Virus record (IMG/VR): IMGVR_UViG_3300034063_001922 | Coordinates: 12,045-76,044 of that record | Strand: one strand, 5' to 3' | DNA length: 64,000 bases | Source: a virus | Shown: positions 1 through 64,000 of the stretch, piece after piece | Layout of the letters: each line of letters begins with the position of its first letter | Position numbering within the stretch: the stretch's first letter is position 1 | The notes under the pieces: model-generated | What the model was told of the DNA's origin: nothing | What the model saw: only the letters and a program-made list of their open reading frames with translations | Databases searched by the model: none | Position numbers and translations under genes: made by a program

Positions 1-1761
1 ACGGCACACCAGGGCCTGCATCAGCCGCAGCAGGGTGCCCACCGGCCCGATGCCGAAGTTCACGCCGGCCAGCTCCAGCACCGCCTTGAGCGAATCGATC
101 ACCACCAGGGCGTAGGCACCGCCGGCGAGCTCCTGGCGCAGTTCCTGCAACCCCGACGGACTGCAGCACCAGGAGGGCAGGGCCTCGCTGGGTTCCGCGC
201 TCCAGATGGTCAGCCGCTCGATCACGACCGGGTCATCGGCATGGCCCAGGTCCTCGAGGTACTCGCGCACCATGGCGCGGGCCCCCTCGCCGCCGTCGCT
301 GCCGATCCACAGCACCCGGCCGGTGCGGGAGGGAGGGATCTCCTGATCGAGAAAGGGAAGGCCCTTGATGCAGCACACCGCCATGGCCGCCGCGGCCATC
401 GTCTTGCCGGTGCCGCCGGCGCCAAAAAGCAGATGGTCGCGCCGCCAGAGCAGAAAGCCCGGCAGCAGGTCTTCTGCCGGCGAGGCGATCGGATCCGAGA
501 GGCTGCGGTTGCGGTTGCCGCCGCGGTGCGAGCTCTGCAGTGGCAGGCCCCAGCGGCCGGCCAGGGCGTAGTAGAGGCGCTCATCCACCGCCTGGCCGTT
601 CACCCCCAGGCTCCAGAGGGCGGCCCGCACCGCCTGCTCCTGGGCCCAGGTGTCCTGGGTGTCGAGCAGCAGATCCAGCAGCTGCTCCAGCAGCAGCGCG
701 ATCTGCTGGTCCCGAGGCGGCTCGACCTGGCGGGGTGCTGGCTGCTGCTGGTTGGCGGTCTCCGCGGGGTGCTCCCTGGGGCGCTCTGACGAGGAGGAGA
801 GAGCCCCTCCTGGTACCAGATTGCTGGTGCTGGACGTCAGGCGGCAGGGGCGGTAGCCATCGAGGCCGGCGAAGTGGAAGAGGGTGCCGATGGTCACCCC
901 CCGCCCCTTGAAGGAGCGCCACTTGGCCTGGCATTCCTCGGCGTTGAAGCTGCTGCAGCCCCGCGACCAGGCAATCCAGTGGTGGAGCAGCCCTGGATCG
1001 ATCGAATGGAGCGCCATGCCGACCGTCAGCCAGCCGTCGTAGTCCTCCCGCGGCTGGATGTGCGCGAGCAGCTCGATCGCCCGCTCCTGGTCATCGCTGC
1101 GCGGGGCGAAATCGGCCTCCACCGGCTCCTCCGGCCTCTTGAAGAGCGGCTCCAGCAACCAGTCCGGCGCATCGGCCACCTGCTGCTCGGCCGGGGAACG
1201 GCCTTCCAGCCAGCGATAGCGGCCGCTGAGCGGATGCACACCGGCGATCACCGACTGGTGGCCCTCCCAGCGCAGCTCCAGCACCGTGGCGCGGCGGCGC
1301 TTGCCGCCCGGCCCACTGGCAGGCGTTGGTGGGGTGGGGGTGTGATCGGCGCTGACCGGTCCCCAGCTGCGGCGCCCGCGCAGGCAGTCCCAGTACTCCA
1401 GAGGGACGCGGAAGGCCAGCTGGGCGCGCTGGGGCAGGCCGGAACTCCAGCCCACCGTTGCTGGCAGCTCGGCAGCCAGGCAGCCGTAGATCCGCTGGAA
1501 GCAGGCCGTGGCGCCGGGGCCGTCGAAATCCACCGCCAGCACGCCGGAGACCGGGCCGAGCACCAGCCCCACTGCCCGCACATGGGGGCTGGTCGCGGCC
1601 GCGGCCGAGAAGTCCTCCAGGCTGAGGCCGGCGCTGGCCCATTGGCCCAATGGTTCGCCGCTGCCGGGGTCCACGGGGCGCTTGCGGCCATCGATCGGAA
1701 TCAGCAGCCAGTCGGAATCGAGGCCGCGCAGGCTCTCGAGCACACCAGGGGCGAGCGCCAT
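1..1761 (-). CDS. Bifunctional primase-polymerase + PriCT-2 + AAA_25/RepA-type helicase (partial, runs off the window)
   Basis: Not in the ORF track; translated by hand from ATG 1761: MALAPGVLESLRGLDSDWLLIPIDGRKRP..GLVLGPVSGVLAVDFDG..QSVIAGVHP (Prim-Pol), DYDGWLTVGMALH..W..WS (PriCT-2), in-frame Walker A GAGGTGKT and Walker B LVVIDS. Confidence 0.85.
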   Translation of the reverse strand, partial: MALAPGVLESLRGLDSDWLLIPIDGRKRPVDPGSGEPLGQWASAGLSLEDFSAAAATSPHVRAVGLVLGPVSGVLAVDFDGPGATACFQRIYGCLAAELPATVGWSSGLPQRAQLAFRVPLEYWDCLRGRRSWGPVSADHTPTPPTPASGPGGKRRRATVLELRWEGHQSVIAGVHPLSGRYRWLEGRSPAEQQVADAPDWLLEPLFKRPEEPVEADFAPRSDDQERAIELLAHIQPREDYDGWLTVGMALHSIDPGLLHHWIAWSRGCSSFNAEECQAKWRSFKGRGVTIGTLFHFAGLDGYRPCRLTSSTSNLVPGGALSSSSERPREHPAETANQQQPAPRQVEPPRDQQIALLLEQLLDLLLDTQDTWAQEQAVRAALWSLGVNGQAVDERLYYALAGRWGLPLQSSHRGGNRNRSLSDPIASPAEDLLPGFLLWRRDHLLFGAGGTGKTMAAAAMAVCCIKGLPFLDQEIPPSRTGRVLWIGSDGGEGARAMVREYLEDLGHADDPVVIERLTIWSAEPSEALPSWCCSPSGLQELRQELAGGAYALVVIDSLKAVLELAGVNFGIGPVGTLLRLMQALVCR

Positions 1762-1828
1762 CAGCGGGCACGCCCCTGAATCGGCCAGGGGGCTACCGGC
1801 TGCGGGCATGGGCGCCAGCACCCATCCC

Positions 1829-2140
1829 TCACAGCACCCCTCCCTGGGACCCCTGGGATCCAGCGGCAGGGGCGCGCAGCTGCTGGCGTGGCACCAGGTT
1901 GCGGGCATCACACACCCGCAGGGAGGTGGGGCAGCGGTAGCCCAGCCGCCGCGCCCTCACCAGCACACTGGCGCTGCCCACCTGGTCCACCACCCCCGCG
2001 GTCCAGGCACAGCCGAGGAACACGCCTACCCGATCGCCCCGGCGGAAGTGGCGGAAGTCCTGGGGAGGGGCCGCCAGCCGCTGCTGGGCAGGGACACGGG
2101 GGCGCCAGATCTGCTGCTCGGCGTCCTCAGCGCTGGCCAT
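1829..2140 (-). CDS. Hypothetical protein
   Basis: ORF between the RHH-like gene and primase gene, same strand, overlapping the upstream stop. Confidence 0.5.
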   Translation of the reverse strand: MASAEDAEQQIWRPRVPAQQRLAAPPQDFRHFRRGDRVGVFLGCAWTAGVVDQVGSASVLVRARRLGYRCPTSLRVCDARNLVPRQQLRAPAAGSQGSQGGVL

Positions 2141-2321
2141 CGACAGCGCCGGCGGGGGGCTTGGTCCTGGCTCTTGAGGCAGCGCGAGCGGTGGAGCGGG
2201 TGTGGCGGCGGATGTGCTCCCGCAGGATTGAGCGGATCAGCACCACCCGGGGTTCATCGCCGCGGTGGGCATCGAGCCAATCGAGCACGTCGTCACTGAG
2301 GCGGATCACGGTGGGCCGCAA
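2127..2321 (-). CDS. Small ribbon-helix-helix-like DNA-binding protein
   Basis: TVIRLSDDVLDWLDAHRG..LIRSILREH pattern; same position before a primase as the RHH gene at 15151. Confidence 0.55.
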   Translation of the reverse strand: MRPTVIRLSDDVLDWLDAHRGDEPRVVLIRSILREHIRRHTRSTARAASRARTKPPAGAVDGQR

Positions 2322-2671
2322 GGCTCAAGAAAGCGGGGAGCGGCAGCGTAATCAGACTGGCTCGCTAACGCAGGGAGAAAGGATGTACTCCCCCGAGTTC
2401 CCTGGGTTGGCTTAAGCACGCCTGCTGGCGGGTTTCGCGGCGCCATGGGGGCGCAAGGCAGATCGCTCGGGCAGGTGGCAGAACGGGCCTGGTTCCAGCA
2501 ACAGGCCGCGGCCACCAAGGGCGATGGCCTCCGCAGTGTTCAGGGTTCAGCACGTCCCGCGAACCGATCAACCCGGCAGTCAGCCCGGTAAGTCGAGGAG
2601 GCTGATGTCGCATCCTGTCGTATTCGGGGCGATGCTCTAGCCTTTGGCTATTCTCCTCGGACTTTCAAGCC

Positions 2672-3400
2672 ATGGCCAACTGGTTTGCGGAGATGGAGGC
2701 CCGACAGAGTGAGGCCCGTGTCGCCTTTGGCCGCATGCTCCGGCTGTGGCGCGAGCGCAACGGCTGGACTCAGTACACCGTGGCCGATTGGGGCAAACAG
2801 GCGGGTTTTCCTGCCATCAGCTACGGCAACCTCAGCGCGATCGAGCAGGGCAAGGCCGGAGAACTGCGCCGCCCTGCCTTCTTCCAGCTGGCGGAGGCCA
2901 ACCAGCGCCTGTTCAGCGGCGAGCTGGGCACCATCACCGACAAGTGCCTGCGCGAGAAGATCCAGGCCGGCCAACCGCTCCTCGGCGCCGATGGCCAGCC
3001 CTGGGGCCCCCAGGAGTTGTGGTCCTGCTACGTGGGGCTGCTGGAGGTGCCCGAGGCCTACCGCCAGCCCCAGCGCGGCGACGCCCCCCGGCTGAGTGCT
3101 GCCAAGGCGCGGGAGATGAGCCGCCGCTGGCGCGAGCAGGTCGGAGAAGCCATCGAGGCCCGGCAGCTGGATCCGCTCCAGGCCCTGCAGGCGATTGCCC
3201 GGTTGGCGCCACAGGCCCAGCGCAAGCAGCTGCGCACGGTGCTCAGCTCGTTCGGCGACTACAGCCCCGCTGATTTGCAGCAGCTGTGGGATGGGGAGTG
3301 GCTGCCCCAGCAGTGGATCAACAGCTGGCTGGCCGGCCTGGAGGCCGGGAAGGGAGGAGAGACCAGGCCGGAGCAGCCGGCTGAGGAGGAGCAGCCCTGA
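2672..3400 (+). CDS. XRE-family HTH repressor-like protein
   Basis: FGRMLRLWRERNGWTQYTV..ISYGNLSAIEQGK helix-turn-helix; paralog of 11077-11778. Confidence 0.8.
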   Translation: MANWFAEMEARQSEARVAFGRMLRLWRERNGWTQYTVADWGKQAGFPAISYGNLSAIEQGKAGELRRPAFFQLAEANQRLFSGELGTITDKCLREKIQAGQPLLGADGQPWGPQELWSCYVGLLEVPEAYRQPQRGDAPRLSAAKAREMSRRWREQVGEAIEARQLDPLQALQAIARLAPQAQRKQLRTVLSSFGDYSPADLQQLWDGEWLPQQWINSWLAGLEAGKGGETRPEQPAEEEQP

Positions 3401-3442
3401 CAAGGGACCGGCTGCCGGCTGCCCCGAGAATCTGAGGAGAGC

Positions 3443-3472
3443 TTGCGCCCAGCGTTAGCGAGCCCATAAGAT
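3443..3472 (+). promoter_or_regulatory. Putative sigma70 promoter (TTGCGC-N18-TAAGAT)
   Basis: Conserved with 10989-11018 (TTGCGC-N18-TAAGCT) upstream of the paralogous gene. Confidence 0.55.
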
Positions 3473-3508
3473 CGGCGGGCGCGGGCGCCGGTCCCGCATG
3501 AGCTCCCG

Positions 3509-4348
3509 ATGGACAACCCCAGGCCCCAGGCTGCAGCGAGCGAGCTGCTCTCCCCCGAGGCGATGCACTGGCAGGCCGATTGCGAGATGGCCGATGCCCT
3601 CTCAGCGTTCCAGAGCCAGGTGGAACCCGCCGCCGAGCTGACGCTGCAGGCCGTCGTGGAAACAGCAAAGCCTGCCTTTCGGCTCGGTTTCAGCTTCTCG
3701 GTACGCAGCAGCGAGGAGGGTACGACCGTGCTGCTGCGGCACCGCAGCGGCGCACAGCAAAGCGCAGAAGGTGAGGGCCACGACGGTGACTTCACCCTCA
3801 GCGCCCGGCTGCTGGCCGGCCTGCTGGGTATTCCTGTGGCTACAGCTCCTCGCCCCAGCAAGGCCGAGGAGGAATCCTGCGCGGAGGATGGCGCTCCGCC
3901 GGCTGCCGCGGCTGCTGGCGCGGGTGCCGGCAGCTCAGCCCCGGAAGCAGTGCCGGCTGCGCCCTCGCTGTCCACTGCGGAGGTTGCGCCAGCAGGTGAG
4001 AACGCCAGCGCCACGCCTGATGCCACGCCTGAACCAGGCATCCAGAGCAGGGCACAGGAGGAGGTGGCTGGCGGCAGCGCCGAGGGGTTGGATCCAGCCC
4101 TGGAGCCCCTCACGGCAGAGGAGATCAGCACCCTGACGGGGATGCTCAAGGAGCTGGCCCGCAATGACAGGGAAGCCTGGAAGCAATTCTCGCTGGCCTT
4201 CCGGGAGCACTTCGAGGTGCCGCGCACCGCCCGCACGATCACCGATCGGATCAGCCAGCGGCGGCACGCCGAGTTCATCGATCGCTTTGAACGGGAGCTG
4301 GCTGCCAGTGGCAGCAGCGGCGCGGTTGGTGCAACGGAGGCGATCTGA
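3509..4348 (+). CDS. Divergent ERF-like ssDNA-annealing protein
   Basis: ALSAFQ..LQAVVETAKPAF..LRHRSG resembles the ERF N-terminus; paralog of 10228-10953. Confidence 0.5.
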   Translation: MDNPRPQAAASELLSPEAMHWQADCEMADALSAFQSQVEPAAELTLQAVVETAKPAFRLGFSFSVRSSEEGTTVLLRHRSGAQQSAEGEGHDGDFTLSARLLAGLLGIPVATAPRPSKAEEESCAEDGAPPAAAAAGAGAGSSAPEAVPAAPSLSTAEVAPAGENASATPDATPEPGIQSRAQEEVAGGSAEGLDPALEPLTAEEISTLTGMLKELARNDREAWKQFSLAFREHFEVPRTARTITDRISQRRHAEFIDRFERELAASGSSGAVGATEAI

Positions 4349-4617
4349 TGGCCAGCCAGTCCAGTTCCAGCCCGCGGCCGATCGCCTACGGCCACCGCCT
4401 GCATCAGCGGCCCGCCGCGGCCGATACCGGCCACTACCTGCACAGCAAAGTGCGCAGCGATGTCTGGGGCGTGTTGCAGCAGCTCAGGCAGCAGCACGGC
4501 CTCTCGATCAGCGGCGCCGCCCATCACCTGATGCGGCTGGGCGCCGGTCTCGATCCCCTTCCTCCCCTCGATCACCTCACCCGCACCCAACGGTGCGCAC
4601 AGCGCGATGGCCATTGA
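4348..4617 (+). CDS. Small putative DNA-binding protein
   Basis: Paralog of 9995-10231 (VRSDV..LSISGAAHHLMR); start/stop overlaps with neighbours. Confidence 0.65.
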   Translation: MASQSSSSPRPIAYGHRLHQRPAAADTGHYLHSKVRSDVWGVLQQLRQQHGLSISGAAHHLMRLGAGLDPLPPLDHLTRTQRCAQRDGH

Positions 4618-5260
4618 GCTCAACGACGGCGCCCGCATCGGCGCGCCAGTGATCCGCCAGCAGCGCCTCGGCGAGGTGGCCTACCTGGCGGTGGTGCGCA
4701 CCGAGCAGCGCGACCGCCTGCGCCGCAACCAGAGCAACGGCGAGATGGAGCCGATCCCCAACGGCACAGACCGCCAGGGGCGGCCGCGCTACAGGCAGGA
4801 GATGGTGCTCCATGCCCTGGCCCTGCCCGGCACCACCATGGAGGCCCGCCTGGGGGATGAGGGGGGCGTACCAGCGGCAGGCGATCGGGTGCGGCTGATC
4901 CTCAAGGCCAGAGGATTCGGCGACTGGATCGAAGCCCGCCGCGGCCACCGCAAGGGCAAGCTCAATGTGGGTGATGTGCTGACGCTGGAGACCCGCTGGG
5001 CCCAGCAGTACGACCAGGACGGCAACGCCAAGGGCCCCAAGATCGACGACCAGGCCACCGCCGACGCGCTGCCCCGCAACGTCACCATCGGCTTCTACGG
5101 CCCCCTCACCCTGCGTGAAGGGACCGATGGCCGCTGGATTGAAGCTGCTGAGCAGGCCTACCGGAGCGATGAGGCGGCGCAGCGCCAGCAGCAGGCGATC
5201 GAGCTCGATGGCGACGATGACTTCGCCGAGGAGTTCGGCGATGAGGAGGTGCCCTTCTGA
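4607..5260 (+). CDS. Hypothetical protein, probable SSB analogue
   Basis: Acidic tail ending DEEVPF; occupies the slot of the SSB at 9409-10002. Confidence 0.6.
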   Translation: MAIELNDGARIGAPVIRQQRLGEVAYLAVVRTEQRDRLRRNQSNGEMEPIPNGTDRQGRPRYRQEMVLHALALPGTTMEARLGDEGGVPAAGDRVRLILKARGFGDWIEARRGHRKGKLNVGDVLTLETRWAQQYDQDGNAKGPKIDDQATADALPRNVTIGFYGPLTLREGTDGRWIEAAEQAYRSDEAAQRQQQAIELDGDDDFAEEFGDEEVPF

Positions 5261-5544
5261 TGAGCAACCCCCATAACCACCGTTCCGTCCCAGGCCGCCG
5301 ACCCAGCTCCGGCAGTTCCAGCCGCCGCAGAGCCGAGTTGCCGGCCTTCTGCCGCAGCCGCAGCTCCCGCAGCCTGCTGGTGAGCGTCAGCACCCTGCGA
5401 ACCACCCAGCGCCTGCTGCTGCTGGTGCTGCTGTTTCAGCTCAGCACGTTGCTGTTGGTGCTGAGCCTGCTGCCAGCGCCACTTCCCTCGCTCCTGGGTG
5501 CCAGTGCCCACCACGACCGACAGCTGAAGCACTCCCCATGGTGA
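5260..5544 (+). CDS. Small membrane protein
   Basis: LPAFCRSR motif plus hydrophobic LLFQLSTLLLV; paralog of 9101-9409. Confidence 0.6.
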   Translation: MSNPHNHRSVPGRRPSSGSSSRRRAELPAFCRSRSSRSLLVSVSTLRTTQRLLLLVLLFQLSTLLLVLSLLPAPLPSLLGASAHHDRQLKHSPW

Positions 5545-5798
5545 AGACCATCGCTGATGACATGGCGGCCCCTGCCGCCCAGGGCCGTCAGCGGGTGTGG
5601 GTGACCACTCCCCAGGCCTGCGAAGCCCTGGGGATGAGCCGGGAAACCCTGCGCAAGCTGCGGCTGCGGGCGGTGCTGCAACCCGGCAAGCACTACCGCC
5701 GTTGGGGCTGCACCCAGGGCCGGGGACCGCTGCAGTGGCATCTGGAGAACGTGGAGGCCACCATCACCGGCTGGAGCCGCCGGCATCTGAGGCCGTGA
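5538..5798 (+). CDS. Excisionase-like HTH protein
   Basis: WVTTPQACEALGMSRETLRKL winged HTH near att; near-identical to 8095-8334. Confidence 0.75.
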   Translation: MVKTIADDMAAPAAQGRQRVWVTTPQACEALGMSRETLRKLRLRAVLQPGKHYRRWGCTQGRGPLQWHLENVEATITGWSRRHLRP

Positions 5799-6110
5799 GA
5801 ACGCCGTTCTCCCTGGCAGAGCGTCGAAGTCCCAGAACCCGATCACACCTCTCCTAGCCAGCAATGGTGAGGAGGCGGCGCGATCGGGTTTCTGTATGGC
5901 ACCACTGGCTCTGCCGGTACGGGCGCAGGTCCGCCTGCATTGCGCGCGAGCTTTTGCTCCGGTCTTGCTCACATGCCCGCTCCAGGCAGCCCGGGATCAA
6001 GCACCCATGCCAGGGCACAGCCAGAAGACCTGACCGCAGGTCAGCCATGCCTGCTGGGGGAGCTGGAGGCCATTCTCCAGGCAGGCACGAAAGGAGGAAG
6101 CCTGGATCAA

Positions 6111-6148
6111 TGTGAGCAGGGGAGTGATTTGCTCACCTGTTTGCTCAC
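6111..6148. repeat. Putative arm-type integrase sites of the left element (TTGCTCAC)
   Basis: TTGCTCAC at 6129 and 6141 (12-bp period), inverted partial copy TGTGAGCA at 6111, further copy at 5965. Confidence 0.6.
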
Positions 6149-6178
6149 ATGACCCTTGGCCGATCGGTGAGAAGTCAG

Positions 6179-6222
6179 TCGGGGCGACAGGATTCGAACC
6201 TGCGACCTAGTGCTCCCAAAGC
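6179..6222. repeat. att core, 44-bp direct repeat (3' part of tRNA-Pro)
   Basis: TCGGGGCGACAGGATTCGAACCTGCGACCTAGTGCTCCCAAAGC identical to 63892-63935. Confidence 0.97.
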
Positions 6223-6351
6223 CCTTGAAAAAGGGTCCTTCAGACCGGCTGCAACGACTGGGTTTAATGGCTCAAAACCATTGCTGTTACTGGCTTTTGC
6301 CCTGCCAGTCGATGGCGGGCTGTGGCGGCACGTGCCAAGCTTAGAAGGCGA

Positions 6352-6373
6352 TTCTCTTGCAGATTCTCTTGCA
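6352..6373 (+). repeat. Putative arm-type integrase binding sites (TTCTCTTGCA x2)
   Basis: 10-mer at 6352 and 6364; the same pair recurs at 63820/63832 and inverted at 63703-63721. Confidence 0.75.
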
Positions 6374-6406
6374 AGGGGTGTCGAGCGTGCCTGATTTCCT
6401 GGAGCC

Positions 6407-7660
6407 GTGCCAAAGCCCACCACCGCCCCTCGACCAGCCCGAGAAGCCAAGGACCGTGGCTGGGTCGCAGCCCTGCGCCTGTCGCTCACGTCAGATCTGG
6501 GGCCTCGCAGTGGCTGGACCGTGTCGGAGATGCGTGGGCGCGTTCTGCTGAACGTCTCAGCATCTGCCGCAGGTGGTGCTCGCCAGCAGCGGGTTTTGCC
6601 ATTGGCCTGGGCTGCTTCGGAGCGGCAGGGCATCCATGCAGCAATTCTTGCCATTCATGCCGATTTCAGCGATGGCGTGCCCCTTGATCTCGCCATCGAA
6701 ACCCACGCGCGAATCCCTTCAGATGAACCGAGCCCCAATGGGATTGCTGTTTGCGAGGCAATCAACTGGCCACAACTGATTCAAGGATTCAAAGACCACA
6801 AGCTCACTAGTGGGGCAATCAAGCAGAGCACTTGGGATGAGATCTATTGGCGGCGTATGGTTGTGATTCTGGATGCAGCTGGAGGCAAGCGACGACCCAT
6901 CTCATCCAAGCAACTTCTGCAGGCAGTGATTGAGTCATGGAAAGATAGACCTGGATCGCGTGGCCGTCAGCTTCAAGTTCAATTCACTGCTGCACTTTTG
7001 CGCTGGGGCGTCGATTCGGAACGTCTGCCATCATCATGGGCACCACCCCTTGATCTCTCTATCTATGTTGGCCGGAAGCGTGAAGAACGAGGGATTACAA
7101 CACCCATTGAAGCTAGCCATGTGCTCGAGTTGGTCGAGGCTATACCTGATCCTCGCTGGCGATTGGCATTTCAGCTGATGGCTGGTTACGGTCTCCGGCC
7201 AGAAGAACTGCAGCACTTGGAGAGTCGGAAGGGGCAGCTCTGGACGACTTACCAGAAGGTTTCCAGCCGTGGCAGCACCCGATCCAGGATGCTGCGACTG
7301 TTGCCCTGCGACGACTGGGCCCAGGCCTGGCAACTTGTGAATGCATTTCGACCCGACCGCATGCCACCGATGCGACCAGGTCATGGGGCCGAGGACCTTG
7401 GCACATACATGCGTCGCCGATCTCTCTGGCAACAACTTCGGCGGGACTATGAAGAACAAGGCGAAAAGCTGGTCCTCTATTCCTGCCGCCACGGTTATGC
7501 CCACCGCGCTCATGTCATCTGTGAGCTCCCGCCCAAGGTGGTGGCAGCGGCTATGGGCCACTCAGTGGAAACCCATCTTGCGGCCTACAGCCGATGGTGT
7601 GGCGATGACGTGGTGGATGACGCTTTTGAAAAAGCGGCCCTAAGAATGAGGAGACCTTAA
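6407..7660 (+). CDS. int: Tyrosine recombinase / phage integrase
   Basis: YGLRPEEL, YSCRHGYAHR and MGHSVETHLAAY catalytic motifs; adjacent to att. Confidence 0.93.
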   Translation: MPKPTTAPRPAREAKDRGWVAALRLSLTSDLGPRSGWTVSEMRGRVLLNVSASAAGGARQQRVLPLAWAASERQGIHAAILAIHADFSDGVPLDLAIETHARIPSDEPSPNGIAVCEAINWPQLIQGFKDHKLTSGAIKQSTWDEIYWRRMVVILDAAGGKRRPISSKQLLQAVIESWKDRPGSRGRQLQVQFTAALLRWGVDSERLPSSWAPPLDLSIYVGRKREERGITTPIEASHVLELVEAIPDPRWRLAFQLMAGYGLRPEELQHLESRKGQLWTTYQKVSSRGSTRSRMLRLLPCDDWAQAWQLVNAFRPDRMPPMRPGHGAEDLGTYMRRRSLWQQLRRDYEEQGEKLVLYSCRHGYAHRAHVICELPPKVVAAAMGHSVETHLAAYSRWCGDDVVDDAFEKAALRMRRP

Positions 7661-7667
7661 GCGGCGA

Positions 7668-8048
7668 TCAGTACGGAGCATCTCGTGGTTCACGAGTAAA
7701 CCGCCAATGCCGTGACTTACCCAAACGAATACCTTCCAATTGGCCCGACCCCTGGCCCATGGGATCTACGTCCGAACAGCCATGATAGACATCATAGACA
7801 TAAGAATATTCTATTATTATTCGTCCGGGCTCAACTACTACATCCTCCAGCTGCAGGTCATCTGGCTCTACATTTACTTCCAGCCCAGAGACATCCTCGT
7901 CGAACGACAGGAGATCGAATAGGTCTCTTCTAAGCCGAAGTCTGAGATAGTGACTCAAGCCATCCCCGCCAGGATTCTTGATTGTGCTTAGGCGCGGGAT
8001 TTCAAGATCCAAATGCCCCGGTTCCTGACCTCCATTCATTGGATTCAT
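7668..8048 (-). CDS. Hypothetical acidic protein (AT-richer accessory gene)
   Basis: ORF between int and xis; likely start ATG 8048. Confidence 0.55.
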   Translation of the reverse strand: MNPMNGGQEPGHLDLEIPRLSTIKNPGGDGLSHYLRLRLRRDLFDLLSFDEDVSGLEVNVEPDDLQLEDVVVEPGRIIIEYSYVYDVYHGCSDVDPMGQGSGQLEGIRLGKSRHWRFTREPRDAPY

Positions 8049-8094
8049 TTTGTGCCGACCTGAAACGCAAGACTCTAGGAGTGGAGTATGAGCC

Positions 8095-8334
8095 CTACAG
8101 ATTTCTTCGGCTCCAGCCGGTGATGGTGGCCTCAACGTTCTCCAGGTGCCACTGGAGTGGACCCCGGCCCTGGGTGCAGCCCCAGCGGCGGTAGTGCTTG
8201 CCCGGGGTGAGCACCCCCCGCAGCCGCAGCTGGCGGAGGGTTTCGCGGCTCATGCCCAGCGCTGTGCAGGCTTCTGCTGTCGTCACCCAGACCCGGTGCC
8301 GCCCAGATGTGGGTGGAATTGTCTGGTTCTCCAT
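8095..8334 (-). CDS. Excisionase-like HTH protein
   Basis: MENQ..WVTTAEACTALGMSRETLRQL; ATG overlaps the stop of the BRO gene. Confidence 0.78.
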   Translation of the reverse strand: MENQTIPPTSGRHRVWVTTAEACTALGMSRETLRQLRLRGVLTPGKHYRRWGCTQGRGPLQWHLENVEATITGWSRRNL

Positions 8335-9104
8335 CAGGCCAGCTCCCGCAGCACGCCGACTACGGCGGGATTCCAGAGGATCTGGTACCCGCTGTGGCCA
8401 TGCCGGCAGTAGGGCATGGCTTCGGCCCATTCCTGGCCCCGTTGCGTCAGTTCCCACTCGTCGCGGGCATTGCGGCTCTGCAAACCGCATGCCGCAAGAT
8501 GCTGGTTCATCCCCCGGGCCGACATGCCCACCTTCCGACCCAGCTGAGTGGCATTCAGCGAACAGATGGGCTCATCGGCAGCCGGCAAGGCACGGCGCAG
8601 GGTCTCCACTGCCAGGCCGGTGTTTTCCTGGATGCAGTTGAGGGTGGCAGCCATAGCGATCCCGGCCTTCACGCCGGGCAGCCGGCCAATGGCTTGACCG
8701 ATCAGCAGAAGAGCGCCGACGCTGTCCAGCTTCTCTGAGGGCAAAGCTGCCGGAGTGGGGACGGTACCAGCCACGCTGTAGGTCCCGGCCCGACGGATTG
8801 TCGGCAGCACCTCGTGAGTGACCCAGCGCTTGAAGCTGTGCGCCTCTTTCTTGCGACTGCCCAGCACCAGGTTGTACATCCCTGGCTCATTCACGATCGT
8901 CATGACCTGCTCGCCACCAGGGGTGTGAATTGAACTCACACCCTTCTCGTCGTCATCAAGCCGCTCCAAGGCCTTGCGGTCGAGGGCGAGCGACGCAAGC
9001 AGATCGGCAGCAACAAACCAAGGATCACCCAGCTCATCGCTGATGACCCGGATCTGGCGGCCCTCATACTCAAAGGGAACGAGGGAAGACGTGTTGTTGT
9101 TCAT
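8334..9104 (-). CDS. BRO-N family phage antirepressor
   Basis: FEYEGRQIRV..PWFVAADL..VNEPGMYNLVLGSRK..FKRWVTHEVLPTIR. Confidence 0.9.
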   Translation of the reverse strand: MNNNTSSLVPFEYEGRQIRVISDELGDPWFVAADLLASLALDRKALERLDDDEKGVSSIHTPGGEQVMTIVNEPGMYNLVLGSRKKEAHSFKRWVTHEVLPTIRRAGTYSVAGTVPTPAALPSEKLDSVGALLLIGQAIGRLPGVKAGIAMAATLNCIQENTGLAVETLRRALPAADEPICSLNATQLGRKVGMSARGMNQHLAACGLQSRNARDEWELTQRGQEWAEAMPYCRHGHSGYQILWNPAVVGVLRELA

Positions 9105-9409
9105 CGGTCTGAAATCGGTGAGGAGGTGACAGGCCCGTTGAGGGCTGAGCTGGGATCGGGGTCGGGATCGAAGCAGGAGAGGCTGGTGACGGTGGCCGGC
9201 GCCAACCGCGGTGGCACGGGCCCAGCGATCACCAGCAGCAGGGTGCTGAGCTGAAACAGCAACCCCAGCAACCCCAGCAAGACCAGCAGGCGCACGTTGG
9301 CGATGCTGCTGGCCGTGACCATGACGACCGGCCGGCGGCTCCGGCAGAAGGCAGGCAACTGGGGACGGGGCCCTGCGGCCCCGTTGCTACGCACGTGTGG
9401 CGAGGCCAT
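9101..9409 (-). CDS. Small membrane protein
   Basis: Paralog of 5260-5544. Confidence 0.6.
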   Translation of the reverse strand: MASPHVRSNGAAGPRPQLPAFCRSRRPVVMVTASSIANVRLLVLLGLLGLLFQLSTLLLVIAGPVPPRLAPATVTSLSCFDPDPDPSSALNGPVTSSPISDR

Positions 9410-10002
9410 CAGAAGGGGGCCTCGTCGTCGTCATCAACAGCCCACCCCGAACTGCTTCCGGTCTCCGCGGCACTACCCGTCGTATATCCATCGAGCTCAT
9501 CGAAGCCGTCGGTGGGGTCGACCTGCTCGTAGGGCACGAACTCAACGACCTGAACGGCACGCGGTTGGAAGGTCATCCCGCAGCCGTTTTCCCCGTCCCA
9601 GTCGTAGATGTCGAAGGCGACGATGACCTTCGAGCCGTTGCCAATGGCGGCACCATCCCAGGGTTGCTTCCTGGCATCAACGATGCGCGGCCCCTCGGAT
9701 AGAGAGCCATCGCGCCGCTGGAACTGCGGAATCTTGAAGCGCACCACGGTGAGCTCGTTGGGCTTCTCCTTATCCGCCCTCCAGGGGAAGCCCTTCTCTG
9801 CCCGGCGCTTGCGGCTGCCGTGAAGAGCGATGAACTGGTCCTCCATCGCAAGCAGGAAGGATTGGGCCTGCTCATCGCTGTTGGGGAGCAGCAGATCAGC
9901 CGTCCAGGCTTTGGGTTTGCTCTTGTCGAGCTGGTGCCTGGGGGTGATCAAGTGGGCCCAGCGCACTTCGGCGAGGGGGTTGCGAAAAATGTCCTTAGCC
10001 AT
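9409..10002 (-). CDS. Phage single-stranded DNA-binding protein (T7 gp2.5/DUF2815-like)
   Basis: PRIVDA..IGNGSKVIV..AVQVVEFVPY and acidic tail DDDDEAPF; start ATG 10002. Confidence 0.8.
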   Translation of the reverse strand: MAKDIFRNPLAEVRWAHLITPRHQLDKSKPKAWTADLLLPNSDEQAQSFLLAMEDQFIALHGSRKRRAEKGFPWRADKEKPNELTVVRFKIPQFQRRDGSLSEGPRIVDARKQPWDGAAIGNGSKVIVAFDIYDWDGENGCGMTFQPRAVQVVEFVPYEQVDPTDGFDELDGYTTGSAAETGSSSGWAVDDDDEAPF

Positions 10003-10231
10003 GGGTTGAATCGGGGTGAACGGTGGAAATGGGCTGTTGATCGAACGGGGGAAGGGGCGGCAAACCAAATCGCTCACGCAGCAGGTGATGCACTGCTCCG
10101 CTGGCCGAGAGGTTGTGGCGCTCCATCACCTCGCGGACCCGGAGGTAGACGTCAGTGCGCACCTGGGTCTGGATGAAGTGGCGGCCGGCCACTGAGCGGG
10201 GCTGCTCGCCATATCGGCGCAGGCTGCTCAT
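9995..10231 (-). CDS. Small putative DNA-binding protein
   Basis: Paralog of 4348-4617. Confidence 0.65.
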   Translation of the reverse strand: MSSLRRYGEQPRSVAGRHFIQTQVRTDVYLRVREVMERHNLSASGAVHHLLRERFGLPPLPPFDQQPISTVHPDSTHG

Positions 10232-10953
10232 GGCTCTGCAGGCGACTGATCGCCATCAAGACCTTGCCCTTGGCACTCCTCGAGGAAGTGGTCGATGAAG
10301 GCGGCGTGCTGGTGCTGGGTGATGCGATCACCGATGGAGCGAGCACTGCGCGGCACTTGGAAGTGCTCGCGGAACGCCTTGGTCAGCTCCTGGCGAGCGG
10401 CCTGAGGCAGGGCGAGGATCCGCTGGTGGGCGGCCTCGATCTCTTGGGGCGTTAGAGGCTCCAGAGCGACTTCGAGGTCAGCCGCCGGAACAGCCCCTTC
10501 CTCCTCGCTGGGTCCAGGCCCAGTCGGAGCATCAGGATGCACGACGATTGCGAGGCTATTGAGCACATTCGTCTCAGGCTCTACAGGCAAAGCCTGTCTA
10601 GCCAAAGGAATGCCCAGCAGCATGGCCAGCATCCAGCCGGAAGTTTTCAGCAAGTCGTCGACCTGGTCGGCCCACTCCTCGCTGCTGACCTCAGCACCGC
10701 CAGCGTGCATCACGGTGACGCGCAACTTGTTGCGGCCGCGGATGTCAACCAGTTGGGCACTGAAGGCGATGCCTGAAGCAAAGGCTGGTCTGGCTGCTTC
10801 GACCACAGCAGCCAAGTCAAGGGATGGAACGGCCTGCACCTGTTCCTGGAAGGAGGCCAGGGCGGCGGTGAGAGCGCGCTCGGCGCTGCCCTTTCCGTCG
10901 AGCAGCTCAAGAGCGTCGATTGGCACGCCTGCGCGTGCGAAGGGTTGAGTCAT
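10228..10953 (-). CDS. Divergent ERF-like ssDNA-annealing protein
   Basis: ALASFQ..LAAVVEAARPAF..VMHAGG; paralog of 3509-4348. Confidence 0.5.
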   Translation of the reverse strand: MTQPFARAGVPIDALELLDGKGSAERALTAALASFQEQVQAVPSLDLAAVVEAARPAFASGIAFSAQLVDIRGRNKLRVTVMHAGGAEVSSEEWADQVDDLLKTSGWMLAMLLGIPLARQALPVEPETNVLNSLAIVVHPDAPTGPGPSEEEGAVPAADLEVALEPLTPQEIEAAHQRILALPQAARQELTKAFREHFQVPRSARSIGDRITQHQHAAFIDHFLEECQGQGLDGDQSPAEP

Positions 10954-10988
10954 GGCAACTGAGAGCCGGGCTTGTGCCCGCTGGCCCG

Positions 10989-11018
10989 AGCTTAGCGGCT
11001 AGCTAATGCTAGGCGCAA
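10989..11018 (-). promoter_or_regulatory. Putative sigma70 promoter with overlapping TAGCNGCTA palindrome
   Basis: TTGCGC-N18-TAAGCT on the minus strand, conserved with 3443-3472. Confidence 0.55.
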
Positions 11019-11076
11019 GCCCTATCCATCCTCGGAATCATCCGGGTCGTGGGCGACCCCTGTCTGGGCATGCCTC

Positions 11077-11778
11077 CTAGACGGCCAGCGCCGTCAGCTC
11101 CCAGGCGCTGATCCACTGTTCGGGCAGGAACTCCTCCCCATCCACCCAGAGCTGAGCCAGCTCAACCGAGCTGTAGTCGTCGATGGCCAGCACCTCTGAG
11201 AAACGTTTCTGGTGCTCCTTCGGTGAACCCATGACCAGATGCTCCAGGGCCTGGGTCACGTCGAGACCGCCTTCCTTGATGACGCGGCGCACGTGCTGGC
11301 GCCACTTCTGACAGATCTCTTCGGCGCGCTTGGGGGTCAGCGTCGGCGCGGGCGCTGCCTGATAAGACCTGGGCACCGGCGCATAGCCGATGTAGCAGCT
11401 CCAGAAGTCGACGGCATCCCAGAGCTTGCCGTCATCCCCGCGCAGGGGCTCGGCGTCTTTCAACTGCTCCTTAAGGCGCTGGCTTTTCACCCCGGCGAGC
11501 TTGCCTGCCGCGTCATCGAGGCGGCGGTTGATCTCTTCGAGCTGGAAGAACGCCTTCTGCCTCAGCTCGCCGGCTTTGCCCTGCTCGATCACCGAAAGGT
11601 TGCCGTAGGAGATCACCTCGAACTCGGCCTCTGCGCCCCACTCGCAGGCGGTGTACTGGGTCCAGCCGTTACGGCGCCGCCAGTTGAGCAGCATCTTCCC
11701 GAAGGATCTGCGGGACTCGTCCTGCCAGTCCAGGACGGCCTGGTAGGTGCGCTTGACGGGCTTTTTTGCTTGTGCCAT
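11077..11778 (-). CDS. XRE-family HTH repressor
   Basis: FGKMLLNWRRRNGWTQY..ISYGNLSVIEQGK. Confidence 0.8.
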   Translation of the reverse strand: MAQAKKPVKRTYQAVLDWQDESRRSFGKMLLNWRRRNGWTQYTACEWGAEAEFEVISYGNLSVIEQGKAGELRQKAFFQLEEINRRLDDAAGKLAGVKSQRLKEQLKDAEPLRGDDGKLWDAVDFWSCYIGYAPVPRSYQAAPAPTLTPKRAEEICQKWRQHVRRVIKEGGLDVTQALEHLVMGSPKEHQKRFSEVLAIDDYSSVELAQLWVDGEEFLPEQWISAWELTALAV

Positions 11779-11821
11779 AGCCCAATCCTAAGCACTCCTT
11801 GGCACTGCAAGCCAGAGCTTG

Positions 11822-12001
11822 TTACAGCTTGGCAGGCTGCTTTCGGTAGTTTCCTGGCTCGGCCAAGAGCTGTTTGACCTGCTGGCCGGTGAGAATCCGG
11901 CCCGTCTGGGCCTGGAACCGCAGGGCCAGCGTGTAGGGGTGGATGCGTGGATGGCGGCGGGCCAGGGCCTGCAGTTGCCTGCGGAGTTCGGGCCTGTTCA
12001 T
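11822..12001 (-). CDS. Hypothetical 59-aa protein
   Basis: Hand-translated MNRPELRRQLQALARRHPRIHPYTLALRFQAQTG..; ATG overlaps the VRR-NUC stop (ATGA). Confidence 0.55.
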   Translation of the reverse strand: MNRPELRRQLQALARRHPRIHPYTLALRFQAQTGRILTGQQVKQLLAEPGNYRKQPAKL

Positions 12002-12375
12002 TGGTCCGACCCGTCCATGGGATTCAGGGCCAGGACCGCCTGGGCCTGTGCAATCGAGCGGCAGACCGCCCCCACCCCGCCAAGCTGCTGCACCAGCTGC
12101 AGAAAGGCCTGCTGCTCAGGGCTGACTGTTCCGGAGCCCGTCTTGATCTCCAGGGCAACGAACTGGGCGAGCCGCTGGCCGACCAGCTCAGGCGTGATCT
12201 CCAGCGAGCGCAGACCGATCAGGTCGCTGCTGCCCTTGCACAGCCCGAAGCGCACGAAGCGCCCCTGCTGGTCGACCAGGGCGCCGGTGTTGTTGCGCCA
12301 GAGCCGCACGGTCCCGCGGCCGCAGGCCAGGCGGATGCGCTGCTGGATCTCGTGTTCACTGGGGCAGGAGGTCAT
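11998..12375 (-). CDS. VRR-NUC domain nuclease
   Basis: SEHEIQQRI..WRNNTG..GSSDLIG..ALEIKT..SPEQQAF..GG. Confidence 0.88.
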   Translation of the reverse strand: MTSCPSEHEIQQRIRLACGRGTVRLWRNNTGALVDQQGRFVRFGLCKGSSDLIGLRSLEITPELVGQRLAQFVALEIKTGSGTVSPEQQAFLQLVQQLGGVGAVCRSIAQAQAVLALNPMDGSDQ

Positions 12376-12494
12376 GCCTCCTGTTGCCAGACTCGGGACA
12401 ACGACCACCCTGGCCAGCGCCGTGCCAGGCCACGCCACACTTCAGACGAGCCAGCCAGGCCTGTCTGAAACTGGCTCCCGACCAAGAGGAACGC

Positions 12495-13133
12495 ATGCCA
12501 AGTAGGACAGCGTCAGCCACCAAAGAAATACGTCAGCCATTCACTGGCCACACCTTCCTCCGACCACTGACGGCTCTAGTCCTGACCTTGCAGTCTCTGC
12601 ATGGCTGGAGCGATAGCGCGATCGCACAGTCACTTCACTTCACCAGACTGAAGAGCACAACTGCGACTTGCACGGAAGCACAATCATCAGTCCAGTCTGA
12701 GCTCAGATCGCGAGGCTTCTTCTCTCCCTATCGGGCCAACGCCGGCAGTCGCATAGCGCGGATGGTGTATCCAGCTATCACGCTCGATAGCACCTCAATC
12801 GGCAAGTACTACTTTGGTGCGCCTGCAGGCAGGCCGCAGCAGTTGGATATCAACTTGTCCGGGGACTCCAACAAGCTTTACCAGGGCCTTCTCTCCTCTC
12901 CAGTGTACCTATCCGCTCTTGGTGCACGGATCATGGAAGCATGTCCAGACATTGGCCTGGTGAGCTTTAATCACTGGCATGAGGGAGGGGTCCCAGTTGG
13001 CTTTTTCCCTGATGGTACGGCTCGCACGTTTCAATGGGTAGACCTAGGAGAAGGTCCACACACGCGCCTGGTCCCAGGCGCGGACGGCATGAATGTCATG
13101 CAATACCAATGGGGGTACTACTTCTCACCATGA
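12495..13133 (+). CDS. Hypothetical exported protein (accessory)
   Basis: Signal-like N-terminus, lower GC, opposite strand to neighbours; paralogous to the next gene. Confidence 0.6.
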   Translation: MPSRTASATKEIRQPFTGHTFLRPLTALVLTLQSLHGWSDSAIAQSLHFTRLKSTTATCTEAQSSVQSELRSRGFFSPYRANAGSRIARMVYPAITLDSTSIGKYYFGAPAGRPQQLDINLSGDSNKLYQGLLSSPVYLSALGARIMEACPDIGLVSFNHWHEGGVPVGFFPDGTARTFQWVDLGEGPHTRLVPGADGMNVMQYQWGYYFSP

Positions 13134-13617
13134 AAACGCTCATCTCTTCTGTCACGCTTGCATTGACCATGGCGTCCCTGACCGACAGATCAGCTTTTGC
13201 GAACGAGAGAGCTTCCGCCTACGAAAGCATCAAGGACCCTCGTTGCCTGAATGCCATTCATCAAGTGCATAGCGACATTGAAAACAGGCTGGGCGGAGTC
13301 CCGCTGCAGCCTCGCCTATACCAGAGAGGCAACAGCGGATCGTTTTTAACCTCAACACGCAGTGGTCGCGAGGGCTGCAGGCTACTCAGCAGGCGCACAA
13401 CGCAAACCAGGCACTCACGTCCAGCCCACAGCTCGCCAAGAAATACACCGAGCAAATCCTCTCCGCCTGCCCCGATGTAGGGAGTGTGGTCTTCTACATG
13501 TGGGAATGGGGAGTTGGGTGGTCAGTAGGCAGCGACTCTAATCTTGTGCAAGATCGCTGTGTCTACCCATCGCAAGGCAGGTCCTTCTACATCTGGGGTG
13601 AATTTGGCTGCACTTAG
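13130..13617 (+). pseudogene. Frameshifted paralog of the 12495-13133 exported protein
   Basis: Signal-peptide frame from ATG 13130; the homologous C-half (QALTSSPQLAKKYTEQILSACPDVG) is in another frame after ~13300 and ends at TAG 13617. Confidence 0.65.
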
Positions 13618-15044
13618 GTGGTAGCTCTTCCACCTTTTTGCCGTGCCGCCCAGACATGCCTGGCCCAGCCGGGCTTGTAGCCCCGCTCCTGCTCCCGTTG
13701 CAGCAGCTCTTCGAAAGTGCGGCAGCCTGCGGCCGGGTGCGTACGCCGTGGTCGTTGCTGCTGTTTTGGCCTGGGCCGGTGGCGGGCGGCTGACCCCGTG
13801 ACTTCCACCAGCTCGCCTTCAAGTTGCTGGAGCCCGCGCCTCTGCTCATCGCGTTCCTCGCTCAGGAACAGATGGCCGCAGTCGGGGCAGACCTGTGCTG
13901 CGCTGGGGCAGCTGCAGAAGCAGACCGGGCAGTCCTTGATCGGGATCGAGACACCCTCGCGCCGACGGCGGCCGGCCAGGTTCCAGTCGCGCTCATCGGT
14001 GGGCAGGCCGTGGCGGTGGGCATTGCCGACGTGATCGAGGATCACGGCCTCCTGCTTCCCAGGTGCAGGACGCAGGGCACGGCCGACCATCTGCAGGTAC
14101 AAGGGCAAGCTTGCGGTGGGGCGCATCAGGATCGCGCCGCCGACCGAGGGGATGTCGGTTCCCTCGGAAATGATCATGCAGCTGGTGAGCACCTCGACCT
14201 CACCGGTGCCCAGGCCGGCGATCAGGCGTTTGCGCTCCTCCGCTGGGGTGCCACCGCTCACTGATGCGGCGCGAATTCCCGCACGACGGAAAGCCGCGGC
14301 CATTTGCTCGGCGTGCTCGATCGTGCAGCAAAAGCAGATCGCTGTGCCCGGGTGCAGTCGGCGCTGGTAGTGGGAGACGGCATCACCGATGGCGGCCCGG
14401 TCCCCGAAGGCCTGGGCTGCCTGTTCCAGATCGAAGTCGCCCATGCGGCGGCGGAGCTTGCTGTTCCGGGCGCCTGGCCAGGAGAAGACCCTGGGCCGGG
14501 CCAGCCAGCCCTGCTCCACCAGCCAGGCTGCTGAGGGCCCCAGCACCAGGGCCTCGAAATAGCCGCCGGCCTCCACGCCCAGCCCCTTGCCGTCGAGGCG
14601 CTCGGGGGTCGCGGTCTTGCCGATCAGGTGGGCGTCCGGCCAGGCGTTGATGACGCGGCCCCAGACATTGCCGGCCACCAGGTGGTGGGCCTCGTCCTGA
14701 ATGATCAGATCCGGCGGCGGCAGCAGTGAGAGCCGCCGGACCACGGTCTGCACCGAGCCCACCGCCACTTGCCGCCCCTGGATCCGGTGGCCGGGGGCGA
14801 TCACGTCGGGCTCCAGGCCCCAGGCCCGCACGGTGCCAGTGAGCTGGTCGATCAGCTCAGCCCGGTGGGCGAGCACCAGCACCCGCCGGCCCTTGCCGGC
14901 CGCCCCCTGCACAATGGCGCCGATGGTCTGGCCCTTACCCGCACCGGTGGGCATGACGGCGCAGACCCGCCGGTGGACCTTGAGGGCGGCGCGGAGGTCG
15001 GCCAGCAGCTGCTGCTGGTAGTCGCGCAGGACGATCGGGGCCAT
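13614..15044 (-). CDS. SF2 DEAH-box helicase with C-terminal Zn ribbon
   Basis: LRDYQ, PTGAGKG, DEAHH, TATP, EGTDIP, QMVGRALR; CPVC..CPDC. Confidence 0.92.
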   Translation of the reverse strand: MAPIVLRDYQQQLLADLRAALKVHRRVCAVMPTGAGKGQTIGAIVQGAAGKGRRVLVLAHRAELIDQLTGTVRAWGLEPDVIAPGHRIQGRQVAVGSVQTVVRRLSLLPPPDLIIQDEAHHLVAGNVWGRVINAWPDAHLIGKTATPERLDGKGLGVEAGGYFEALVLGPSAAWLVEQGWLARPRVFSWPGARNSKLRRRMGDFDLEQAAQAFGDRAAIGDAVSHYQRRLHPGTAICFCCTIEHAEQMAAAFRRAGIRAASVSGGTPAEERKRLIAGLGTGEVEVLTSCMIISEGTDIPSVGGAILMRPTASLPLYLQMVGRALRPAPGKQEAVILDHVGNAHRHGLPTDERDWNLAGRRRREGVSIPIKDCPVCFCSCPSAAQVCPDCGHLFLSEERDEQRRGLQQLEGELVEVTGSAARHRPRPKQQQRPRRTHPAAGCRTFEELLQREQERGYKPGWARHVWAARQKGGRATT

Positions 15045-15150
15045 CAGGATCACAGGCGATCAGGACAGGAGCTAGCCGCTGGCCTTTTTTAGCTCAGCCT
15101 AGCGAGAGCTGGCCCACGGTATTAGGCTGTAGTTCACGAGCAGAGTTCCC

Positions 15151-15354
15151 ATGTCCGACTACGCCCTGCCGGTGAGTGTCTCGATCACCCAAGAGCAGCT
15201 GGCCTGGCTGGATGCCCGCCGTCGCCATGGCTCCCTGAGCCGCTCAGCCGCCCTGCGCCAGGTGCTCGACGCGGTGATCCACCGTGAATCCCTGGTGCCC
15301 GCACCCGATCGCGGCTCTACGGGGAACCAGGCGCTTGCCGGCCAGGGATGGTGA
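15151..15354 (+). CDS. CopG-like ribbon-helix-helix regulator
   Basis: VSVSITQEQLAWLDARR..SRSAALRQVLD. Confidence 0.75.
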   Translation: MSDYALPVSVSITQEQLAWLDARRRHGSLSRSAALRQVLDAVIHRESLVPAPDRGSTGNQALAGQGW

Positions 15355-15364
15355 GCGACATCCC

Positions 15365-17977
15365 ATGGCCGATGCCATTGCTGCGGCCCGAGGCCGCTGG
15401 CCGGAGATCCTTGCTGCCCTGGCAGGGCTGAGAGAAGCGGAGCTGAGCGATCGTCATCAGCCCTGCCCGCTCTGCGGTGGAACCGATCGCTACCGCTTTG
15501 ACGACAAGGACGGCAGCGGCTCCTGGTTCTGCAACCAGTGCGGCGGCAAGGACCAGCGCGGTGGTGCCGGCTCCGGAATCGACCTGCTCATGCGCCGGCA
15601 GGGGTGGAGCTTTGTGGAGGCCGCCCGGCAGGTGGAGGCCTTTCTTGGACTGGTGCCTGATCACCAGGACCCACGTGCCGGCAGTGCCACGAGCCGAAAC
15701 GGCAAGCCCTGGCGCATGCCCGAGAAGCCGCCTGTCGATGCGCCGCCGCCGCCGTTGAACCGCGGCGCCACCGCCCAGTGGGCCTACCGCAATGCCGCTG
15801 GAGAGGTGCTGTTCTGGATCCAGCGGATCCGGCTGCGCAGCGGCGCCAAAGCCTTCCTGCATCGCGTCTGGCTCGATGGGGACTGGCATCGCCCCAGCCG
15901 CCGCGATGCCTTCACATGCGATTGGCCCGCACCGCGGCCGCTCTATGGGCTGTCGGATCTGCACCGGCGCCCCGAGGCTCCGGTGCTGGTGGTGGAGGGA
16001 GAGGGCACCGCCGATGCTGCCGCTCGCCTGTTCCCGCAGCACGCGGTGCTGACCTGGCCCAACGGATCCAAGGCGATCGCCAAGGCGGACTGGACGCCGC
16101 TCGCCGGCCGTTCGGTCACGCTCTGGCCGGATGCCGATGCCGCCGGGCTGGAAGCCATGGAGAGCCTGGCCGCTCTGCTGCACCCGCTTGACTGCCAGCT
16201 GCAACTGGTGGCCCTGCCGGCCGATCTGTCCCAGGGCTGGGACCTGGCCGATGCGGACTGGACGCCCCGGCAGGCCGCACGCCAACTGGCGAAAGCAGCC
16301 CAGACATGGACCCCGCCAGAGGCGGGTGGCGATGGGCCTCCTCTCCAGCCTGCGGATGCGGCAGCCCCCAGGCCGGCAGCGCCCTTCCTCTGCCTGGGCT
16401 ACGACGCCGACGCGAACTTCTACCAACCTTCCAGCACCGGTCAGGTGATCCGGCTGCCCCGCGGCTGCCACACCGCCACTCACCTCGTCGCCCTGGCACC
16501 ACTGGAGTACTGGGAGAGCCTCTACCCCAGCCGCACCGGTGTGAACTGGCCGGCGGCGGCCAGCGATCTGCACAAGAGCTCCGCCGCGATGGGGATCTTT
16601 GCGGTGGAGCGCATTCGCGGCCGCGGGGCCTGGTGGGATGAGGGCCGCACAGTGCTGCACCTCGGTGATCGCCTGATCACCCCCGACGGGGAGCACCCGA
16701 TCACCAAGCCATTCCGCTCGCGGCACATCTACCAGCGCCTCGAACGCCAGGAGGGGCCCTGCGGCGTCGAACCCCTGACCGTGGAGGAAGCGGCGGTGAT
16801 CGTCAGCATCGCCAACCGCTTCCGCTGGGAGGTTCCCGCCTCCGGCACCCTGCTGCAGGGCTGGGTGGTGCTGGCTCCGATCTGCGGAGCCCTGCGCTGG
16901 CGGCCCCACCTCTGGCTCACCGCTGGTGCAGGCTCGGGGAAGAGCCAGATCCTCGATCGCTTTGTGGTGCCGCTGCTCGGCGACCTGCGCCTGGCGGTGT
17001 CGGGCGCCACGACAGAGGCTGGCCTGCGCCAGACCATCTGCTCGGACGCCGTGCCGGTGGTCTTCGATGAGGCGGAGAGCAACGAGAAGGGCGACCAGCA
17101 GCGGATGCAGGCGATCCTCTCGCTGGCGCGGGTGGCCAGCAGCGAGAGCAGCGCCGAGATGCTCAAGGGTTCCCCCAGCGGCGATGTGAGCCGCTATCGG
17201 GTGCGCTCGATGTTCTTGATGTCCTCCATCGCAACCGCCCTCAAGCAGGGGGCGGACAAGAGCCGCTTCGCGCAGCTCACCCTGCGCAGCCCCACCGAGA
17301 TGGGCCAGGAGGAGCGCGAGGCCCACTGGCAGAGCCTCGATCGGGACCTCGAGCGCTACATCACCCCGCAGCTGGCGCGGCGCTTGATCGCCCGGACGGT
17401 GTCGCTGATCCCGGTGATTCGCCAATCAGTCGTGGTCTTTTCAGCGGCTGCCGCCCGCCACTTCGACTCCCAGCGACTGGGGGATCAATACGGCACCTTG
17501 ATGGCCGGTGCCTGGTCGCTGCTCAGCGACACGGTTCCCAGCCAGAAGGAGGCCGAGGAGTGCATTGAGGTCCACAACTGGGACAGCTACAGCCAGAGCA
17601 CCGAGGTTCCCGACGAGGCCCGCTGCATCCAGACGATCCTGCAGCGGCAGGTGCGGGTGGAGACCGACGACAAGCCCGTCACCCGCACCATCGGTGAACT
17701 GGTGGAGCTGGCCGCCTGCCACAGCAGCTGCATGGATGTAAGCCCTGGCCTGGCGGCCCAAACCCTGGGTCGCCATGGCCTGCGGGTGGATCAGGACCGC
17801 CTGCTGGTGAGCAACACCGCCAAGGCGATCGAGCACTTCCTGGCTGATACCGCCTGGCAAAACAGCTGGTCGGTGGTGCTGCTGCGCCTGAGCGGTGCGC
17901 AACGGGCCGGACCGGTGCGTTTCTGTGGCGCCGGCATGGTCAGCCGTGCCGTCGCCATTCCCCTGAGCGCGCTGTAA
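15365..17977 (+). CDS. Primase-helicase (Zn ribbon + Toprim + P-loop), P4 alpha-like architecture
   Basis: HQPCPLCGGTDRYRFDD..WFCNQCG, VVEGEGTA..WPDAD..GWD, AGAGSGKS, VFDEAE. Confidence 0.9.
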   Translation: MADAIAAARGRWPEILAALAGLREAELSDRHQPCPLCGGTDRYRFDDKDGSGSWFCNQCGGKDQRGGAGSGIDLLMRRQGWSFVEAARQVEAFLGLVPDHQDPRAGSATSRNGKPWRMPEKPPVDAPPPPLNRGATAQWAYRNAAGEVLFWIQRIRLRSGAKAFLHRVWLDGDWHRPSRRDAFTCDWPAPRPLYGLSDLHRRPEAPVLVVEGEGTADAAARLFPQHAVLTWPNGSKAIAKADWTPLAGRSVTLWPDADAAGLEAMESLAALLHPLDCQLQLVALPADLSQGWDLADADWTPRQAARQLAKAAQTWTPPEAGGDGPPLQPADAAAPRPAAPFLCLGYDADANFYQPSSTGQVIRLPRGCHTATHLVALAPLEYWESLYPSRTGVNWPAAASDLHKSSAAMGIFAVERIRGRGAWWDEGRTVLHLGDRLITPDGEHPITKPFRSRHIYQRLERQEGPCGVEPLTVEEAAVIVSIANRFRWEVPASGTLLQGWVVLAPICGALRWRPHLWLTAGAGSGKSQILDRFVVPLLGDLRLAVSGATTEAGLRQTICSDAVPVVFDEAESNEKGDQQRMQAILSLARVASSESSAEMLKGSPSGDVSRYRVRSMFLMSSIATALKQGADKSRFAQLTLRSPTEMGQEEREAHWQSLDRDLERYITPQLARRLIARTVSLIPVIRQSVVVFSAAAARHFDSQRLGDQYGTLMAGAWSLLSDTVPSQKEAEECIEVHNWDSYSQSTEVPDEARCIQTILQRQVRVETDDKPVTRTIGELVELAACHSSCMDVSPGLAAQTLGRHGLRVDQDRLLVSNTAKAIEHFLADTAWQNSWSVVLLRLSGAQRAGPVRFCGAGMVSRAVAIPLSAL

Positions 17978-18255
17978 CCAGCAGCCGTTACAAAACGGCC
18001 AGACATAACAGCAGAGGTAACGCCCAGATCTCTTGCCCCGCAAGCGATCTTGGCCTCCGTAACGATGTAACGCTCCGGGGAGCACATAGAGCCCCCTATG
18101 AATTCAAAGACAAATGCACACCTGCTCAACCAGACACTGCTGCTTGCTAATGCCTCTATCTCTGAAAAAGGGTTACATCGTTACAGGCACCGCCAGAAGC
18201 CGCTGCCAGCAGGCGATCTCGGATGTGACGCCCACCGTCACACCGCGTCACATCT
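17975..18255. other. Putative replication origin (GTAAC/GTTAC iterons around an AT-richer core)
   Basis: Perfect inverted 13-mer GTAACGATGTAAC (18059-18071) / GTTACATCGTTAC (18172-18184) and further GTAAC/GTGAC copies directly after the primase-helicase. Confidence 0.6.
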
Positions 18256-18264
18256 GAAACGGCC

Positions 18265-18957
18265 ATGCACAGCACCACATCCACCTGGCTTGAGCCCATT
18301 CCCGGCCTCTGGCGGGATGAGGAGGCCCACCGCTACTGGCTGGGCGATCACCTGTTCCCGGTGTCGATCACCGGCGTGCTGGCCCACGGGCTGAGCGAGA
18401 CCGCCAGACGCTCGATCGAGGCCAAGCGGCCAATCTGGGAGCCCCGCGGCACCACGGTGCACGCGGCCCTGGAGCGCTATAGCCAGGCCCGCTTCCTGGT
18501 GGGCAACAGCGCAGCCGAGGCCCTGCTGGAAGCCGAAACACTGCCGGGCCATCACCGATACCGGGACTGGATCCTGCCGCTGCTGCAGCTGCCGCTCTGG
18601 GACGAGGTGGAGGTGATCGCCAGCGAGCGACTCACCTGCTGCCTGGTCCGCAACGTCGCCGGGGCCTTCGATGGCGCCTATGTCTCACCGGCCCTGAGTG
18701 AGCGGCGCGGGCGGGAGGTGCAGGTGCTCTACGACCTCAAGACCCTCTCGGCCCACGGTCGGCCCTATTCCACCGCCGCCCAGCTCGGCGGCTACATGGT
18801 GCTGGAGGCCGCCCAGGGGAATCACTACGAGCTGGGCCAGACGATCTGGAGCAAGCCCGGCGAGGCGCTCACCAGCACCTTCTACAGCCGTGAGCAGTGC
18901 CTGGCTGCCTGGGCTGCCGCCTGGAGCAGCTACCGCCTGGCCCATCGGCCCTTCTGA
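18265..18957 (+). CDS. PD-(D/E)XK exonuclease-like protein
   Basis: SITGVL, RGTTVHAALE, AGAFDG, YDLKT, QLGGY. Confidence 0.8.
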   Translation: MHSTTSTWLEPIPGLWRDEEAHRYWLGDHLFPVSITGVLAHGLSETARRSIEAKRPIWEPRGTTVHAALERYSQARFLVGNSAAEALLEAETLPGHHRYRDWILPLLQLPLWDEVEVIASERLTCCLVRNVAGAFDGAYVSPALSERRGREVQVLYDLKTLSAHGRPYSTAAQLGGYMVLEAAQGNHYELGQTIWSKPGEALTSTFYSREQCLAAWAAAWSSYRLAHRPF

Positions 18958-19061
18958 GAACCAGGATCACTGCAAGCAGGCCTGGCAAGATAGCCAGCGC
19001 TCCATAGCCGCTAGATTGAGCAGGCTCGGATACATCCGGGCGGTCTTTGTGGTGCTCCTCA

Positions 19062-19427
19062 ATGGCGGATCTCCTCCTTGCCCCTGCTCCGCCGGCGTCA
19101 GCCGCTGATCTCGACGCCCTGCTGGACGCGGTCACCGCGATCAAGGCCCAGCAGAAGGAGCTGGAGCAGCAGCTTGAGCCCCTGCTGGAGGCCCTCAGTG
19201 AGGCGATGGCCACCGGCCAGCTGGATCCCTCCTTCTCGCACAACGACTGGGCCTTCTGCCACAGCCCCGGCCGACTGAGCTACGCGTTCCCCGCGGCGGT
19301 GCAGCAGATCGAGCAGCAGCTCAAGGCCGCCAAGGAGAGCGCCATCCAGCAGGGCAGTGCGACGGAGAAGCGGGGCAAACCCTACTGGACCATCCGCCCC
19401 CCGAAGGCCCAGGACCAGCCGTTCTGA
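19062..19427 (+). CDS. Hypothetical coiled-coil phage protein
   Basis: Well-formed ORF in the operon. Confidence 0.65.
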   Translation: MADLLLAPAPPASAADLDALLDAVTAIKAQQKELEQQLEPLLEALSEAMATGQLDPSFSHNDWAFCHSPGRLSYAFPAAVQQIEQQLKAAKESAIQQGSATEKRGKPYWTIRPPKAQDQPF

Positions 19428-19431
19428 GCCG

Positions 19432-19953
19432 ATGCCGACGCGCGCCCGCAACTTGAGTGCTGCCGATCCGGTGGAGGAGCTGCGCGCTGCCGCCAGCACA
19501 GAGGACGACAACGGCCAGCCGATCTATGAGCCCACCGATCCCGCGCGGCCGATCGGTCATGCCAACCCACCGCGACGCACGAAGGGACAGGCGGCTCAGC
19601 CGCCGCCACGACCCTCGCGGCTGGAGGTGGAACGCCGCGTCGCTGAGGGGCAGTTGTGGATCGCCCAGCGCATTCCGCTGGCACTGATCTACGAAAAAGC
19701 TCGTGAAAGCTGGGGGGTGACCAACAGCCAGACGATCAACCGCTACCTCAACCTGGCCCGCGAGCGGATGGTGGAGGAGTTGATCTCCGACCGCCGCCGC
19801 CATCAGGCCGAGCAGATCTTTGCGCTGAATGACTGCGCCCGCCGGGCAATGGATGCCGAGCAGTTTTCGGCGGCGGTCGGTGCTTTCCGGGTGATCGCAG
19901 AGATCGGTGGACTGCTGCGCGCCCCGATCAAGCCCCCCGAGGCGAAGACCTGA
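19432..19953 (+). CDS. Probable terminase small subunit
   Basis: HTH-like helical protein whose stop overlaps the terL start. Confidence 0.55.
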   Translation: MPTRARNLSAADPVEELRAAASTEDDNGQPIYEPTDPARPIGHANPPRRTKGQAAQPPPRPSRLEVERRVAEGQLWIAQRIPLALIYEKARESWGVTNSQTINRYLNLARERMVEELISDRRRHQAEQIFALNDCARRAMDAEQFSAAVGAFRVIAEIGGLLRAPIKPPEAKT

Positions 19954-21653
19954 TGGGCCGCATTGCCTCCACCCTGCGGCCCATGGCCAGCGTCACGACC
20001 GATGGCGGGCTGCTGCTGGATCCCGCCACCGACCTGTGGGAGGACTGGGGGCTGCTCGGTGTTCCTGACCCTGACCGGGCGACAACTACCCGCCATGGCC
20101 TGCTGTTCCGCGACTTCATCCGCAGCGCCTTCCCCTCCTTCCAGTTCCACCGGCTGTCGGAGCTCCTGATCGACCTGCTTCAGCAGGTGGCCGATGGCCA
20201 GCTCACCCGTCTGATCGTCTGCTGTCCTCCACGCCATGGCAAATCTCAGCTGGTGTCACGCCTCTTCCCCGCTTACTGGGTGAGCCGGCACCCCGAGCTG
20301 TTCTGCGCCATCGCCAGCTACTCGGGGGAGCTGGCCTACGCCCACAGCCGGGAGGCCCGCCACTACTACCGGATCACGGGGCACGCCCTCTCCAAGGATT
20401 CGGCCGCGGTGGGCAACTGGCTGACGCCCCAGCGCGGTGGCTGCATTGCTGCCGGCGTGCGAGGCCCGTTCACCGGCAAGGGCTACAACCTGGGAATCAT
20501 TGATGACCCCTACAAAGGCCCCGAGGACGCCAAGAGCGCGCTGCAGCGGGAGCGGTTGATTGACTGGCTGAAGAGCGTGTGGTTCACCCGGGCAGAACCT
20601 GGCCTCACGGCCGATGGAGCCCTGCTCCCGGCGGCGCAGGTGGTGGTTCAGACCCGCTGGGACCACCACGACATGACCGCCTGGCTCCTGGAGCAGGAGG
20701 CCGAGGAAAACCCCGAGCACTGGACGGTGCTCAACCTGCCAGCGATCGCTGAGCCGGTGGCGATTTCTATGCAGATTCCGCATACCTGCAAGAAAGTCGC
20801 GGACTGGCGCCAGCCCGGAGAGGCGCTTTGCCCGGAGCGGGTGCCGCTGGCGGTTCTGCAGCGCATCCGCACCCGCCTGGGCTCCTACTGGTGGAACGCG
20901 CTCTACCAGCAGCGGCCCAGCCCCGCTGAGGGTCTGCTGTTCCGCAAGGACTGGATCCAGCCGCCGCTACCGATCGCCCCCGGCCAGCCCCGTCGCTACG
21001 CCCCGCTGGTGCTGAGCTGTGACCTGAGCTTTAAGGACGGCAAGGAGAACGACGCCTGCGGCTTTGCCCTGCTGGGCCTGTTGGAGCCGCAGCGTCATCC
21101 GGCAGTGGAGGCGCGGCGGCAGGGGCTGGCCCTGGCGGCCAATGCCGGCGGGGCTAAAGGAACGCCCAGGGGTGTGAATGCCACTCACTCCCTTGCTGGC
21201 GGCCCGGACCCATGGGCAGAACTGCAGATTGAGGCGCTCTGGGCCCATCGGCAGCGGCTGGATCTGCCGGGGGTGATCAAGTATCTGCTGGCTTCCCTCG
21301 CCTCTTTGGAGCGGCAGGGCCTCCGCCCCAACGCTGTCCTGATCGAGGACGCTGCCAACGGTCCGGCGGTCTGCCAACTGCTCAAACGGCAGGTGCCGGG
21401 GCTGATCGCCATCCCGCCCAAGGGCAGCAAGGCATCAAGGGCCCATGCCGTTGCACCGCTGGTGGAGGCGGGCCAGGTGCGCTTTGCCCGCAAGGCCGAC
21501 TCGCTGATTGAGGAGCTGCTGGCTTTCTCACCCAGAGGCGGGGTGGACGACCAGGTGGATGCCTTCTGCCAGGGGGTGCTCTGGATCGAGGCGCAGTTCT
21601 GGCGCGGCCGGGGGTATGGCAGCTCGCCGGTACCGATGGTGTTCAGCCGCTGA
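19953..21653 (+). CDS. terL: Terminase large subunit
   Basis: PPRHGKS, GIIDDPYKG, QTRWDHHD, ALYQQRP, SCDLSFKD, IEDAANG, DDQVDA. Confidence 0.93.
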   Translation: MGRIASTLRPMASVTTDGGLLLDPATDLWEDWGLLGVPDPDRATTTRHGLLFRDFIRSAFPSFQFHRLSELLIDLLQQVADGQLTRLIVCCPPRHGKSQLVSRLFPAYWVSRHPELFCAIASYSGELAYAHSREARHYYRITGHALSKDSAAVGNWLTPQRGGCIAAGVRGPFTGKGYNLGIIDDPYKGPEDAKSALQRERLIDWLKSVWFTRAEPGLTADGALLPAAQVVVQTRWDHHDMTAWLLEQEAEENPEHWTVLNLPAIAEPVAISMQIPHTCKKVADWRQPGEALCPERVPLAVLQRIRTRLGSYWWNALYQQRPSPAEGLLFRKDWIQPPLPIAPGQPRRYAPLVLSCDLSFKDGKENDACGFALLGLLEPQRHPAVEARRQGLALAANAGGAKGTPRGVNATHSLAGGPDPWAELQIEALWAHRQRLDLPGVIKYLLASLASLERQGLRPNAVLIEDAANGPAVCQLLKRQVPGLIAIPPKGSKASRAHAVAPLVEAGQVRFARKADSLIEELLAFSPRGGVDDQVDAFCQGVLWIEAQFWRGRGYGSSPVPMVFSR

Positions 21654-21656
21654 GCC

Positions 21657-22292
21657 ATGACCGACGCCATCCCCCGACCCCTGCGTACGCCCGCCTGCGG
21701 TGGTGCAGCCGGCCAACTCGATCTAACGCTGCGGCCGCCCGTGGTGGCGACGTGTCTGCCACGGCCCCACAGTGCCAAGCGTGTCGGGATTGGAGCTCGA
21801 CCACAAGCCCGGCCCCACTGCCAGGTCGATGCCGTTCAGTTGGTGATTGCCTTCCCGGCCAAGCCGCGGCGCCACCGCCCGATCAATCCCCATGCCGCCG
21901 CCAATGCTCTGGCACTGCAGCACCGCGATATCGCCAAGACCGTGGCCGGAAACATCTCGCGCCGCACCGGTCACCCGAAAGAAGATCTGGAGCAGATCGC
22001 CATGCTCGGCATCATCCAAGCCGCTCGCCGCTACTCACCGGAGCGGGGTTCATTTCGGCCCTACGCCCGAACCTACGCCAACGGGGAGGTGTATCACTAC
22101 CTGAGGGACAAGGGGTTCCTGATCAAGGTCCCGGCCAGTTGGAGGGAGCTGCACGCCCGTGGGCAGAAGATGCTCAGGTTGGGGACACCTATCGAGGAGC
22201 TACCAGAGAGACTAGGAGTCAGTCGGGAGCGGTGGGGAGAGATTTTGGCGGCGTGCAGTCAAAGGGTGGTGGCTTTTGAGGAGGGGGATTAG
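21657..22292 (+). CDS. SigF-like sigma-70 factor with regions 2-3 only
   Basis: EDLEQIAMLGIIQAARRYSPERG.F.PYA...GEVYHYLRDKGFLIKVP; stops before any region 4. Confidence 0.85.
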   Translation: MTDAIPRPLRTPACGGAAGQLDLTLRPPVVATCLPRPHSAKRVGIGARPQARPHCQVDAVQLVIAFPAKPRRHRPINPHAAANALALQHRDIAKTVAGNISRRTGHPKEDLEQIAMLGIIQAARRYSPERGSFRPYARTYANGEVYHYLRDKGFLIKVPASWRELHARGQKMLRLGTPIEELPERLGVSRERWGEILAACSQRVVAFEEGD

Positions 22293-22756
22293 TGAAATGT
22301 CCGTGAGAGGGGGGGGGTAGGCTTTGAATGCCAGAGCAACATACTTCGTGGAGAGCTGTCCACTCGAGGGTCTTGCTAGGGGTAGCCCGGAAAACCGGCA
22401 AGTCAGACATCGTCATTCAGACAAGGACACGAGTCTCAACTGCTGACCTGGCTGCCTGGCTGGCGCCTGGGTTACCCGGAGCATCTCCAGACCTCATTGA
22501 CGCCATAAGCATAAAAAATCGCACATCTTCCACTTTGCAGCTCCCATTTTAGCCTTATCAGGCAGCACCAAAGAAACCGAAATAAAATAGCACTTTCGGG
22601 CTATTCCTGATTGAAAAAAACTGCTCCTGATTGGCCTATCAAACCCAAACCTGAAAGAAAGGCTGCAATGCACCTACAGCTCTCAAATAAATGCTTATTT
22701 GAATTGCTGCATTGAACTGATGCATATCCTTAGCGCCCTCAAAAAGGGAATATACT

Positions 22757-23968
22757 TCAAAACCCAATATTAAAAAGGGGAACAGATCCGTTGCTCGGTG
22801 GACGCATGGACAACTGCAACAAGAATTTAATCAGAGACTCTGTAGAAGGTGAGTTCGCAAGCAGGCCGAAAAAGTCCTCGATTTCAAGGATATATACTCC
22901 TATGCCTTTCATTTCTTTTCCGCCTATGTTTAAAGATTCTTCGAGCATCCTAGCATTAATCATCCACGCGTCATCGACAATACATATGCAAATGACATTC
23001 GTAAAGCTCTCGCAGTATTCGCGTAACTTTATATCTTCGACAAAAGCAGGGTTCTGAGCGACGACTTCCTTTGCTCTATGCAGTTGTTCAAAAGCCTTGG
23101 AAATCAGGCGCGTAAATGAGCTTTCAACAGTACGCGGCTTTCGAGGGGTACCCTCGTATGGCCTGGATGCCTTCGATTCAATCAAGACAATTGTGCCATG
23201 GTCCGCAATCACAAAGTCAGCGAGCTCTATGTTAGTTCGAGTTCGAGGAGAGATAAATAGATTACCACCAGATTGAAAGTATCTAGTAATTATAGTGGTT
23301 AGTACGTGTTCTTGATAATAACCATGCTTACCTTCCTCAAGATATCTAGTAACAGACAAATGATCAGTGTACTTATTCGTCGTTAATACGTAAGGCTTAT
23401 CTCCTAGCTTATCGATGAGATTATAATTTTTATAGGTTGTTACGGATTTTTGGGACAAAGGGCCAAGCTCTAGTGAGTAACCATATTCTAGTACTTGATT
23501 TTTTGGAATATGACTGAAATTAGTCGATAAGCACTTATCAATCCACTCTTCTACAGATTGTTTGGGCTTCAAGATCTGAACAATTTCAGTATATACACAT
23601 TTTATGTTCCAATCAAACAAACCAACTTGGATCTGGGAGGCCTGCGCGAGTTGCTCAAACATGGGCGGCAGGCCTAAAGCAGCTTCACTAAGCTGACTAT
23701 TCTTGGAGTTAGAATTCCACGTTTTAGAAATAAAGAAGGGTGTGCCGACCACATCGTGCAACGTGAAAGATAGTGTATTTGGTTCAACTGCAGGACATCC
23801 TATAACAAGTCCAATGGGGGCACCGTTAATGATAGAGAGAGTTTGAGTTGGGGTGAGCTTTAAATAAAGAACAAACGGTTCATCTTCTCTTGGCTCTATT
23901 GCAAAAGTTCTTTCATGAGTTCGCTTCAACTCTAATACAGCCTGGATGCCTGGAATAAGCAGTGCCAT
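22757..23968 (-). CDS. Accessory protein with C-terminal PD-(D/E)XK/NERD-like nuclease motif
   Basis: AT-rich moron; ELADFVI..VLIESKA..KAFEQL. Confidence 0.6.
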   Translation of the reverse strand: MALLIPGIQAVLELKRTHERTFAIEPREDEPFVLYLKLTPTQTLSIINGAPIGLVIGCPAVEPNTLSFTLHDVVGTPFFISKTWNSNSKNSQLSEAALGLPPMFEQLAQASQIQVGLFDWNIKCVYTEIVQILKPKQSVEEWIDKCLSTNFSHIPKNQVLEYGYSLELGPLSQKSVTTYKNYNLIDKLGDKPYVLTTNKYTDHLSVTRYLEEGKHGYYQEHVLTTIITRYFQSGGNLFISPRTRTNIELADFVIADHGTIVLIESKASRPYEGTPRKPRTVESSFTRLISKAFEQLHRAKEVVAQNPAFVEDIKLREYCESFTNVICICIVDDAWMINARMLEESLNIGGKEMKGIGVYILEIEDFFGLLANSPSTESLIKFLLQLSMRPPSNGSVPLFNIGF

Positions 23969-24157
23969 ATGAGTATGTATCTCTAGAAGTTGTTTGTGTG
24001 AAAGCAAAGAAGCTTGGCAGCACCCTGCGCGTCGTTCACCGGCACGCATGCAAAAATTACCATTAGTACCATTGGTTTAACATCGGAACCGTCTGAGTGC
24101 GCAATGATCATGGGCTTTTCGAGCAGCATGTTCATGAAAGTTCATTCAACTAATTGC

Positions 24158-25747
24158 TCATTCTATGTCGCATAAACTTGCTACATGGCGCTCTAACCAT
24201 TCAGAATTCTCGAAAGATGCGCCAAGGAAACTGGCACCCGAGAAATCAGTTCCGCCAACTTCTTTAAGGGATTGCAATTTCGCACCGGCGAACAATGCAC
24301 CTTGCAAGGATGATCCCTTAATTGATGTACCAGACAGAATAGCATTAGTAAAGTCTGCTCCAATTGCTTTTACGCCATTCAGCTGAGCTCCGCTCAAGTT
24401 TGAGCCCCTAAATGAACTATTGCCGATGAGGGAGCTTGAAAAGTTACAGCGAAATAATTCGGCGCCGTCAAAGACCACATTTTTTGCAAATACATTGATA
24501 AACTTCGCTGCATGCAGTTGTGTGCCACGGAAGCTAGTACGAGTTAGTTTTGCTCCACTAAACTTTGCAGCTTTGCATGAGCTGTCGTCAAAAATAGCGT
24601 CGTGGAGTTTTGCCATTTTAAAATTTGAATCGCCAAGATCTGCCGAGGAGAAATCACAATTTTTGAACGATGACCTTTGCAATACAGCCTTTGTCATGTG
24701 TGTTCTTCTGAATGAGGACCCGTCAAAAGTGGAATCACTAAGATTGCTCATTGTCAGATCAGCATTGTCAAATACCCATTGCTCAAGGTTGAGCCTGCTA
24801 AGATTTATAAACCGAAGGTTAGCATTTCTTAAGTCACCAGGAAAGCCTGCATCTAAATGAGAAGCAACCTCCTCAATAGCTCTACGAACTATTGCATGAG
24901 ACTCTTGAAGTCTCCAAAGCAGTTGTAGGAGGCTTGATCGCGATTCACAGCTATCGGCAGATGGGTAGACAATGGCAACTGCTGATTTCCTCTTGGATTC
25001 ACCCAACTGTATTTCAACTGCATCCTCAGAGGCCAGGATTTCTTTTACACCTTGAATATTTAAACCGATTACTGTGGCGATATTGTCGATTGGCTCGTTG
25101 ATTGTTATTAGTTTTGCTATCAGCAAGATTTCTTGCCTGCGAATAGCAATCGTGGCATCGCGGAGTGTCTTAAGTGTTGCGCCCCCAGTGGTCTTCAAGC
25201 TAGCTATTATTGTGTCAACGACTTGATTATCGGACTCTGACTGAAGAGCGTCGACCAGGAAAGTTGTCGATTCCGGATACTCTCCGATTGCACGGGCAGC
25301 GGCTACTCGGCTCCTGGGATTCTCGCTGCCAAACTGCTGCAATAAATGCGAAATTCGTTCTTGCCTGCTTTGCAATCGTTGCTGGTTCTGACTTGCAATC
25401 TGAAGGCGTTGGGCACGTGTAGCACTCCAGGCTGAAATCGCTGCCGCCAAAAGAGCAGAGAACAATGTGCCGAACTGAAGAAACAGCGTGTATCGGCCCG
25501 TGCCTCTATCGTACTCTAGCTTATCAATTTCGGCTCGAAGTTTTTCTAGCTCTAGCTTGTCTCGCTTATCCTTGTATGTGATTATCGTGCTGTTTGTGAA
25601 ATTATGAGCCGGCTGCTTTGGAGGGTCGGCTGGCTTGCCCCAATCTGGTTTTTTCGGAGATGGTTGCGGCAATGCTGGATGAATGAATGAGAAGCCAGCA
25701 AACCCAGCAATGAGAGTGGCGCAAGCGGATGCGAGGTTGATGCCCAT
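24158..25747 (-). CDS. Membrane-anchored HEAT + pentapeptide-repeat protein
   Basis: Two hydrophobic segments, SRVAAARAIG HEAT-like repeat, long (A/S)x(L/F)xx pentapeptide array; AT-rich. Confidence 0.85.
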   Translation of the reverse strand: MGINLASACATLIAGFAGFSFIHPALPQPSPKKPDWGKPADPPKQPAHNFTNSTIITYKDKRDKLELEKLRAEIDKLEYDRGTGRYTLFLQFGTLFSALLAAAISAWSATRAQRLQIASQNQQRLQSRQERISHLLQQFGSENPRSRVAAARAIGEYPESTTFLVDALQSESDNQVVDTIIASLKTTGGATLKTLRDATIAIRRQEILLIAKLITINEPIDNIATVIGLNIQGVKEILASEDAVEIQLGESKRKSAVAIVYPSADSCESRSSLLQLLWRLQESHAIVRRAIEEVASHLDAGFPGDLRNANLRFINLSRLNLEQWVFDNADLTMSNLSDSTFDGSSFRRTHMTKAVLQRSSFKNCDFSSADLGDSNFKMAKLHDAIFDDSSCKAAKFSGAKLTRTSFRGTQLHAAKFINVFAKNVVFDGAELFRCNFSSSLIGNSSFRGSNLSGAQLNGVKAIGADFTNAILSGTSIKGSSLQGALFAGAKLQSLKEVGGTDFSGASFLGASFENSEWLERHVASLCDIE

Positions 25748-26050
25748 TTGTTTCGTCCAGGAATAGACATGCTCAATAGCCAGCTGTCGCAAGCTATTCG
25801 TTTGATGCTTCTGTAAGCCACAAGTGCTCTGCCGCTCCCTTCCGAGAAGCGTTTTGCGCAAGCATGCGCTACCTGGTTTGACCCCAATGCAGGCACGGCT
25901 TTATTAGCAGACCTCGCTATCTGTAGCAATGGTTCTCAGGTCCGTGAACCAAAAGTTCAAGCGGTGAAACAATGCCTAGGCGTCTGCTCCACTTATCTGG
26001 CCACTGCTCAGCTGGTTCGTGCTGATCCCCGACAGGGCACGAGCATCCGT

Positions 26051-26059
26051 TGGCAAAAG
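26051..26059 (+). promoter_or_regulatory. TGGCAANAG late-promoter-like motif (portal)
   Basis: TGGCAAAAG 38 nt before in-frame GTG 26089. Confidence 0.5.
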
Positions 26060-26088
26060 TTTGCACCCCCCAGCGCAATATCGCCACA

Positions 26089-27651
26089 GTGCCCCAAAAC
26101 ACCATCTCGCATGTAGCCAGGATCTCTCCCCCCTGGCAAGCACACCCCACCCTGACCGCCCTGCAGCCCTCCCTACAGATCACCGCCGACTGTTGGGCCC
26201 TGCTGGCAGCCCCTGACGGCAGCAGCCGCAAGGAGCACTACCTGCCCAAGGGCGAACGGGAGCCGGAGACGGCCTACCGCAAGCGCCTCGACGCCGCCCG
26301 CCCCTCGGGCTTCTTCCGTGATGCCCTACGCACTTACGCCGGCATGCTCAGCCGAGGCAGCTGGATCAGCCTCCCGGCAAGCCTGGCTTCAGTGCTCACC
26401 GACGTCGATGGCCGGGGCACGGACCTGGGCGTGTTCCTCGCCGCTGCTGACCTGCTGGTGCTGCGCGATGGCGCGGCCCTGGTGCTGGTGCTGCCGCCTG
26501 AGCACAGCTGGCCCAGCGAGGGCGACCGGCAGGAGGCCCTCCGCTGTGGCGACCGCCTTTCGCTGCCCCGCCTGCAGCTGGTGCCCAGGGCTAACTGCCT
26601 GAACTGGGAGCTGCCGGTGTCGTACGGCCTGCCGGGGCTGATTATCTGGCGGGAACCGGTGAACCTGCCGATCAGCACTGAGGCCCCCGGCAGCGAGGGC
26701 GCTGTCACTGAGCAGATCCAGGCCCTGCTGGGTGATGCCGATGCCCCAGACCGCTGGCACTACCGCAGCCTGCAGCTGCTCACGGCCGGAGATGCGATCC
26801 CGGGTCTGCAGCTGGCCCACCACCCGGTCTGCGCCGACCCCCAGGCCACCAGCGGCTGGCGTTGCGATGAGCCGGTGGTCACCACGTTTGATGGCATCCA
26901 CCGGCTACCGGCCTGCTGGTACACCTCCGATGGCTCGGCCTTCGGTGAGGGCGACTTGCCCCACCTGGGCCTGGCGCATCAGTACCTCAACCACTTCCGC
27001 TGCAAGAGCGAGTACGAGGAGCTGCTGAGCCGCACAGCTCTTCCCGTTGGCGTCAGGAAGGGGATGGTGGATGCCATGGGCAACAGCCAGGCCGGCCCAG
27101 TGGTGCTGGGCCCCAACACCTGCATGGATCTGCCGGCCGATGCGTCCTTTGAGTTCGTGGAGATCCGGGCTCGATCGCTGGCCGAGCACCGGGCCTGGCT
27201 GCAGATCCTCGATGACACCATGCGCCGCGATGCGCTGATCCCATCTCAGAACCGCGGTGCGGCCCGCACCGAGATGGAGATCAGCCTCACGGCCTCCCAG
27301 AGCTATGCCCTGCTGCAGGCGATGGCGATCCAGAAGGCGTCGCTGTTCTCGACCCTCCTGCAGCACTGGTGTGCCCTCACCGGTGAGCCCCTCGACCCCG
27401 GTGCCGGGCTGCAGGTGACGGTCAGCCCGCTCACCCCACCGATCCAGCCCCAGCCGCAGGTGAAGGAGTGGATCGAGCTCTTTGACAAGGGGGTGATTAG
27501 CCGGGAGGAGCTCCGCCACCAGCTGGCCCTGGCGACAGCCAATGCGATCAGCAGCCCGACGCTGGATGACAGCCCGGCAACCAAGGCTGGGGAGGACTCG
27601 GCGTCGGTGCCCCTCAGGCAAGAGGAGTCAGCCGCGTCTGCAGCCGCATGA
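26089..27651 (+). CDS. Portal protein (DUF4055-like)
   Basis: KEHYLPKGERE..AYRKRL, LAHQYLNHFRCKSEYEELL; size and position after terminase; start uncertain. Confidence 0.8.
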   Translation: MPQNTISHVARISPPWQAHPTLTALQPSLQITADCWALLAAPDGSSRKEHYLPKGEREPETAYRKRLDAARPSGFFRDALRTYAGMLSRGSWISLPASLASVLTDVDGRGTDLGVFLAAADLLVLRDGAALVLVLPPEHSWPSEGDRQEALRCGDRLSLPRLQLVPRANCLNWELPVSYGLPGLIIWREPVNLPISTEAPGSEGAVTEQIQALLGDADAPDRWHYRSLQLLTAGDAIPGLQLAHHPVCADPQATSGWRCDEPVVTTFDGIHRLPACWYTSDGSAFGEGDLPHLGLAHQYLNHFRCKSEYEELLSRTALPVGVRKGMVDAMGNSQAGPVVLGPNTCMDLPADASFEFVEIRARSLAEHRAWLQILDDTMRRDALIPSQNRGAARTEMEISLTASQSYALLQAMAIQKASLFSTLLQHWCALTGEPLDPGAGLQVTVSPLTPPIQPQPQVKEWIELFDKGVISREELRHQLALATANAISSPTLDDSPATKAGEDSASVPLRQEESAASAAA

Positions 27652-28166
27652 GCCAGACCCCCACTGAATCCGCTTACCGCTGGCGAGCTGCTGACCTGGA
27701 GGGCATCCGCGTTGCCCTCTCGATCCCGGCCCGCCTGCCGGCCATCCGCGCCATCAACGACGCGATGGCGGAGCTGGAGCAGCTCTACCCCGACGCCATC
27801 CCCACCGCCCGGCGGGAACTGGATGCGATCGCTGCCATCGACACCGAGCTTGCGGGGCTGACCCCGGATCAGCTGCAGGCGCCGATCGAGACCCGCCGCA
27901 AGGCCGCCAGCCCCGACGCCCTCCCGGAGGACGGGACGCTGCCGGTCAAGAAGGCAGACGTGATCGAGTTCGACACCGAACTGCTGCGGGAGGAGACGAT
28001 CACCCGTTACGGCAGTGGGCTCTCGATCGAGGCAGCCCTGCGGCGCCAGCGGGGGAGCCATGCCCGGGCCCTGCTGCTGCTCCTGCCGACCCTGGAGAGC
28101 TGGAGCCGCGACCCACAGCTGGGCAACCATGGCAGCGCCTTCACCACGGTGCTGGCGCGGGGCTGA
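27648..28166 (+). CDS. Hypothetical virion morphogenesis protein
   Basis: Coupled to the portal stop (ATGA). Confidence 0.6.
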   Translation: MSQTPTESAYRWRAADLEGIRVALSIPARLPAIRAINDAMAELEQLYPDAIPTARRELDAIAAIDTELAGLTPDQLQAPIETRRKAASPDALPEDGTLPVKKADVIEFDTELLREETITRYGSGLSIEAALRRQRGSHARALLLLLPTLESWSRDPQLGNHGSAFTTVLARG

Positions 28167-28169
28167 GCC

Positions 28170-29225
28170 ATGACGCTCACCCCTGGCCCTGCGGCTTTGC
28201 CCCCGTCGGTGCTGCAGCCCTACGCGAATGCCCGGCTGCTCCTCACCATCCACCAGCTGCCTGGGCGTTTTGATTCGCCGCGCCTGGGCCGGATGGTCTG
28301 CGAGGCCTTCCTCAAGCGCGGGCGCATGGTGGGCGAGAGCAGCAGCGGCCTTGGCATCGACAGCGGTGACTTCCTCTACTCGGGCTATCTCTGCCGCTCG
28401 ACCTTGCTCGACGCCCAGCCCAGCAATCCCTGGGACTGGCTGACGGCCGGTATCGCCTGGAGCGAGGTCGGTTTCCGGCCGCCCCTGGCGGATGGCCGCT
28501 GCTGTGAGGCGCCTGCCCAGGGCGCCATCTGGCTGGGCTCCCTGGCTGCGCTGCAATCTCCCGGGGTGCTGCCGCCAACCGGCCGGGGCCAGCTGGCCGG
28601 TCTCACCGTGACCGAGTTCGCGGGACCCTTCGGGGCTGGCGGCATCGGGTCGCTGACGCAGCCGCTGCTGGGTGAGCGGCTGGAGCTGGTGCTCAAGCCC
28701 AACCGCATCGCCCTGGTGCAAGCCGGCGACACCCTTCTCTCGCTCGCTGAGCGCTACGGCACCACACCCGAGACGCTTCGCTCGCTGAACAGCGACATCA
28801 GCGCCAACACCGTGATCACGACCGCTGCGGGCGACACGCTGAACAGCCTGGCCCAGCTGCATGGCACCACCGTCAGCTGGCTGCGGGATCAGCCCGAGAA
28901 CGCCTGGCTGCTGCGTCCCGAGGGCCACACCGTCGCCGCAGGCGACACCCTCACCTTGGTGGCCCAGATGTACGGGACGACCCGATCGACACTGCGCAAG
29001 CTCAACCCCACCTACGCCGACTACCGGGAGTGGCCCGGCGATGCCCCGTTGCCGCTGGGGGAGGTGCTGAATCTGTTTGCGATCAGGCCTTCCGACATCC
29101 TGCTGGCAGGAGAGCCGCTGCTGGTGCCGCTGTATCGACCTTCTACGCCGCTGCCCGCCGGCGGCTGGTTATTCCTGCCGCGGCGCCGGGCAGCAGCCAG
29201 CGCGTCTCCGGAACCGGATCTGTAG
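28170..29225 (+). CDS. Protein with three LysM domains
   Basis: Three GDTL..LA..YGTT...L..LN-type repeats. Confidence 0.85.
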   Translation: MTLTPGPAALPPSVLQPYANARLLLTIHQLPGRFDSPRLGRMVCEAFLKRGRMVGESSSGLGIDSGDFLYSGYLCRSTLLDAQPSNPWDWLTAGIAWSEVGFRPPLADGRCCEAPAQGAIWLGSLAALQSPGVLPPTGRGQLAGLTVTEFAGPFGAGGIGSLTQPLLGERLELVLKPNRIALVQAGDTLLSLAERYGTTPETLRSLNSDISANTVITTAAGDTLNSLAQLHGTTVSWLRDQPENAWLLRPEGHTVAAGDTLTLVAQMYGTTRSTLRKLNPTYADYREWPGDAPLPLGEVLNLFAIRPSDILLAGEPLLVPLYRPSTPLPAGGWLFLPRRRAAASASPEPDL

Positions 29226-29237
29226 CTCACACCAGCG

Positions 29238-29253
29238 TGGCAATAGGTCGTGA
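29238..29253 (+). promoter_or_regulatory. TGGCAATAG-N3-GTGA late-promoter-like motif (scaffold)
   Basis: Same motif at 32159 and 37755. Confidence 0.65.
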
Positions 29254-29299
29254 GCACAGCCCGGATGGGGTGCTCACTCCACGACAGCCGCGATGGGTC

Positions 29300-30196
29300 A
29301 TGGCCACTGCCACTGCTTCCTCCACCTCCAGCACTGCCGCCGCCAGCGGCCAGGGCGCTGACGACAACTACGCCGCCACCGGCCAGCCCGGTGAATCCAC
29401 GGCAGCCGGTGGCCCCACGGGCGACCCCAACGGCGCCGGCAGCCAGGCCGGTTCAACCGCCAGCGGCGGCGACAGCTTCGGCGCTGCAGCATCCGAGGCC
29501 GGTGCTCCCCCGCTGGACGACAACCGCCTCTCCGATCCCCTGCGGGCCGAACGGCGCAAGAGCAACCAGCTCGAAAAAGAGATCCGCACCCTGCGGCAGC
29601 AGCTGAACCGCTTCTCGGAGATCAACCCCGAGGAGTACGCCCGCCTGCAGGAGGCCGAACGCCAGAAGCAGATCCTCGAGCAGCAGATGGAGCTGCGCGA
29701 ACGGCAGATGGAGGAGGCTTCCGCCCAGAAGGTGGCAGCAGTGGCTGCCGAGCGTGATGAAGCCAAACAGCAGGTGCTGCAGCTCCGCAAGGATCGTCTT
29801 CTGGAGCGTGCCTTCTCCCAGGCCGAGGGCCGCACCGGTGGTGACGCCAGGGGCACGTTCTTCGACATCTTCAAGGGGCAGCTGGGCACCTGCTTCCGCC
29901 TCAGCACCGGCGGCGATGGCAAGGACGTGCTCGAACCCCTCGACGGGCAGGGCAAACCCCTGCTGGGTGATGACGGCCGGCCGATGACCACGACCGAGTT
30001 CCTCGATCAGATGCGCGTGCATCCCGTCTACGGCTTCCTCTTCCAGCAGCGGGGCCCGGCCGGCATGCAGGCCGCTGGTGGGCTGACGGTGTCGGGTATC
30101 GGCAGCAACGGCGAACCGATCAACCCCCAGGCGATGTCGGCGTCAGAGCTCTACCGGGCCTCGTTCGCGGTCAACGGCCGCGGTGCTCGTCGCTGA
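29300..30196 (+). CDS. Capsid scaffolding protein
   Basis: Low-complexity N-terminus, long coiled coil (LRAERRK..INPEEYARL), located between portal and capsid. Confidence 0.7.
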   Translation: MATATASSTSSTAAASGQGADDNYAATGQPGESTAAGGPTGDPNGAGSQAGSTASGGDSFGAAASEAGAPPLDDNRLSDPLRAERRKSNQLEKEIRTLRQQLNRFSEINPEEYARLQEAERQKQILEQQMELRERQMEEASAQKVAAVAAERDEAKQQVLQLRKDRLLERAFSQAEGRTGGDARGTFFDIFKGQLGTCFRLSTGGDGKDVLEPLDGQGKPLLGDDGRPMTTTEFLDQMRVHPVYGFLFQQRGPAGMQAAGGLTVSGIGSNGEPINPQAMSASELYRASFAVNGRGARR

Positions 30197-30212
30197 GACA
30201 CCAGGCACCCTG

Positions 30213-30689
30213 ATGGCACGTCGGCCGCGCAGCTTCTACGCCGGACTCTCCTTTCGGCCGCCAGCCCCTGTGGCCGCTGCCGCCCGTCGTGCCCTGGAGC
30301 GCCGGGCGCAGCAACCCCCTTCGAACCGCGGCATGACCCCGGTGGGGCTGGCCCGCGCCCGGCAGTTGCTCCACCGGCAGGAGCTCTCCCCCCAGACGAT
30401 CGATCGGATGGTGAGCTACTTCGCCCGTCACGAAGTCGACAAGCAGGGCTCCAGCTGGGAGACCTACGGCAAGGGCCGTCAGGCCTGGGATGGCTGGGGC
30501 GGCGACCCCGGCCGCCGCTGGGCCAAGGCGCTCGCGCGCCGGATGGACTCGCTGGAGCGATCCTCCGTCCGTTCACCAACTGCCACTCAGCAGCGACGAG
30601 GTCGAGGATCACACTCACCCAATCAACGGATCCACGCACCGATCAACCAATCACCACCAACCCCGAGAACCAATCACGGGAGAAAATGA
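30213..30689 (+). CDS. Conserved phage head-module hypothetical protein
   Basis: GMTPVGLARARQL..TIDRMVSYFARHEVDK..AWDGWGGD.G..WA motif, which I recall from phage head modules. Confidence 0.7.
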   Translation: MARRPRSFYAGLSFRPPAPVAAAARRALERRAQQPPSNRGMTPVGLARARQLLHRQELSPQTIDRMVSYFARHEVDKQGSSWETYGKGRQAWDGWGGDPGRRWAKALARRMDSLERSSVRSPTATQQRRGRGSHSPNQRIHAPINQSPPTPRTNHGRK

Positions 30690-30777
30690 ATGTTGATCCA
30701 AGGGGGGTATACCCCAAAAAACTAAAAACACGCGCCGACTGCCTCGAAAATTTCTCAGGTTCTGGGCAATCCCCCTC

Positions 30778-31152
30778 TCAGCCTCTGCTGTCCTGATCGG
30801 CTACCAGCAGCAGGCCGCCGATGATCGCCAGGTTCTTGAACAGCTGAATTCGCTCCATCTTGTCCGCCACATCCCCGTGGAAGATCAGCGTCGTGGGAAT
30901 CAGGAACAGCAGCAGCAACACCACACCCAGCCGTGCCCTCCAGCCGCTGATCACCAGGGCTGAGCCCACCGCCATCAGGACCATGGCCGCCACCAGCAGC
31001 AGCGGCGCCAGCGGCAGTCCCTTGGCGGCGATGGCGCCTGCCACACCGGCAAAGCCCGTCAGCTTGCCGATCACGGCATTCACGAACACCAGGCAAAGCA
31101 GCACGCGGGCGATGCGGTTGAGCAGGGGCGGTCGGCGGCTCTGCTGGTTCAT
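30778..31152 (-). CDS. DoxX family membrane protein
   Basis: ARVLLCLVF..GKL..GLP..FLIPTTLIFH..FKNLAIIGGLL. Confidence 0.88.
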   Translation of the reverse strand: MNQQSRRPPLLNRIARVLLCLVFVNAVIGKLTGFAGVAGAIAAKGLPLAPLLLVAAMVLMAVGSALVISGWRARLGVVLLLLFLIPTTLIFHGDVADKMERIQLFKNLAIIGGLLLVADQDSRG

Positions 31153-31276
31153 GAGGGGGCGAGGTCTGCTGGGGGCATTGTGTGGTCGCCAGCCTGCTGC
31201 TGTGGGCCAGCAGCAGGCTGGCCCCGGCGAGCGCTCACCCGCCGGGGCGCTGCCAGGGGCCCGCAGGCCCCGAGGC

Positions 31277-31489
31277 TCAGAGCACCGCCACGGTGCCGAG
31301 GCGCCGGGCCTGGAGCTTGCGGGCCCAGAAGTGAGCGCGCTCAGCCGGGATGAAGCGGGGCTTTTTGACCGGCTTGCCGCGGCGGCCATAGAAGACCGTG
31401 ATGCGCTCGGCATCGGCGGCCTTGATCCCACCGGGATAGACGAACACCGCCAGCTGGCGGATTTCGCAGCGGGGAGAGAAGGAGGCCAT
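31277..31489 (-). CDS. Small basic hypothetical protein
   Basis: Distantly similar to 60169-60408; preceded by hairpin A. Confidence 0.6.
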   Translation of the reverse strand: MASFSPRCEIRQLAVFVYPGGIKAADAERITVFYGRRGKPVKKPRFIPAERAHFWARKLQARRLGTVAVL

Positions 31490-31624
31490 CACAAGGAAGG
31501 CGAGGGACGTCCGCGATCAGCCCCGGCTTGCCCCTGGAGGCAAGGACCGCGCAGCGGCCCGGCCTGATCCTTGCCGCCTGGGGCGGGCTGGGGCAGCGGT
31601 GCTCAGGCCCTCGCCGACCGTGAT
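31488..31624. promoter_or_regulatory. Long imperfect hairpin A
   Basis: GGCGAGGG/CCCTCGCC, GCCCCGGCTTGCCCC/GGGGCGGGCTGGGGC, GGCAAGGA/TCCTTGCC, inner CCGC-GCA-GCGG. Confidence 0.65.
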
Positions 31625-31770
31625 CCTCCCGATCCCGCTCGTGCTGAATCCCTCTGCCAGTGGGCTCGTGTGACCCGGCGGATCAGCACCCTGCCTCAGC
31701 CGTGCCGTCGTCCATGGCTGCAGCGACCAAAAAAAGAGGCCCCCTGGGGAGCCCCGCCCGGCTGCTGGCC

Positions 31771-31956
31771 TCAGAAGGGAATGAGCGCCTCGATCGCTGG
31801 ATCAACCCGCATGGCCGGGGCAGCTGCCTGCTGCTCGAACAGCACCTGGGCCGCCAGCTCAGCAAGCCGTGGCCAGCGCGCGCTGCAGAACGCCAGATCT
31901 TCCAGCACCTGCCAGGAGAACTGCTGCAGCTGGATCTTGCGGGAAAGAGAGGCCAT
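31771..31956 (-). CDS. Small hypothetical protein (ends IPF)
   Basis: 61-aa ORF preceded by hairpin B. Confidence 0.55.
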   Translation of the reverse strand: MASLSRKIQLQQFSWQVLEDLAFCSARWPRLAELAAQVLFEQQAAAPAMRVDPAIEALIPF

Positions 31957-32116
31957 GGGAGGGCTCCGCGTAGGACCCCTCAGCCGGCGGGGGGCGGGTC
32001 AAGGGCCCGTCCACAACTGGGATGCGGAGCGCAGCGCAGCCAACGTCCACACCGGCGGGCTCGTATCACCCTTGAGGCGCCCCCCGACCATGAGGAGGGC
32101 CGGAGCGGAGCCCCAT
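31955..32116. promoter_or_regulatory. Long imperfect hairpin B
   Basis: GGGCTCCGC/GCGGAGCCC, CGGGGGGCG/CGCCCCCCG, TCAAGGG/CCCTTGA; loop GCGGAGCGCAGCGCAGCCAACGTCCA shared with 43300-43326. Confidence 0.7.
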
Positions 32117-32158
32117 CGAGAGCCGGTGGTCGCACAACCGCTGAGTTGCTCACCCGCA

Positions 32159-32174
32159 TGGCAATAGCCGGTGA
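32159..32174 (+). promoter_or_regulatory. TGGCAATAG-N3-GTGA late-promoter-like motif (capsid)
   Basis: 52 nt before the capsid ATG. Confidence 0.65.
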
Positions 32175-32210
32175 CGTGATCTGGGGCCGGGCCCCGGGAG
32201 TGCAGCACCG

Positions 32211-33128
32211 ATGGGCCTCACCCTGATCGAGGCAGCCAAGTACGAGACCCGCCTGGAGCACCTGGCGGTGATCAAGACCTTCGCTGAGGGCGAACTGCTC
32301 AGCTGGCTGCCGTTCATGAACATCGCCGGCGGCGGCCTCTTCTATTCCGTCGAGAAGGAGCTCCCCTCGGTGGGCTTCCGGGCCGTGAACGAGGGCTACA
32401 AGCAGAGCTACGGCGTCGTCGATCCCCAGTCAGAGGCCGTGCACCTCTTCGGGGGTGACGTGGATGTGGACCGCTCGATCGTTGACCTGCAGGGCCCGGA
32501 GGCCCGTGCTGCTCAGACCGAGATGAAGGTCCGCTCGATGCGGCTAACGCTGGAGGCCGCCTTGATCAATGGCGACGCCACCGCCAGTCAGGGCCGGGGC
32601 TTTGATGGCCTGGCCAAGCGCCTGATGCCCGGCAGCGAGATGGCGCTGAACAACGGTGGCGGGGCGCTCGATTTCGACAAGCTCGATGAGCTGATCGACT
32701 CGGTCAATTCCTACGGCGGCAAGAAGTACTTGGTGATGAGCAAGGCGATGCGCCGCCAGCTCAATGCCCTCGCCCGCGCCACCGTCGGCCAAGGCGTCTA
32801 CAACGTCTCCACCAACAACCTGGGCGTGATGGTGCATCACTACCAGGAGTGCCAGATCCTCACGGTTGACCGCGACGCCCAGGGCCTCGAAGTCCTCGGG
32901 TACGGGGAAGCGGGCGGCACCAGCTCCATCTACTGCTGCACCTTTGGCGACCAGGCCGTCACCGGACTGCAGGGACCGTTCCAGGGCCGCTACGGCATCT
33001 CCGTGCGCGACCTCGGTGAAGTCCCCGATGCCCCTGTCTTCCGTACCCGGATCGATTGGTACGTGGGCTTTGGCGTCATGCACCCCCGCGCCGCCGGCCG
33101 GCTGCACAGCATCGCACCCATTTCCTGA
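32211..33128 (+). CDS. Major capsid protein
   Basis: MGLTLIEAAK..LPSVGFRAVNEGY..GGDVDVDR..INGD..FDGL..LDELID..RTRIDWYVG pattern typical of an HK97-fold MCP family. Confidence 0.88.
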   Translation: MGLTLIEAAKYETRLEHLAVIKTFAEGELLSWLPFMNIAGGGLFYSVEKELPSVGFRAVNEGYKQSYGVVDPQSEAVHLFGGDVDVDRSIVDLQGPEARAAQTEMKVRSMRLTLEAALINGDATASQGRGFDGLAKRLMPGSEMALNNGGGALDFDKLDELIDSVNSYGGKKYLVMSKAMRRQLNALARATVGQGVYNVSTNNLGVMVHHYQECQILTVDRDAQGLEVLGYGEAGGTSSIYCCTFGDQAVTGLQGPFQGRYGISVRDLGEVPDAPVFRTRIDWYVGFGVMHPRAAGRLHSIAPIS

Positions 33129-33163
33129 CCGCCACTCCGTACCCCTTCCTTGGAGACCGACCG

Positions 33164-33601
33164 ATGACTCCCCTCAAGGCCAATCCCCTCCTCGATGCCG
33201 CCACCGTGCTGGTGGGCTGGACCAACCGCTCCGCCACCCGTGACACCGAGAAGGTATTCACCAGCGGTGAGGTGGTGAAACTCAACACCAAGCTCGATGC
33301 CACCGCCCAGTTCTCCCTGCTGGTGTCCCACCCGGGCCACAGCGCTGCGGTGACGGTGGTGCTGCACCTGGCGCCCCAGCTGCGCGACGGCACCCGCGGC
33401 ACCTTCATCCCGGTGGCCACCGTTGCCGTGCCAGCGGAAGGCGGTCGGGTGGAGGCCTACATCAGCGGCCACGACATTCTGCTGGATGCCGTCGATGCCG
33501 ATAACGCCGACCTACCGGCGCTCTGCTTCGCGAAAGCTGTCGTTACCCCTTCCACGCCCGAGGGGATGGTCGTCGGCCTGACCGCCACGCTGCCGGCCTG
33601 A
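33164..33601 (+). CDS. Probable head decoration/structural protein
   Basis: Beta-rich ORF directly after the MCP. Confidence 0.55.
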   Translation: MTPLKANPLLDAATVLVGWTNRSATRDTEKVFTSGEVVKLNTKLDATAQFSLLVSHPGHSAAVTVVLHLAPQLRDGTRGTFIPVATVAVPAEGGRVEAYISGHDILLDAVDADNADLPALCFAKAVVTPSTPEGMVVGLTATLPA

Positions 33602-33603
33602 CC

Positions 33604-34101
33604 ATGAACCACTCCCCCATGGCCGGAATCGCTGTCCAGGGACCTCTTCCGGCCGGGATGCTGCGCATCCGGCAAGGCAGCCAGGAGCGCTACGTCTGGC
33701 CGGTGCATCTGCCCGGCTGGCTGGGGCTCGGCTGGCGTGTGGCCGGGGCTGAGGCAACAGCCGGAGCCCCAACGATTGGGGTCGCCGCAGCAGAACCGCC
33801 GGCTCCCATCGCCGCAGATGGAAGCCAGCTGCTGGAGCCGGACGATGCAAAACCTGCATCAACCCGCGGCCGGCGCGGCCGGCGCCGCAAGGAGGAGCCG
33901 GAACAGCCACCCGCCGGGGGTGAGGCCCACCCGGAAGAAACCGGGACGACCCCTGAGGCGGACGCGGCCGACTCCGAGCACCCGGCAGCCCCTGAGGCTC
34001 CAGAGGAGGCAGGCACCACGCCTCGCGATGACTCCACCACAGACGGGGGCGACGCGCTGAGCGCCCTGCCCGATGACCTCTTCTCCGACCCGTTGATCTG
34101 A
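33604..34101 (+). CDS. Hypothetical protein with acidic low-complexity C-terminus
   Basis: In the structural operon. Confidence 0.6.
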   Translation: MNHSPMAGIAVQGPLPAGMLRIRQGSQERYVWPVHLPGWLGLGWRVAGAEATAGAPTIGVAAAEPPAPIAADGSQLLEPDDAKPASTRGRRGRRRKEEPEQPPAGGEAHPEETGTTPEADAADSEHPAAPEAPEEAGTTPRDDSTTDGGDALSALPDDLFSDPLI

Positions 34102-34111
34102 TCCCCTCGCC

Positions 34112-34891
34112 ATGCCCTACCCCCTGCCCGAGCAACCAGCCACGGTGGGCGGGGTACGGGTGCGGCTGCTCCCTCCCCTCGGCTGCCCCGGCACCGAGCA
34201 GTGGGTGCTGCCGATGGAGTTCGGCCGTTGGGAAGAACTCGGTTACCGCAAGGGCCCGGTGCCGGCGAACGACCTGGAGCTGTTCTGGCTGCCGGCCGAT
34301 CGCCGCTGGAATGAACCGATCGCCTCGGTGGCGATCGAGCTGCTGATCAACCCCCGCCAGAGCATCACCTCTCCCATCTCAGTCACCTGGGGGGATGGCA
34401 GCAGCGATCTGCTGCCCTGGCCGGTCACCTCCCGCACCGCACCGCGGCTGCGGCACGTCTACGCCCAACGAGCCGATGTCACGGTCCAGGTGCAGCTGGG
34501 GATGCTGATCGCCTCTCTGTCTGTCGCCCTGGTGGGCTGCCCCGTGCCGCCCCAACAGCTGTTGAACAACCGTGATGGCGGTGGCGCCAGCAGCAGCGGC
34601 ACCATCCAGCCCCTGATCCCCAGCAGCGGCATCACCGGTGAGCCCTACGACGGCCGCCATGCAGTGGTCTGGCGCCTGCGCCTCCACCCCAACGGTGGCC
34701 TGGGCTTCCTTCCAGATCCCAGCAGTGGCGAGCCGGCCCTGGCGGTGGTGCAGGAATCAGGCGTCGGCAGCCGCGCCACCCGCTGGTACTCCGGCAACGG
34801 GGCCCCGCCGACGACCTTGGAGCCGCCGCCGGCGGTGGGTGACTTCTACCTCGACCGGCTCACGGGGCAGGTCTACGAACTCTCCGCCTGA
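34112..34891 (+). CDS. Structural protein with PKD-like segment
   Basis: VTWGDGS..HVY motif; C-terminal WYSGNGAPP..GDFYLDRLTGQVY motif shared with 37810-39054. Confidence 0.65.
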   Translation: MPYPLPEQPATVGGVRVRLLPPLGCPGTEQWVLPMEFGRWEELGYRKGPVPANDLELFWLPADRRWNEPIASVAIELLINPRQSITSPISVTWGDGSSDLLPWPVTSRTAPRLRHVYAQRADVTVQVQLGMLIASLSVALVGCPVPPQQLLNNRDGGGASSSGTIQPLIPSSGITGEPYDGRHAVVWRLRLHPNGGLGFLPDPSSGEPALAVVQESGVGSRATRWYSGNGAPPTTLEPPPAVGDFYLDRLTGQVYELSA

Positions 34892-34896
34892 TCGCT

Positions 34897-35631
34897 GTGC
34901 CTGAGCTGAACAAAGGGCTGGCCGAGCGGGTGGAGGTGTTCACCCGCGCCACCAGCGATGCCCTGCAGAAAGCCGTCGGGGACGTGCTTGATGCCCGCAG
35001 CCCCTGGCAGCTGCTCTACCGGCTCTCGCGCATCGTGCTGCTCGGCCTGGTGCTGTACACCGCCTGGCTGCTGATCACCCTGCAGCCGGAGCTGGCCAAA
35101 CGGATGAGCACCACCCCGGCCCCGACCCTGCAGGAGCAGGTGGCGGCCCATCAGGGCCAGGTGCAAGCGCTGCTGCGCACGGCGATCGACAGCAGCGGCG
35201 ATGGCCTCCACACCCTGGTGCTGCTCCAGTGGGATGGAAGCAGCAGCGCCACCGTGCTGGTCGTTGCGGGGCGGGCCGGCCAGCTGGAGCTCTCCGCCGA
35301 TCAGCCGCTGCTGCTGGGGGTGGAGATGGCTGCGGCCCTGGGCCATCTCGCCCTGGGCCTCTGCGCCAGCGAGCAGCCAGAAGCCCTGCCCCTCCCTCAC
35401 GATTCCGGTGCATCCGGGGGGGCAACGGCGAGCGCCGCGCTGCTCTGTCCGGTGGGCTGCGGCACCACCAGCCGCCATCGCGGCCTGCTGCTGAGCCTCT
35501 ACGACCAACGCTCGGCCGCCGCGGGTGAGCGGCAGCTGCGGCGGCAGCAGGAGCTGCTGTTGATCGCCCGCCGCCTCGGGGAGCTGCTGGCCGATGACGA
35601 CCCCGGCTCCGGCCATGGCAAGAGACAGTGA
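34897..35631 (+). CDS. Hypothetical membrane protein
   Basis: One transmembrane segment (IVLLGLVLYTAWLLI). Confidence 0.6.
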   Translation: MPELNKGLAERVEVFTRATSDALQKAVGDVLDARSPWQLLYRLSRIVLLGLVLYTAWLLITLQPELAKRMSTTPAPTLQEQVAAHQGQVQALLRTAIDSSGDGLHTLVLLQWDGSSSATVLVVAGRAGQLELSADQPLLLGVEMAAALGHLALGLCASEQPEALPLPHDSGASGGATASAALLCPVGCGTTSRHRGLLLSLYDQRSAAAGERQLRRQQELLLIARRLGELLADDDPGSGHGKRQ

Positions 35632-35649
35632 TCGCCGCTTCCCGCCGCC

Positions 35650-35943
35650 GTGGCCCTGTTCTGGACGCAACTGGCCTCTCTGCTCGGGCCCCCAGGCCAG
35701 GCTGGACCGCCGGGACCCCAGGGCGCCGGCGTCCCGGCCGGGGGCAGTGCCGGCCAGACCCTGCGCAAGCGCAGCGCCGCGGACTTCGACAGCGAATGGG
35801 CGACGCCCCCCGCCAGCGCTGATCTCCTCTTCATTCAGGACAGTGCACCGACGGCCGAGCAGCTGGCGGGCGCCTCCCGTTACCAGTGGTGGGACACCAG
35901 CGGCGGTGCCCTCACCCTCTACATCGAGGACGGGGTGAACTGA
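35650..35943 (+). CDS. Short collagen-repeat fibre-associated protein
   Basis: GPPGQAGPPGPQG, GVPAGGSAGQTLRK..DFDSEW; preceded by TGGCAAGAG-N3-GTGA at 35616. Confidence 0.65.
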   Translation: MALFWTQLASLLGPPGQAGPPGPQGAGVPAGGSAGQTLRKRSAADFDSEWATPPASADLLFIQDSAPTAEQLAGASRYQWWDTSGGALTLYIEDGVN

Positions 35944-36266
35944 TGGCCCTGCGCAATGCCTTTGACGATCTCGCGCTGGAATCGACCCTCCAGTCGCTGC
36001 GGCTGGCGGTCGCTGCCCTCACCCGCACCATCGGTCTGATCACGCCCGATGCGGCTGGCCGCATGCGCGTGAGCCTCGACGCGGCCCCAGCGACGGTTGC
36101 CGCCACCCAATCCGGTACCTGGAACGTCACCACCCTGACGACCCTGACCACCTGCTCCACCCTCACCAACCAGAGCCAGGTGGGCGGCTACGGCGCCAAT
36201 GATCAGATCCCTGCCCTGATGCACCTTTCGGCCGATTCCCTGCGGCGCAACATCACCGTGAGCTGA
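35943..36266 (+). CDS. Hypothetical structural protein
   Basis: TGATG coupling with the upstream gene. Confidence 0.6.
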   Translation: MALRNAFDDLALESTLQSLRLAVAALTRTIGLITPDAAGRMRVSLDAAPATVAATQSGTWNVTTLTTLTTCSTLTNQSQVGGYGANDQIPALMHLSADSLRRNITVS

Positions 36267-36277
36267 GGTGAATTGAG

Positions 36278-37717
36278 ATGCCCATCAGCAACGGCAACCG
36301 CAAGATCCTCGATCTCAAGCGCTGGGAGTTCTGCACCCCCGCCCCAGCCGCCACCGCCGCCGGCCACTTCATCGTCTCCAGCCGCCATTACCGCCAGCAG
36401 CAGCTGCTGGTGCAATCGAACACCGCTGCCTTCCTCTACAACCCAGCGGAGGACGGCTGGATACAGATTCCCTCCCCCGCCCTGGCAGGAACCTTTGGTG
36501 CTGGTGCCTGCGGCACTGCGGGCTCCTTTTCCACCGGGGCGACTGCTGCAGCCTCCAGCCTCACCGCAACCGCCGGCACCACCACCAGCCTCACTACCAA
36601 TCAAAACCTGCAGCGGGACCTGCGGGGCTACAGCGTCTTGATCGTGGGCGGCAGCAACGCCGGCCGGCTCAAGACCATCGCCGCCAACACCCTCGGCGCC
36701 AATGCGGTGCTTACCTTCACGGAGGCGGAGGCAACGGCCTTTGATGCCACCAGCCAGTACCGCCTGCTCACCCCCACCTTCTTTGTGCTCGGGGCCGGCA
36801 CCCTCGCTGCCGGCTCGTTCCGGCGGTACGACTTCGCGACCAACAGCTGGATCACCCTGGCCCACGGCGGCCTGCCGGCCACGATCGGCACCGATGGCCG
36901 GCTGATGTCCACCCCCGCCTGGATCGACAACGGCTTCCGTTCCTTCGCCTCAGGCACTGCCACCGCTGGGAACACAACCACCCTCATCAACACCGCCAAG
37001 GGCTGGGCCACCAACCAGTGGGCCAACAGCCAGCTCCGCATCACCGCCGGCACCGGCGCCGGTCAGATCCGCACCGTGGCGAGCAACACAGCCACCACCC
37101 TCACGCTGAGCAGCGCCTGGAGCACCGCTCCCGATGCCACCAGCCAGTACAGCCTGGAGGGCAACGACGATGCGCTGTACTTCATCGGCAACAACGCCGT
37201 CGCGCTGTACCGCTACAGCATCAGCGCCAACAGCTGGTCCACCCTCTCCCCCACAACTGCCCGCGCTGCAGCGCCGGGGGCAGGACTTTCGGGCCACTGG
37301 ATCCATTCGGTGAGTGCGAGCGACTGGAGCAGCGAGAACAGCATCCGCAATGGCCGCTACCTCTATTCCTTCCGCGGCGGCGGCTCTGCGGTGCTCGATC
37401 GGTATGACATCGCCGCCAACACCTGGGAGAACGCCCTGCCCTATGCCCCGGCGACGGAGACCTTCTCGGCGGGCACCAAGCTGGCCTACAACGGCGATTT
37501 CCTCTATCTGCAGAAGGACGCCACCAGCCGCTGGTTCCGCTACGACTTCGCCCAGTCCGCCATGGACGGCTGGACGACCATGCTCTACCCGCAAGGCGCG
37601 GCGGTGGTGGGCGACACGGCCTTTGATGTGTCCTTCCGCGATGGGAATAGCGAGATTGTTTATATCTACATGCTGCTCAACACCTCGGCGGTGAGCCTGC
37701 GGCAGATGGTGATCTGA
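36278..37717 (+). CDS. Thr/Ala-rich beta-propeller-like virion protein
   Basis: Repeated RYD..N.W kelch-like motifs and duplicated G..AG.(I/L)(R/K)T(I/V)A.NT units. Confidence 0.7.
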   Translation: MPISNGNRKILDLKRWEFCTPAPAATAAGHFIVSSRHYRQQQLLVQSNTAAFLYNPAEDGWIQIPSPALAGTFGAGACGTAGSFSTGATAAASSLTATAGTTTSLTTNQNLQRDLRGYSVLIVGGSNAGRLKTIAANTLGANAVLTFTEAEATAFDATSQYRLLTPTFFVLGAGTLAAGSFRRYDFATNSWITLAHGGLPATIGTDGRLMSTPAWIDNGFRSFASGTATAGNTTTLINTAKGWATNQWANSQLRITAGTGAGQIRTVASNTATTLTLSSAWSTAPDATSQYSLEGNDDALYFIGNNAVALYRYSISANSWSTLSPTTARAAAPGAGLSGHWIHSVSASDWSSENSIRNGRYLYSFRGGGSAVLDRYDIAANTWENALPYAPATETFSAGTKLAYNGDFLYLQKDATSRWFRYDFAQSAMDGWTTMLYPQGAAVVGDTAFDVSFRDGNSEIVYIYMLLNTSAVSLRQMVI

Positions 37718-37754
37718 GCCCCAAAGGGGGGCAGACGGGGAAGGACTCGATCCA

Positions 37755-37770
37755 TGGCAATAGGCAGTGA
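37755..37770 (+). promoter_or_regulatory. TGGCAATAG-N3-GTGA late-promoter-like motif (collagen fibre)
   Basis: 55 nt before ATG 37810. Confidence 0.65.
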
Positions 37771-37809
37771 CCTGCTCGGCTGCAAGGCCCGGCGCGCACT
37801 GCTTCTGCC

Positions 37810-39054
37810 ATGGGTTCCTGGAAAACCTCCGGTTCGATCCGCGGTCCTGAGGGGCCCGCCGGTCCCCAGGGCTCGCCCGGTGTGCAGGGCGTCCAGGGCC
37901 CGTCAGGTCCCCAGGGCCCCCAGGGGCCCGCCGGATTGCAGGGGACGCAAGGCCCTGCCGGATCATCTGGCCCCGCGGGCCCGACCGGCCCCCAGGGCAT
38001 CCAGGGTCCGGCGGGGATCGGTATCAACTTCAAGGGCCAGGTCGCCACTCTCGCCGCCTTGCCCACAGGCGCCGCCCAGGGCGATGCCTACCTGGTGCAG
38101 GCCGATGACTCGCTGCGGGTGTGGGACAGCGGCAGCAACAGCTGGGTGAACGGCGGCTCGATCCAGGGTCCCCAGGGACCAGCCGGCGTGGCCGGCCCGA
38201 CCGGCGCCGCCGGCTCCCAAGGACCAGCTGGCCCGCAAGGCCCCCAGGGCATTCAGGGTCCGGCTGGCGCCGATGGGCTGATCGGCCCCCGCGGCAGCGG
38301 CTGGTTCACCGGCACCGGCGCCCCACCGCCAACGATCCCGGGTGCTGTCGATGGCGATCTCTACCTCGATCTGACGACGGGAACCGTCTATGTGCTCGGC
38401 CCGATTCGCATCGCGGATCTGCCCGCCATCGGCAGCGCCTTCCAGGGCGGCTTCTATGCCGGCCTGATCAGCCATACCGCCAATGGTGTGGCCACCCATG
38501 CACTGATCATTTCGCCCAAGACTGCCGGCTCGCTGCTGAACGTGGCCTGGAAGAGCGCCAATACGTCCACGACGGGAACCACGAGCGTGTTCGACGGCTG
38601 GGCGAACAGCGAGGCGATGAACAACGGCAGCCATCCGGCCGCCCAGTTCTGCCGCTCGCTCACCATCAACGGCTACGACGATTGGTATCTACCGGCCACC
38701 CAGGAGTGGGACATCCTCTGGCGTGCCTTCAAGCCGGAGGCGACAGCTGCTGGCACCTATTCGGGTGCTGGATTCGGCGCCAACCCCTATGCGGTGCCCC
38801 AGGGCGGCAACTACAGCGACAGCAACCCAGCCCTCACCTCCGTTCTCGACTTCCGCGCCGCCGGGGCGGAGACGCTCCGGCACTTCGATGAGAACTACGG
38901 CGACGATCCCTTCTTCCACTGGACCTCCACCCAGGCCGCCAGCGGCACGGCCTATCAGCGCACGACCTACATGGGCATCCAGCTGGCGGAGAGCAAGACG
39001 ATCGCCACGGCCACCCAGGTGCGGGCGATCCGCCGCATTCAGGTGCTGCCGTAA
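37810..39054 (+). CDS. Collagen-like fibre with C-terminal DUF1566/Lcl-type C-type-lectin domain
   Basis: Two G-X-Y tracts; [33 protein letters not shown]. Confidence 0.85.
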
Positions 39055-39072
39055 CCAACCGAGGGCACGCCC

Positions 39073-39492
39073 ATGGCCAACTGGCTGCCGCGCACCCAGG
39101 TCCCCGGTCAGCGGGTGAGCGTGAGTGCCACCACCACGCCCCTGCTGCCGGGGGCCAGTGCCCTGCTCGACCTGCCTGGGCTGGGACGGCTGGGCCACTT
39201 TCTGGCCGTCAGCACCGACGCGCCGGCCTGGGTGAGCTTCTACAGCTCCGCTGCTGGCCGCGAGGCCGATGGCAGCAGGCCCATCACCCAGGACCCGGCC
39301 GCCGGGAGCGGGGTGCTGCTCGATCTGGCTACCACCCCAGCCGCCCTCACGGTCACCGCCCCGCCAGGGGGCACTTACTTCTCAAGTGAAACCGCAGCAG
39401 CGGCGCCGCTGCTGCGGGCGGTGGTGCGCAACACCGGCACCGCCCAGGCCGCCATTGCCCTCACCGTCTCCGCCGTCGTGCTCGCCCCCTGA
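39073..39492 (+). CDS. Hypothetical fibre-associated protein
   Basis: AWVSFYSSAAGREAD.SR...DPAAGSGVLLD; co-oriented in the operon. Confidence 0.65.
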   Translation: MANWLPRTQVPGQRVSVSATTTPLLPGASALLDLPGLGRLGHFLAVSTDAPAWVSFYSSAAGREADGSRPITQDPAAGSGVLLDLATTPAALTVTAPPGGTYFSSETAAAAPLLRAVVRNTGTAQAAIALTVSAVVLAP

Positions 39493-39498
39493 GCCCTG

Positions 39499-40395
39499 AT
39501 GAGCCGCACCCTGATCGACATCAGCCGCCTGGGCACCGACACCACCTGGCCCTTGGTGGCCACCGAGGTGAACGGCTGTCTGCAGAACTGGATCGCCGCG
39601 GCCAACGCCCAGGTGAACCAGCACCAGCTGCGCCTGGTCACCGCCCCCAACCCGACTGCCACCTCCACGGACCCCTGCGGCTGGCGCATCGAGGCAACGC
39701 TGTCGCAGCTCACCCCTGGTGGTGATCCGGCGGTGCTGCTGCTGGAGGTGTTCCTGACCGGCACCACCCTGTTGATCAAACCCGGCATCGCCAACCGGGA
39801 GCCCTACCTTGGCGGCGATGACCAGGTGAGCTGGGTGTACCCCTCAGCGGAGGTGGGTACCAGCAGCGGCACTTGGAGCACCCCGCCCCTGCCTTTTACG
39901 GCCCAGGTGGGCTGGTCGCTGTCGCCGGGGGCCGAATACTTCGTGTTCGCCTACAGCCAGCACCGCTTCACGAACAGGCAGGCGGTGCCGCTGCTGATCG
40001 CCCGCGATCAGGTGTCCGGCCACTGGACCCTGGCTGCTTCTCCCCCCTCCACCACCTTCGATGCACTGCGGGCGGTGAGCTGGAACGTGCGCTCCGGCCA
40101 GCCCGCAGGCTCCCGCACCCTGCTGCGCGATGGCATCACGGCGCCGGTGATGATCCGCCAGCCGGCCGAGCTGGTGCTCGCCACCACCGACTGGAGCTAC
40201 TACGAGGGCGCCAACGTCCCGGCCCAGTTCTGGGAACCGCTGCTGCTGCCGCCGGATTTCGCGGCGCTGAACCTCAGCAGTGCGGCAATTAGCTACTTCA
40301 AGCCGCCCGATGGCAGCGAGTGGCTGGCGATCGGCGGTCATGGCCTGCTGCTCCGCACCAAAGACCCCACCCCAACAGCGGCGCCGACGCCATGA
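39499..40395 (+). CDS. Hypothetical virion protein
   Basis: Coupled ORF in the structural operon. Confidence 0.6.
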   Translation: MSRTLIDISRLGTDTTWPLVATEVNGCLQNWIAAANAQVNQHQLRLVTAPNPTATSTDPCGWRIEATLSQLTPGGDPAVLLLEVFLTGTTLLIKPGIANREPYLGGDDQVSWVYPSAEVGTSSGTWSTPPLPFTAQVGWSLSPGAEYFVFAYSQHRFTNRQAVPLLIARDQVSGHWTLAASPPSTTFDALRAVSWNVRSGQPAGSRTLLRDGITAPVMIRQPAELVLATTDWSYYEGANVPAQFWEPLLLPPDFAALNLSSAAISYFKPPDGSEWLAIGGHGLLLRTKDPTPTAAPTP

Positions 40396-41624
40396 CCTAT
40401 CAGGTGTTCTGCCAGTCCTTTGCTCCCGGCAGCTGGAAGTGGACCAGCAAAGACCCGGCAGGGGTCGGCATGCAGATCGACGGGGCCTTTCGCGCCTTCG
40501 CTGCCCTCATCAACGCGCTGCCCGGCAACGCCAGCACGCCCCTCTCGGTTGTGCGCTCTCACGCCGATGCCACCGCCAACCGCTGGGGCTACACCTGGCA
40601 GCTGGGCCATCCCGTGGAACCCGCCCACCTCTGGTTTTTGACGGAGAGCACCACAGCCCAGGGCGACACCCAATCCAGCAGCAGCGCGGTCTTCGGAAGC
40701 GCGCCGGCCAGCACCTTCACGAGCAACACCAGCAACGGGGGCTACGGCTCCTACAGCAACTCCACCGGCTACGGCACCGGCCTGGCCTACATCGACAGCA
40801 CGATCACAGGCGCCACATCGATCGGCGCGATCCTGCTCATCGCCCAGGACACCGCCCCCGGACAGGAGTTCTTCTGCTGGGCCCTCAAGACCCACGGCGG
40901 CAACGACGACCTTCACCGCGACAGCTGCCATGCCCTCTACAAGAGCCCTGGCACCACGGGCTGGAACTCGATTGCCGTCTTCCCCCGCACCACCAAGCAG
41001 TTCTACGGGCAGGTCGTGCTGCACGGCTATTCGGGCAACCGCTTTGGTGGCCTCCCCTCCGCCATCGGCTCCAGCATCCATGCCAACGGCCACCAGCTGC
41101 GCAGCGGCATCGCCCTGGGCCACTACGACTTCGTTCTCCAGGCCCAGGGCCAGTTCGATTCCCCGCCGCCACTGATCCAGCTGCCGGCTCCGCTGTTCAT
41201 CGGATCCACCAGCATCCGTGGCGCCAGCACCCATTTCGGCAAGGTGACCCGCCCCGATGGGGTGATGCTGCAGCTGGGCCAGCGCTCGACCGAACGGGAC
41301 GTGTGGCTGTGGGTGCCCATTGGCACCAGCCACAACCAGCCCAGCCCCTGGAGTTCGCCCCTGGCCCTGAGCCACTGGCGGGAGTGCAATGAGCTGCACT
41401 TCGTCAGCAGCCTGCCCCCGGGGGGGATGCAGCTGGTCTCCGGTTCGGCGGACTTCATCCGCCACTTCCCGCCGATGAGTGCGATGGGCGCCCGCCAGCA
41501 TCCGCAACAGGGCCCCCTGCTTACCGGCTCCGGTGGCGGAGGCAGCGGTGGTGGTGGCGGTGGGGAAACGGGTGGCGGAGTGACGCGACCCGCAACTGGG
41601 CTGCTCTGGCCGCGGGGGACCTGA
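40392..41624 (+). CDS. Hypothetical virion protein
   Basis: ATGA overlap with the upstream gene; Gly-rich tail. Confidence 0.6.
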   Translation: MTYQVFCQSFAPGSWKWTSKDPAGVGMQIDGAFRAFAALINALPGNASTPLSVVRSHADATANRWGYTWQLGHPVEPAHLWFLTESTTAQGDTQSSSSAVFGSAPASTFTSNTSNGGYGSYSNSTGYGTGLAYIDSTITGATSIGAILLIAQDTAPGQEFFCWALKTHGGNDDLHRDSCHALYKSPGTTGWNSIAVFPRTTKQFYGQVVLHGYSGNRFGGLPSAIGSSIHANGHQLRSGIALGHYDFVLQAQGQFDSPPPLIQLPAPLFIGSTSIRGASTHFGKVTRPDGVMLQLGQRSTERDVWLWVPIGTSHNQPSPWSSPLALSHWRECNELHFVSSLPPGGMQLVSGSADFIRHFPPMSAMGARQHPQQGPLLTGSGGGGSGGGGGGETGGGVTRPATGLLWPRGT

Positions 41625-41742
41625 TCAGCAGAAGGGGAAGGACCGGAGCAGAAGGACTCAGCTGCGTCGGATGTCTCGGACCGGACTCTTGAGCCGCGTC
41701 CGCGTGCTTGGGATCCTGAACTCAACCGCTATCGCGATCGCC

Positions 41743-41937
41743 ATGACCCTGTCCACGGCCGACATCTCCATCCAGCTGTTGATGGACACCATGAATGCAC
41801 TGCAGGAGATCGAGAGTCGGGTGACCGCACGCACATTCGCGGCGGTGATGGATCCCACCAAAGGGCCAGAGGTTCGCGATGTGCTGGCTCAGCTGTTGGC
41901 CGTTCTGGATGAAACAAGCAGCGATGGGGTGATCTGA
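41743..41937 (+). CDS. Small hypothetical protein
   Basis: 64-aa helical ORF. Confidence 0.45.
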   Translation: MTLSTADISIQLLMDTMNALQEIESRVTARTFAAVMDPTKGPEVRDVLAQLLAVLDETSSDGVI

Positions 41938-42055
41938 GCGCCAGTGAGGCGGAGGAATGAAGCGTGCTGACCAGGCGCCTGCCCGGCCCACCCCAGTCCA
42001 TCCCCTTGGGCGGGAGGAAAAGCCGGGATCTGGGCTCCCGGCAGGCCCGTGCGGA

Positions 42056-42394
42056 TCAGGCCATCTGCAGCCGCAACTTAGCCAGCGCCTCGCGCTCGGC
42101 CTCCAGCTGGCAGCGGTGCAGCAGCTCCTGCTGGGCCAGCAGCCGCTCATCCAGCTCATCAACTCGCTTGATGCACTGCTGGATCGCCGGGATCACCTCC
42201 TCCTCGAGCAGCGTGATCTCCTCTTCTCCATACGGCTGCTCGATCCAGGTGCGGCGCAGCGGCAGCCCCCTGCTGCGCCGCAGGATCTCCTCCATCGAGC
42301 GCAGCGTGGACTCGAGCAGCAGAAACGGATCCTCCTCGGGCCGGCAGAACGGGGAGCGGGCAACAGCCGAGGCGCTGGCAGTGAGCATGGCCAT
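42056..42394 (-). CDS. Hypothetical coiled-coil protein
   Basis: EEDPFLLLESTLRS..TWIEQPYGEEEITLLEEEVIPAI; protein-like composition. Confidence 0.65.
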   Translation of the reverse strand: MAMLTASASAVARSPFCRPEEDPFLLLESTLRSMEEILRRSRGLPLRRTWIEQPYGEEEITLLEEEVIPAIQQCIKRVDELDERLLAQQELLHRCQLEAEREALAKLRLQMA

Positions 42395-42507
42395 GACAAT
42401 CGGCGCCGAGAGCGGCGCAGCGACGGGACCGATCCCAGCCGGGGCCCGACGCCAGGAGGGCCCCAGACTGGAGAGGCCCGGAGCAAGCCCCATCGGGCCC
42501 TGCCCCC

Positions 42508-43233
42508 TCACCGGCAGTGGGCCGCCGCTGCTGCGGCGCGGGCGCCATGGGCCGGAAAGGTGATCACGAACCCGCGATCGGCCTGGGCGCAGAGGGGAAG
42601 ACCAAAGCGGCCGCCGCAGCTGATGCACTGCACCTTGCGGCCGGCTCTCCCCTGGCGGCTGGCGGGGCAGGCCACGAACCGCACGCCCTCGTGGCGGAAT
42701 ACCGCCGGCGCATCGGAGGGCACCACGCAGACCGCCGGGATGCCCTGACGCACCAACGCCGCCGCCCTGGAGCGGGACTCAGTGGAGGCATTGACCACCA
42801 GCCCCTTGGCCGCTGCCAGCCGCAGGGTGGCTTGATTGGCAGGGCCCATCGGGAAGTGGGTGAACGACCAGGCGGCCCGCAGATGCCTGGTGGCCTTGGC
42901 CAGCTGGAGCAGCAGGGCCTGATCGATGCGCAGCGGATCGGCCGGATCAGGCCACTGATCACCGGCGACGCAATGGCGGAAAAGGATGCCCGCCGGCAGC
43001 GCCATCACCTGGCGAAGGAAGGCCGCTGCCGGAAAGCCGCTCTCGCCGCGGCTGAGCCGATCCCAGTGCAGCCGGGTGTGGAAGCCAGCCTCGGCGTAGC
43101 AGCCCTGATCGCCAGCCAGGGGGCAGCTGGAGGGACAGGTTTGCCGGCTGGTGCTGGAGACAGCGATCGGGCCGGTTTTGCCGTTGTCCGACGGGAAGGA
43201 CAGGGATGCACGGTGGGACTCGGCAGCAGCCAC
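42508..43233 (-). CDS. Cys-rich phage protein (GP88-like, possibly Fe-S binding)
   Basis: NGKTGPI..TCPSSCP..GCYA, RHCVAGD, VNASTES, CPA..CISC..LC..FPAHG; start uncertain. Confidence 0.65.
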   Translation of the reverse strand: MAAAESHRASLSFPSDNGKTGPIAVSSTSRQTCPSSCPLAGDQGCYAEAGFHTRLHWDRLSRGESGFPAAAFLRQVMALPAGILFRHCVAGDQWPDPADPLRIDQALLLQLAKATRHLRAAWSFTHFPMGPANQATLRLAAAKGLVVNASTESRSRAAALVRQGIPAVCVVPSDAPAVFRHEGVRFVACPASRQGRAGRKVQCISCGGRFGLPLCAQADRGFVITFPAHGARAAAAAAHCR

Positions 43234-43239
43234 AGGAGG

Positions 43240-43385
43240 GGTGACGCAGGACCCGCCCTGCAACCGCGCCGACAGGCAAGGGCCAGCCACCAGCGAATGG
43301 CGGAGCGCAGCGGAGCCCAACGTCCAGCCCGGCTGGCTGGTGAAACCCTTGCCGAGGCGCGGAGCATGGAAGGGCCTGCGGCACC
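43240..43385. promoter_or_regulatory. Long imperfect hairpin C
   Basis: CGCAGGACCC/GGGCCTGCG, CCGCGCC/GGCGCGG, GGCAAGGG/CCCTTGCC; loop GCGGAGCGCAGCGGAGC. Confidence 0.7.
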
Positions 43386-43421
43386 GACCCCACGACGCAG
43401 ACGATCGCTCTCAGGCACCCC

Positions 43422-44771
43422 TCAGCGAATGCTGTCCACCACCACTGCCCAGCCCTTTCCGGGGGCATAGCGGTAGGCGCCGCCGCCGATTGGCTCCACC
43501 ATCCAGCGCTTGCCGAAGTTGAGGCGGGAGAAGCGCAACCCCATGCCGTTGGGCTTGAGGGTGGTGCCGTGGATCAGGTCGGGCTCTCCCCAGGGATCGT
43601 TCACCACCACCTGGGTGGGGGTGTGGCCGACAACGATCAGCCAGTGTCCAGACCCGGTGGGCCGTTCGACCGGCCCGCGGTGGATGTAGCCGCAGGGAAC
43701 GGGGATGCCGCGGGCGATCTGCTGCTCGAGGAGCTGGAAGTCGCCGTCCTGCACCAGCCGGGCGATGACACCGAAATGAGCGAGGGCCTGGATCTGAGCG
43801 TTGGCGTTGGTGGTGTCACCAAAGCGCTGTACCACCGCCAGGTACTGGTCGTCGCCGTTGGGCCCCTTGAGCGTGCCGGGCTTGATGGCCTCCAGAAGCA
43901 TGGCGCAGCTGGAGGAGAAGCAGACGCGATCGCGTTGGGCAAGCTGGGCCGAATCGCGCTGCTGAAACCTGGGCACACCCACCAGCGGGTTGGGGTGACG
44001 GAACACGCCTCCCCCCTCCGATGGATTGTTGCTCACCCGTTCGGGTGATTCTTTGCTCCCCCGATCGGGTGATGCGCTCCAGAGTGCTGCTTCCGCCTTG
44101 CGCCGACGCCGCAGCCCGGCCTCGCTAGGGCCGCCGGGGTTCACGTAGAGCATCAAGGCGGCCTGCACCGTCTCCAGCGCTCCCGAGCGCAGGGCCTGGC
44201 TCAGGGTGTCAAAACCCTTGGCGCCAAACCAGCGGGGCCCGCAGTTGTAGGTGAACGACAGCAAGGCCGCCTGCTGGTTCACCGTGAGGGCCTTGTAGAC
44301 CGGGATGCAGTCCCGTAGGCGCTGCCAGTCGTCCAGAAGCCGCTGGCGCAGCAGGCCATCAGCCTGCTCCTGATTAATCCGATCGCCCTCGCGGATGGGC
44401 CGCCCATCGCAATCACTGGTGCTGCCCCAGCCGATCGTCCAGGGCTCGCTGCCGCTCTCGGGATCGGGGTAGGCGCTGAGCCGGCAGCCCTCGAAATCCT
44501 TCACCAGGGGGAGGGCCACGGCAACGGCCGGCGGGAGGTCAGTGACCGTGGGCGGTTTTTCCGTCCACGCCTTGGGTGCTTGCAGCTCTGGTGCCTTGGT
44601 TTCGACCGCGGCCTTCCAGACATCCCGCAGTTCATTGCCCTCGGCCAGGGCTGCGGGATCGAGGTCTACCAGCCGATCGAGCACGGCCTGCAGCCAGGCG
44701 CGGTGATGGGTCTTGGACGGGTCGAAATGGGTGACGTAGTGGCTGGTGGGAACCGGCCGGGTGGTGCTCAT
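43422..44771 (-). CDS. Endolysin: GH24 lysozyme + C39-like peptidase
   Basis: FEGCRLSAYPD..WTIGWGST, ALLSFTYNCG, GLRRRRKAE; then QRDS..CFSSSCAM, GHWLIVVG, NDPWG. Confidence 0.9.
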   Translation of the reverse strand: MSTTRPVPTSHYVTHFDPSKTHHRAWLQAVLDRLVDLDPAALAEGNELRDVWKAAVETKAPELQAPKAWTEKPPTVTDLPPAVAVALPLVKDFEGCRLSAYPDPESGSEPWTIGWGSTSDCDGRPIREGDRINQEQADGLLRQRLLDDWQRLRDCIPVYKALTVNQQAALLSFTYNCGPRWFGAKGFDTLSQALRSGALETVQAALMLYVNPGGPSEAGLRRRRKAEAALWSASPDRGSKESPERVSNNPSEGGGVFRHPNPLVGVPRFQQRDSAQLAQRDRVCFSSSCAMLLEAIKPGTLKGPNGDDQYLAVVQRFGDTTNANAQIQALAHFGVIARLVQDGDFQLLEQQIARGIPVPCGYIHRGPVERPTGSGHWLIVVGHTPTQVVVNDPWGEPDLIHGTTLKPNGMGLRFSRLNFGKRWMVEPIGGGAYRYAPGKGWAVVVDSIR

Positions 44772-44821
44772 GGCTGCGGCGCAGCCGGCACGGGGACGGG
44801 AGGCGAGCCGGCGCTGCTCAG

Positions 44822-44830
44822 CTCTTGCCA
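44822..44830 (-). promoter_or_regulatory. TGGCAAGAG late-promoter-like motif (endolysin)
   Basis: 59 nt before ATG 44771. Confidence 0.55.
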
Positions 44831-44858
44831 GCGCCACAAAGCCCAGGCAGACACCAAC

Positions 44859-45191
44859 TCAGGCGGCCAGATCCTCCTCGTCGACGGTGCTGGTGCTGCA
44901 GAACTGGCCCAGCCGGTTGCGCGGTGGCAAGACCCGCAGGGGAGCGCCGCTATCCGGGCCTGGCCCGGAAGGCCCCCGAGGCCCTGGTCGGCCGGAGTCC
45001 ATGAAGTAAGTGGCCGCTGACTGACCGGCCAGGGCGATGGCGGGCAGGGCCAGCGACCAGCGGCTTTCGCATAGGGCGATGTCAGTGGCGCGGGCCTCAC
45101 AGACGCCCACAAAGGCCATCAGCGAAAAGATCTCAGCGCCTACCAGGGCCAGGATCGGTGCGGTGTTGCTGCTCAGTTGTGGTGGGGCCAT
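44859..45191 (-). CDS. Putative holin-like membrane protein
   Basis: Two hydrophobic segments, directly upstream of the lysin; near-match motif TGGCAATGG-N3-GTGG 56 nt upstream. Confidence 0.5.
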   Translation of the reverse strand: MAPPQLSSNTAPILALVGAEIFSLMAFVGVCEARATDIALCESRWSLALPAIALAGQSAATYFMDSGRPGPRGPSGPGPDSGAPLRVLPPRNRLGQFCSTSTVDEEDLAA

Positions 45192-45276
45192 TGGGTTCGG
45201 CGGGGCGGCCGCAGGCGACACGGCCAGCTCTCCACAGGCCATTGCCAAGCCGGCCCACCGCCGGGCTTGAGGGAGC

Positions 45277-45560
45277 TCAGCCCGCTCCCACCAGCTGCTG
45301 GCGCAGTGCGGACAGGGCCTTCTTCTGGGCCCGCTGCACGGCCATCGGGCTGATCTGCAGCTGCGGCGCGGCGGCCCGTAGGGACAGCCCCTCGAGGATG
45401 GTGAGCCGCAGCGCCGTGGCCTGCACGGCGGGTAGTCGCTCGAACAGCTGCTCCTTGGCACACTCGATTGAGGGAGGACACCAGCAAAGGTTCGAATGCG
45501 GAAGTCGCCAGCTGATCCAGCAGGGAGTTGTCACCAGTTGCGGAAGCGTCGTAGTGACAA
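45277..45560 (-). pseudogene. Remnant of a sigma factor 3' end (linker + region 4)
   Basis: ERLPAVQATALRLTILEGLSLRAAAPQLQISPMAVQRAQKKAL region-4 HTH; DASATGDNSLLDQLA linker lies in another frame; no region 2. Confidence 0.65.
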
Positions 45561-45732
45561 GTTCGACACCGCAGGAACCCGACTCGTGCACACTGTGCAA
45601 GTTGCACACGGCGGAGGCAATTGCAGCAGCCGATAAATAATTCCACCAAGACTGCAAAGCAAGATAGTCCATGTTGCAATGGTTAAGTTGACTTGCAAGC
45701 CGAAAAGGGGGGCAGCCTATGCCAGTTCCCAC

Positions 45733-46818
45733 TCAACCCTGCTTGATGAGCACAACTGGATGAGCGCGAGGATAGGGAAAACCTGGGAAGCACGAAAAAC
45801 TGACACGGTCACCCTCGGACGGCATTGGACCATACACACTTTGTCGGTGGAAAAAGACAACGCCTCCACCGTCCTGACTGATAAAGCCAGTGTTCCCAGG
45901 GGGTCTAATGGCTGAGCAGGTCCCTTCAAGTCTTTCGTCAACCGAATAACAGAGAGCTTCACAACGAACCGCTAATTGCTTCGCTGACGGCCTGGCAGCT
46001 GGGTCTTTACTAAGGCAGGCGACGAGAAGCTGGTGGACTTCATCTGCTAATGTCTTAAACTGAGTTTTGCCAGTAAACAAATCCGAAGGTACCTGTAGCT
46101 CAGCTTGAAGGATTCTTGGCACGGCTGTCAATCCAACTCCAAACGGAGGTTCGCCCACCAAGAGCTCATAGGTCATTGCGCCAACAGCCCATACATCGGA
46201 AGGCTTGTCGGCATTGCGTGGATCGGTAATCATTTCGGGAGCCATATAAGGAAGCGCTCCTACAACAGTCTTTGATGCAGAGATTGACGCCTCACCACCC
46301 TCCACAGCTTCCGCGATTTCATCACCAGCCATTTTGGCGATGCCAAAATCTGTAATTTTAATTTCTCTTATACCTGCCCCACCCGTGAACATTACATTGC
46401 TTGGCTTCAAATCACGGTGAATAACTCCAGCTCTATGCGATGCATCGAGCCCTTTGGCTGTGTGGTGCATGGCTTTCGCTACAAGTGCTGGGTCAACAGC
46501 CGTCAGGCGATCCAGCAAGCCTTGTTTTATATCTGTGCCAGCGATAAACTCCTCCACAAGATACTGAGAATCATTGACCTCAATGTAATCAAGTGTTTTG
46601 GCTACATTGGGGTGGTTGACTTTTGCGCTAACAACAGCACTTCTCTGAAAACGCTTCTGAGCAGACCTGTTTTTCGGAACTTTAAGTGCTACCTCCTTCT
46701 GCAAATGCAAATCGAGTGCAAGATAGACCTCCTGCATGCCTCCTTCGCCTGCAAATGACTGAACCATATAGCGCGAGTTGATCTCGTCACCCTGAGCATG
46801 TATTTGGTGCCCACTCAT
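45733..46818 (-). CDS. Ser/Thr kinase with C-terminal cold-shock (OB) domain
   Basis: GEGGMQEVY, VALK, HRDLKPSN, DFG, APE; GFISQDGGGVVFFH..GDRVSF. Confidence 0.92.
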   Translation of the reverse strand: MSGHQIHAQGDEINSRYMVQSFAGEGGMQEVYLALDLHLQKEVALKVPKNRSAQKRFQRSAVVSAKVNHPNVAKTLDYIEVNDSQYLVEEFIAGTDIKQGLLDRLTAVDPALVAKAMHHTAKGLDASHRAGVIHRDLKPSNVMFTGGAGIREIKITDFGIAKMAGDEIAEAVEGGEASISASKTVVGALPYMAPEMITDPRNADKPSDVWAVGAMTYELLVGEPPFGVGLTAVPRILQAELQVPSDLFTGKTQFKTLADEVHQLLVACLSKDPAARPSAKQLAVRCEALCYSVDERLEGTCSAIRPPGNTGFISQDGGGVVFFHRQSVYGPMPSEGDRVSFSCFPGFPYPRAHPVVLIKQG

Positions 46819-47882
46819 AAGACCACCTCTGGGTTTGAGATGTCGAATGTTGCAAAGACACGTCTCTGCCCTACATCTCCAAGGGTAATGACACAGCTTT
46901 TCGGCAAGACATCACCCACCCGAGTTCGGCAGTTGTTGATCGACACTACACCCTCAAAGGCTGCAACTCGAAAAGCCAAACCGGTGTATCTGATTGTAAT
47001 GGAAAGCGTACTATCTATCTGCAAAAGGGCCCCAGGCTTCTCAGAGCTCATAACAAAGATATTGCTTCCACTAACAAGCAACCCCTTGTGCTTATTCCTA
47101 AGCAACTCCGTCTGTAGCACCTGAGAAATCTCTGAGATCCTAGGGCGATCAGTTGGGCTCAGTCGTGTCGTATGATCTAGCAGGTTTACCAAAGCATCAG
47201 GAATATCAAGAGTCAGCGAAGCGAAGCTCGGAATACTATCAAGTAGTGGAGGAAACAGCGCAAGTTCGCGGGGTATACCTTGCCCAGAAAGATGCCAGGC
47301 AAGAACCCCGAAGGCATAGACGTCGATAGCGCTTGTAAATCCCAGAGGCTGATTTTTAACCAGCTCAGGCGCTGCATAGACGAGGGTGCCTGAGAATCCA
47401 ACTGTTCTATCATTGAATCCGGCAAATCGTGCTAGTCCAAAATCAATGATTTTAACGAGTCCAGAGTCGGTGCGTTTGATGTTATCTGGCTTGATGTCTC
47501 GATGGATTATTCCTTGCTCGTGAAGGTCGGACAAGCCTGATGCTACTTGGTAGAGAATAAGGAGGTATTCATTGACAGGCAAGGGTGATCCAGCTGGAGG
47601 AAAGTCCTGGAGATCTGGCCCTGCCACATACTCTTCAACAATGCCAATCTGCTGGTTTTCCGAGTCTACGAAGTAGTCATAGATTTGGACAACATGCTTA
47701 GATCTTAGTTTCTGCAGAGCTTTAATTTCATCTACGACCCGATGTACCTGACACGGATCGCCGATAGACTTGACAACAACTGTGCGCTCGAGCAGGGTAT
47801 CCCTGCAAACATAGATATCACTCAAGCCTCCGTGCAAGACTTCGCCCGTTGGCTGGTAGCGATCAGGTATGGATAGCATCAT
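46815..47882 (-). CDS. Ser/Thr kinase with C-terminal FHA-like domain
   Basis: HRDIKPDN, DFGLA, APE; GVVSINN..LPKSCVITLG. Confidence 0.9.
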   Translation of the reverse strand: MMLSIPDRYQPTGEVLHGGLSDIYVCRDTLLERTVVVKSIGDPCQVHRVVDEIKALQKLRSKHVVQIYDYFVDSENQQIGIVEEYVAGPDLQDFPPAGSPLPVNEYLLILYQVASGLSDLHEQGIIHRDIKPDNIKRTDSGLVKIIDFGLARFAGFNDRTVGFSGTLVYAAPELVKNQPLGFTSAIDVYAFGVLAWHLSGQGIPRELALFPPLLDSIPSFASLTLDIPDALVNLLDHTTRLSPTDRPRISEISQVLQTELLRNKHKGLLVSGSNIFVMSSEKPGALLQIDSTLSITIRYTGLAFRVAAFEGVVSINNCRTRVGDVLPKSCVITLGDVGQRRVFATFDISNPEVVL

Positions 47883-47890
47883 GGTTAGAA

Positions 47891-49081
47891 CTACGATTCC
47901 GAAAGCTCTATTCGTAGTTGTGGCTCATGAAGATCCTTGATTACCGCATCTGCAAATCTATTTTCTTTGCCGGCATCCCGGTATACCTCATGGGTGGCCT
48001 GTAAGCTATCACTCCCTTCATTTGATTGGGCTGTTTCCAAGATCGCTCCAGCCTTTCTGGCTGCTGGAGGCTTCCGACGTCGTTGTCGATTAGGCTCTGG
48101 CTCCTTACCTCGAAACATTGAAGAGCTAGCCTCTTGTCTTGATGTAATTTCGAACTTTCCTGAAAGACCCCATACCTCTAAAAAGCCTCTTTCGACTGGG
48201 CTAAGCCCTAAAAAGACTCCAGTAGTGATGTCCCAAGCTGCAACAGTTGCATTATCTCTGCCGCCCTTCCATTCAGATAAGACAGTCAACCTGCGTGCGA
48301 TTTCCCTGGACGAACCTGCACTTACAACAATTTCCTTGAATAGTTGCTGGTCGATTTCGTGGGCACCATCAGAGGTCAGGAATAGGCAGTGATACAGATC
48401 AGTGTCAGAGACTGGGATACCATGAACCTGGATCCCTTTGCCCATCCCTACATACTGAAGTAATTCCCTGAACTGAGCCGGTGGAGTTGGAACTTCCATG
48501 CCAGATAGAATATTTCCAAGGCTATCATCTGTAGAGATCTGCTTAATATCTCCACTCTTTAAAAATCCATAAACCCTGCTATCGCCAACATTTACACATG
48601 CCCAGTCGCCGTTGCTGGTGGATCCAATTGCGGATAAGGTCGCGCCTCCTCTGCCAGAGAAATGGCTAAAGACTTCTTCGTTAGCGGCTTCGGTTGCGTT
48701 GCGAAGTTGATCAACCAGAGAATCTGACTTTGCTGCAGAGAATGCGGCAACAAAGGAGCTAATTGCTAACTCTGCTGCTGTAGCACCTTCCCTCATTCCA
48801 CCCATGCCATCACAAAGGACTAGGGCCGTTGTCATGGGCCATCCATCCCGCTGAGGTATCAGCCGAAGGAAAGCGGCTCTATCCTGATTCTCATCCCTCT
48901 TGCCGATTGTGCTGGAGAAAGTAACTGATCCTTCTTCTACAGATGAAAAGCCTGTATTCCTTCCACGATGAATCCAGCGAAGGACAGCCTTCCGAACATC
49001 TTCTTGGAAGGACCCAGCAGGAGCCACCTCGGGTGTGCCAACGTACCCAGCGATCCTAGCTGTCCTTGGCCTGGCCTGCAC
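47891..49081 (-). CDS. PP2C-family Ser/Thr phosphatase
   Basis: GKRDENQD, CDGMGG, NVGDSR, TSDG, DNAT. Confidence 0.92.
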   Translation of the reverse strand: MQARPRTARIAGYVGTPEVAPAGSFQEDVRKAVLRWIHRGRNTGFSSVEEGSVTFSSTIGKRDENQDRAAFLRLIPQRDGWPMTTALVLCDGMGGMREGATAAELAISSFVAAFSAAKSDSLVDQLRNATEAANEEVFSHFSGRGGATLSAIGSTSNGDWACVNVGDSRVYGFLKSGDIKQISTDDSLGNILSGMEVPTPPAQFRELLQYVGMGKGIQVHGIPVSDTDLYHCLFLTSDGAHEIDQQLFKEIVVSAGSSREIARRLTVLSEWKGGRDNATVAAWDITTGVFLGLSPVERGFLEVWGLSGKFEITSRQEASSSMFRGKEPEPNRQRRRKPPAARKAGAILETAQSNEGSDSLQATHEVYRDAGKENRFADAVIKDLHEPQLRIELSES

Positions 49082-49171
49082 TTATGTTATCTCTCTGGAT
49101 GCATAGAGGATCCTTCCCACTGCCGCCAGTTCTTCGGAGTTAGTCAAATTTACATCTGAGGCACAGGTGAT

Positions 49172-49669
49172 TTACAGAATCTCAAAGCGAAAGCTACTTG
49201 CCTCGCGAAGCCGAAGATCATGCAGCCACAAACCGTGACCACCATTAAAGGAAATCATCGGCTCAAGCTCATCAGACACAGAAGGGGGAGTGATTTCACC
49301 CAAAGCGCTGGGAAGCAGTCCGGTTCTGACCAGTCGCTCTGACATGATCGAAGAAGATATTTTAGAGATGTCTAAAGAGATTCTCCACTCATCTTCTTGC
49401 TGAAGATTTCCATGGTCGGGACCTCCCGGCAGTCTCATCGCTCGTCCTAAGCGAAATGGAAGGGCCTCGCTAGACGCAGAGAGATCGGCATAGTCAATTT
49501 TTCCATATGCGTACCTGACAGCCTGAGGATTCCAGTCATCGCGAAGGCTGCCATCAGGGTGCTTCATCTCATGCTCACCGGGCTGCTGTTGGTTCCATCG
49601 ATTAAAGCATTCTTGAAGACAGCTGACCAAATCGGCTTCAGAAATCTGGAGAAGGACTCGATCGTGCAA
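49172..49669 (-). CDS. Hypothetical protein
   Basis: AT-richer ORF upstream of the phosphatase, same strand. Confidence 0.5.
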   Translation of the reverse strand: MHDRVLLQISEADLVSCLQECFNRWNQQQPGEHEMKHPDGSLRDDWNPQAVRYAYGKIDYADLSASSEALPFRLGRAMRLPGGPDHGNLQQEDEWRISLDISKISSSIMSERLVRTGLLPSALGEITPPSVSDELEPMISFNGGHGLWLHDLRLREASSFRFEIL

Positions 49670-50046
49670 TGGCTGAGCAAACTCAAGAGCTGCTGCTCTC
49701 GAATGTGACCAACTGCAAATATAAGCCAGTCCGCTGTACAGCCTTTCGGCGCTCTCAAAGAACTTCTTGCACCTCTGGTCTTCGTGAATTGGGCATTCTC
49801 CTCCAATCCCTAATTGCTAAAGTTCGTTCCTCTGCTCATCTCTTGTCTTGAGCATCTCGCTTTCCTGGGTGTCGTCGTCGTGAATAAATGCTCTTTAAAA
49901 GTGTATCCTATTAAGCTCGAGATCGCGCTCTGCTAGGGATTTGGTCGCCCCACGATATAGAAAAGCCTCCGATGATGCCTGGCTGCACTGCTTGCGACTG
50001 AGACACTCCTTGAATCGATACAGCATGATGCTCGGTGAAATAGTGT

Positions 50047-53000
50047 TTATAGGCCTTTGAGTGCATCCTCATAAGTCGCTCGATCGGGAGGGCATTCGAT
50101 GGAAAAAGCTTGGCACTCCCTCATGGGAAACAACGGACTCCCCGGCACCCAAAGCTCACAGCTATCACTGTTGTCCTCGTAGTAGGAAGCGTTGCAGGTG
50201 ACGCGCATTTCCTTGTCGAGACCTGGTTGGGTCCAGGCGAAGTCGTAGGCGCCAATCGCGCGGGCGCTGCAACCGGGTGGCAGCAAGGCCGGCTGCCTGA
50301 GAATGGCTTCCAGATCAGACAGGGTGAGCGGCGGGGGCTGCAGGGTGTTCACCACATCACGGATGGCATCGAGATCCTGGAGGACGTCATCAAGGTCCAG
50401 GCCCTTGATCTCGGGCTCCTGCTGCACAGCAGCCACCGCAGATGCCCGCGCCTTTTCCCGCTGATCACGGCTGACGAGGGTGGCCTGGGAGATGGAGCTG
50501 GATGCCTTGGCAAGGATCGGCTGCAGCTTGCCCACCACCTGCTCGAACATCGCGATCCGGCCCTTCAACGCCCGGTACACATCAGCCTCCACGGTGCCAT
50601 CGAGGTGCAGGTTGATGATCTGCATCTGCTCGTGGGTCTGGCCGATGCGGTCGATTCGGCCGATGCGCTGCTCTACTCGCATCGGGTTCCAGGGCATGTC
50701 GTAGTTGATCAGGGCTCCGCAGAACTGGAAGTTCAGGCCTTCAGCCGCGGCATCGGTGCAGAGCAGGATCTCGGCCTTGCCTTCCTTGAATCCGCGTTTG
50801 GTGGCCTCGCGGTTCAGCGCCTTCCACACCCCGCCCTTCTGGAGGATCTCGCCACCGCGACCGGTGAAGGCCATCAGGCTGGTGCGCCCTGCGCCGATCA
50901 GCAGCGCCTTGAGGGCATCAACCGTGTCGGTGTACTGGGAGAAGACGATCACCTGCTTGTAGCCCTGGGCCTGCAACTGCTCGATGGCCTTGAGGAACTC
51001 GGATCCCTTGCTGTCGTGGCCGACCAGGGGCCTGGCCTGATCGAGGAGCACCCCGATGGCATCGAGCTCGATCTGCAGCGAGGCCTCCTGGAAGGCGCTC
51101 TGCATGCCCTCCAGATCAAGGGTGAGTTCACCCGTGATGTCGTCGTCTTCGCTGGCGGCGGCGTCTTCCTCCAGCTGTTGCTGCTGGCCGGCCATCCGTT
51201 TCTCCAGGGTGGAGACCAGTGCAGCCACACTGCTGGCCAGCCGGCGGCGGTAGATCGTCATCACGAAGCCCACAGCCGACTTCTTCTGGCCGGTTGCCTG
51301 GGAGTACTGGGTGGAGATGAAGTCCTCCACGGCGTCGTAGAGCGCCCGCTCCTGCGGGGTGCTCTCCAGGAAGCGGTCGTCCACATGGCGGGTGCCGATG
51401 GCTAGATCCATTGATCCCTGCTGCTTGTAGGCCCGCAGCAGGTTGCGGCTGTGGCGCGAGATCAAACCCTGCACCGGGGTCCAGCGTTTGGCCAGGGCCA
51501 GCGAGGCCTGGCGGATCTCGATGCTGAGATTGCGGCGGGAGAGGGGATCGGTGTCGTTCAGGGCCCGTAGGGCCTTGCGTTTGCGCAGCGGCGATTTCCG
51601 CAGATCTTCCGGCATGGCGTTGCCCGGGGCCTCGCCAAACGCGGTCACGCTGCTGCGCCACAACCCTGCTAGGTACGAAAGGGTGGCCTCATCCGGGTTC
51701 TCCTTCTCCACCCACTCGAAGAAGCGCTCGAAGGCGTCTTCGGTCCACTCGGGTGGCATGCCCAGCAGGGCGAGCAGGTCCCACACCTCCAGCTCGCTCA
51801 CCTGCATCGGTGTGGCGGTGAGCAGCAGCAGTCCGTTGGTGCGCTGGCGCAGCTGCTGCATGAGCTGCATCAGGGTGTTGGGGCGGAGGCGCTCACCGCC
51901 GCTGCTGCTGTTCTCCCGACGGGTGCGGGCATGGTGGGCTTCATCGAGCACCACCAGGTCGTAGGTCTCGGCTTCCAGCAGATCCTTGTGGCGGTCGCGC
52001 CGTCGCATCAGGTGGCTGGAGACCAGCACGAAGGGCTCTGCAGTCCAGCTGCTCCGGTCCACGGGTCTGGAGAGCCCAGCTGGGCGGAAGCGGGTGGGTT
52101 GCCAGTCGAGCGACTTGCCGCTGTAGATGGGCCAGTCGAGGCCGAACTTCTCGCGCAGTTCCCGCTGCCACTGCTTGAGCACAGACGCAGGTGCCATCAC
52201 CAGCATGCGCCGGGCACGGCCGCTCAACCACGCCTGGCGCAGCAGCAGGCCGGCCTGCACCGTTTTGCCGAGGCCCACCTCGTCGGCGATCAGCAGGCGG
52301 GGAGGCCACTGCTGCCAGAGGCGCTGGAAGGCCCGCTGCTGATGGGGCCAGGGGGTGACGGCACTGGTGCCTTCTCCAACCCGTTCGGCCCCGGGCAGAT
52401 CGCTGGCGGCGGCCTGGAGCACGTAGCTCCAGACAATGCGGCGCCGTTCATCGATGTCGGGGACGATCTCCACGACGGCCTCAGGCTCCGGCGCGGGCAG
52501 ATCCTTGAGGAAGGGTTTGAGACGACGGGGCAGAGTCTCCTCGGCCGGTGCATAGATGGCCAGTTGCTGGCGGATTGCCTCGGGCAGGGTGAAGGTGCGG
52601 GCGCCGGAGTCTTGGTTTTCCCAGAGTCGCAGGAAGCCAGCCTCCAGATCATCGATGGCCTCGGCACCACCAGGCTTCCAGGAGCAGAAGGTCTGGATGG
52701 TTTCGAAGTTGCTGGTCCAGCCGTTGGGAGTTTCATTGACGCTGCCGCTGAAGCCCAGCCGCTGCCCTTCCTTGTCTTCGATCACGCCTTCCTTGGCATG
52801 GAAGATTGCGCCGTCGTTGACAATCAGCCCGTCGATGAGGGGCAGCCCCACCCGGATCTCCAGGTGCCCACGGTCCACTAGCCAGGCCAGGAGCTCGGCC
52901 CCGAGGGCTGCGGCTCCCTGGCCGCCTGGCTCTACACCCTTGAAGGGGAAGTGATTTGAGAGGTGACCAGTGAGAACGGTTTCAGCGGGGGTTCCAGCCG

Positions 53001-53259
53001 CCAGGGCAGCAATATCGGGCTCGCTGAGGAACACGCCTGTGATCAGGCGCATCTGGCCATGCCCATGCCCATCGGGTGAAGACGCCACCAGGTGTTCCAC
53101 ACCTTCCAGTACCTGGAGAAGGGAGCGGCTGGTGAAGTACCCGGTGATGCGCCAGTAGCGGGTGGCATCCATCAGGACCGGCCTGTAGAAACCCTCCAAC
53201 AGACTCTCGATCGAGCTGCTGAAGCGCCCCCTCCAGGCGTGATCGGCGAGGCCTGCCAT
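50047..53259 (-). CDS. PLD-nuclease + SNF2-family helicase
   Basis: FHAKEGVIED..SGSVNET (HKD-type); ADEVGLGKT, DEAHH, TATP, EGLN, QRIGRIDR. Confidence 0.92.
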   Translation of the reverse strand: MAGLADHAWRGRFSSSIESLLEGFYRPVLMDATRYWRITGYFTSRSLLQVLEGVEHLVASSPDGHGHGQMRLITGVFLSEPDIAALAAGTPAETVLTGHLSNHFPFKGVEPGGQGAAALGAELLAWLVDRGHLEIRVGLPLIDGLIVNDGAIFHAKEGVIEDKEGQRLGFSGSVNETPNGWTSNFETIQTFCSWKPGGAEAIDDLEAGFLRLWENQDSGARTFTLPEAIRQQLAIYAPAEETLPRRLKPFLKDLPAPEPEAVVEIVPDIDERRRIVWSYVLQAAASDLPGAERVGEGTSAVTPWPHQQRAFQRLWQQWPPRLLIADEVGLGKTVQAGLLLRQAWLSGRARRMLVMAPASVLKQWQRELREKFGLDWPIYSGKSLDWQPTRFRPAGLSRPVDRSSWTAEPFVLVSSHLMRRRDRHKDLLEAETYDLVVLDEAHHARTRRENSSSGGERLRPNTLMQLMQQLRQRTNGLLLLTATPMQVSELEVWDLLALLGMPPEWTEDAFERFFEWVEKENPDEATLSYLAGLWRSSVTAFGEAPGNAMPEDLRKSPLRKRKALRALNDTDPLSRRNLSIEIRQASLALAKRWTPVQGLISRHSRNLLRAYKQQGSMDLAIGTRHVDDRFLESTPQERALYDAVEDFISTQYSQATGQKKSAVGFVMTIYRRRLASSVAALVSTLEKRMAGQQQQLEEDAAASEDDDITGELTLDLEGMQSAFQEASLQIELDAIGVLLDQARPLVGHDSKGSEFLKAIEQLQAQGYKQVIVFSQYTDTVDALKALLIGAGRTSLMAFTGRGGEILQKGGVWKALNREATKRGFKEGKAEILLCTDAAAEGLNFQFCGALINYDMPWNPMRVEQRIGRIDRIGQTHEQMQIINLHLDGTVEADVYRALKGRIAMFEQVVGKLQPILAKASSSISQATLVSRDQREKARASAVAAVQQEPEIKGLDLDDVLQDLDAIRDVVNTLQPPPLTLSDLEAILRQPALLPPGCSARAIGAYDFAWTQPGLDKEMRVTCNASYYEDNSDSCELWVPGSPLFPMRECQAFSIECPPDRATYEDALKGL

Positions 53260-53265
53260 GGCTGC

Positions 53266-56262
53266 TTACGCCTCGGCCAGTTCCGCCAGCACCAGTTCCA
53301 GCTGCTTGGGCGCCGGCACCTGCTCCGCCAGGGCGAGGCGGCGGAGGTTCTCCAGGGCTTCGAAGTCGGAGGCGGCAGGCGCAGCAGCCTTCACCGGATC
53401 GAAGCCGGTGTAGCGGGCGGAGAGGGGCAGGACTTCGAGCACGGCCTCCAGAGCAGTGAGGAAGTCGCCGCTGTTGGCCAGGCCGTTGTCGTCGAGCAGC
53501 TGCTTGGCGGAATTGAGGTCGATGCTGCGGGCGCGGTGGGCGCAGTGGTGGATGGCATCGATCCAGGAGCGGGTGCCATCGGGAGCGCCGAGCTTGCCCT
53601 TGGTAGCGCGGGTGGAGCTATCCCAGAGGATCAGATCGCTCGCCTTCTTCTCCGCGAGCACGCCCACCACGTCTTTGTCGAGATCCAGCCCCACCACCCG
53701 GGCCAGGCGCAAGGCTTCGTCGTATGGGAACTGGGGTGCCTGGAAGGCATCCCAGGCGAGCACAAACCACTCCGTGAGGGGATCGAGCTGGGCTCGGCGG
53801 GATCCGGAGGTGAGTTTCTCCATGCGCCAGGCCTTCACCTCGCGGCGGGCGGCGTCGAGGGCATCCTCCGGGCTAACGGCGTAGGGATCGTCCTGCTCCA
53901 GTAGCTCTTCCAGCGTGAGTTGGGCACGTCCGCGCTTTCTCGTTTTCTCTTCGATGGGTTTGGGCTGTCCGCGTTTAATCGGCCAGTGCAGGGAGAACTC
54001 CTCCAGTGCAGGTCCGAAACAGGAGAGGTAGAGATCAACCCCGCGGATGCCGCCGGCTTGGAACTGCTCGATGCGCTGGCGCACAGCGGCCTTCACCCGA
54101 GGTTCGAGGTCTTCCCAGTACTGCACGCCGTCTTCCGGCTTTTGCACAGGGCGCGGTCTGCAGACCAGGAAAATCGTGCTGTTGGCGGCCGACTTGTCCT
54201 TGATATGGAGTGATCCCTCGGCCTCAGTGTTGATCGGCCAGGACGCGGTGATCGCGAACCCTGCATCAATGAGGCCTTTAGTGAGTGCATCCCAAGCTCC
54301 CGTGGCTTTGTGGGTGAACATCAAGGTCATCACGCCATCGTCCTTGAGGACGCGTCGACACTCCCTAAAGATTTCGGCCATCTTCTGTTGATAGTCCAGC
54401 CCAGCCAGAGCCTTGGCGCCCTTCTTGCCCTCATGGCGGGCAGGATTGGCAACAGCTTCGTTGTCTTTGTCGGTGAGCGGCACCATGAACAGCTCTGGAT
54501 AGAGCATGCCGGCGGTGCGCTTGAGCCAGACGTAGAAGAAGTCGCTCAACTCCGCATACATCACGTTGTCGTAATAGGGTGGATCCATTACCACCGCATC
54601 CACCGTGCCGTTCTGCAGATGGGAGAGGGAATCGCCGGAGCCACAGTTGATCAGCACTGGCGCCTGCTGGGGAGAAGCTGTGTCTCCAGAGCTTGCAGCA
54701 AACAAAGGGCCGGCATTGGCGGGCGCGGCACTGCTAGGGGCGATCAACTCGACAAGCTCACCAATGCAGCGACTGGTCTTTTCAAAAGCCCAGTCGTAGC
54801 CAACGCCGGAAACCATTGCAGCCATCTCGGCGTAGGACACCTTGAAAGCAAAGTCATGCCGATCAAAGACAGAACGAACACGCAAGATCGTTGAATCCCA
54901 TCTGCAAGATCTTGAATTGTAGTTGAGCAAGGTATCGATAGACAAAGCCACGTAACCCAGCGCCGCTCGCTGAAGGTCGCTAAGTTCTCCATTGCAAACA
55001 GTTTCTTCCTGAACAAGTTCGCGGAAGATTTCCACGCTGGTGCCATGGCAGAGCAGCTGACGGGGTGAGAACAATGCGAGGAAGTCGGTGGCGTCGTACT
55101 GCGCTGGAGTATTGCCATGAGTCCACGACTCGGTATCCATCGGCAAGAGCTCATTCGGCACCAAATCCAGCGCCTCCCACTCCGGCAGCTTTTCCGCCAA
55201 CGCTGCTTCAATAGCGGCGCTGTTGTCATCTTCCTGGCGTGGGGCCCGATAGCCCCGTTCCCACTTCTCCTTTTTCGGCTTGCCGGTTTTGGTGTATTCG
55301 GTGGGCAGCTTGCGCTTGAACACCACTGCATACAACTGCTCGCCCATGCCGCCGGCCTGGGATTGAGCCTTTAACTGATTGCCGTCAATCACCCGGCCGC
55401 AGTCGGGATAGGGACAGGTGGCATCGCCGCCCTTCATCGTCCCGTCACTCTGCTGGCGGGCACTGCCCACAATTTCAAAGACGCAATGACGGCTGGCATC
55501 GCCGGGACCATCACCCAACTGTGGGACCACCTTCACGCCGGTGCCATCAGGAGCCAGCCTCCAGTTCGGGGACAGCGGTACCTTGCCCGCGCAGTAAGGG
55601 CAGTGGATGGTGCGGGCCCATAGGTAGCCATCTGGGCGGCAATCGGGCGATGGTTCCAGGGGAAAGGCCCAGCCCAAACGCTCTCGCACGCGTCCGGCCA
55701 GCTCCTCCCCAAGTCGCTTCACCTCATTCACTAGGGGAGGGCCGAACTTCGACGGCCACTCAAAGGTGGCCTTCTCAACAAGCACCGCCACGGGGTTGAT
55801 GTCATTTGCAAAGGTGGTGCAACCAATACGGAGTGCTTCGAATGGGATTGCTCCACCGCCAGCCGTTGGGTCAAGAACTGTGGGCTGATGAATGCCAAGT
55901 CTCTGGGCTTCCTCCAGCAGCCAGAACAGCTCCTTCTCACTGGGTGAATAGCTGAACGCACGGCTATAGCCATAGGCATCGGCGCCCAGTCGTACACCTT
56001 CACGCGTTGCCTTGGCAATTCGCTTCTTGGCCGCCACCGGATCGCCATGGATACCGAGCATGTGCATAAAGGTCTTGCGATCGGCATCGGCCGGGAGCAA
56101 CGAGGCCAGCACTGCCGCCCGCGAGGCCACCAGGGGCCGGCGCGCCCACCACACATGCAAGCGGTTCGGAGCTGGGAAGGGCGTCATTGGCGTCCGCTCG
56201 CGAACACTCTCGATTCCGATTTCGGCGATCGGCAGCCACTCCTCGATCAGGCGTTTGGTCAT
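53266..56262 (-). CDS. DUF1156 DNA adenine methyltransferase with Zn ribbon
   Basis: LHVWWARRPL, DPTAGGG, CPYC..CPYPDC, DPPYYDNVMY. Confidence 0.92.
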   Translation of the reverse strand: MTKRLIEEWLPIAEIGIESVRERTPMTPFPAPNRLHVWWARRPLVASRAAVLASLLPADADRKTFMHMLGIHGDPVAAKKRIAKATREGVRLGADAYGYSRAFSYSPSEKELFWLLEEAQRLGIHQPTVLDPTAGGGAIPFEALRIGCTTFANDINPVAVLVEKATFEWPSKFGPPLVNEVKRLGEELAGRVRERLGWAFPLEPSPDCRPDGYLWARTIHCPYCAGKVPLSPNWRLAPDGTGVKVVPQLGDGPGDASRHCVFEIVGSARQQSDGTMKGGDATCPYPDCGRVIDGNQLKAQSQAGGMGEQLYAVVFKRKLPTEYTKTGKPKKEKWERGYRAPRQEDDNSAAIEAALAEKLPEWEALDLVPNELLPMDTESWTHGNTPAQYDATDFLALFSPRQLLCHGTSVEIFRELVQEETVCNGELSDLQRAALGYVALSIDTLLNYNSRSCRWDSTILRVRSVFDRHDFAFKVSYAEMAAMVSGVGYDWAFEKTSRCIGELVELIAPSSAAPANAGPLFAASSGDTASPQQAPVLINCGSGDSLSHLQNGTVDAVVMDPPYYDNVMYAELSDFFYVWLKRTAGMLYPELFMVPLTDKDNEAVANPARHEGKKGAKALAGLDYQQKMAEIFRECRRVLKDDGVMTLMFTHKATGAWDALTKGLIDAGFAITASWPINTEAEGSLHIKDKSAANSTIFLVCRPRPVQKPEDGVQYWEDLEPRVKAAVRQRIEQFQAGGIRGVDLYLSCFGPALEEFSLHWPIKRGQPKPIEEKTRKRGRAQLTLEELLEQDDPYAVSPEDALDAARREVKAWRMEKLTSGSRRAQLDPLTEWFVLAWDAFQAPQFPYDEALRLARVVGLDLDKDVVGVLAEKKASDLILWDSSTRATKGKLGAPDGTRSWIDAIHHCAHRARSIDLNSAKQLLDDNGLANSGDFLTALEAVLEVLPLSARYTGFDPVKAAAPAASDFEALENLRRLALAEQVPAPKQLELVLAELAEA

Positions 56263-56263
56263 G

Positions 56264-56293
56264 AGTTCAGTTCAGTTCAGTTCAGTTCAGTTC
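56264..56293. repeat. (AGTTC)6 pentanucleotide microsatellite
   Basis: Six perfect copies filling the gap between the upstream stop and the MTase ATG. Confidence 0.95.
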
Positions 56294-56739
56294 GCAGAGA
56301 GCAGAAGACGAAGAGCTGCCAGCACCCGCCTGGGGTTCTTCCGGTGCATGGCCATCCCCAGCCAGTAGGCGGCCTCCTCGCGGGCCATGGCATCGATGCC
56401 ACGGGCGCAGTTCTCGATCGCGGCCACGTTGCGCATCGGGGCCAGCAGCTTGAACAGCAGCCCCATCGCCAGGGCCAGATCCTCAGAGAGTGCGTCCCGC
56501 CGGCCCTCGCCTTTCTTGAGCTTGGCCAGGCTCACCTGCTCGGCCTTGAGCCGCCGGAGCACTGCTCCCTCCACCAGCAAGAGCTTGTGGCCGCCGAGGC
56601 CCGCAATGCGCCGAGGCTCTTTCAGCTCAGGGGTGGCGGTGCTGGGCACCTGCCACACCTCCAGCTCCAGATCGCTGGGGCCGCGCTGCCTGCTGCGCAG
56701 TTCGTAGGCCGGCCGGCCAGAAGCAATGGCCTGGGTCAT
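56287..56739 (-). CDS. DUF3780-like small protein of DUF499 systems
   Basis: EEAAYWL..ALRLLL C-terminus; position between the DUF499 and DUF1156 genes. Confidence 0.7.
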   Translation of the reverse strand: MTQAIASGRPAYELRSRQRGPSDLELEVWQVPSTATPELKEPRRIAGLGGHKLLLVEGAVLRRLKAEQVSLAKLKKGEGRRDALSEDLALAMGLLFKLLAPMRNVAAIENCARGIDAMAREEAAYWLGMAMHRKNPRRVLAALRLLLSAN

Positions 56740-59700
56740 GCGTCGGTCAACTCCAGGCGGATCGTGGCGGTCTGAGCGCTGAGGCCAGCCCGGGTGAGGC
56801 GAGCGATCCAGCCCTCGCCGCCGTCATCCCAGCGCAAGGGAGGCTCGTAGCGGAGCTGATAGGTGATATCGAGTGACTTCTCACCGCCGCGGCGCCACTG
56901 GCCCTCGATGAAGCCCCGCAGATGGCTGGCCTCCTCGGGGGTGCCGTTGAAATCGAAGCTCCATTCGGCGCTGCCGTCGCCGCTGCTCCAGCCTCCCTCC
57001 ATCATTTCGACGCGCACCGTGGCGCCAGGCTCGGCCTTGAGCAGGGCCATCGGCAGGAAGCCATCACCACTGTTCATCCTCCAGGTGAGGCTCTTGATGG
57101 CCTTGCCCGAGCTGCTCACCTGCTGGGCCAGCTGAGTGAGGGCTGTCTTCACGTTGTCGGTGCGCTCGATCACCCCAGGGCCAGGGGGTGGTGCAACGCC
57201 CGCTCCGCCGCCTCTGCCGGGGCTGGTGGAGCCAAATCCCACCTGAACAGCGCTGCCCGTCTCTCCTCCTCCAGCCACCGGCGTTGTCCCACCGTCACCG
57301 CCAAGGACGGTTGGCTGATCCACGCCAGTTTCGCCAGCTGGAGCTGAGGTTTTCGGAGGCCAGACGCTCAACTCAAGCGCCTTCTCCATCGTGTAGATCT
57401 TGCCGTCCTCACTGATCGAGAGCGTTCCCGGCGGCAGGCCCTGGCCTTCGAGGCGATCACCCTCCTTGTAGACGAACAGTCCCTGATCCAGGCCCATGCG
57501 CAAGCACTTCTTGAGCACCTCATCCCCCAGCAGGATCGGCAGGGCTGGATCGCGGTAGTACTCGTTGCGCAGATCCCGCGTGCTCATCACCCCCATGCGC
57601 TTCAGGGGTGTCTTGTCGGCCATGTAGTTCGGGGCCGGCGGTGCATCTTCTGCCAACACCAGTTCCCGGGCTTCCCGCAACACCCGCTCCACCTGCTTCT
57701 GGCCCACCCCAGGCTCACTGCTGGCACTGGTGACCGTGATGGCGGCATGGGTGAGGGGCACCTCGGGCCACTGACCCCGCTCGGGATAGAACACGTGCCG
57801 GTAGCACTGCTGCACCGCCAGGGCGAATCCCTGCTGCGCCTGGCCGTAGCGCTCCTTCACCTGATCCTGCTGGTGCGACTGCAGGCTGGCGAACAGATCA
57901 CCCTGCTGCATCTGCTGCAGCGCCAGGTAGGTGCGGGCCTTGCGCAGCATGTCGTCCACCTGCAGGGCATCGGCGCAGACGAACACCAGGTTGTTGCGGT
58001 TAAGGCGCACATTGGCGTTGTCGCCCTTCTCCTTGAACAGCCGCACCACCAGTTCCGGCAGGTGGATGTTCGCCTGCTCCACGGTGTGGCCTTCCCAGTG
58101 GATTACCGCCAGGTAGGGGCCGTCGGTGTCGTCAGGGATGTCAGCCGGGCTGGAGGGGAACAGCACAGGCTCCAGCCGTTGCTTGGCAAAGATCGTGCCG
58201 ATGCGGCGGTTCAGCTCCTCTCGCACTGACTCCAGATCAAACAGCTGCTCACGCTTCCTCACCATCTGGTTGAGGTTGGCGTCGGTGAGAAAACGCAGCT
58301 TGCTGGTGCCGCTGTCGTCGAGATATTCCGACTCTTCCTGCAGGAGGCGCACCGCCTTGTCGACAAAGGCCGGGTCCACAGCCGGGGCGTAGAGGCTGTA
58401 GTTCAACTCCAGGCGGCTGAGGCCCTTGAGCGGTTCGTTGAATGCCAGGGAGTGGAATAGGACCGTGCGCGCTGCCATCGACCCATAGGGCTCCATTCCC
58501 GTGAATTCCTGTGCATCCAGCCGCTGGGCTAGGGCCCTGCCGCCTTCGGCCGGCGTGGTGGACACATCCGCCCGAATCGCCGGGATGAAGGCCTGCAACC
58601 CCAGCTTGGTGGAGAGCTCCAATCGAATCCGCTCGTTGCCCGGATCGATGTGGTGGAGGTGAACGGCTGTGACGCCCCGTGGTTGCTCACGCCAGAGCTG
58701 GCCTACGGTCTGCGCCAGCAGCCGCAACATGCCCCGCACCCGCTGGAAGTTTTCCAGGGTGGAGGTCTTCTGCATCAGGGTTTCGATCAGCTCCGGATGG
58801 AGCGGATAGCCCTTGCGCAAGTTGGCAGTCCGGTCATCGCTCTGCCCCACCGGCGGCAGGGCCTCGGTGGTGCGGCTCCAGATCTCCTGGTAGGAACGCA
58901 CGACCTCCTCGACTCGGCTGCGATCGATCGACTCGAACAGGCGCCGGGTCAGCACCTGCACTGTCTCGTCTTCGCTGGTGGGCGTGAGAGCTGTGATCTG
59001 CCGGCCCGTGACCGACTGCAGTTCAGCAAAGATCCTGTCGATCCTCTGGTTTTCCTCCCCGTAGGCATCCACCGCCTGGCCACCCTTGCCCAGGGCCAGG
59101 GTGAACACCAGCACGGCCTGGGGAGAGGAGTTCACCGCCTTGATCAGGTCGGTGAGGAACGGCGTGAGCTGCTCGGCGGCTTGGCCGGCAGCGGGGCCCT
59201 TGATCTTGCGCAGGTAGATCGAGAGCTCATCGATCAGGATCAGCACCGGCCGCTCGCCGATCAGCTCGCGCAGGGTTTCGGCGCCGGGAGGCGCGGCACC
59301 AAGACGGTCGCTGTTGCGGATGCGCTCGTAGCCCGCGGGCCCTGCCAGCTGCACCGCCAGCTCACCCCAGGGGGTGAAGGCCAGCACATTGCCCTCCATG
59401 CGCCGGCCGTTCATCGGGTCGGCGTTCTCGCCGTCGAAGGCCGCCACCGTGACCTTCTGGCTGGGCAGGCGGGCTGGATCGATGAACTCCGCCAGATTGG
59501 GGATCTGATCGGCGGCCGTCAGGATGTGGTTGAGCCCGATCAGCGCGTGGGTCTTGCCGCCGCCATAGCTGGTATCGAGCCGCAGGATGCTGCCCAGCTG
59601 GCTGCCGGAGCTGGTGAGCCGGTCCACCACCGCCAGGAACAGGTCGCGCAGACCCCTGGTGGGGTGGGTGTTCGCGAAGAAGACAGCCGGGTTCTTGTAG

Positions 59701-59822
59701 AGCTCAGGAGCGGTGCCCTTGAGCACCTGGCTGAGGTCGGCTGCAAAGTCTTCATCCCGGATACGCCCTTCCAGCACGTCGGCCCGAGGCCGGCAGAGCT
59801 CGTAAATGGTGGGAGGGCTCAT
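56736..59822 (-). CDS. DUF499 AAA+ ATPase
   Basis: FFANTHPT, YGGGKTH, LIDEL, YPLHPEL, FQRVRGMLRLL. Confidence 0.9.
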   Translation of the reverse strand: MSPPTIYELCRPRADVLEGRIRDEDFAADLSQVLKGTAPELYKNPAVFFANTHPTRGLRDLFLAVVDRLTSSGSQLGSILRLDTSYGGGKTHALIGLNHILTAADQIPNLAEFIDPARLPSQKVTVAAFDGENADPMNGRRMEGNVLAFTPWGELAVQLAGPAGYERIRNSDRLGAAPPGAETLRELIGERPVLILIDELSIYLRKIKGPAAGQAAEQLTPFLTDLIKAVNSSPQAVLVFTLALGKGGQAVDAYGEENQRIDRIFAELQSVTGRQITALTPTSEDETVQVLTRRLFESIDRSRVEEVVRSYQEIWSRTTEALPPVGQSDDRTANLRKGYPLHPELIETLMQKTSTLENFQRVRGMLRLLAQTVGQLWREQPRGVTAVHLHHIDPGNERIRLELSTKLGLQAFIPAIRADVSTTPAEGGRALAQRLDAQEFTGMEPYGSMAARTVLFHSLAFNEPLKGLSRLELNYSLYAPAVDPAFVDKAVRLLQEESEYLDDSGTSKLRFLTDANLNQMVRKREQLFDLESVREELNRRIGTIFAKQRLEPVLFPSSPADIPDDTDGPYLAVIHWEGHTVEQANIHLPELVVRLFKEKGDNANVRLNRNNLVFVCADALQVDDMLRKARTYLALQQMQQGDLFASLQSHQQDQVKERYGQAQQGFALAVQQCYRHVFYPERGQWPEVPLTHAAITVTSASSEPGVGQKQVERVLREARELVLAEDAPPAPNYMADKTPLKRMGVMSTRDLRNEYYRDPALPILLGDEVLKKCLRMGLDQGLFVYKEGDRLEGQGLPPGTLSISEDGKIYTMEKALELSVWPPKTSAPAGETGVDQPTVLGGDGGTTPVAGGGETGSAVQVGFGSTSPGRGGGAGVAPPPGPGVIERTDNVKTALTQLAQQVSSSGKAIKSLTWRMNSGDGFLPMALLKAEPGATVRVEMMEGGWSSGDGSAEWSFDFNGTPEEASHLRGFIEGQWRRGGEKSLDITYQLRYEPPLRWDDGGEGWIARLTRAGLSAQTATIRLELTDA

Positions 59823-60168
59823 GGAAACGGCGGAACCGCCCTGGCGAGCCGAGATGCTCGAGGGTGTCGAGCACCATCTTGACTGTTGGACGGACCCAGG
59901 TCATCACCAAACCTTCAAGCCGAGACGAGCCGTTAAATCGAAGGCAAAAACTATGCAGCTGTTGCATAGAAACGCCCTTGAGGCCTTGCCTCAGTCGTGA
60001 CGGGCTTGGTCCTGTTGGTTTCGCTTCACTTATCAGCTTGATGTCGTGAGTTGCGATGGCCATTTATCTCTTGATCCAGGTTCAGGTTCGCTCTCATCGC
60101 TGCCTGAAGCCTGAGAAAAGCCCGGTGGCAAGGGCCGCCGGGCAGGGCAGTGCTCTCGGGCTGGTGCA

Positions 60169-60408
60169 TCAGAGCACCAGCACCCGGGCCTGGGGCCCGA
60201 GCACCCGCTGCTGATTGGCAGCCAAGATGAGGGCCTCGCAGCGGGGCACGAAGTGGGGCTGGGCGGAGATGTGCCCCTCGCGATCGAGGAAGAGCACCCG
60301 CAGCAGCTGGCCGGCTGAGCCCAGCAGATGGACTGAAACCACGCGGATCGGGCACTGGCGCTCGATCGGCCCGCGGCTTGGCTGAGCGGGGAAGAGAGGG
60401 CGAGCCAT
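60169..60408 (-). CDS. Small hypothetical protein
   Basis: Distantly similar to 31277-31489; preceded by hairpin D. Confidence 0.6.
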   Translation of the reverse strand: MARPLFPAQPSRGPIERQCPIRVVSVHLLGSAGQLLRVLFLDREGHISAQPHFVPRCEALILAANQQRVLGPQARVLVL

Positions 60409-60416
60409 GGCAGGGA

Positions 60417-60546
60417 TGGCGAACGACACCACCGCTGCGCCCCGGTGAAGCCAGCTCCGCGCAAGGGTCGTGGAACGCAGTGGAGCGACTCGCGTCAGCC
60501 CTTGCGCGGTGCGCGAGCCGGGGCAGGCCGGGTGGCGTGATCGCCA
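60417..60546. promoter_or_regulatory. Long imperfect hairpin D
   Basis: TGGCGA/TCGCCA, GCCCCGG/CCGGGGC, CCGCGCAAGGG/CCCTTGCGCGG; loop GGAACGCAGTGGAG. Confidence 0.65.
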
Positions 60547-60575
60547 GCCCCCAGGGCTCAGCCGGATCTGAGGGC

Positions 60576-60857
60576 TCAGTAGTCCTCGGGGAACAGCACG
60601 GTGGTGATGGGCCAATCGCCTTCGCCGCGGAGGTCTTCCGTGATCACCCAGATGGTGCCGTGCTCTGGTGTGTCGTAGCTGGAGAAGAGGCGGCCTTCCG
60701 CATGGGTGTGGTCCGAATCGTTGGAGGCTCTGTCCTCCGCATCGAGATCGCCCCAGTCGCGGGCAGCATGACGATCGAGCAGGCCGACGATCACCACATG
60801 GGGAACGGCAGCTGCGACAGCGGCAGTGGCCACGATTCGTCCGAGGGAGTGACGCAT
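60576..60857 (-). CDS. Small plasmid/ICE-type conserved protein
   Basis: LGRIVAT..RH..DWGD..ED..N..SSY..IWVITE..TTVLFPEDY family motif. Confidence 0.75.
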   Translation of the reverse strand: MRHSLGRIVATAAVAAAVPHVVIVGLLDRHAARDWGDLDAEDRASNDSDHTHAEGRLFSSYDTPEHGTIWVITEDLRGEGDWPITTVLFPEDY

Positions 60858-60916
60858 GGGAAGAGGAGGGGCCGCAGGGACGGTCCTGCAGCCCAAGTGA
60901 GTGGAGTCTGATCGGC

Positions 60917-61720
60917 TCAGCCGGGCTGGGCGTCCGGCTGGCTGGAAGCCGGGGCTTGGTGCTGCACCAGAAAGGCTTCGATCCAGTCGTGATGGCGCTT
61001 CTGCAGGATCCGATCCGCGATGGAAGTGGCCTCCTCCGGCACCTGGAACCGCTTGCGGAACGCCTTGGTGAAGCCCTCCAGCACCGGCCGGGGCAGACCG
61101 CGCAGGGTGCCGAGGACCTGGCGGATGACGGCCGGGTCGAGCGGCGTGAGGCCGGGGTCGTCGCTGACGCTTGGCGCTGCGGACGAAGGGCTGCGATGGA
61201 TCAATCGGGTGCCGTTGCTGGCGCTGGTAGGCAGAGGAGCGCTGTTCTCTCCTGCCGCGTGAGTCACCTCCCGCTGCTGCTTGTCGTACAGGGCCAGGCC
61301 GAAGGGATTCCCGAAAGTCATCAGGGCACGCTTCATGGCGTCGGTTTCGGCCTCCTTGAGGGCGGATTCGTGAGCCTGGCCCAGGTCGGCATCGATGCCA
61401 TGACCGGCGCCGCTGCCCTCACGGATCAGTGGAGCCCCACCAGGAACCGACACCGTGACCCGCACCCTGGCGATGTAGGTCACCCCCCAGCCAGGACGGT
61501 TGTCCCTGCCGATGGGGCGCTCGGACTGGTTCACGCATCGAACCTGGATGGTTTCCCGCTGCCAGCCATCGAACCCGAAGATCCGATTGGCTTCTGCGAT
61601 CACCAGCCAACCCTCCAGGTAGCTGACCTTGGAGCGGCCCTGCTCGCGCTGGCGCACCTTGGCGCGATCGAGGGGGGCGGAGAGGCAGGCGATCTGTTCG
61701 GTGGAGAAGGTGCACGTCAT
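60917..61720 (-). CDS. Rad52/Rad22 (Sak-like) ssDNA-annealing protein
   Basis: SYLEGWLVIAEANRIFGFDGW..REGSGAG..KEAETDAMKRALMTFGNPFGLALY. Confidence 0.92.
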   Translation of the reverse strand: MTCTFSTEQIACLSAPLDRAKVRQREQGRSKVSYLEGWLVIAEANRIFGFDGWQRETIQVRCVNQSERPIGRDNRPGWGVTYIARVRVTVSVPGGAPLIREGSGAGHGIDADLGQAHESALKEAETDAMKRALMTFGNPFGLALYDKQQREVTHAAGENSAPLPTSASNGTRLIHRSPSSAAPSVSDDPGLTPLDPAVIRQVLGTLRGLPRPVLEGFTKAFRKRFQVPEEATSIADRILQKRHHDWIEAFLVQHQAPASSQPDAQPG

Positions 61721-61755
61721 GGCATCGAGGGGGTGAGTGGGATCTGGGATCGAAA

Positions 61756-61968
61756 TCAGTGGGCGGAGCTTTGAGGCGGCAGCGGCTCGATCAGCACCCA
61801 GCAGGGCGGCTCGCTGCAGTGGATGTGATCGGGTGAAGGTCGGCGGCCCGGCTTGCGGGTGATCGGCACAACCCAGCTGGCGAGCCGTGTGGACCAGATG
61901 TGGCCCCTGGGCCTCGGTGTCGTGGGTGTCGTGGTGGCCGTGGCGCTGGCGTAGGTGGAGAGATCCAT
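61756..61968 (-). CDS. Small hypothetical protein
   Basis: 70-aa ORF between the Gp157 and Rad52 genes. Confidence 0.4.
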   Translation of the reverse strand: MDLSTYASATATTTPTTPRPRGHIWSTRLASWVVPITRKPGRRPSPDHIHCSEPPCWVLIEPLPPQSSAH

Positions 61969-62044
61969 GGCTGTTGCTCAAGGTGATGGGATTGGGGTCA
62001 GGGCCCGCACGCGCAGCGGGCCGGTATCAGGGGCCTCTGGCCTT

Positions 62045-62662
62045 TCAACTGATGCGCCAGGAGCGGCGTGAGAGCAGCTGGGCGCCTTCGATGTGGCGGC
62101 CAGCCTTGAGGGCTTCCTTGATGGCTGCCTTGTCGGGCTTGCTGGTGGTGGTGACGGCCAACCACTCGGGAGCGAGGGCCTCTTCGTCGTAGATCTCGAC
62201 GGCCTGGGATTTGCGGCTGCTGAGCTCGTGATTGGGGAAGGAGAAACGGGTGGCGCTGGGCTGCAGGCGAGTAAGCACCAGCACCAGCGATTCCTCAAGG
62301 GCATCGGCCCGGGAGGCATCGGAGCGGGAAAGCTCGGTGAGCCGCTTGGCCTGCTGCTGGCGGTAGGCGGCTTGGCCTCGGAGGTGCTCGATCACCCAGC
62401 AGGTGGCATCGGCCTTGGCAGCCAGGGCGGTTTTGTTGTGTTCTTCGGCAAGGAGGGCAGCCTCCAGCTCGGCGAGGGCCTGGGCGCGGGTGTCGTCGTC
62501 GGCTTCCAGTTGTTCGGCCAGCTGGCCGATGGTGGTGGTGAGTTCCTGGGCCTCGATGCCCAGCTGCCACAGGGAACCGGAACGATGGAGGGAGCAGGAC
62601 GGCCCGGTGGCCTGGGGGAGAGCCGGGGAGAGGGGAGCGACGCGGGCAGTGAGAACGGCCAT
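62045..62662 (-). CDS. Siphovirus Gp157 family protein
   Basis: Coiled coil, then RKSQAVEI.DE..PDKAAIKEALKAG..IEGAQL. Confidence 0.85.
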   Translation of the reverse strand: MAVLTARVAPLSPALPQATGPSCSLHRSGSLWQLGIEAQELTTTIGQLAEQLEADDDTRAQALAELEAALLAEEHNKTALAAKADATCWVIEHLRGQAAYRQQQAKRLTELSRSDASRADALEESLVLVLTRLQPSATRFSFPNHELSSRKSQAVEIYDEEALAPEWLAVTTTSKPDKAAIKEALKAGRHIEGAQLLSRRSWRIS

Positions 62663-62713
62663 GGGGATGGGAATGTGAGGAGTGAACGAGAAGAACGGGG
62701 CGGCGGAGGCCGC

Positions 62714-63235
62714 TCAAGCGGCGAGGGGCTCCGGTGCGAACGGCGGCGGCACTTCCATCACCACCACCGGCACCGGTGAGCGGGAGGAGCAACGGCGGGC
62801 CTGCAGCACCAGAGAGGCCGTGCCGGGGCCACCGGGAAAGGCGATCACCAGCACCGAGGTACTGAGAGCCGGGGACGTGTGGGCCTGGGCTTCCGCCAGG
62901 GCCTGCTCGAGGAGGCGCCGATTGCGGATCGGCCCGGCGCTTCGGCCATAGCGACCCCACTCGGCGGGAAGGGACTGGACCCGCCAGCCGAGCTGCTGGG
63001 CAGCACGGCCGATGGCCTGATCGGCGCCACGGGCAGCGCCATGGAGCAACAGATGGACGGCCCGGCCGCCGCTTCGCTGGAGGAGGGCGGAGGCGATGCG
63101 CTCCTGGGGCCAGGAGAGATCACGGCCACCGGCGGCGACGATGACGACAGAGCGATGAACAACAACCGGCGGCGGCAACAGGCCAGCCAGAGGCAATGCA
63201 GCGGCGTGGGCCACTGCAGCAGAGGACAAGCTCAT
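62714..63235 (-). CDS. SLOG family (DUF2493/YspA-like) protein
   Basis: AGGRD..LHGAARGAD..AEWGRYGRSAGPIRN..AFPGGPGT. Confidence 0.85.
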   Translation of the reverse strand: MSLSSAAVAHAAALPLAGLLPPPVVVHRSVVIVAAGGRDLSWPQERIASALLQRSGGRAVHLLLHGAARGADQAIGRAAQQLGWRVQSLPAEWGRYGRSAGPIRNRRLLEQALAEAQAHTSPALSTSVLVIAFPGGPGTASLVLQARRCSSRSPVPVVVMEVPPPFAPEPLAA

Positions 63236-63572
63236 GGGCTACAGAGCAAACGAACGGGGCAAGTTGTCCGAGGATTTCGTTGCCGCAGGCGATGGGCTCG
63301 TGGCCTTTGGCGCGACTCTTATTCTAGCAGTACAAACGCACTATTGAGCGAGCAGGGCGGCTGCGGGGCAATCGATCTGCCCAAAACGCAGCCACCCCTG
63401 ACGGGCCAAGCAGCTTGATAACCAATGCAGCCAGATTCGCTCCGAATCGACCGGCGCCGCGCAGTCGCGCGAGGAAAGCTGGGGCCTCTCCTCAGCACCC
63501 CGCCGGCTGGCAGCCGCCCGGCCACCGCAGCCGCGGGAGAGTGGCCCTGCCAGCCACCCCCATCAACGGCCC

Positions 63573-63688
63573 CGGAGCGGAGGGCGGCGGCGGCTGGCCG
63601 ATGCACGCCACGGCGCAGCCGTGGCACGCTGAAGGACGGCCGTCGCCGACCGAAGCCCTGCGGTGCCTGCAAACCCGCAGCCGCTCCG
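63573..63688. other. Branched hairpin E with perfect GCCACGGC-GCA-GCCGTGGC stem-loop
   Basis: CGGAGCGG/CCGCTCCG outer stem; inner 8-bp stem at 63607-63625. Confidence 0.55.
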
Positions 63689-63702
63689 CACAGACGAAGG
63701 GA

Positions 63703-63841
63703 TGCAAGAGATGCAAGAGAAACTCGGACCTTGGGCCCTGGTCAAAACGGATGGACCTGACTCCAGCCAGCACTGACCCATGCCCACACGGGAGGAACGC
63801 GAGGCGCGAAACCCCTCTGTTCTCTTGCACTTTCTCTTGCA
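63703..63841. repeat. Putative arm-type integrase binding sites
   Basis: TGCAAGAGA x2 (63703, 63712, inverted) and TTCTCTTGCA x2 (63820, 63832). Confidence 0.75.
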
Positions 63842-63891
63842 GGCATAAAAAAATGGTTCTCGACATTGCCGAGAACCCTTGCTATCACTGA

Positions 63892-63965
63892 TCGGGGCGA
63901 CAGGATTCGAACCTGCGACCTAGTGCTCCCAAAGCACCCGCGCTACCAAGCTGCGCCACGCCCCG
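63892..63965 (-). tRNA. trnP: tRNA-Pro(UGG); its 3' 44 nt form the att core
   Basis: CGGGGCGTGGCGCAGCTTGGTAGCGCGGGTGCT-TTGGGA-GCACTAGGTCGCAGGTTCGAATCCTGTCGCCCCGA cloverleaf; CCA not encoded. Confidence 0.97.
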
Positions 63966-64000
63966 GATGCTGTTTTCAGCCCAATGAGCTTAGCCGCCGG

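What the first reader, a model, noticed from the sequence alone, without database searches (positions are those of the whole stretch)
31488..63688. Family of long template-strand hairpins upstream of small minus-strand genes: ssDNA-promoter-like system inside a prophage
Seen: four 130-160 nt imperfect stem-loops (31488-31624, 31955-32116, 43240-43385, 60417-60546) abut the start codon of a minus-strand gene. Each has a CAAGG/CCTTG stem 44-54 nt from the start, read as TTGCCT, TTGACC, TTGCCT or TTGCGC (-35-like) on the coding strand. Loops carry GC-GCA-GC or GC-GGA-GC on the plus (template) strand, degenerate in D. B and C share loop sequence (GCGGAGCGCAGCG.AGCC.AACGTCCA) while their stems differ yet still pair, which indicates selection on structure. 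A fifth branched hairpin with a perfect GCA-triloop stem lies near the att end (63573-63688). Established: GC-GNA-GC forms exceptionally stable, strand-specific DNA mini-hairpins; Frpo/ssi elements of plasmid leading regions and N4 virion-RNAP promoters work as template-strand hairpins. Inference: these genes are switched on when the plus strand is single-stranded or extruded (entry, replication, transformation or mobilisation), although the element has no relaxase. A structured RNA leader is the alternative explanation.
Basis: partly seen in the sequence, partly recalled or inferred. Interest (0 to 1): 0.8.

Follow-up and report, generated by a model that had tools for sequence, protein, structure and literature searches.

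The report
Start-codon hairpin cassettes in cyanobacterial prophages
Four long DNA palindromes that end exactly at the start codons of small genes belong to a large, conserved and apparently undescribed family in prophage-like elements of freshwater picocyanobacteria; they probably switch those genes on or off, and several features point to a hairpin formed by the template DNA strand rather than by the RNA.

Summary
Hairpins A, B, C and D are real, fold better than shuffles and include the three best palindromes of the 76 kb record. They belong to a family of about 85 distinct hairpins in related viral contigs and picocyanobacterial genomes. A covariance model of the core finds it in 29 of 121 sampled genomes of that family.

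The shared design is CAAGG, an 8-10 nt bulge on the gene-distal side, a freely covarying stem, a GC-UNC-GC apex and CCUUG. A second motif, GGNGTCC..CGCC, lies at -22 to -10, and the base reaches CC-ATG-GC. The core-to-ATG distance is fixed.

- On the template strand the apex is the GCGNAGC/GCGNNAGC DNA mini-hairpin in 22 of 25 short loops, and never on the sense strand.
- Mismatches are purine-purine on that strand, and G.U is not favoured over A.C.
- Relatives place hairpins before ArdC and an ECF sigma factor.

Against it, there are no -35/-10 boxes, relaxase, Rep or phage RNA polymerase, and hairpins C and D lie inside operons. A structured RNA leader remains a strong rival.

The fifth hairpin is a different element. 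No Rfam family or paper describing this family was found.

The parts
31488..31624 (-). Hairpin A. The palindrome extends to about 31444-31671. The apical core is 31529-31585 and the start-proximal motif GACGTCCCTCGCC is at 31499-31511 (minus sense).
   Evidence: Folds. Model R1 scores 59.9 bits on the minus strand and 29.7 on the plus strand. Conserved with compensatory changes upstream of gene A homologues in 16 viral contigs.
31277..31489 (-). Gene A, 70 aa, no known family. Its start codon lies in the basal helix of hairpin A.
   Evidence: Translation. No Pfam or PHROG hit. Homologues found. Distant paralogue of gene D (hhalign 74%, E 2.7e-5).
31957..32116 (-). Hairpin B. The core with a branched apical insert is 31988-32086, and three overlapping GCGNAGC motifs lie on the plus strand at 32024-32040.
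   Evidence: Folds. R1 scores 28.4 bits on the minus strand. The hairpin is 100% identical in L002/L006, where gene B is only 85% identical in protein.
31771..31956 (-). Gene B, 61 aa, no known family, followed by an intrinsic terminator at 31736-31755 (minus strand).
43240..43385 (-). Hairpin C. It fills the gap between the endolysin gene (43422-44837) and gene C, inside the minus-strand lysis operon that begins at the late-promoter motif at 45239-45247.
   Evidence: Folds. Shares the CAAGG stem, the 5' bulge and the apical sequence with B. Conserved in L032 and L033. Late motif located.
42508..43233 (-). Gene C, a DUF7227 protein with a GTG start.
   Evidence: Pfam PF23872, E 2e-74.
60417..60546 (-). 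Hairpin D. The palindrome spans 60399-60563, the core is 60450-60516, and the motif GGTGTCGTTCGCC is at 60418-60430 (minus sense).
   Evidence: Folds. R1 scores 51.7 bits on the minus strand and 20.5 on the plus strand, and D was not in the seed alignment. 21 near-identical relatives.
60169..60408 (-). Gene D, 79 aa, no known family. It is the most widespread gene preceded by a hairpin.
63573..63688 (.). The 'fifth hairpin', which is a separate element and not part of the family. 63573-63642 is invariant in four relatives and contains the perfect stem GCCACGGC-GCA-GCCGTGGC. Sequence beyond about 63665 is not conserved.
45343..45465 (-). Remnant (region 4 only) of the ECF sigma gene that in relatives follows gene D and has its own hairpin.
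   Evidence: tblastn 83% identity over 41 aa. Intact gene in L030:3559-4188 and L134:7135-7794.

Best explanation
A, B, C and D belong to one family of orientation-specific cis-acting expression cassettes. They are carried by a lineage of prophage-like elements of freshwater picocyanobacteria (Cyanobium and Synechococcus types).

Each cassette is a 130-230 nt imperfect palindrome with these parts:
- a conserved apical module: the CAAGG/CCTTG helix, an 8-10 nt one-sided bulge and a variable 4-8 bp stem capped by GC-GNA-GC on the template strand;
- a variable middle stem;
- a conserved block next to the start (GGNGTCC..CGCC at -22 to -10);
- a base that reaches or includes CC-ATG-GC, with no Shine-Dalgarno sequence.

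My preferred mechanism is that the functional fold is made by the template DNA strand when that strand is unwound, either as single-stranded DNA during replication or recombination or by supercoil-driven extrusion. The apical mini-hairpin would nucleate the fold and keep SSB off. RNA synthesis by host RNA polymerase, or by the element's primase-helicase, would then start near the hairpin base and give an mRNA with almost no leader. This is how Frpo/ssi signals and N4 early promoters work.

Shown here: the family, its anatomy, the covariation, the strand asymmetry and the fixed geometry relative to the start codon.
Inferred: that the fold forms in DNA, where transcription starts, which enzyme reads it, and when the strand is single-stranded.

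Transcripts that read through from upstream would also form the sense RNA hairpin. That hairpin would bury the start codon, so the cassette may in addition insulate the gene from read-through.
For: 1. Selection on pairing. 14 of 22 core pairs change on both sides, with a covariation score of 0.383 against 0.152 for shuffles (0 of 500). More than 15 different Watson-Crick versions of the apical stem exist. The basal helix switches between ATCAC/GTGAT and CCATGGG/CCCATGG.

2. Strand asymmetry.
- The two closing pairs are invariant and the loop is UNC or UNNC in the sense strand in 22 of 25 short loops. On the template strand this reads GCGNAGC or GCGNNAGC, the DNA mini-hairpin consensus. None lies in the opposite orientation.
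- That motif melts at 76.5 C as DNA but 39 C as RNA. It occurs at G4 and St-1 primase sites, at ssiA and at N4 promoters, and binds SSB poorly (PMC13037366).
- In 17 representative hairpins, mismatches are purine-purine on the template strand 94 times against 45 for the reverse class (p 4e-5), while sense G.U and A.C are equal at 30 and 29.
- The template strand folds better in 42 of 52 hairpins with DNA parameters.

3. Promoter-like geometry. The distance from the core to the ATG is 28-42 nt in about 85 hairpins that precede at least 12 gene families. A conserved block lies at -22 to -10, and the region upstream of the ATG is pyrimidine-rich with no Shine-Dalgarno sequence.

4. Gene content. 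In relatives the hairpins precede ArdC anti-restriction genes and an ECF sigma factor. This parallels the large stem-loops upstream of ardA, klcA and a methylase gene in plasmid leading regions (PMC12672017).

5. Orientation. All hairpins within one element are co-oriented, even when 20-35 kb apart.
Against: - No -35/-10 pair was found in or near any of the four hairpins. Hairpin D contains no TA dinucleotide at all.
- No relaxase, rolling-circle Rep, T7/N4-type RNA polymerase or tyrosine recombinase is present in a record rated complete.
- The element has a terminase, portal, a PSS2-like major capsid protein and an endolysin, so it is a dsDNA phage type with no known single-stranded entry stage.
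- C and D occupy whole intercistronic gaps of co-directional operons, and arrays of gene-hairpin-gene occur in relatives. This is the layout of RNA processing or translation-control sites.
- Metatranscriptome contigs run through hairpins B and C contiguously with the genes. This is weak evidence, because DNA carry-over cannot be excluded.
- G.T is not favoured over A.C on the template strand either.
- GCGNAGC is common in this GC-rich DNA (95 matches against about 102 expected), so only its position and orientation carry weight.
- The co-orientation may simply reflect conserved gene order.
- The hairpin variants are related to one another, so the counts are not independent events.
Confidence: 0.42

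Rival explanations
1. The hairpin is a structured sense RNA, either a leader or an intercistronic hairpin. The whole palindrome is transcribed and its basal helix buries the start codon and the conserved block next to it. Expression then needs cleavage (for example by RNase III, as at T7 intercistronic sites or the lambda N leader) or a trans-acting protein that binds the apical module (as Com does on Mu mom mRNA, or the coat protein on the MS2 operator). The closest formal parallel is the start-associated sequence (SAS) with its extended inverted repeats (ESAS) in Cluster K mycobacteriophages.
For: - The start codon lies in or within 0-10 nt of the basal helix, and this helix shows compensatory changes.
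- The distance to the ATG is fixed and the start context CC-ATG-GC is conserved.
- C and D fill the gaps between co-directional genes, and relatives show gene-hairpin-gene arrays.
- RNA-library contigs cover gene B plus the entire hairpin B (31769-32113), and the end of the endolysin gene, hairpin C and gene C together (42773-43490).
- A conserved sequence lies upstream of A-type hairpins.
- The SAS/ESAS precedent also has start-linked repeats with imperfect inverted repeats and an unknown function (PMC3203893).
Against: - There is no excess of G.U over A.C (30 against 29; 24 against 18; about 5 against 10 single changes), which is unusual for a selected RNA helix.
- Unpaired and mismatched positions are pyrimidine-rich in the sense strand.
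- The UNC triloop is not a known stable RNA loop, whereas its complement is the DNA mini-hairpin.
- The sense strand folds less well in most cases.
- A helix of -80 to -130 kcal/mol over the AUG would silence the gene unless it were cleaved.
- No Rfam family matches.
Confidence: 0.36
2. The hairpins are single-strand initiation (priming) signals for DNA synthesis. The template-strand hairpins with their mini-hairpin apex would be recognised by the element's T7-type zinc-ribbon primase-helicase, or by host primase, on the displaced strand during rolling-circle or recombination-dependent replication, as at the G4/St-1 origin or at ssiA. Their position before genes would be secondary.
For: - The mini-hairpin consensus lies on one strand only, and this motif is typical of primase sites (PMC13037366).
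- The element encodes a primase-helicase with the PF08273 zinc ribbon, a Rad52-type annealing protein and a Gam-like protein.
- The conserved GGGTC/GTGTC-like block resembles T7 primase recognition sites. This comparison is from my own knowledge and was not tested.
- All hairpins in an element are co-oriented.
Against: - The fixed distance to a start codon in at least 12 gene families, and the inclusion of the ATG in the palindrome, are not explained by priming.
- Priming sites need not precede genes.
- The GTC-containing block lies on the sense strand, not on the strand that carries the mini-hairpin.
Confidence: 0.1
3. The palindromes act as double-stranded DNA: operators for a dimeric regulator, or repeated regulatory cassettes whose shared cores mediate recombination and gene shuffling, as PeSLs do in T4-type phages. 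No hairpin would ever form.
For: - Transitions are tolerated symmetrically on both arms.
- The cores are shared between cassettes whose flanks are unrelated.
- The hairpins flank variable cargo. In the window a 15 kb defence and kinase island lies between D and the lysis genes, where relatives have only the ECF sigma gene.
- PeSLs provide a precedent (PMC2839356).
Against: - Arms covary over 50-60 bp of otherwise free sequence, which a DNA-binding protein would not require.
- The one-sided bulge and the one-strand GNA loop are asymmetries that have no meaning in duplex DNA.
- There is no sigma-70 promoter and no U-tract terminator, unlike PeSLs.
Confidence: 0.08

Closest known systems
Frpo/ssi single-stranded DNA promoters of conjugative plasmid leading regions (F, ColIb-P9, pESBL)
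   Same: Both have several large stem-loops on the template strand. Each lies directly upstream of an early or anti-defence gene or operon (ardA, klcA, a methylase gene there; ArdC and small unknown genes here). All are in one orientation, and sequence classes are unrelated to one another but share the structure (PMC12672017).
   Different: The plasmid hairpins rebuild sigma-70 -35/-10 boxes in the stem, and these do not. The plasmids enter cells as ssDNA through a relaxase and oriT, whereas this element has phage packaging genes and no relaxase. The conserved CAAGG module, the one-sided bulge and the GGNGTCC..CGCC block have no counterpart in the plasmid hairpins.
Bacteriophage N4 early promoters, read by the virion RNA polymerase
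   Same: Both have a template-strand hairpin with a short GC stem and a 3-nt GNA-type loop of the mini-hairpin class, which can be extruded from supercoiled DNA (PMC13037366 and my own knowledge).
   Different: In N4 the small hairpin is the whole promoter, is centred about 11 nt before the start site, and needs the giant virion RNA polymerase. Here the small hairpin caps a 130-230 nt palindrome, lies 70-90 nt from the start codon, and no phage RNA polymerase was found.
Start-associated sequences (SAS) and extended SAS (ESAS) of Cluster K mycobacteriophages
   Same: Both are phage-specific repeats tied to the translation starts of a subset of genes. Both have an asymmetric start-proximal motif plus imperfect inverted repeats with a variable spacer just upstream, are conserved with the gene family, and have an unknown function (PMC3203893).
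   Different: The SAS contains a Shine-Dalgarno-like GGAG and the inverted repeats are only 17 bp. Here there is no Shine-Dalgarno sequence, the repeats are 60-100 nt arms with strong covariation, and the sequences are unrelated.
RNase III processing hairpins between genes of T7 and the lambda N leader
   Same: Both are irregular intercistronic hairpins in phage operons, next to the downstream start. This comparison rests on my own knowledge.
   Different: The coliphage hairpins are about 50-60 nt RNA hairpins with G.U pairs. They have no conserved apical module and no strand-asymmetric DNA mini-hairpin.
Integron attC sites
   Same: Both are imperfect hairpins of similar length between small co-oriented cassette-like genes. 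attC sites act as folded single strands with extrahelical bases.
   Different: attC sites keep the base conserved (R''/R' core sites) and vary the apex, which is the reverse of what is seen here. No RYYYAAC/GTTRRRY core sites are present, and there is no integrase in the record.
PeSL promoter-stem-loop cassettes of T4-type phages
   Same: Both are repeated regulatory cassettes between small accessory genes in variable regions, and may promote modular shuffling (PMC2839356).
   Different: PeSLs are about 70 bp and consist of a sigma-70 early promoter plus a terminator. Neither element is present here.

Membership tests
Frpo/ssi-type ssDNA promoter | A large stem-loop formed by the strand that serves as template, directly upstream of the transcribed gene | tested here: met
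   The plus (template) strand folds as DNA at -44 to -50 kcal/mol, z -3.9 to -5.3. The hairpin base lies 0-10 nt from the start codon.
Frpo/ssi-type ssDNA promoter | -35 and -10 boxes for the housekeeping sigma factor rebuilt in the stem | tested here: not met
   No promoter-like site on either strand in or around A, B, C or D. The conserved blocks are CCTTG, CCGGGGC and GGNGTCC..CGCC.
Frpo/ssi-type ssDNA promoter | The element enters or exists as single-stranded DNA (relaxase and oriT, or rolling-circle Rep) | tested here: not met
   PF03432, PF08751 and PF02486 are absent from the 76 kb record. The replicase is a primase-helicase.
Frpo/ssi-type ssDNA promoter | Active on single-stranded templates and silent on duplex templates | not testable with these tools
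   This needs in vitro transcription or time-resolved start-site mapping.
N4 virion-RNAP hairpin promoter | A template-strand hairpin with a 5-7 bp stem and a 3-nt loop | tested here: met
   The apical stem is 4-8 bp, with GC-GNA-GC or GC-GNNA-GC on the template strand in 22 of 25 short loops.
N4 virion-RNAP hairpin promoter | A phage-encoded single-subunit (T7-like) RNA polymerase | tested here: inconclusive
   PF00940 was not found, but the control genomes did not respond either. Pfam annotation of the large ORFs gives a helicase, a methylase and DUF499, with no polymerase.
DNA mini-hairpin (GCGNAGC / GCGNNAGC) | Two G-C closing pairs and a G...A loop on one DNA strand | tested here: met
   Columns 32-33 and 39/41 of alignment A5 are invariant GC/GC, and the loop is T-N(N)-C in sense, which is G-N(N)-A on the template strand. 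The consensus is taken from PMC13037366.
Integron attC site | Conserved R''/R' core sites (RYYYAAC / GTTRRRY) at the hairpin base, with a variable apex | tested here: not met
   The bases differ between types (ATCACGG.., CTGGCGAT.., GGGCTCCGC.., GGTGCCGC..) while the apex is the conserved part.
Integron attC site | An integron integrase (tyrosine recombinase) nearby | tested here: not met
   PF00589 is absent from the record, while all 14 control genomes responded.
Any Rfam RNA family | A match to a curated covariance model | tested here: not met
   Only the tRNA-Pro reaches a gathering score. The best sub-threshold hits have E 0.16-0.9 and are unrelated families.
PeSL cassette | A sigma-70 early promoter plus a terminator stem-loop | tested here: not met
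   No promoter-like site and no U-tract at the hairpins.
Cluster K SAS/ESAS | The 13 bp GGGATAGGAGCCC repeat at the start with 17 bp inverted repeats upstream | tested here: not met
   The sequence motif is absent, and the start-proximal block here is GGNGTCC..CGCC. The resemblance is in layout only (PMC3203893).

The most novel reading that the evidence does not exclude
A tailed-phage-like prophage lineage of picocyanobacteria carries its own regulon of 4 to more than 10 template-strand DNA hairpin promoters or initiation signals. These are capped by GCGNAGC mini-hairpins, lack sigma-70 boxes, and drive nearly leaderless mRNAs for anti-restriction (ArdC), sigma-factor and small unknown genes whenever that strand is unwound. 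This would be a third, independent class of structure-dependent initiation signal beside Frpo/ssi and N4, and the first in a temperate dsDNA phage and in cyanobacteria.
Probability: 0.3. Interest if true: 0.88.

Novelty: new variant of a known kind. Interest (0 to 1): 0.72.

Why it matters
- If the template-strand reading is right, structure-dependent initiation on unwound DNA is not confined to conjugative plasmids and N4-like phages. It would be a general way for mobile elements to time early and anti-defence genes, and here it would work without recognisable sigma-70 boxes.
- If the RNA reading is right, this is a large new class of start-codon-occluding leaders in cyanophage operons, comparable to the still unexplained SAS/ESAS system of mycobacteriophages.
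- Either way the family gives a sharp search handle for accessory, probably anti-defence, genes in picocyanobacterial prophages: a covariance model plus a fixed distance to the ATG.
- It also offers a simple test system. About 85 natural variants carry compensatory changes, and isolates that hold such elements exist (Cyanobium sp. Cruz-8D1, Vulcanococcus limneticus LL, Synechococcus sp. HJ21-Hayes).

Tried and rejected
- A sliding 140-nt fold scan of the whole record was too coarse to rank the hairpins. A self-complement alignment scan replaced it.
- MAFFT misaligned full-length A-type hairpins between subgroups, so covariation was measured on the apical core only.
- My first mismatch count on no-GU folds suffered from branch artefacts. 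The palindrome alignment replaced it.
- The -35-like reading was rejected because no -10 exists at 16-18 nt in any type (my reading; scans).
- ECF-type (AAC..CGTC) and sigma-54-type spacings were looked for by eye in the ATG-anchored set. They were not consistent.
- I checked whether the phage late motif TGGCAATAG explains the hairpins. It does not, because the motif lies outside them. The sequence upstream of A-type hairpins (TGGCRGRG..TTCAGCAC) does not carry the late motif's GTGA extension.
- A coding reading of the hairpins was considered, since frames are open through D and A2-type hairpins. I set it aside because open frames are common at 70% G+C and the variation shows no codon periodicity.
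- Arm-specific conservation, which would have favoured one model, was inconsistent between types.
- Public sequencing runs: metatranscriptome contigs cover hairpins B and C but also bridge into the capsid gene. They carry no strand or end information and may include DNA, so no start site could be derived.
- The protein atlas gave nothing for A and D. AlphaFold models had pLDDT of about 60, so no fold search was made.
- Our earlier-findings index had no look-alike.
- The sister element in the first 12 kb of the record has no family member.

Full report
**What the window is**

The window is part of a 76 kb virus record of about 68% G+C.
- It carries a major capsid protein closest to cyanophage PSS2, a terminase, a primase-helicase and a sigma factor with region 2 only.
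- It also carries an endolysin, a Rad52-type annealing protein and a Gam-like protein, and ends at a tRNA-Pro.
- A defence-like island (DUF499, DUF1156 methylase, SNF2 helicase, DUF7680) and three kinase or phosphatase genes lie at 45.7-59.8 kb.
- Relatives are found in Cyanobium, Vulcanococcus and freshwater Synechococcus genomes.

**The observation**

The four hairpins exist where stated, and each ends at the start codon of a minus-strand gene: A (70 aa), B (61 aa), C (DUF7227) and D (79 aa).
- They fold better than dinucleotide shuffles on both strands, as RNA and as DNA, with z from -3 to -5.9. B reaches this only once its true ends are used.
- In a self-complement scan of the whole record, D, A and C score 80, 73 and 57, against 54 or less for everything else.
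- B and C share an apical sequence found nowhere else in the window.

**A large family**

Homologues of genes A, B, C and D in IMG/VR contigs carry hairpins at the same place, and these differ by compensatory changes.
- A 16-mer from hairpin D recovers dozens of picocyanobacterial loci, many with several hairpins.
- About 75 distinct cores lie in the loci I held. They are often arrayed gene-hairpin-gene. In L030, for example, hairpins precede ArdC, gene D, an ECF sigma gene and DUF7227.
- A covariance model of the core (R1) scores A at 59.9 bits, D at 51.7 bits (D was not in the seed) and B at 28.4 bits, all on the minus strand. The opposite strand scores 30 bits lower for A and D.
- R1 finds 8-22 sites in each of five genomes.
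- It finds sites in 29 of 121 sampled genomes of that family, all of them 2.2-4.0 Mb genomes; none of the no-match genomes listed in the output was smaller than 1.3 Mb or larger than 2.4 Mb, and 72 further no-match genomes were not listed.
- Rfam has no matching family. My literature searches found no description of these hairpins.

**Anatomy, read in the sense of the downstream gene**

- The apical module is CAAGG(G), then an 8-10 nt bulge on the 5' side only (GCUGACGCGA is the most common; also UCGGGCCAGG, GUGAUACGA and GUUUCACCA), then a 4-8 bp stem with more than 15 Watson-Crick versions, then two invariant closing pairs and a loop UNC or UNNC in 22 of 25 short loops, then CCUUG.
- Longer apices carry (UGCGC)n repeats or a branched insert, as in B and C.
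- The middle stems differ between types but still pair.
- When the sequences are anchored on the ATG, 36 non-redundant types share GGNGTCC(Y)N(N)CGC(C/T) at about -22 to -10, then 8-10 pyrimidine-rich nucleotides without a Shine-Dalgarno sequence, then CC-ATG-GC.
- The distance from the 3' end of the core to the ATG is 28-42 nt in nearly all of about 85 hairpins, and the palindrome commonly includes the ATG (GGCCATGG/CCATGGCC).

**Selection on structure**

- On 23 distinct cores, 82% of cells pair, against 36-52% when the partners are slid.
- 14 of 22 pairs change on both sides.
- The covariation score is 0.383 against 0.152 for shuffles, and none of 500 shuffles reaches it.
- The hairpins are as conserved as the adjoining coding sequence, or more so.

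**Which strand, and RNA or DNA?**

Four tests bear on this.
1. Wobble pairs. In 17 representative hairpins, sense G.U and A.C are equal at 30 and 29. The same holds in the core alignment (24 and 18) and among single changes in D-type variants (about 5 and 10). A selected RNA helix normally shows far more G.U than A.C.
2. Other mismatches. They are pyrimidine-pyrimidine in the sense strand 94 times against 45 for purine-purine (p 4e-5). The template strand therefore carries the more stable G.A, G.G and A.A set.
3. Energies. The template strand folds better in 42 of 52 hairpins with DNA parameters and in 31 of 52 with RNA parameters.
4. The apex. On the template strand it reads GC-GNA-GC or GC-GNNA-GC, which is exactly the DNA mini-hairpin consensus, and it never lies on the sense strand. 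That motif melts at 76.5 C as DNA but 39 C as RNA. It is known from the primase sites of G4 and St-1, from ssiA and from N4 early promoters, and it binds SSB poorly (PMC13037366). GCGNAGC itself is common in this GC-rich DNA, so the weight lies in its position and orientation.

**What argues against an ssDNA promoter**

- No -35/-10 pair exists in or near any hairpin.
- The record has no relaxase, rolling-circle Rep, tyrosine recombinase or recognisable phage RNA polymerase.
- Hairpin C lies within the lysis operon downstream of a late-promoter motif, and D lies between co-directional early genes, so both are probably transcribed through.
- RNA-library contigs do run through B and C, although these cannot give strand or ends and may contain DNA.
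- The basal helix over the AUG, the fixed distance to the start and the operon-internal position are classic features of translational control or processing sites. The SAS/ESAS repeats of Cluster K mycobacteriophages show the same layout, with function unknown (PMC3203893).

**Weighing**

- I put a template-strand DNA hairpin that starts RNA synthesis near its base at about 0.42.
- A sense RNA leader or intercistronic hairpin is at about 0.36.
- A priming signal is at about 0.10.
- A purely duplex operator or recombination cassette is at about 0.08.
- The first two are not exclusive. Read-through RNA would in any case form a helix of -80 to -130 kcal/mol over the AUG, so the cassette could both silence read-through and provide its own conditional start.
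- In plasmids, large stem-loops of unrelated sequence classes upstream of ardA, klcA and a methylase gene act as ssDNA promoters (PMC12672017). Hairpins before ArdC here fit that theme.

**The fifth hairpin**

63573-63688 is not a family member. R1 does not hit it and it abuts no start codon. In four relatives 63573-63642 is invariant, but the sequence beyond about 63665, which includes the proposed 3' arm, is unrelated. It is a separate conserved element near the attachment end.

**Verdict**

The family appears to be undescribed. It is best filed as a new variant of structure-dependent cis-regulatory elements, and it needs start-site mapping to settle the mechanism.

Noticed in passing
window 45733-59822: A cargo island lies between gene D and the lysis genes. 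It holds two Ser/Thr kinase genes and a PP2C-like gene in a 47-50% G+C stretch, then an SNF2 helicase (1070 aa), a DUF1156 methylase (998 aa), DUF7680 and a DUF499 ATPase (1028 aa), which looks like a defence system. Relatives have only an ECF sigma gene at this position.
   Followed up: partly
window 45343-45465 (minus strand); L030:3559-4188; L134:7135-7794: Relatives encode a complete ECF sigma factor (regions 2 and 4) directly after gene D, preceded by its own hairpin. The window keeps only a 41-aa remnant of region 4. A 52-aa hairpin-preceded protein in L128 has a weak NepR anti-sigma hit (E 0.002).
   Followed up: partly
window 31277-31489 and 60169-60408: Proteins A and D look like distant paralogues. 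Both share C-x-I-R near the N-terminus and (R/H)F(I/V)P further on, and hhalign gives 74% probability (E 2.7e-5). AlphaFold models of both have low confidence (pLDDT about 60) but a similar order of elements: strands, then a helix, then a final strand.
   Followed up: partly
window 63573-63642: A 70-nt block next to the tRNA-Pro end of the element is invariant in four relatives whose flanks are only about 85% identical. It contains the perfect stem GCCACGGC-GCA-GCCGTGGC. It could be an attachment-arm, packaging or small-RNA element.
   Followed up: partly
window 29238, 32159 and 37755 (plus strand), 45239-45247 (minus strand); sigma gene 21657-22292: The motif TGGCAATAG followed by NNN-GTGA lies upstream of late genes, including the major capsid gene, and upstream of the lysis operon. 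The element's sigma factor has only a region 2 match in Pfam. This fits a phage-specific late promoter.
   Followed up: partly
hairpin apices, e.g. L027:2881-2947 against L030:2891-2947; window 32024-32040 and 43300-43316: Apical loops differ between close relatives by whole pentamer units, (TGCGC)n in sense and (GCGCA)n on the template strand. The mini-hairpin motif is therefore present one to three times in tandem, which looks like replication slippage at the mini-hairpin.
   Followed up: no
whole record: GATC occurs 610 times against 254 expected from base composition, and CGATCG 71 times against 26. GCGATCGC (HIP1) occurs 8 times against 2.6.
   Followed up: no
window 30778-31152 (minus strand) and 31188-31270: A DoxX-family membrane protein gene lies downstream of gene A in the same inverted island. 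It is separated from gene A by three short perfect GC hairpins (e.g. 31188-31222) that may be terminators without U-tracts.
   Followed up: no
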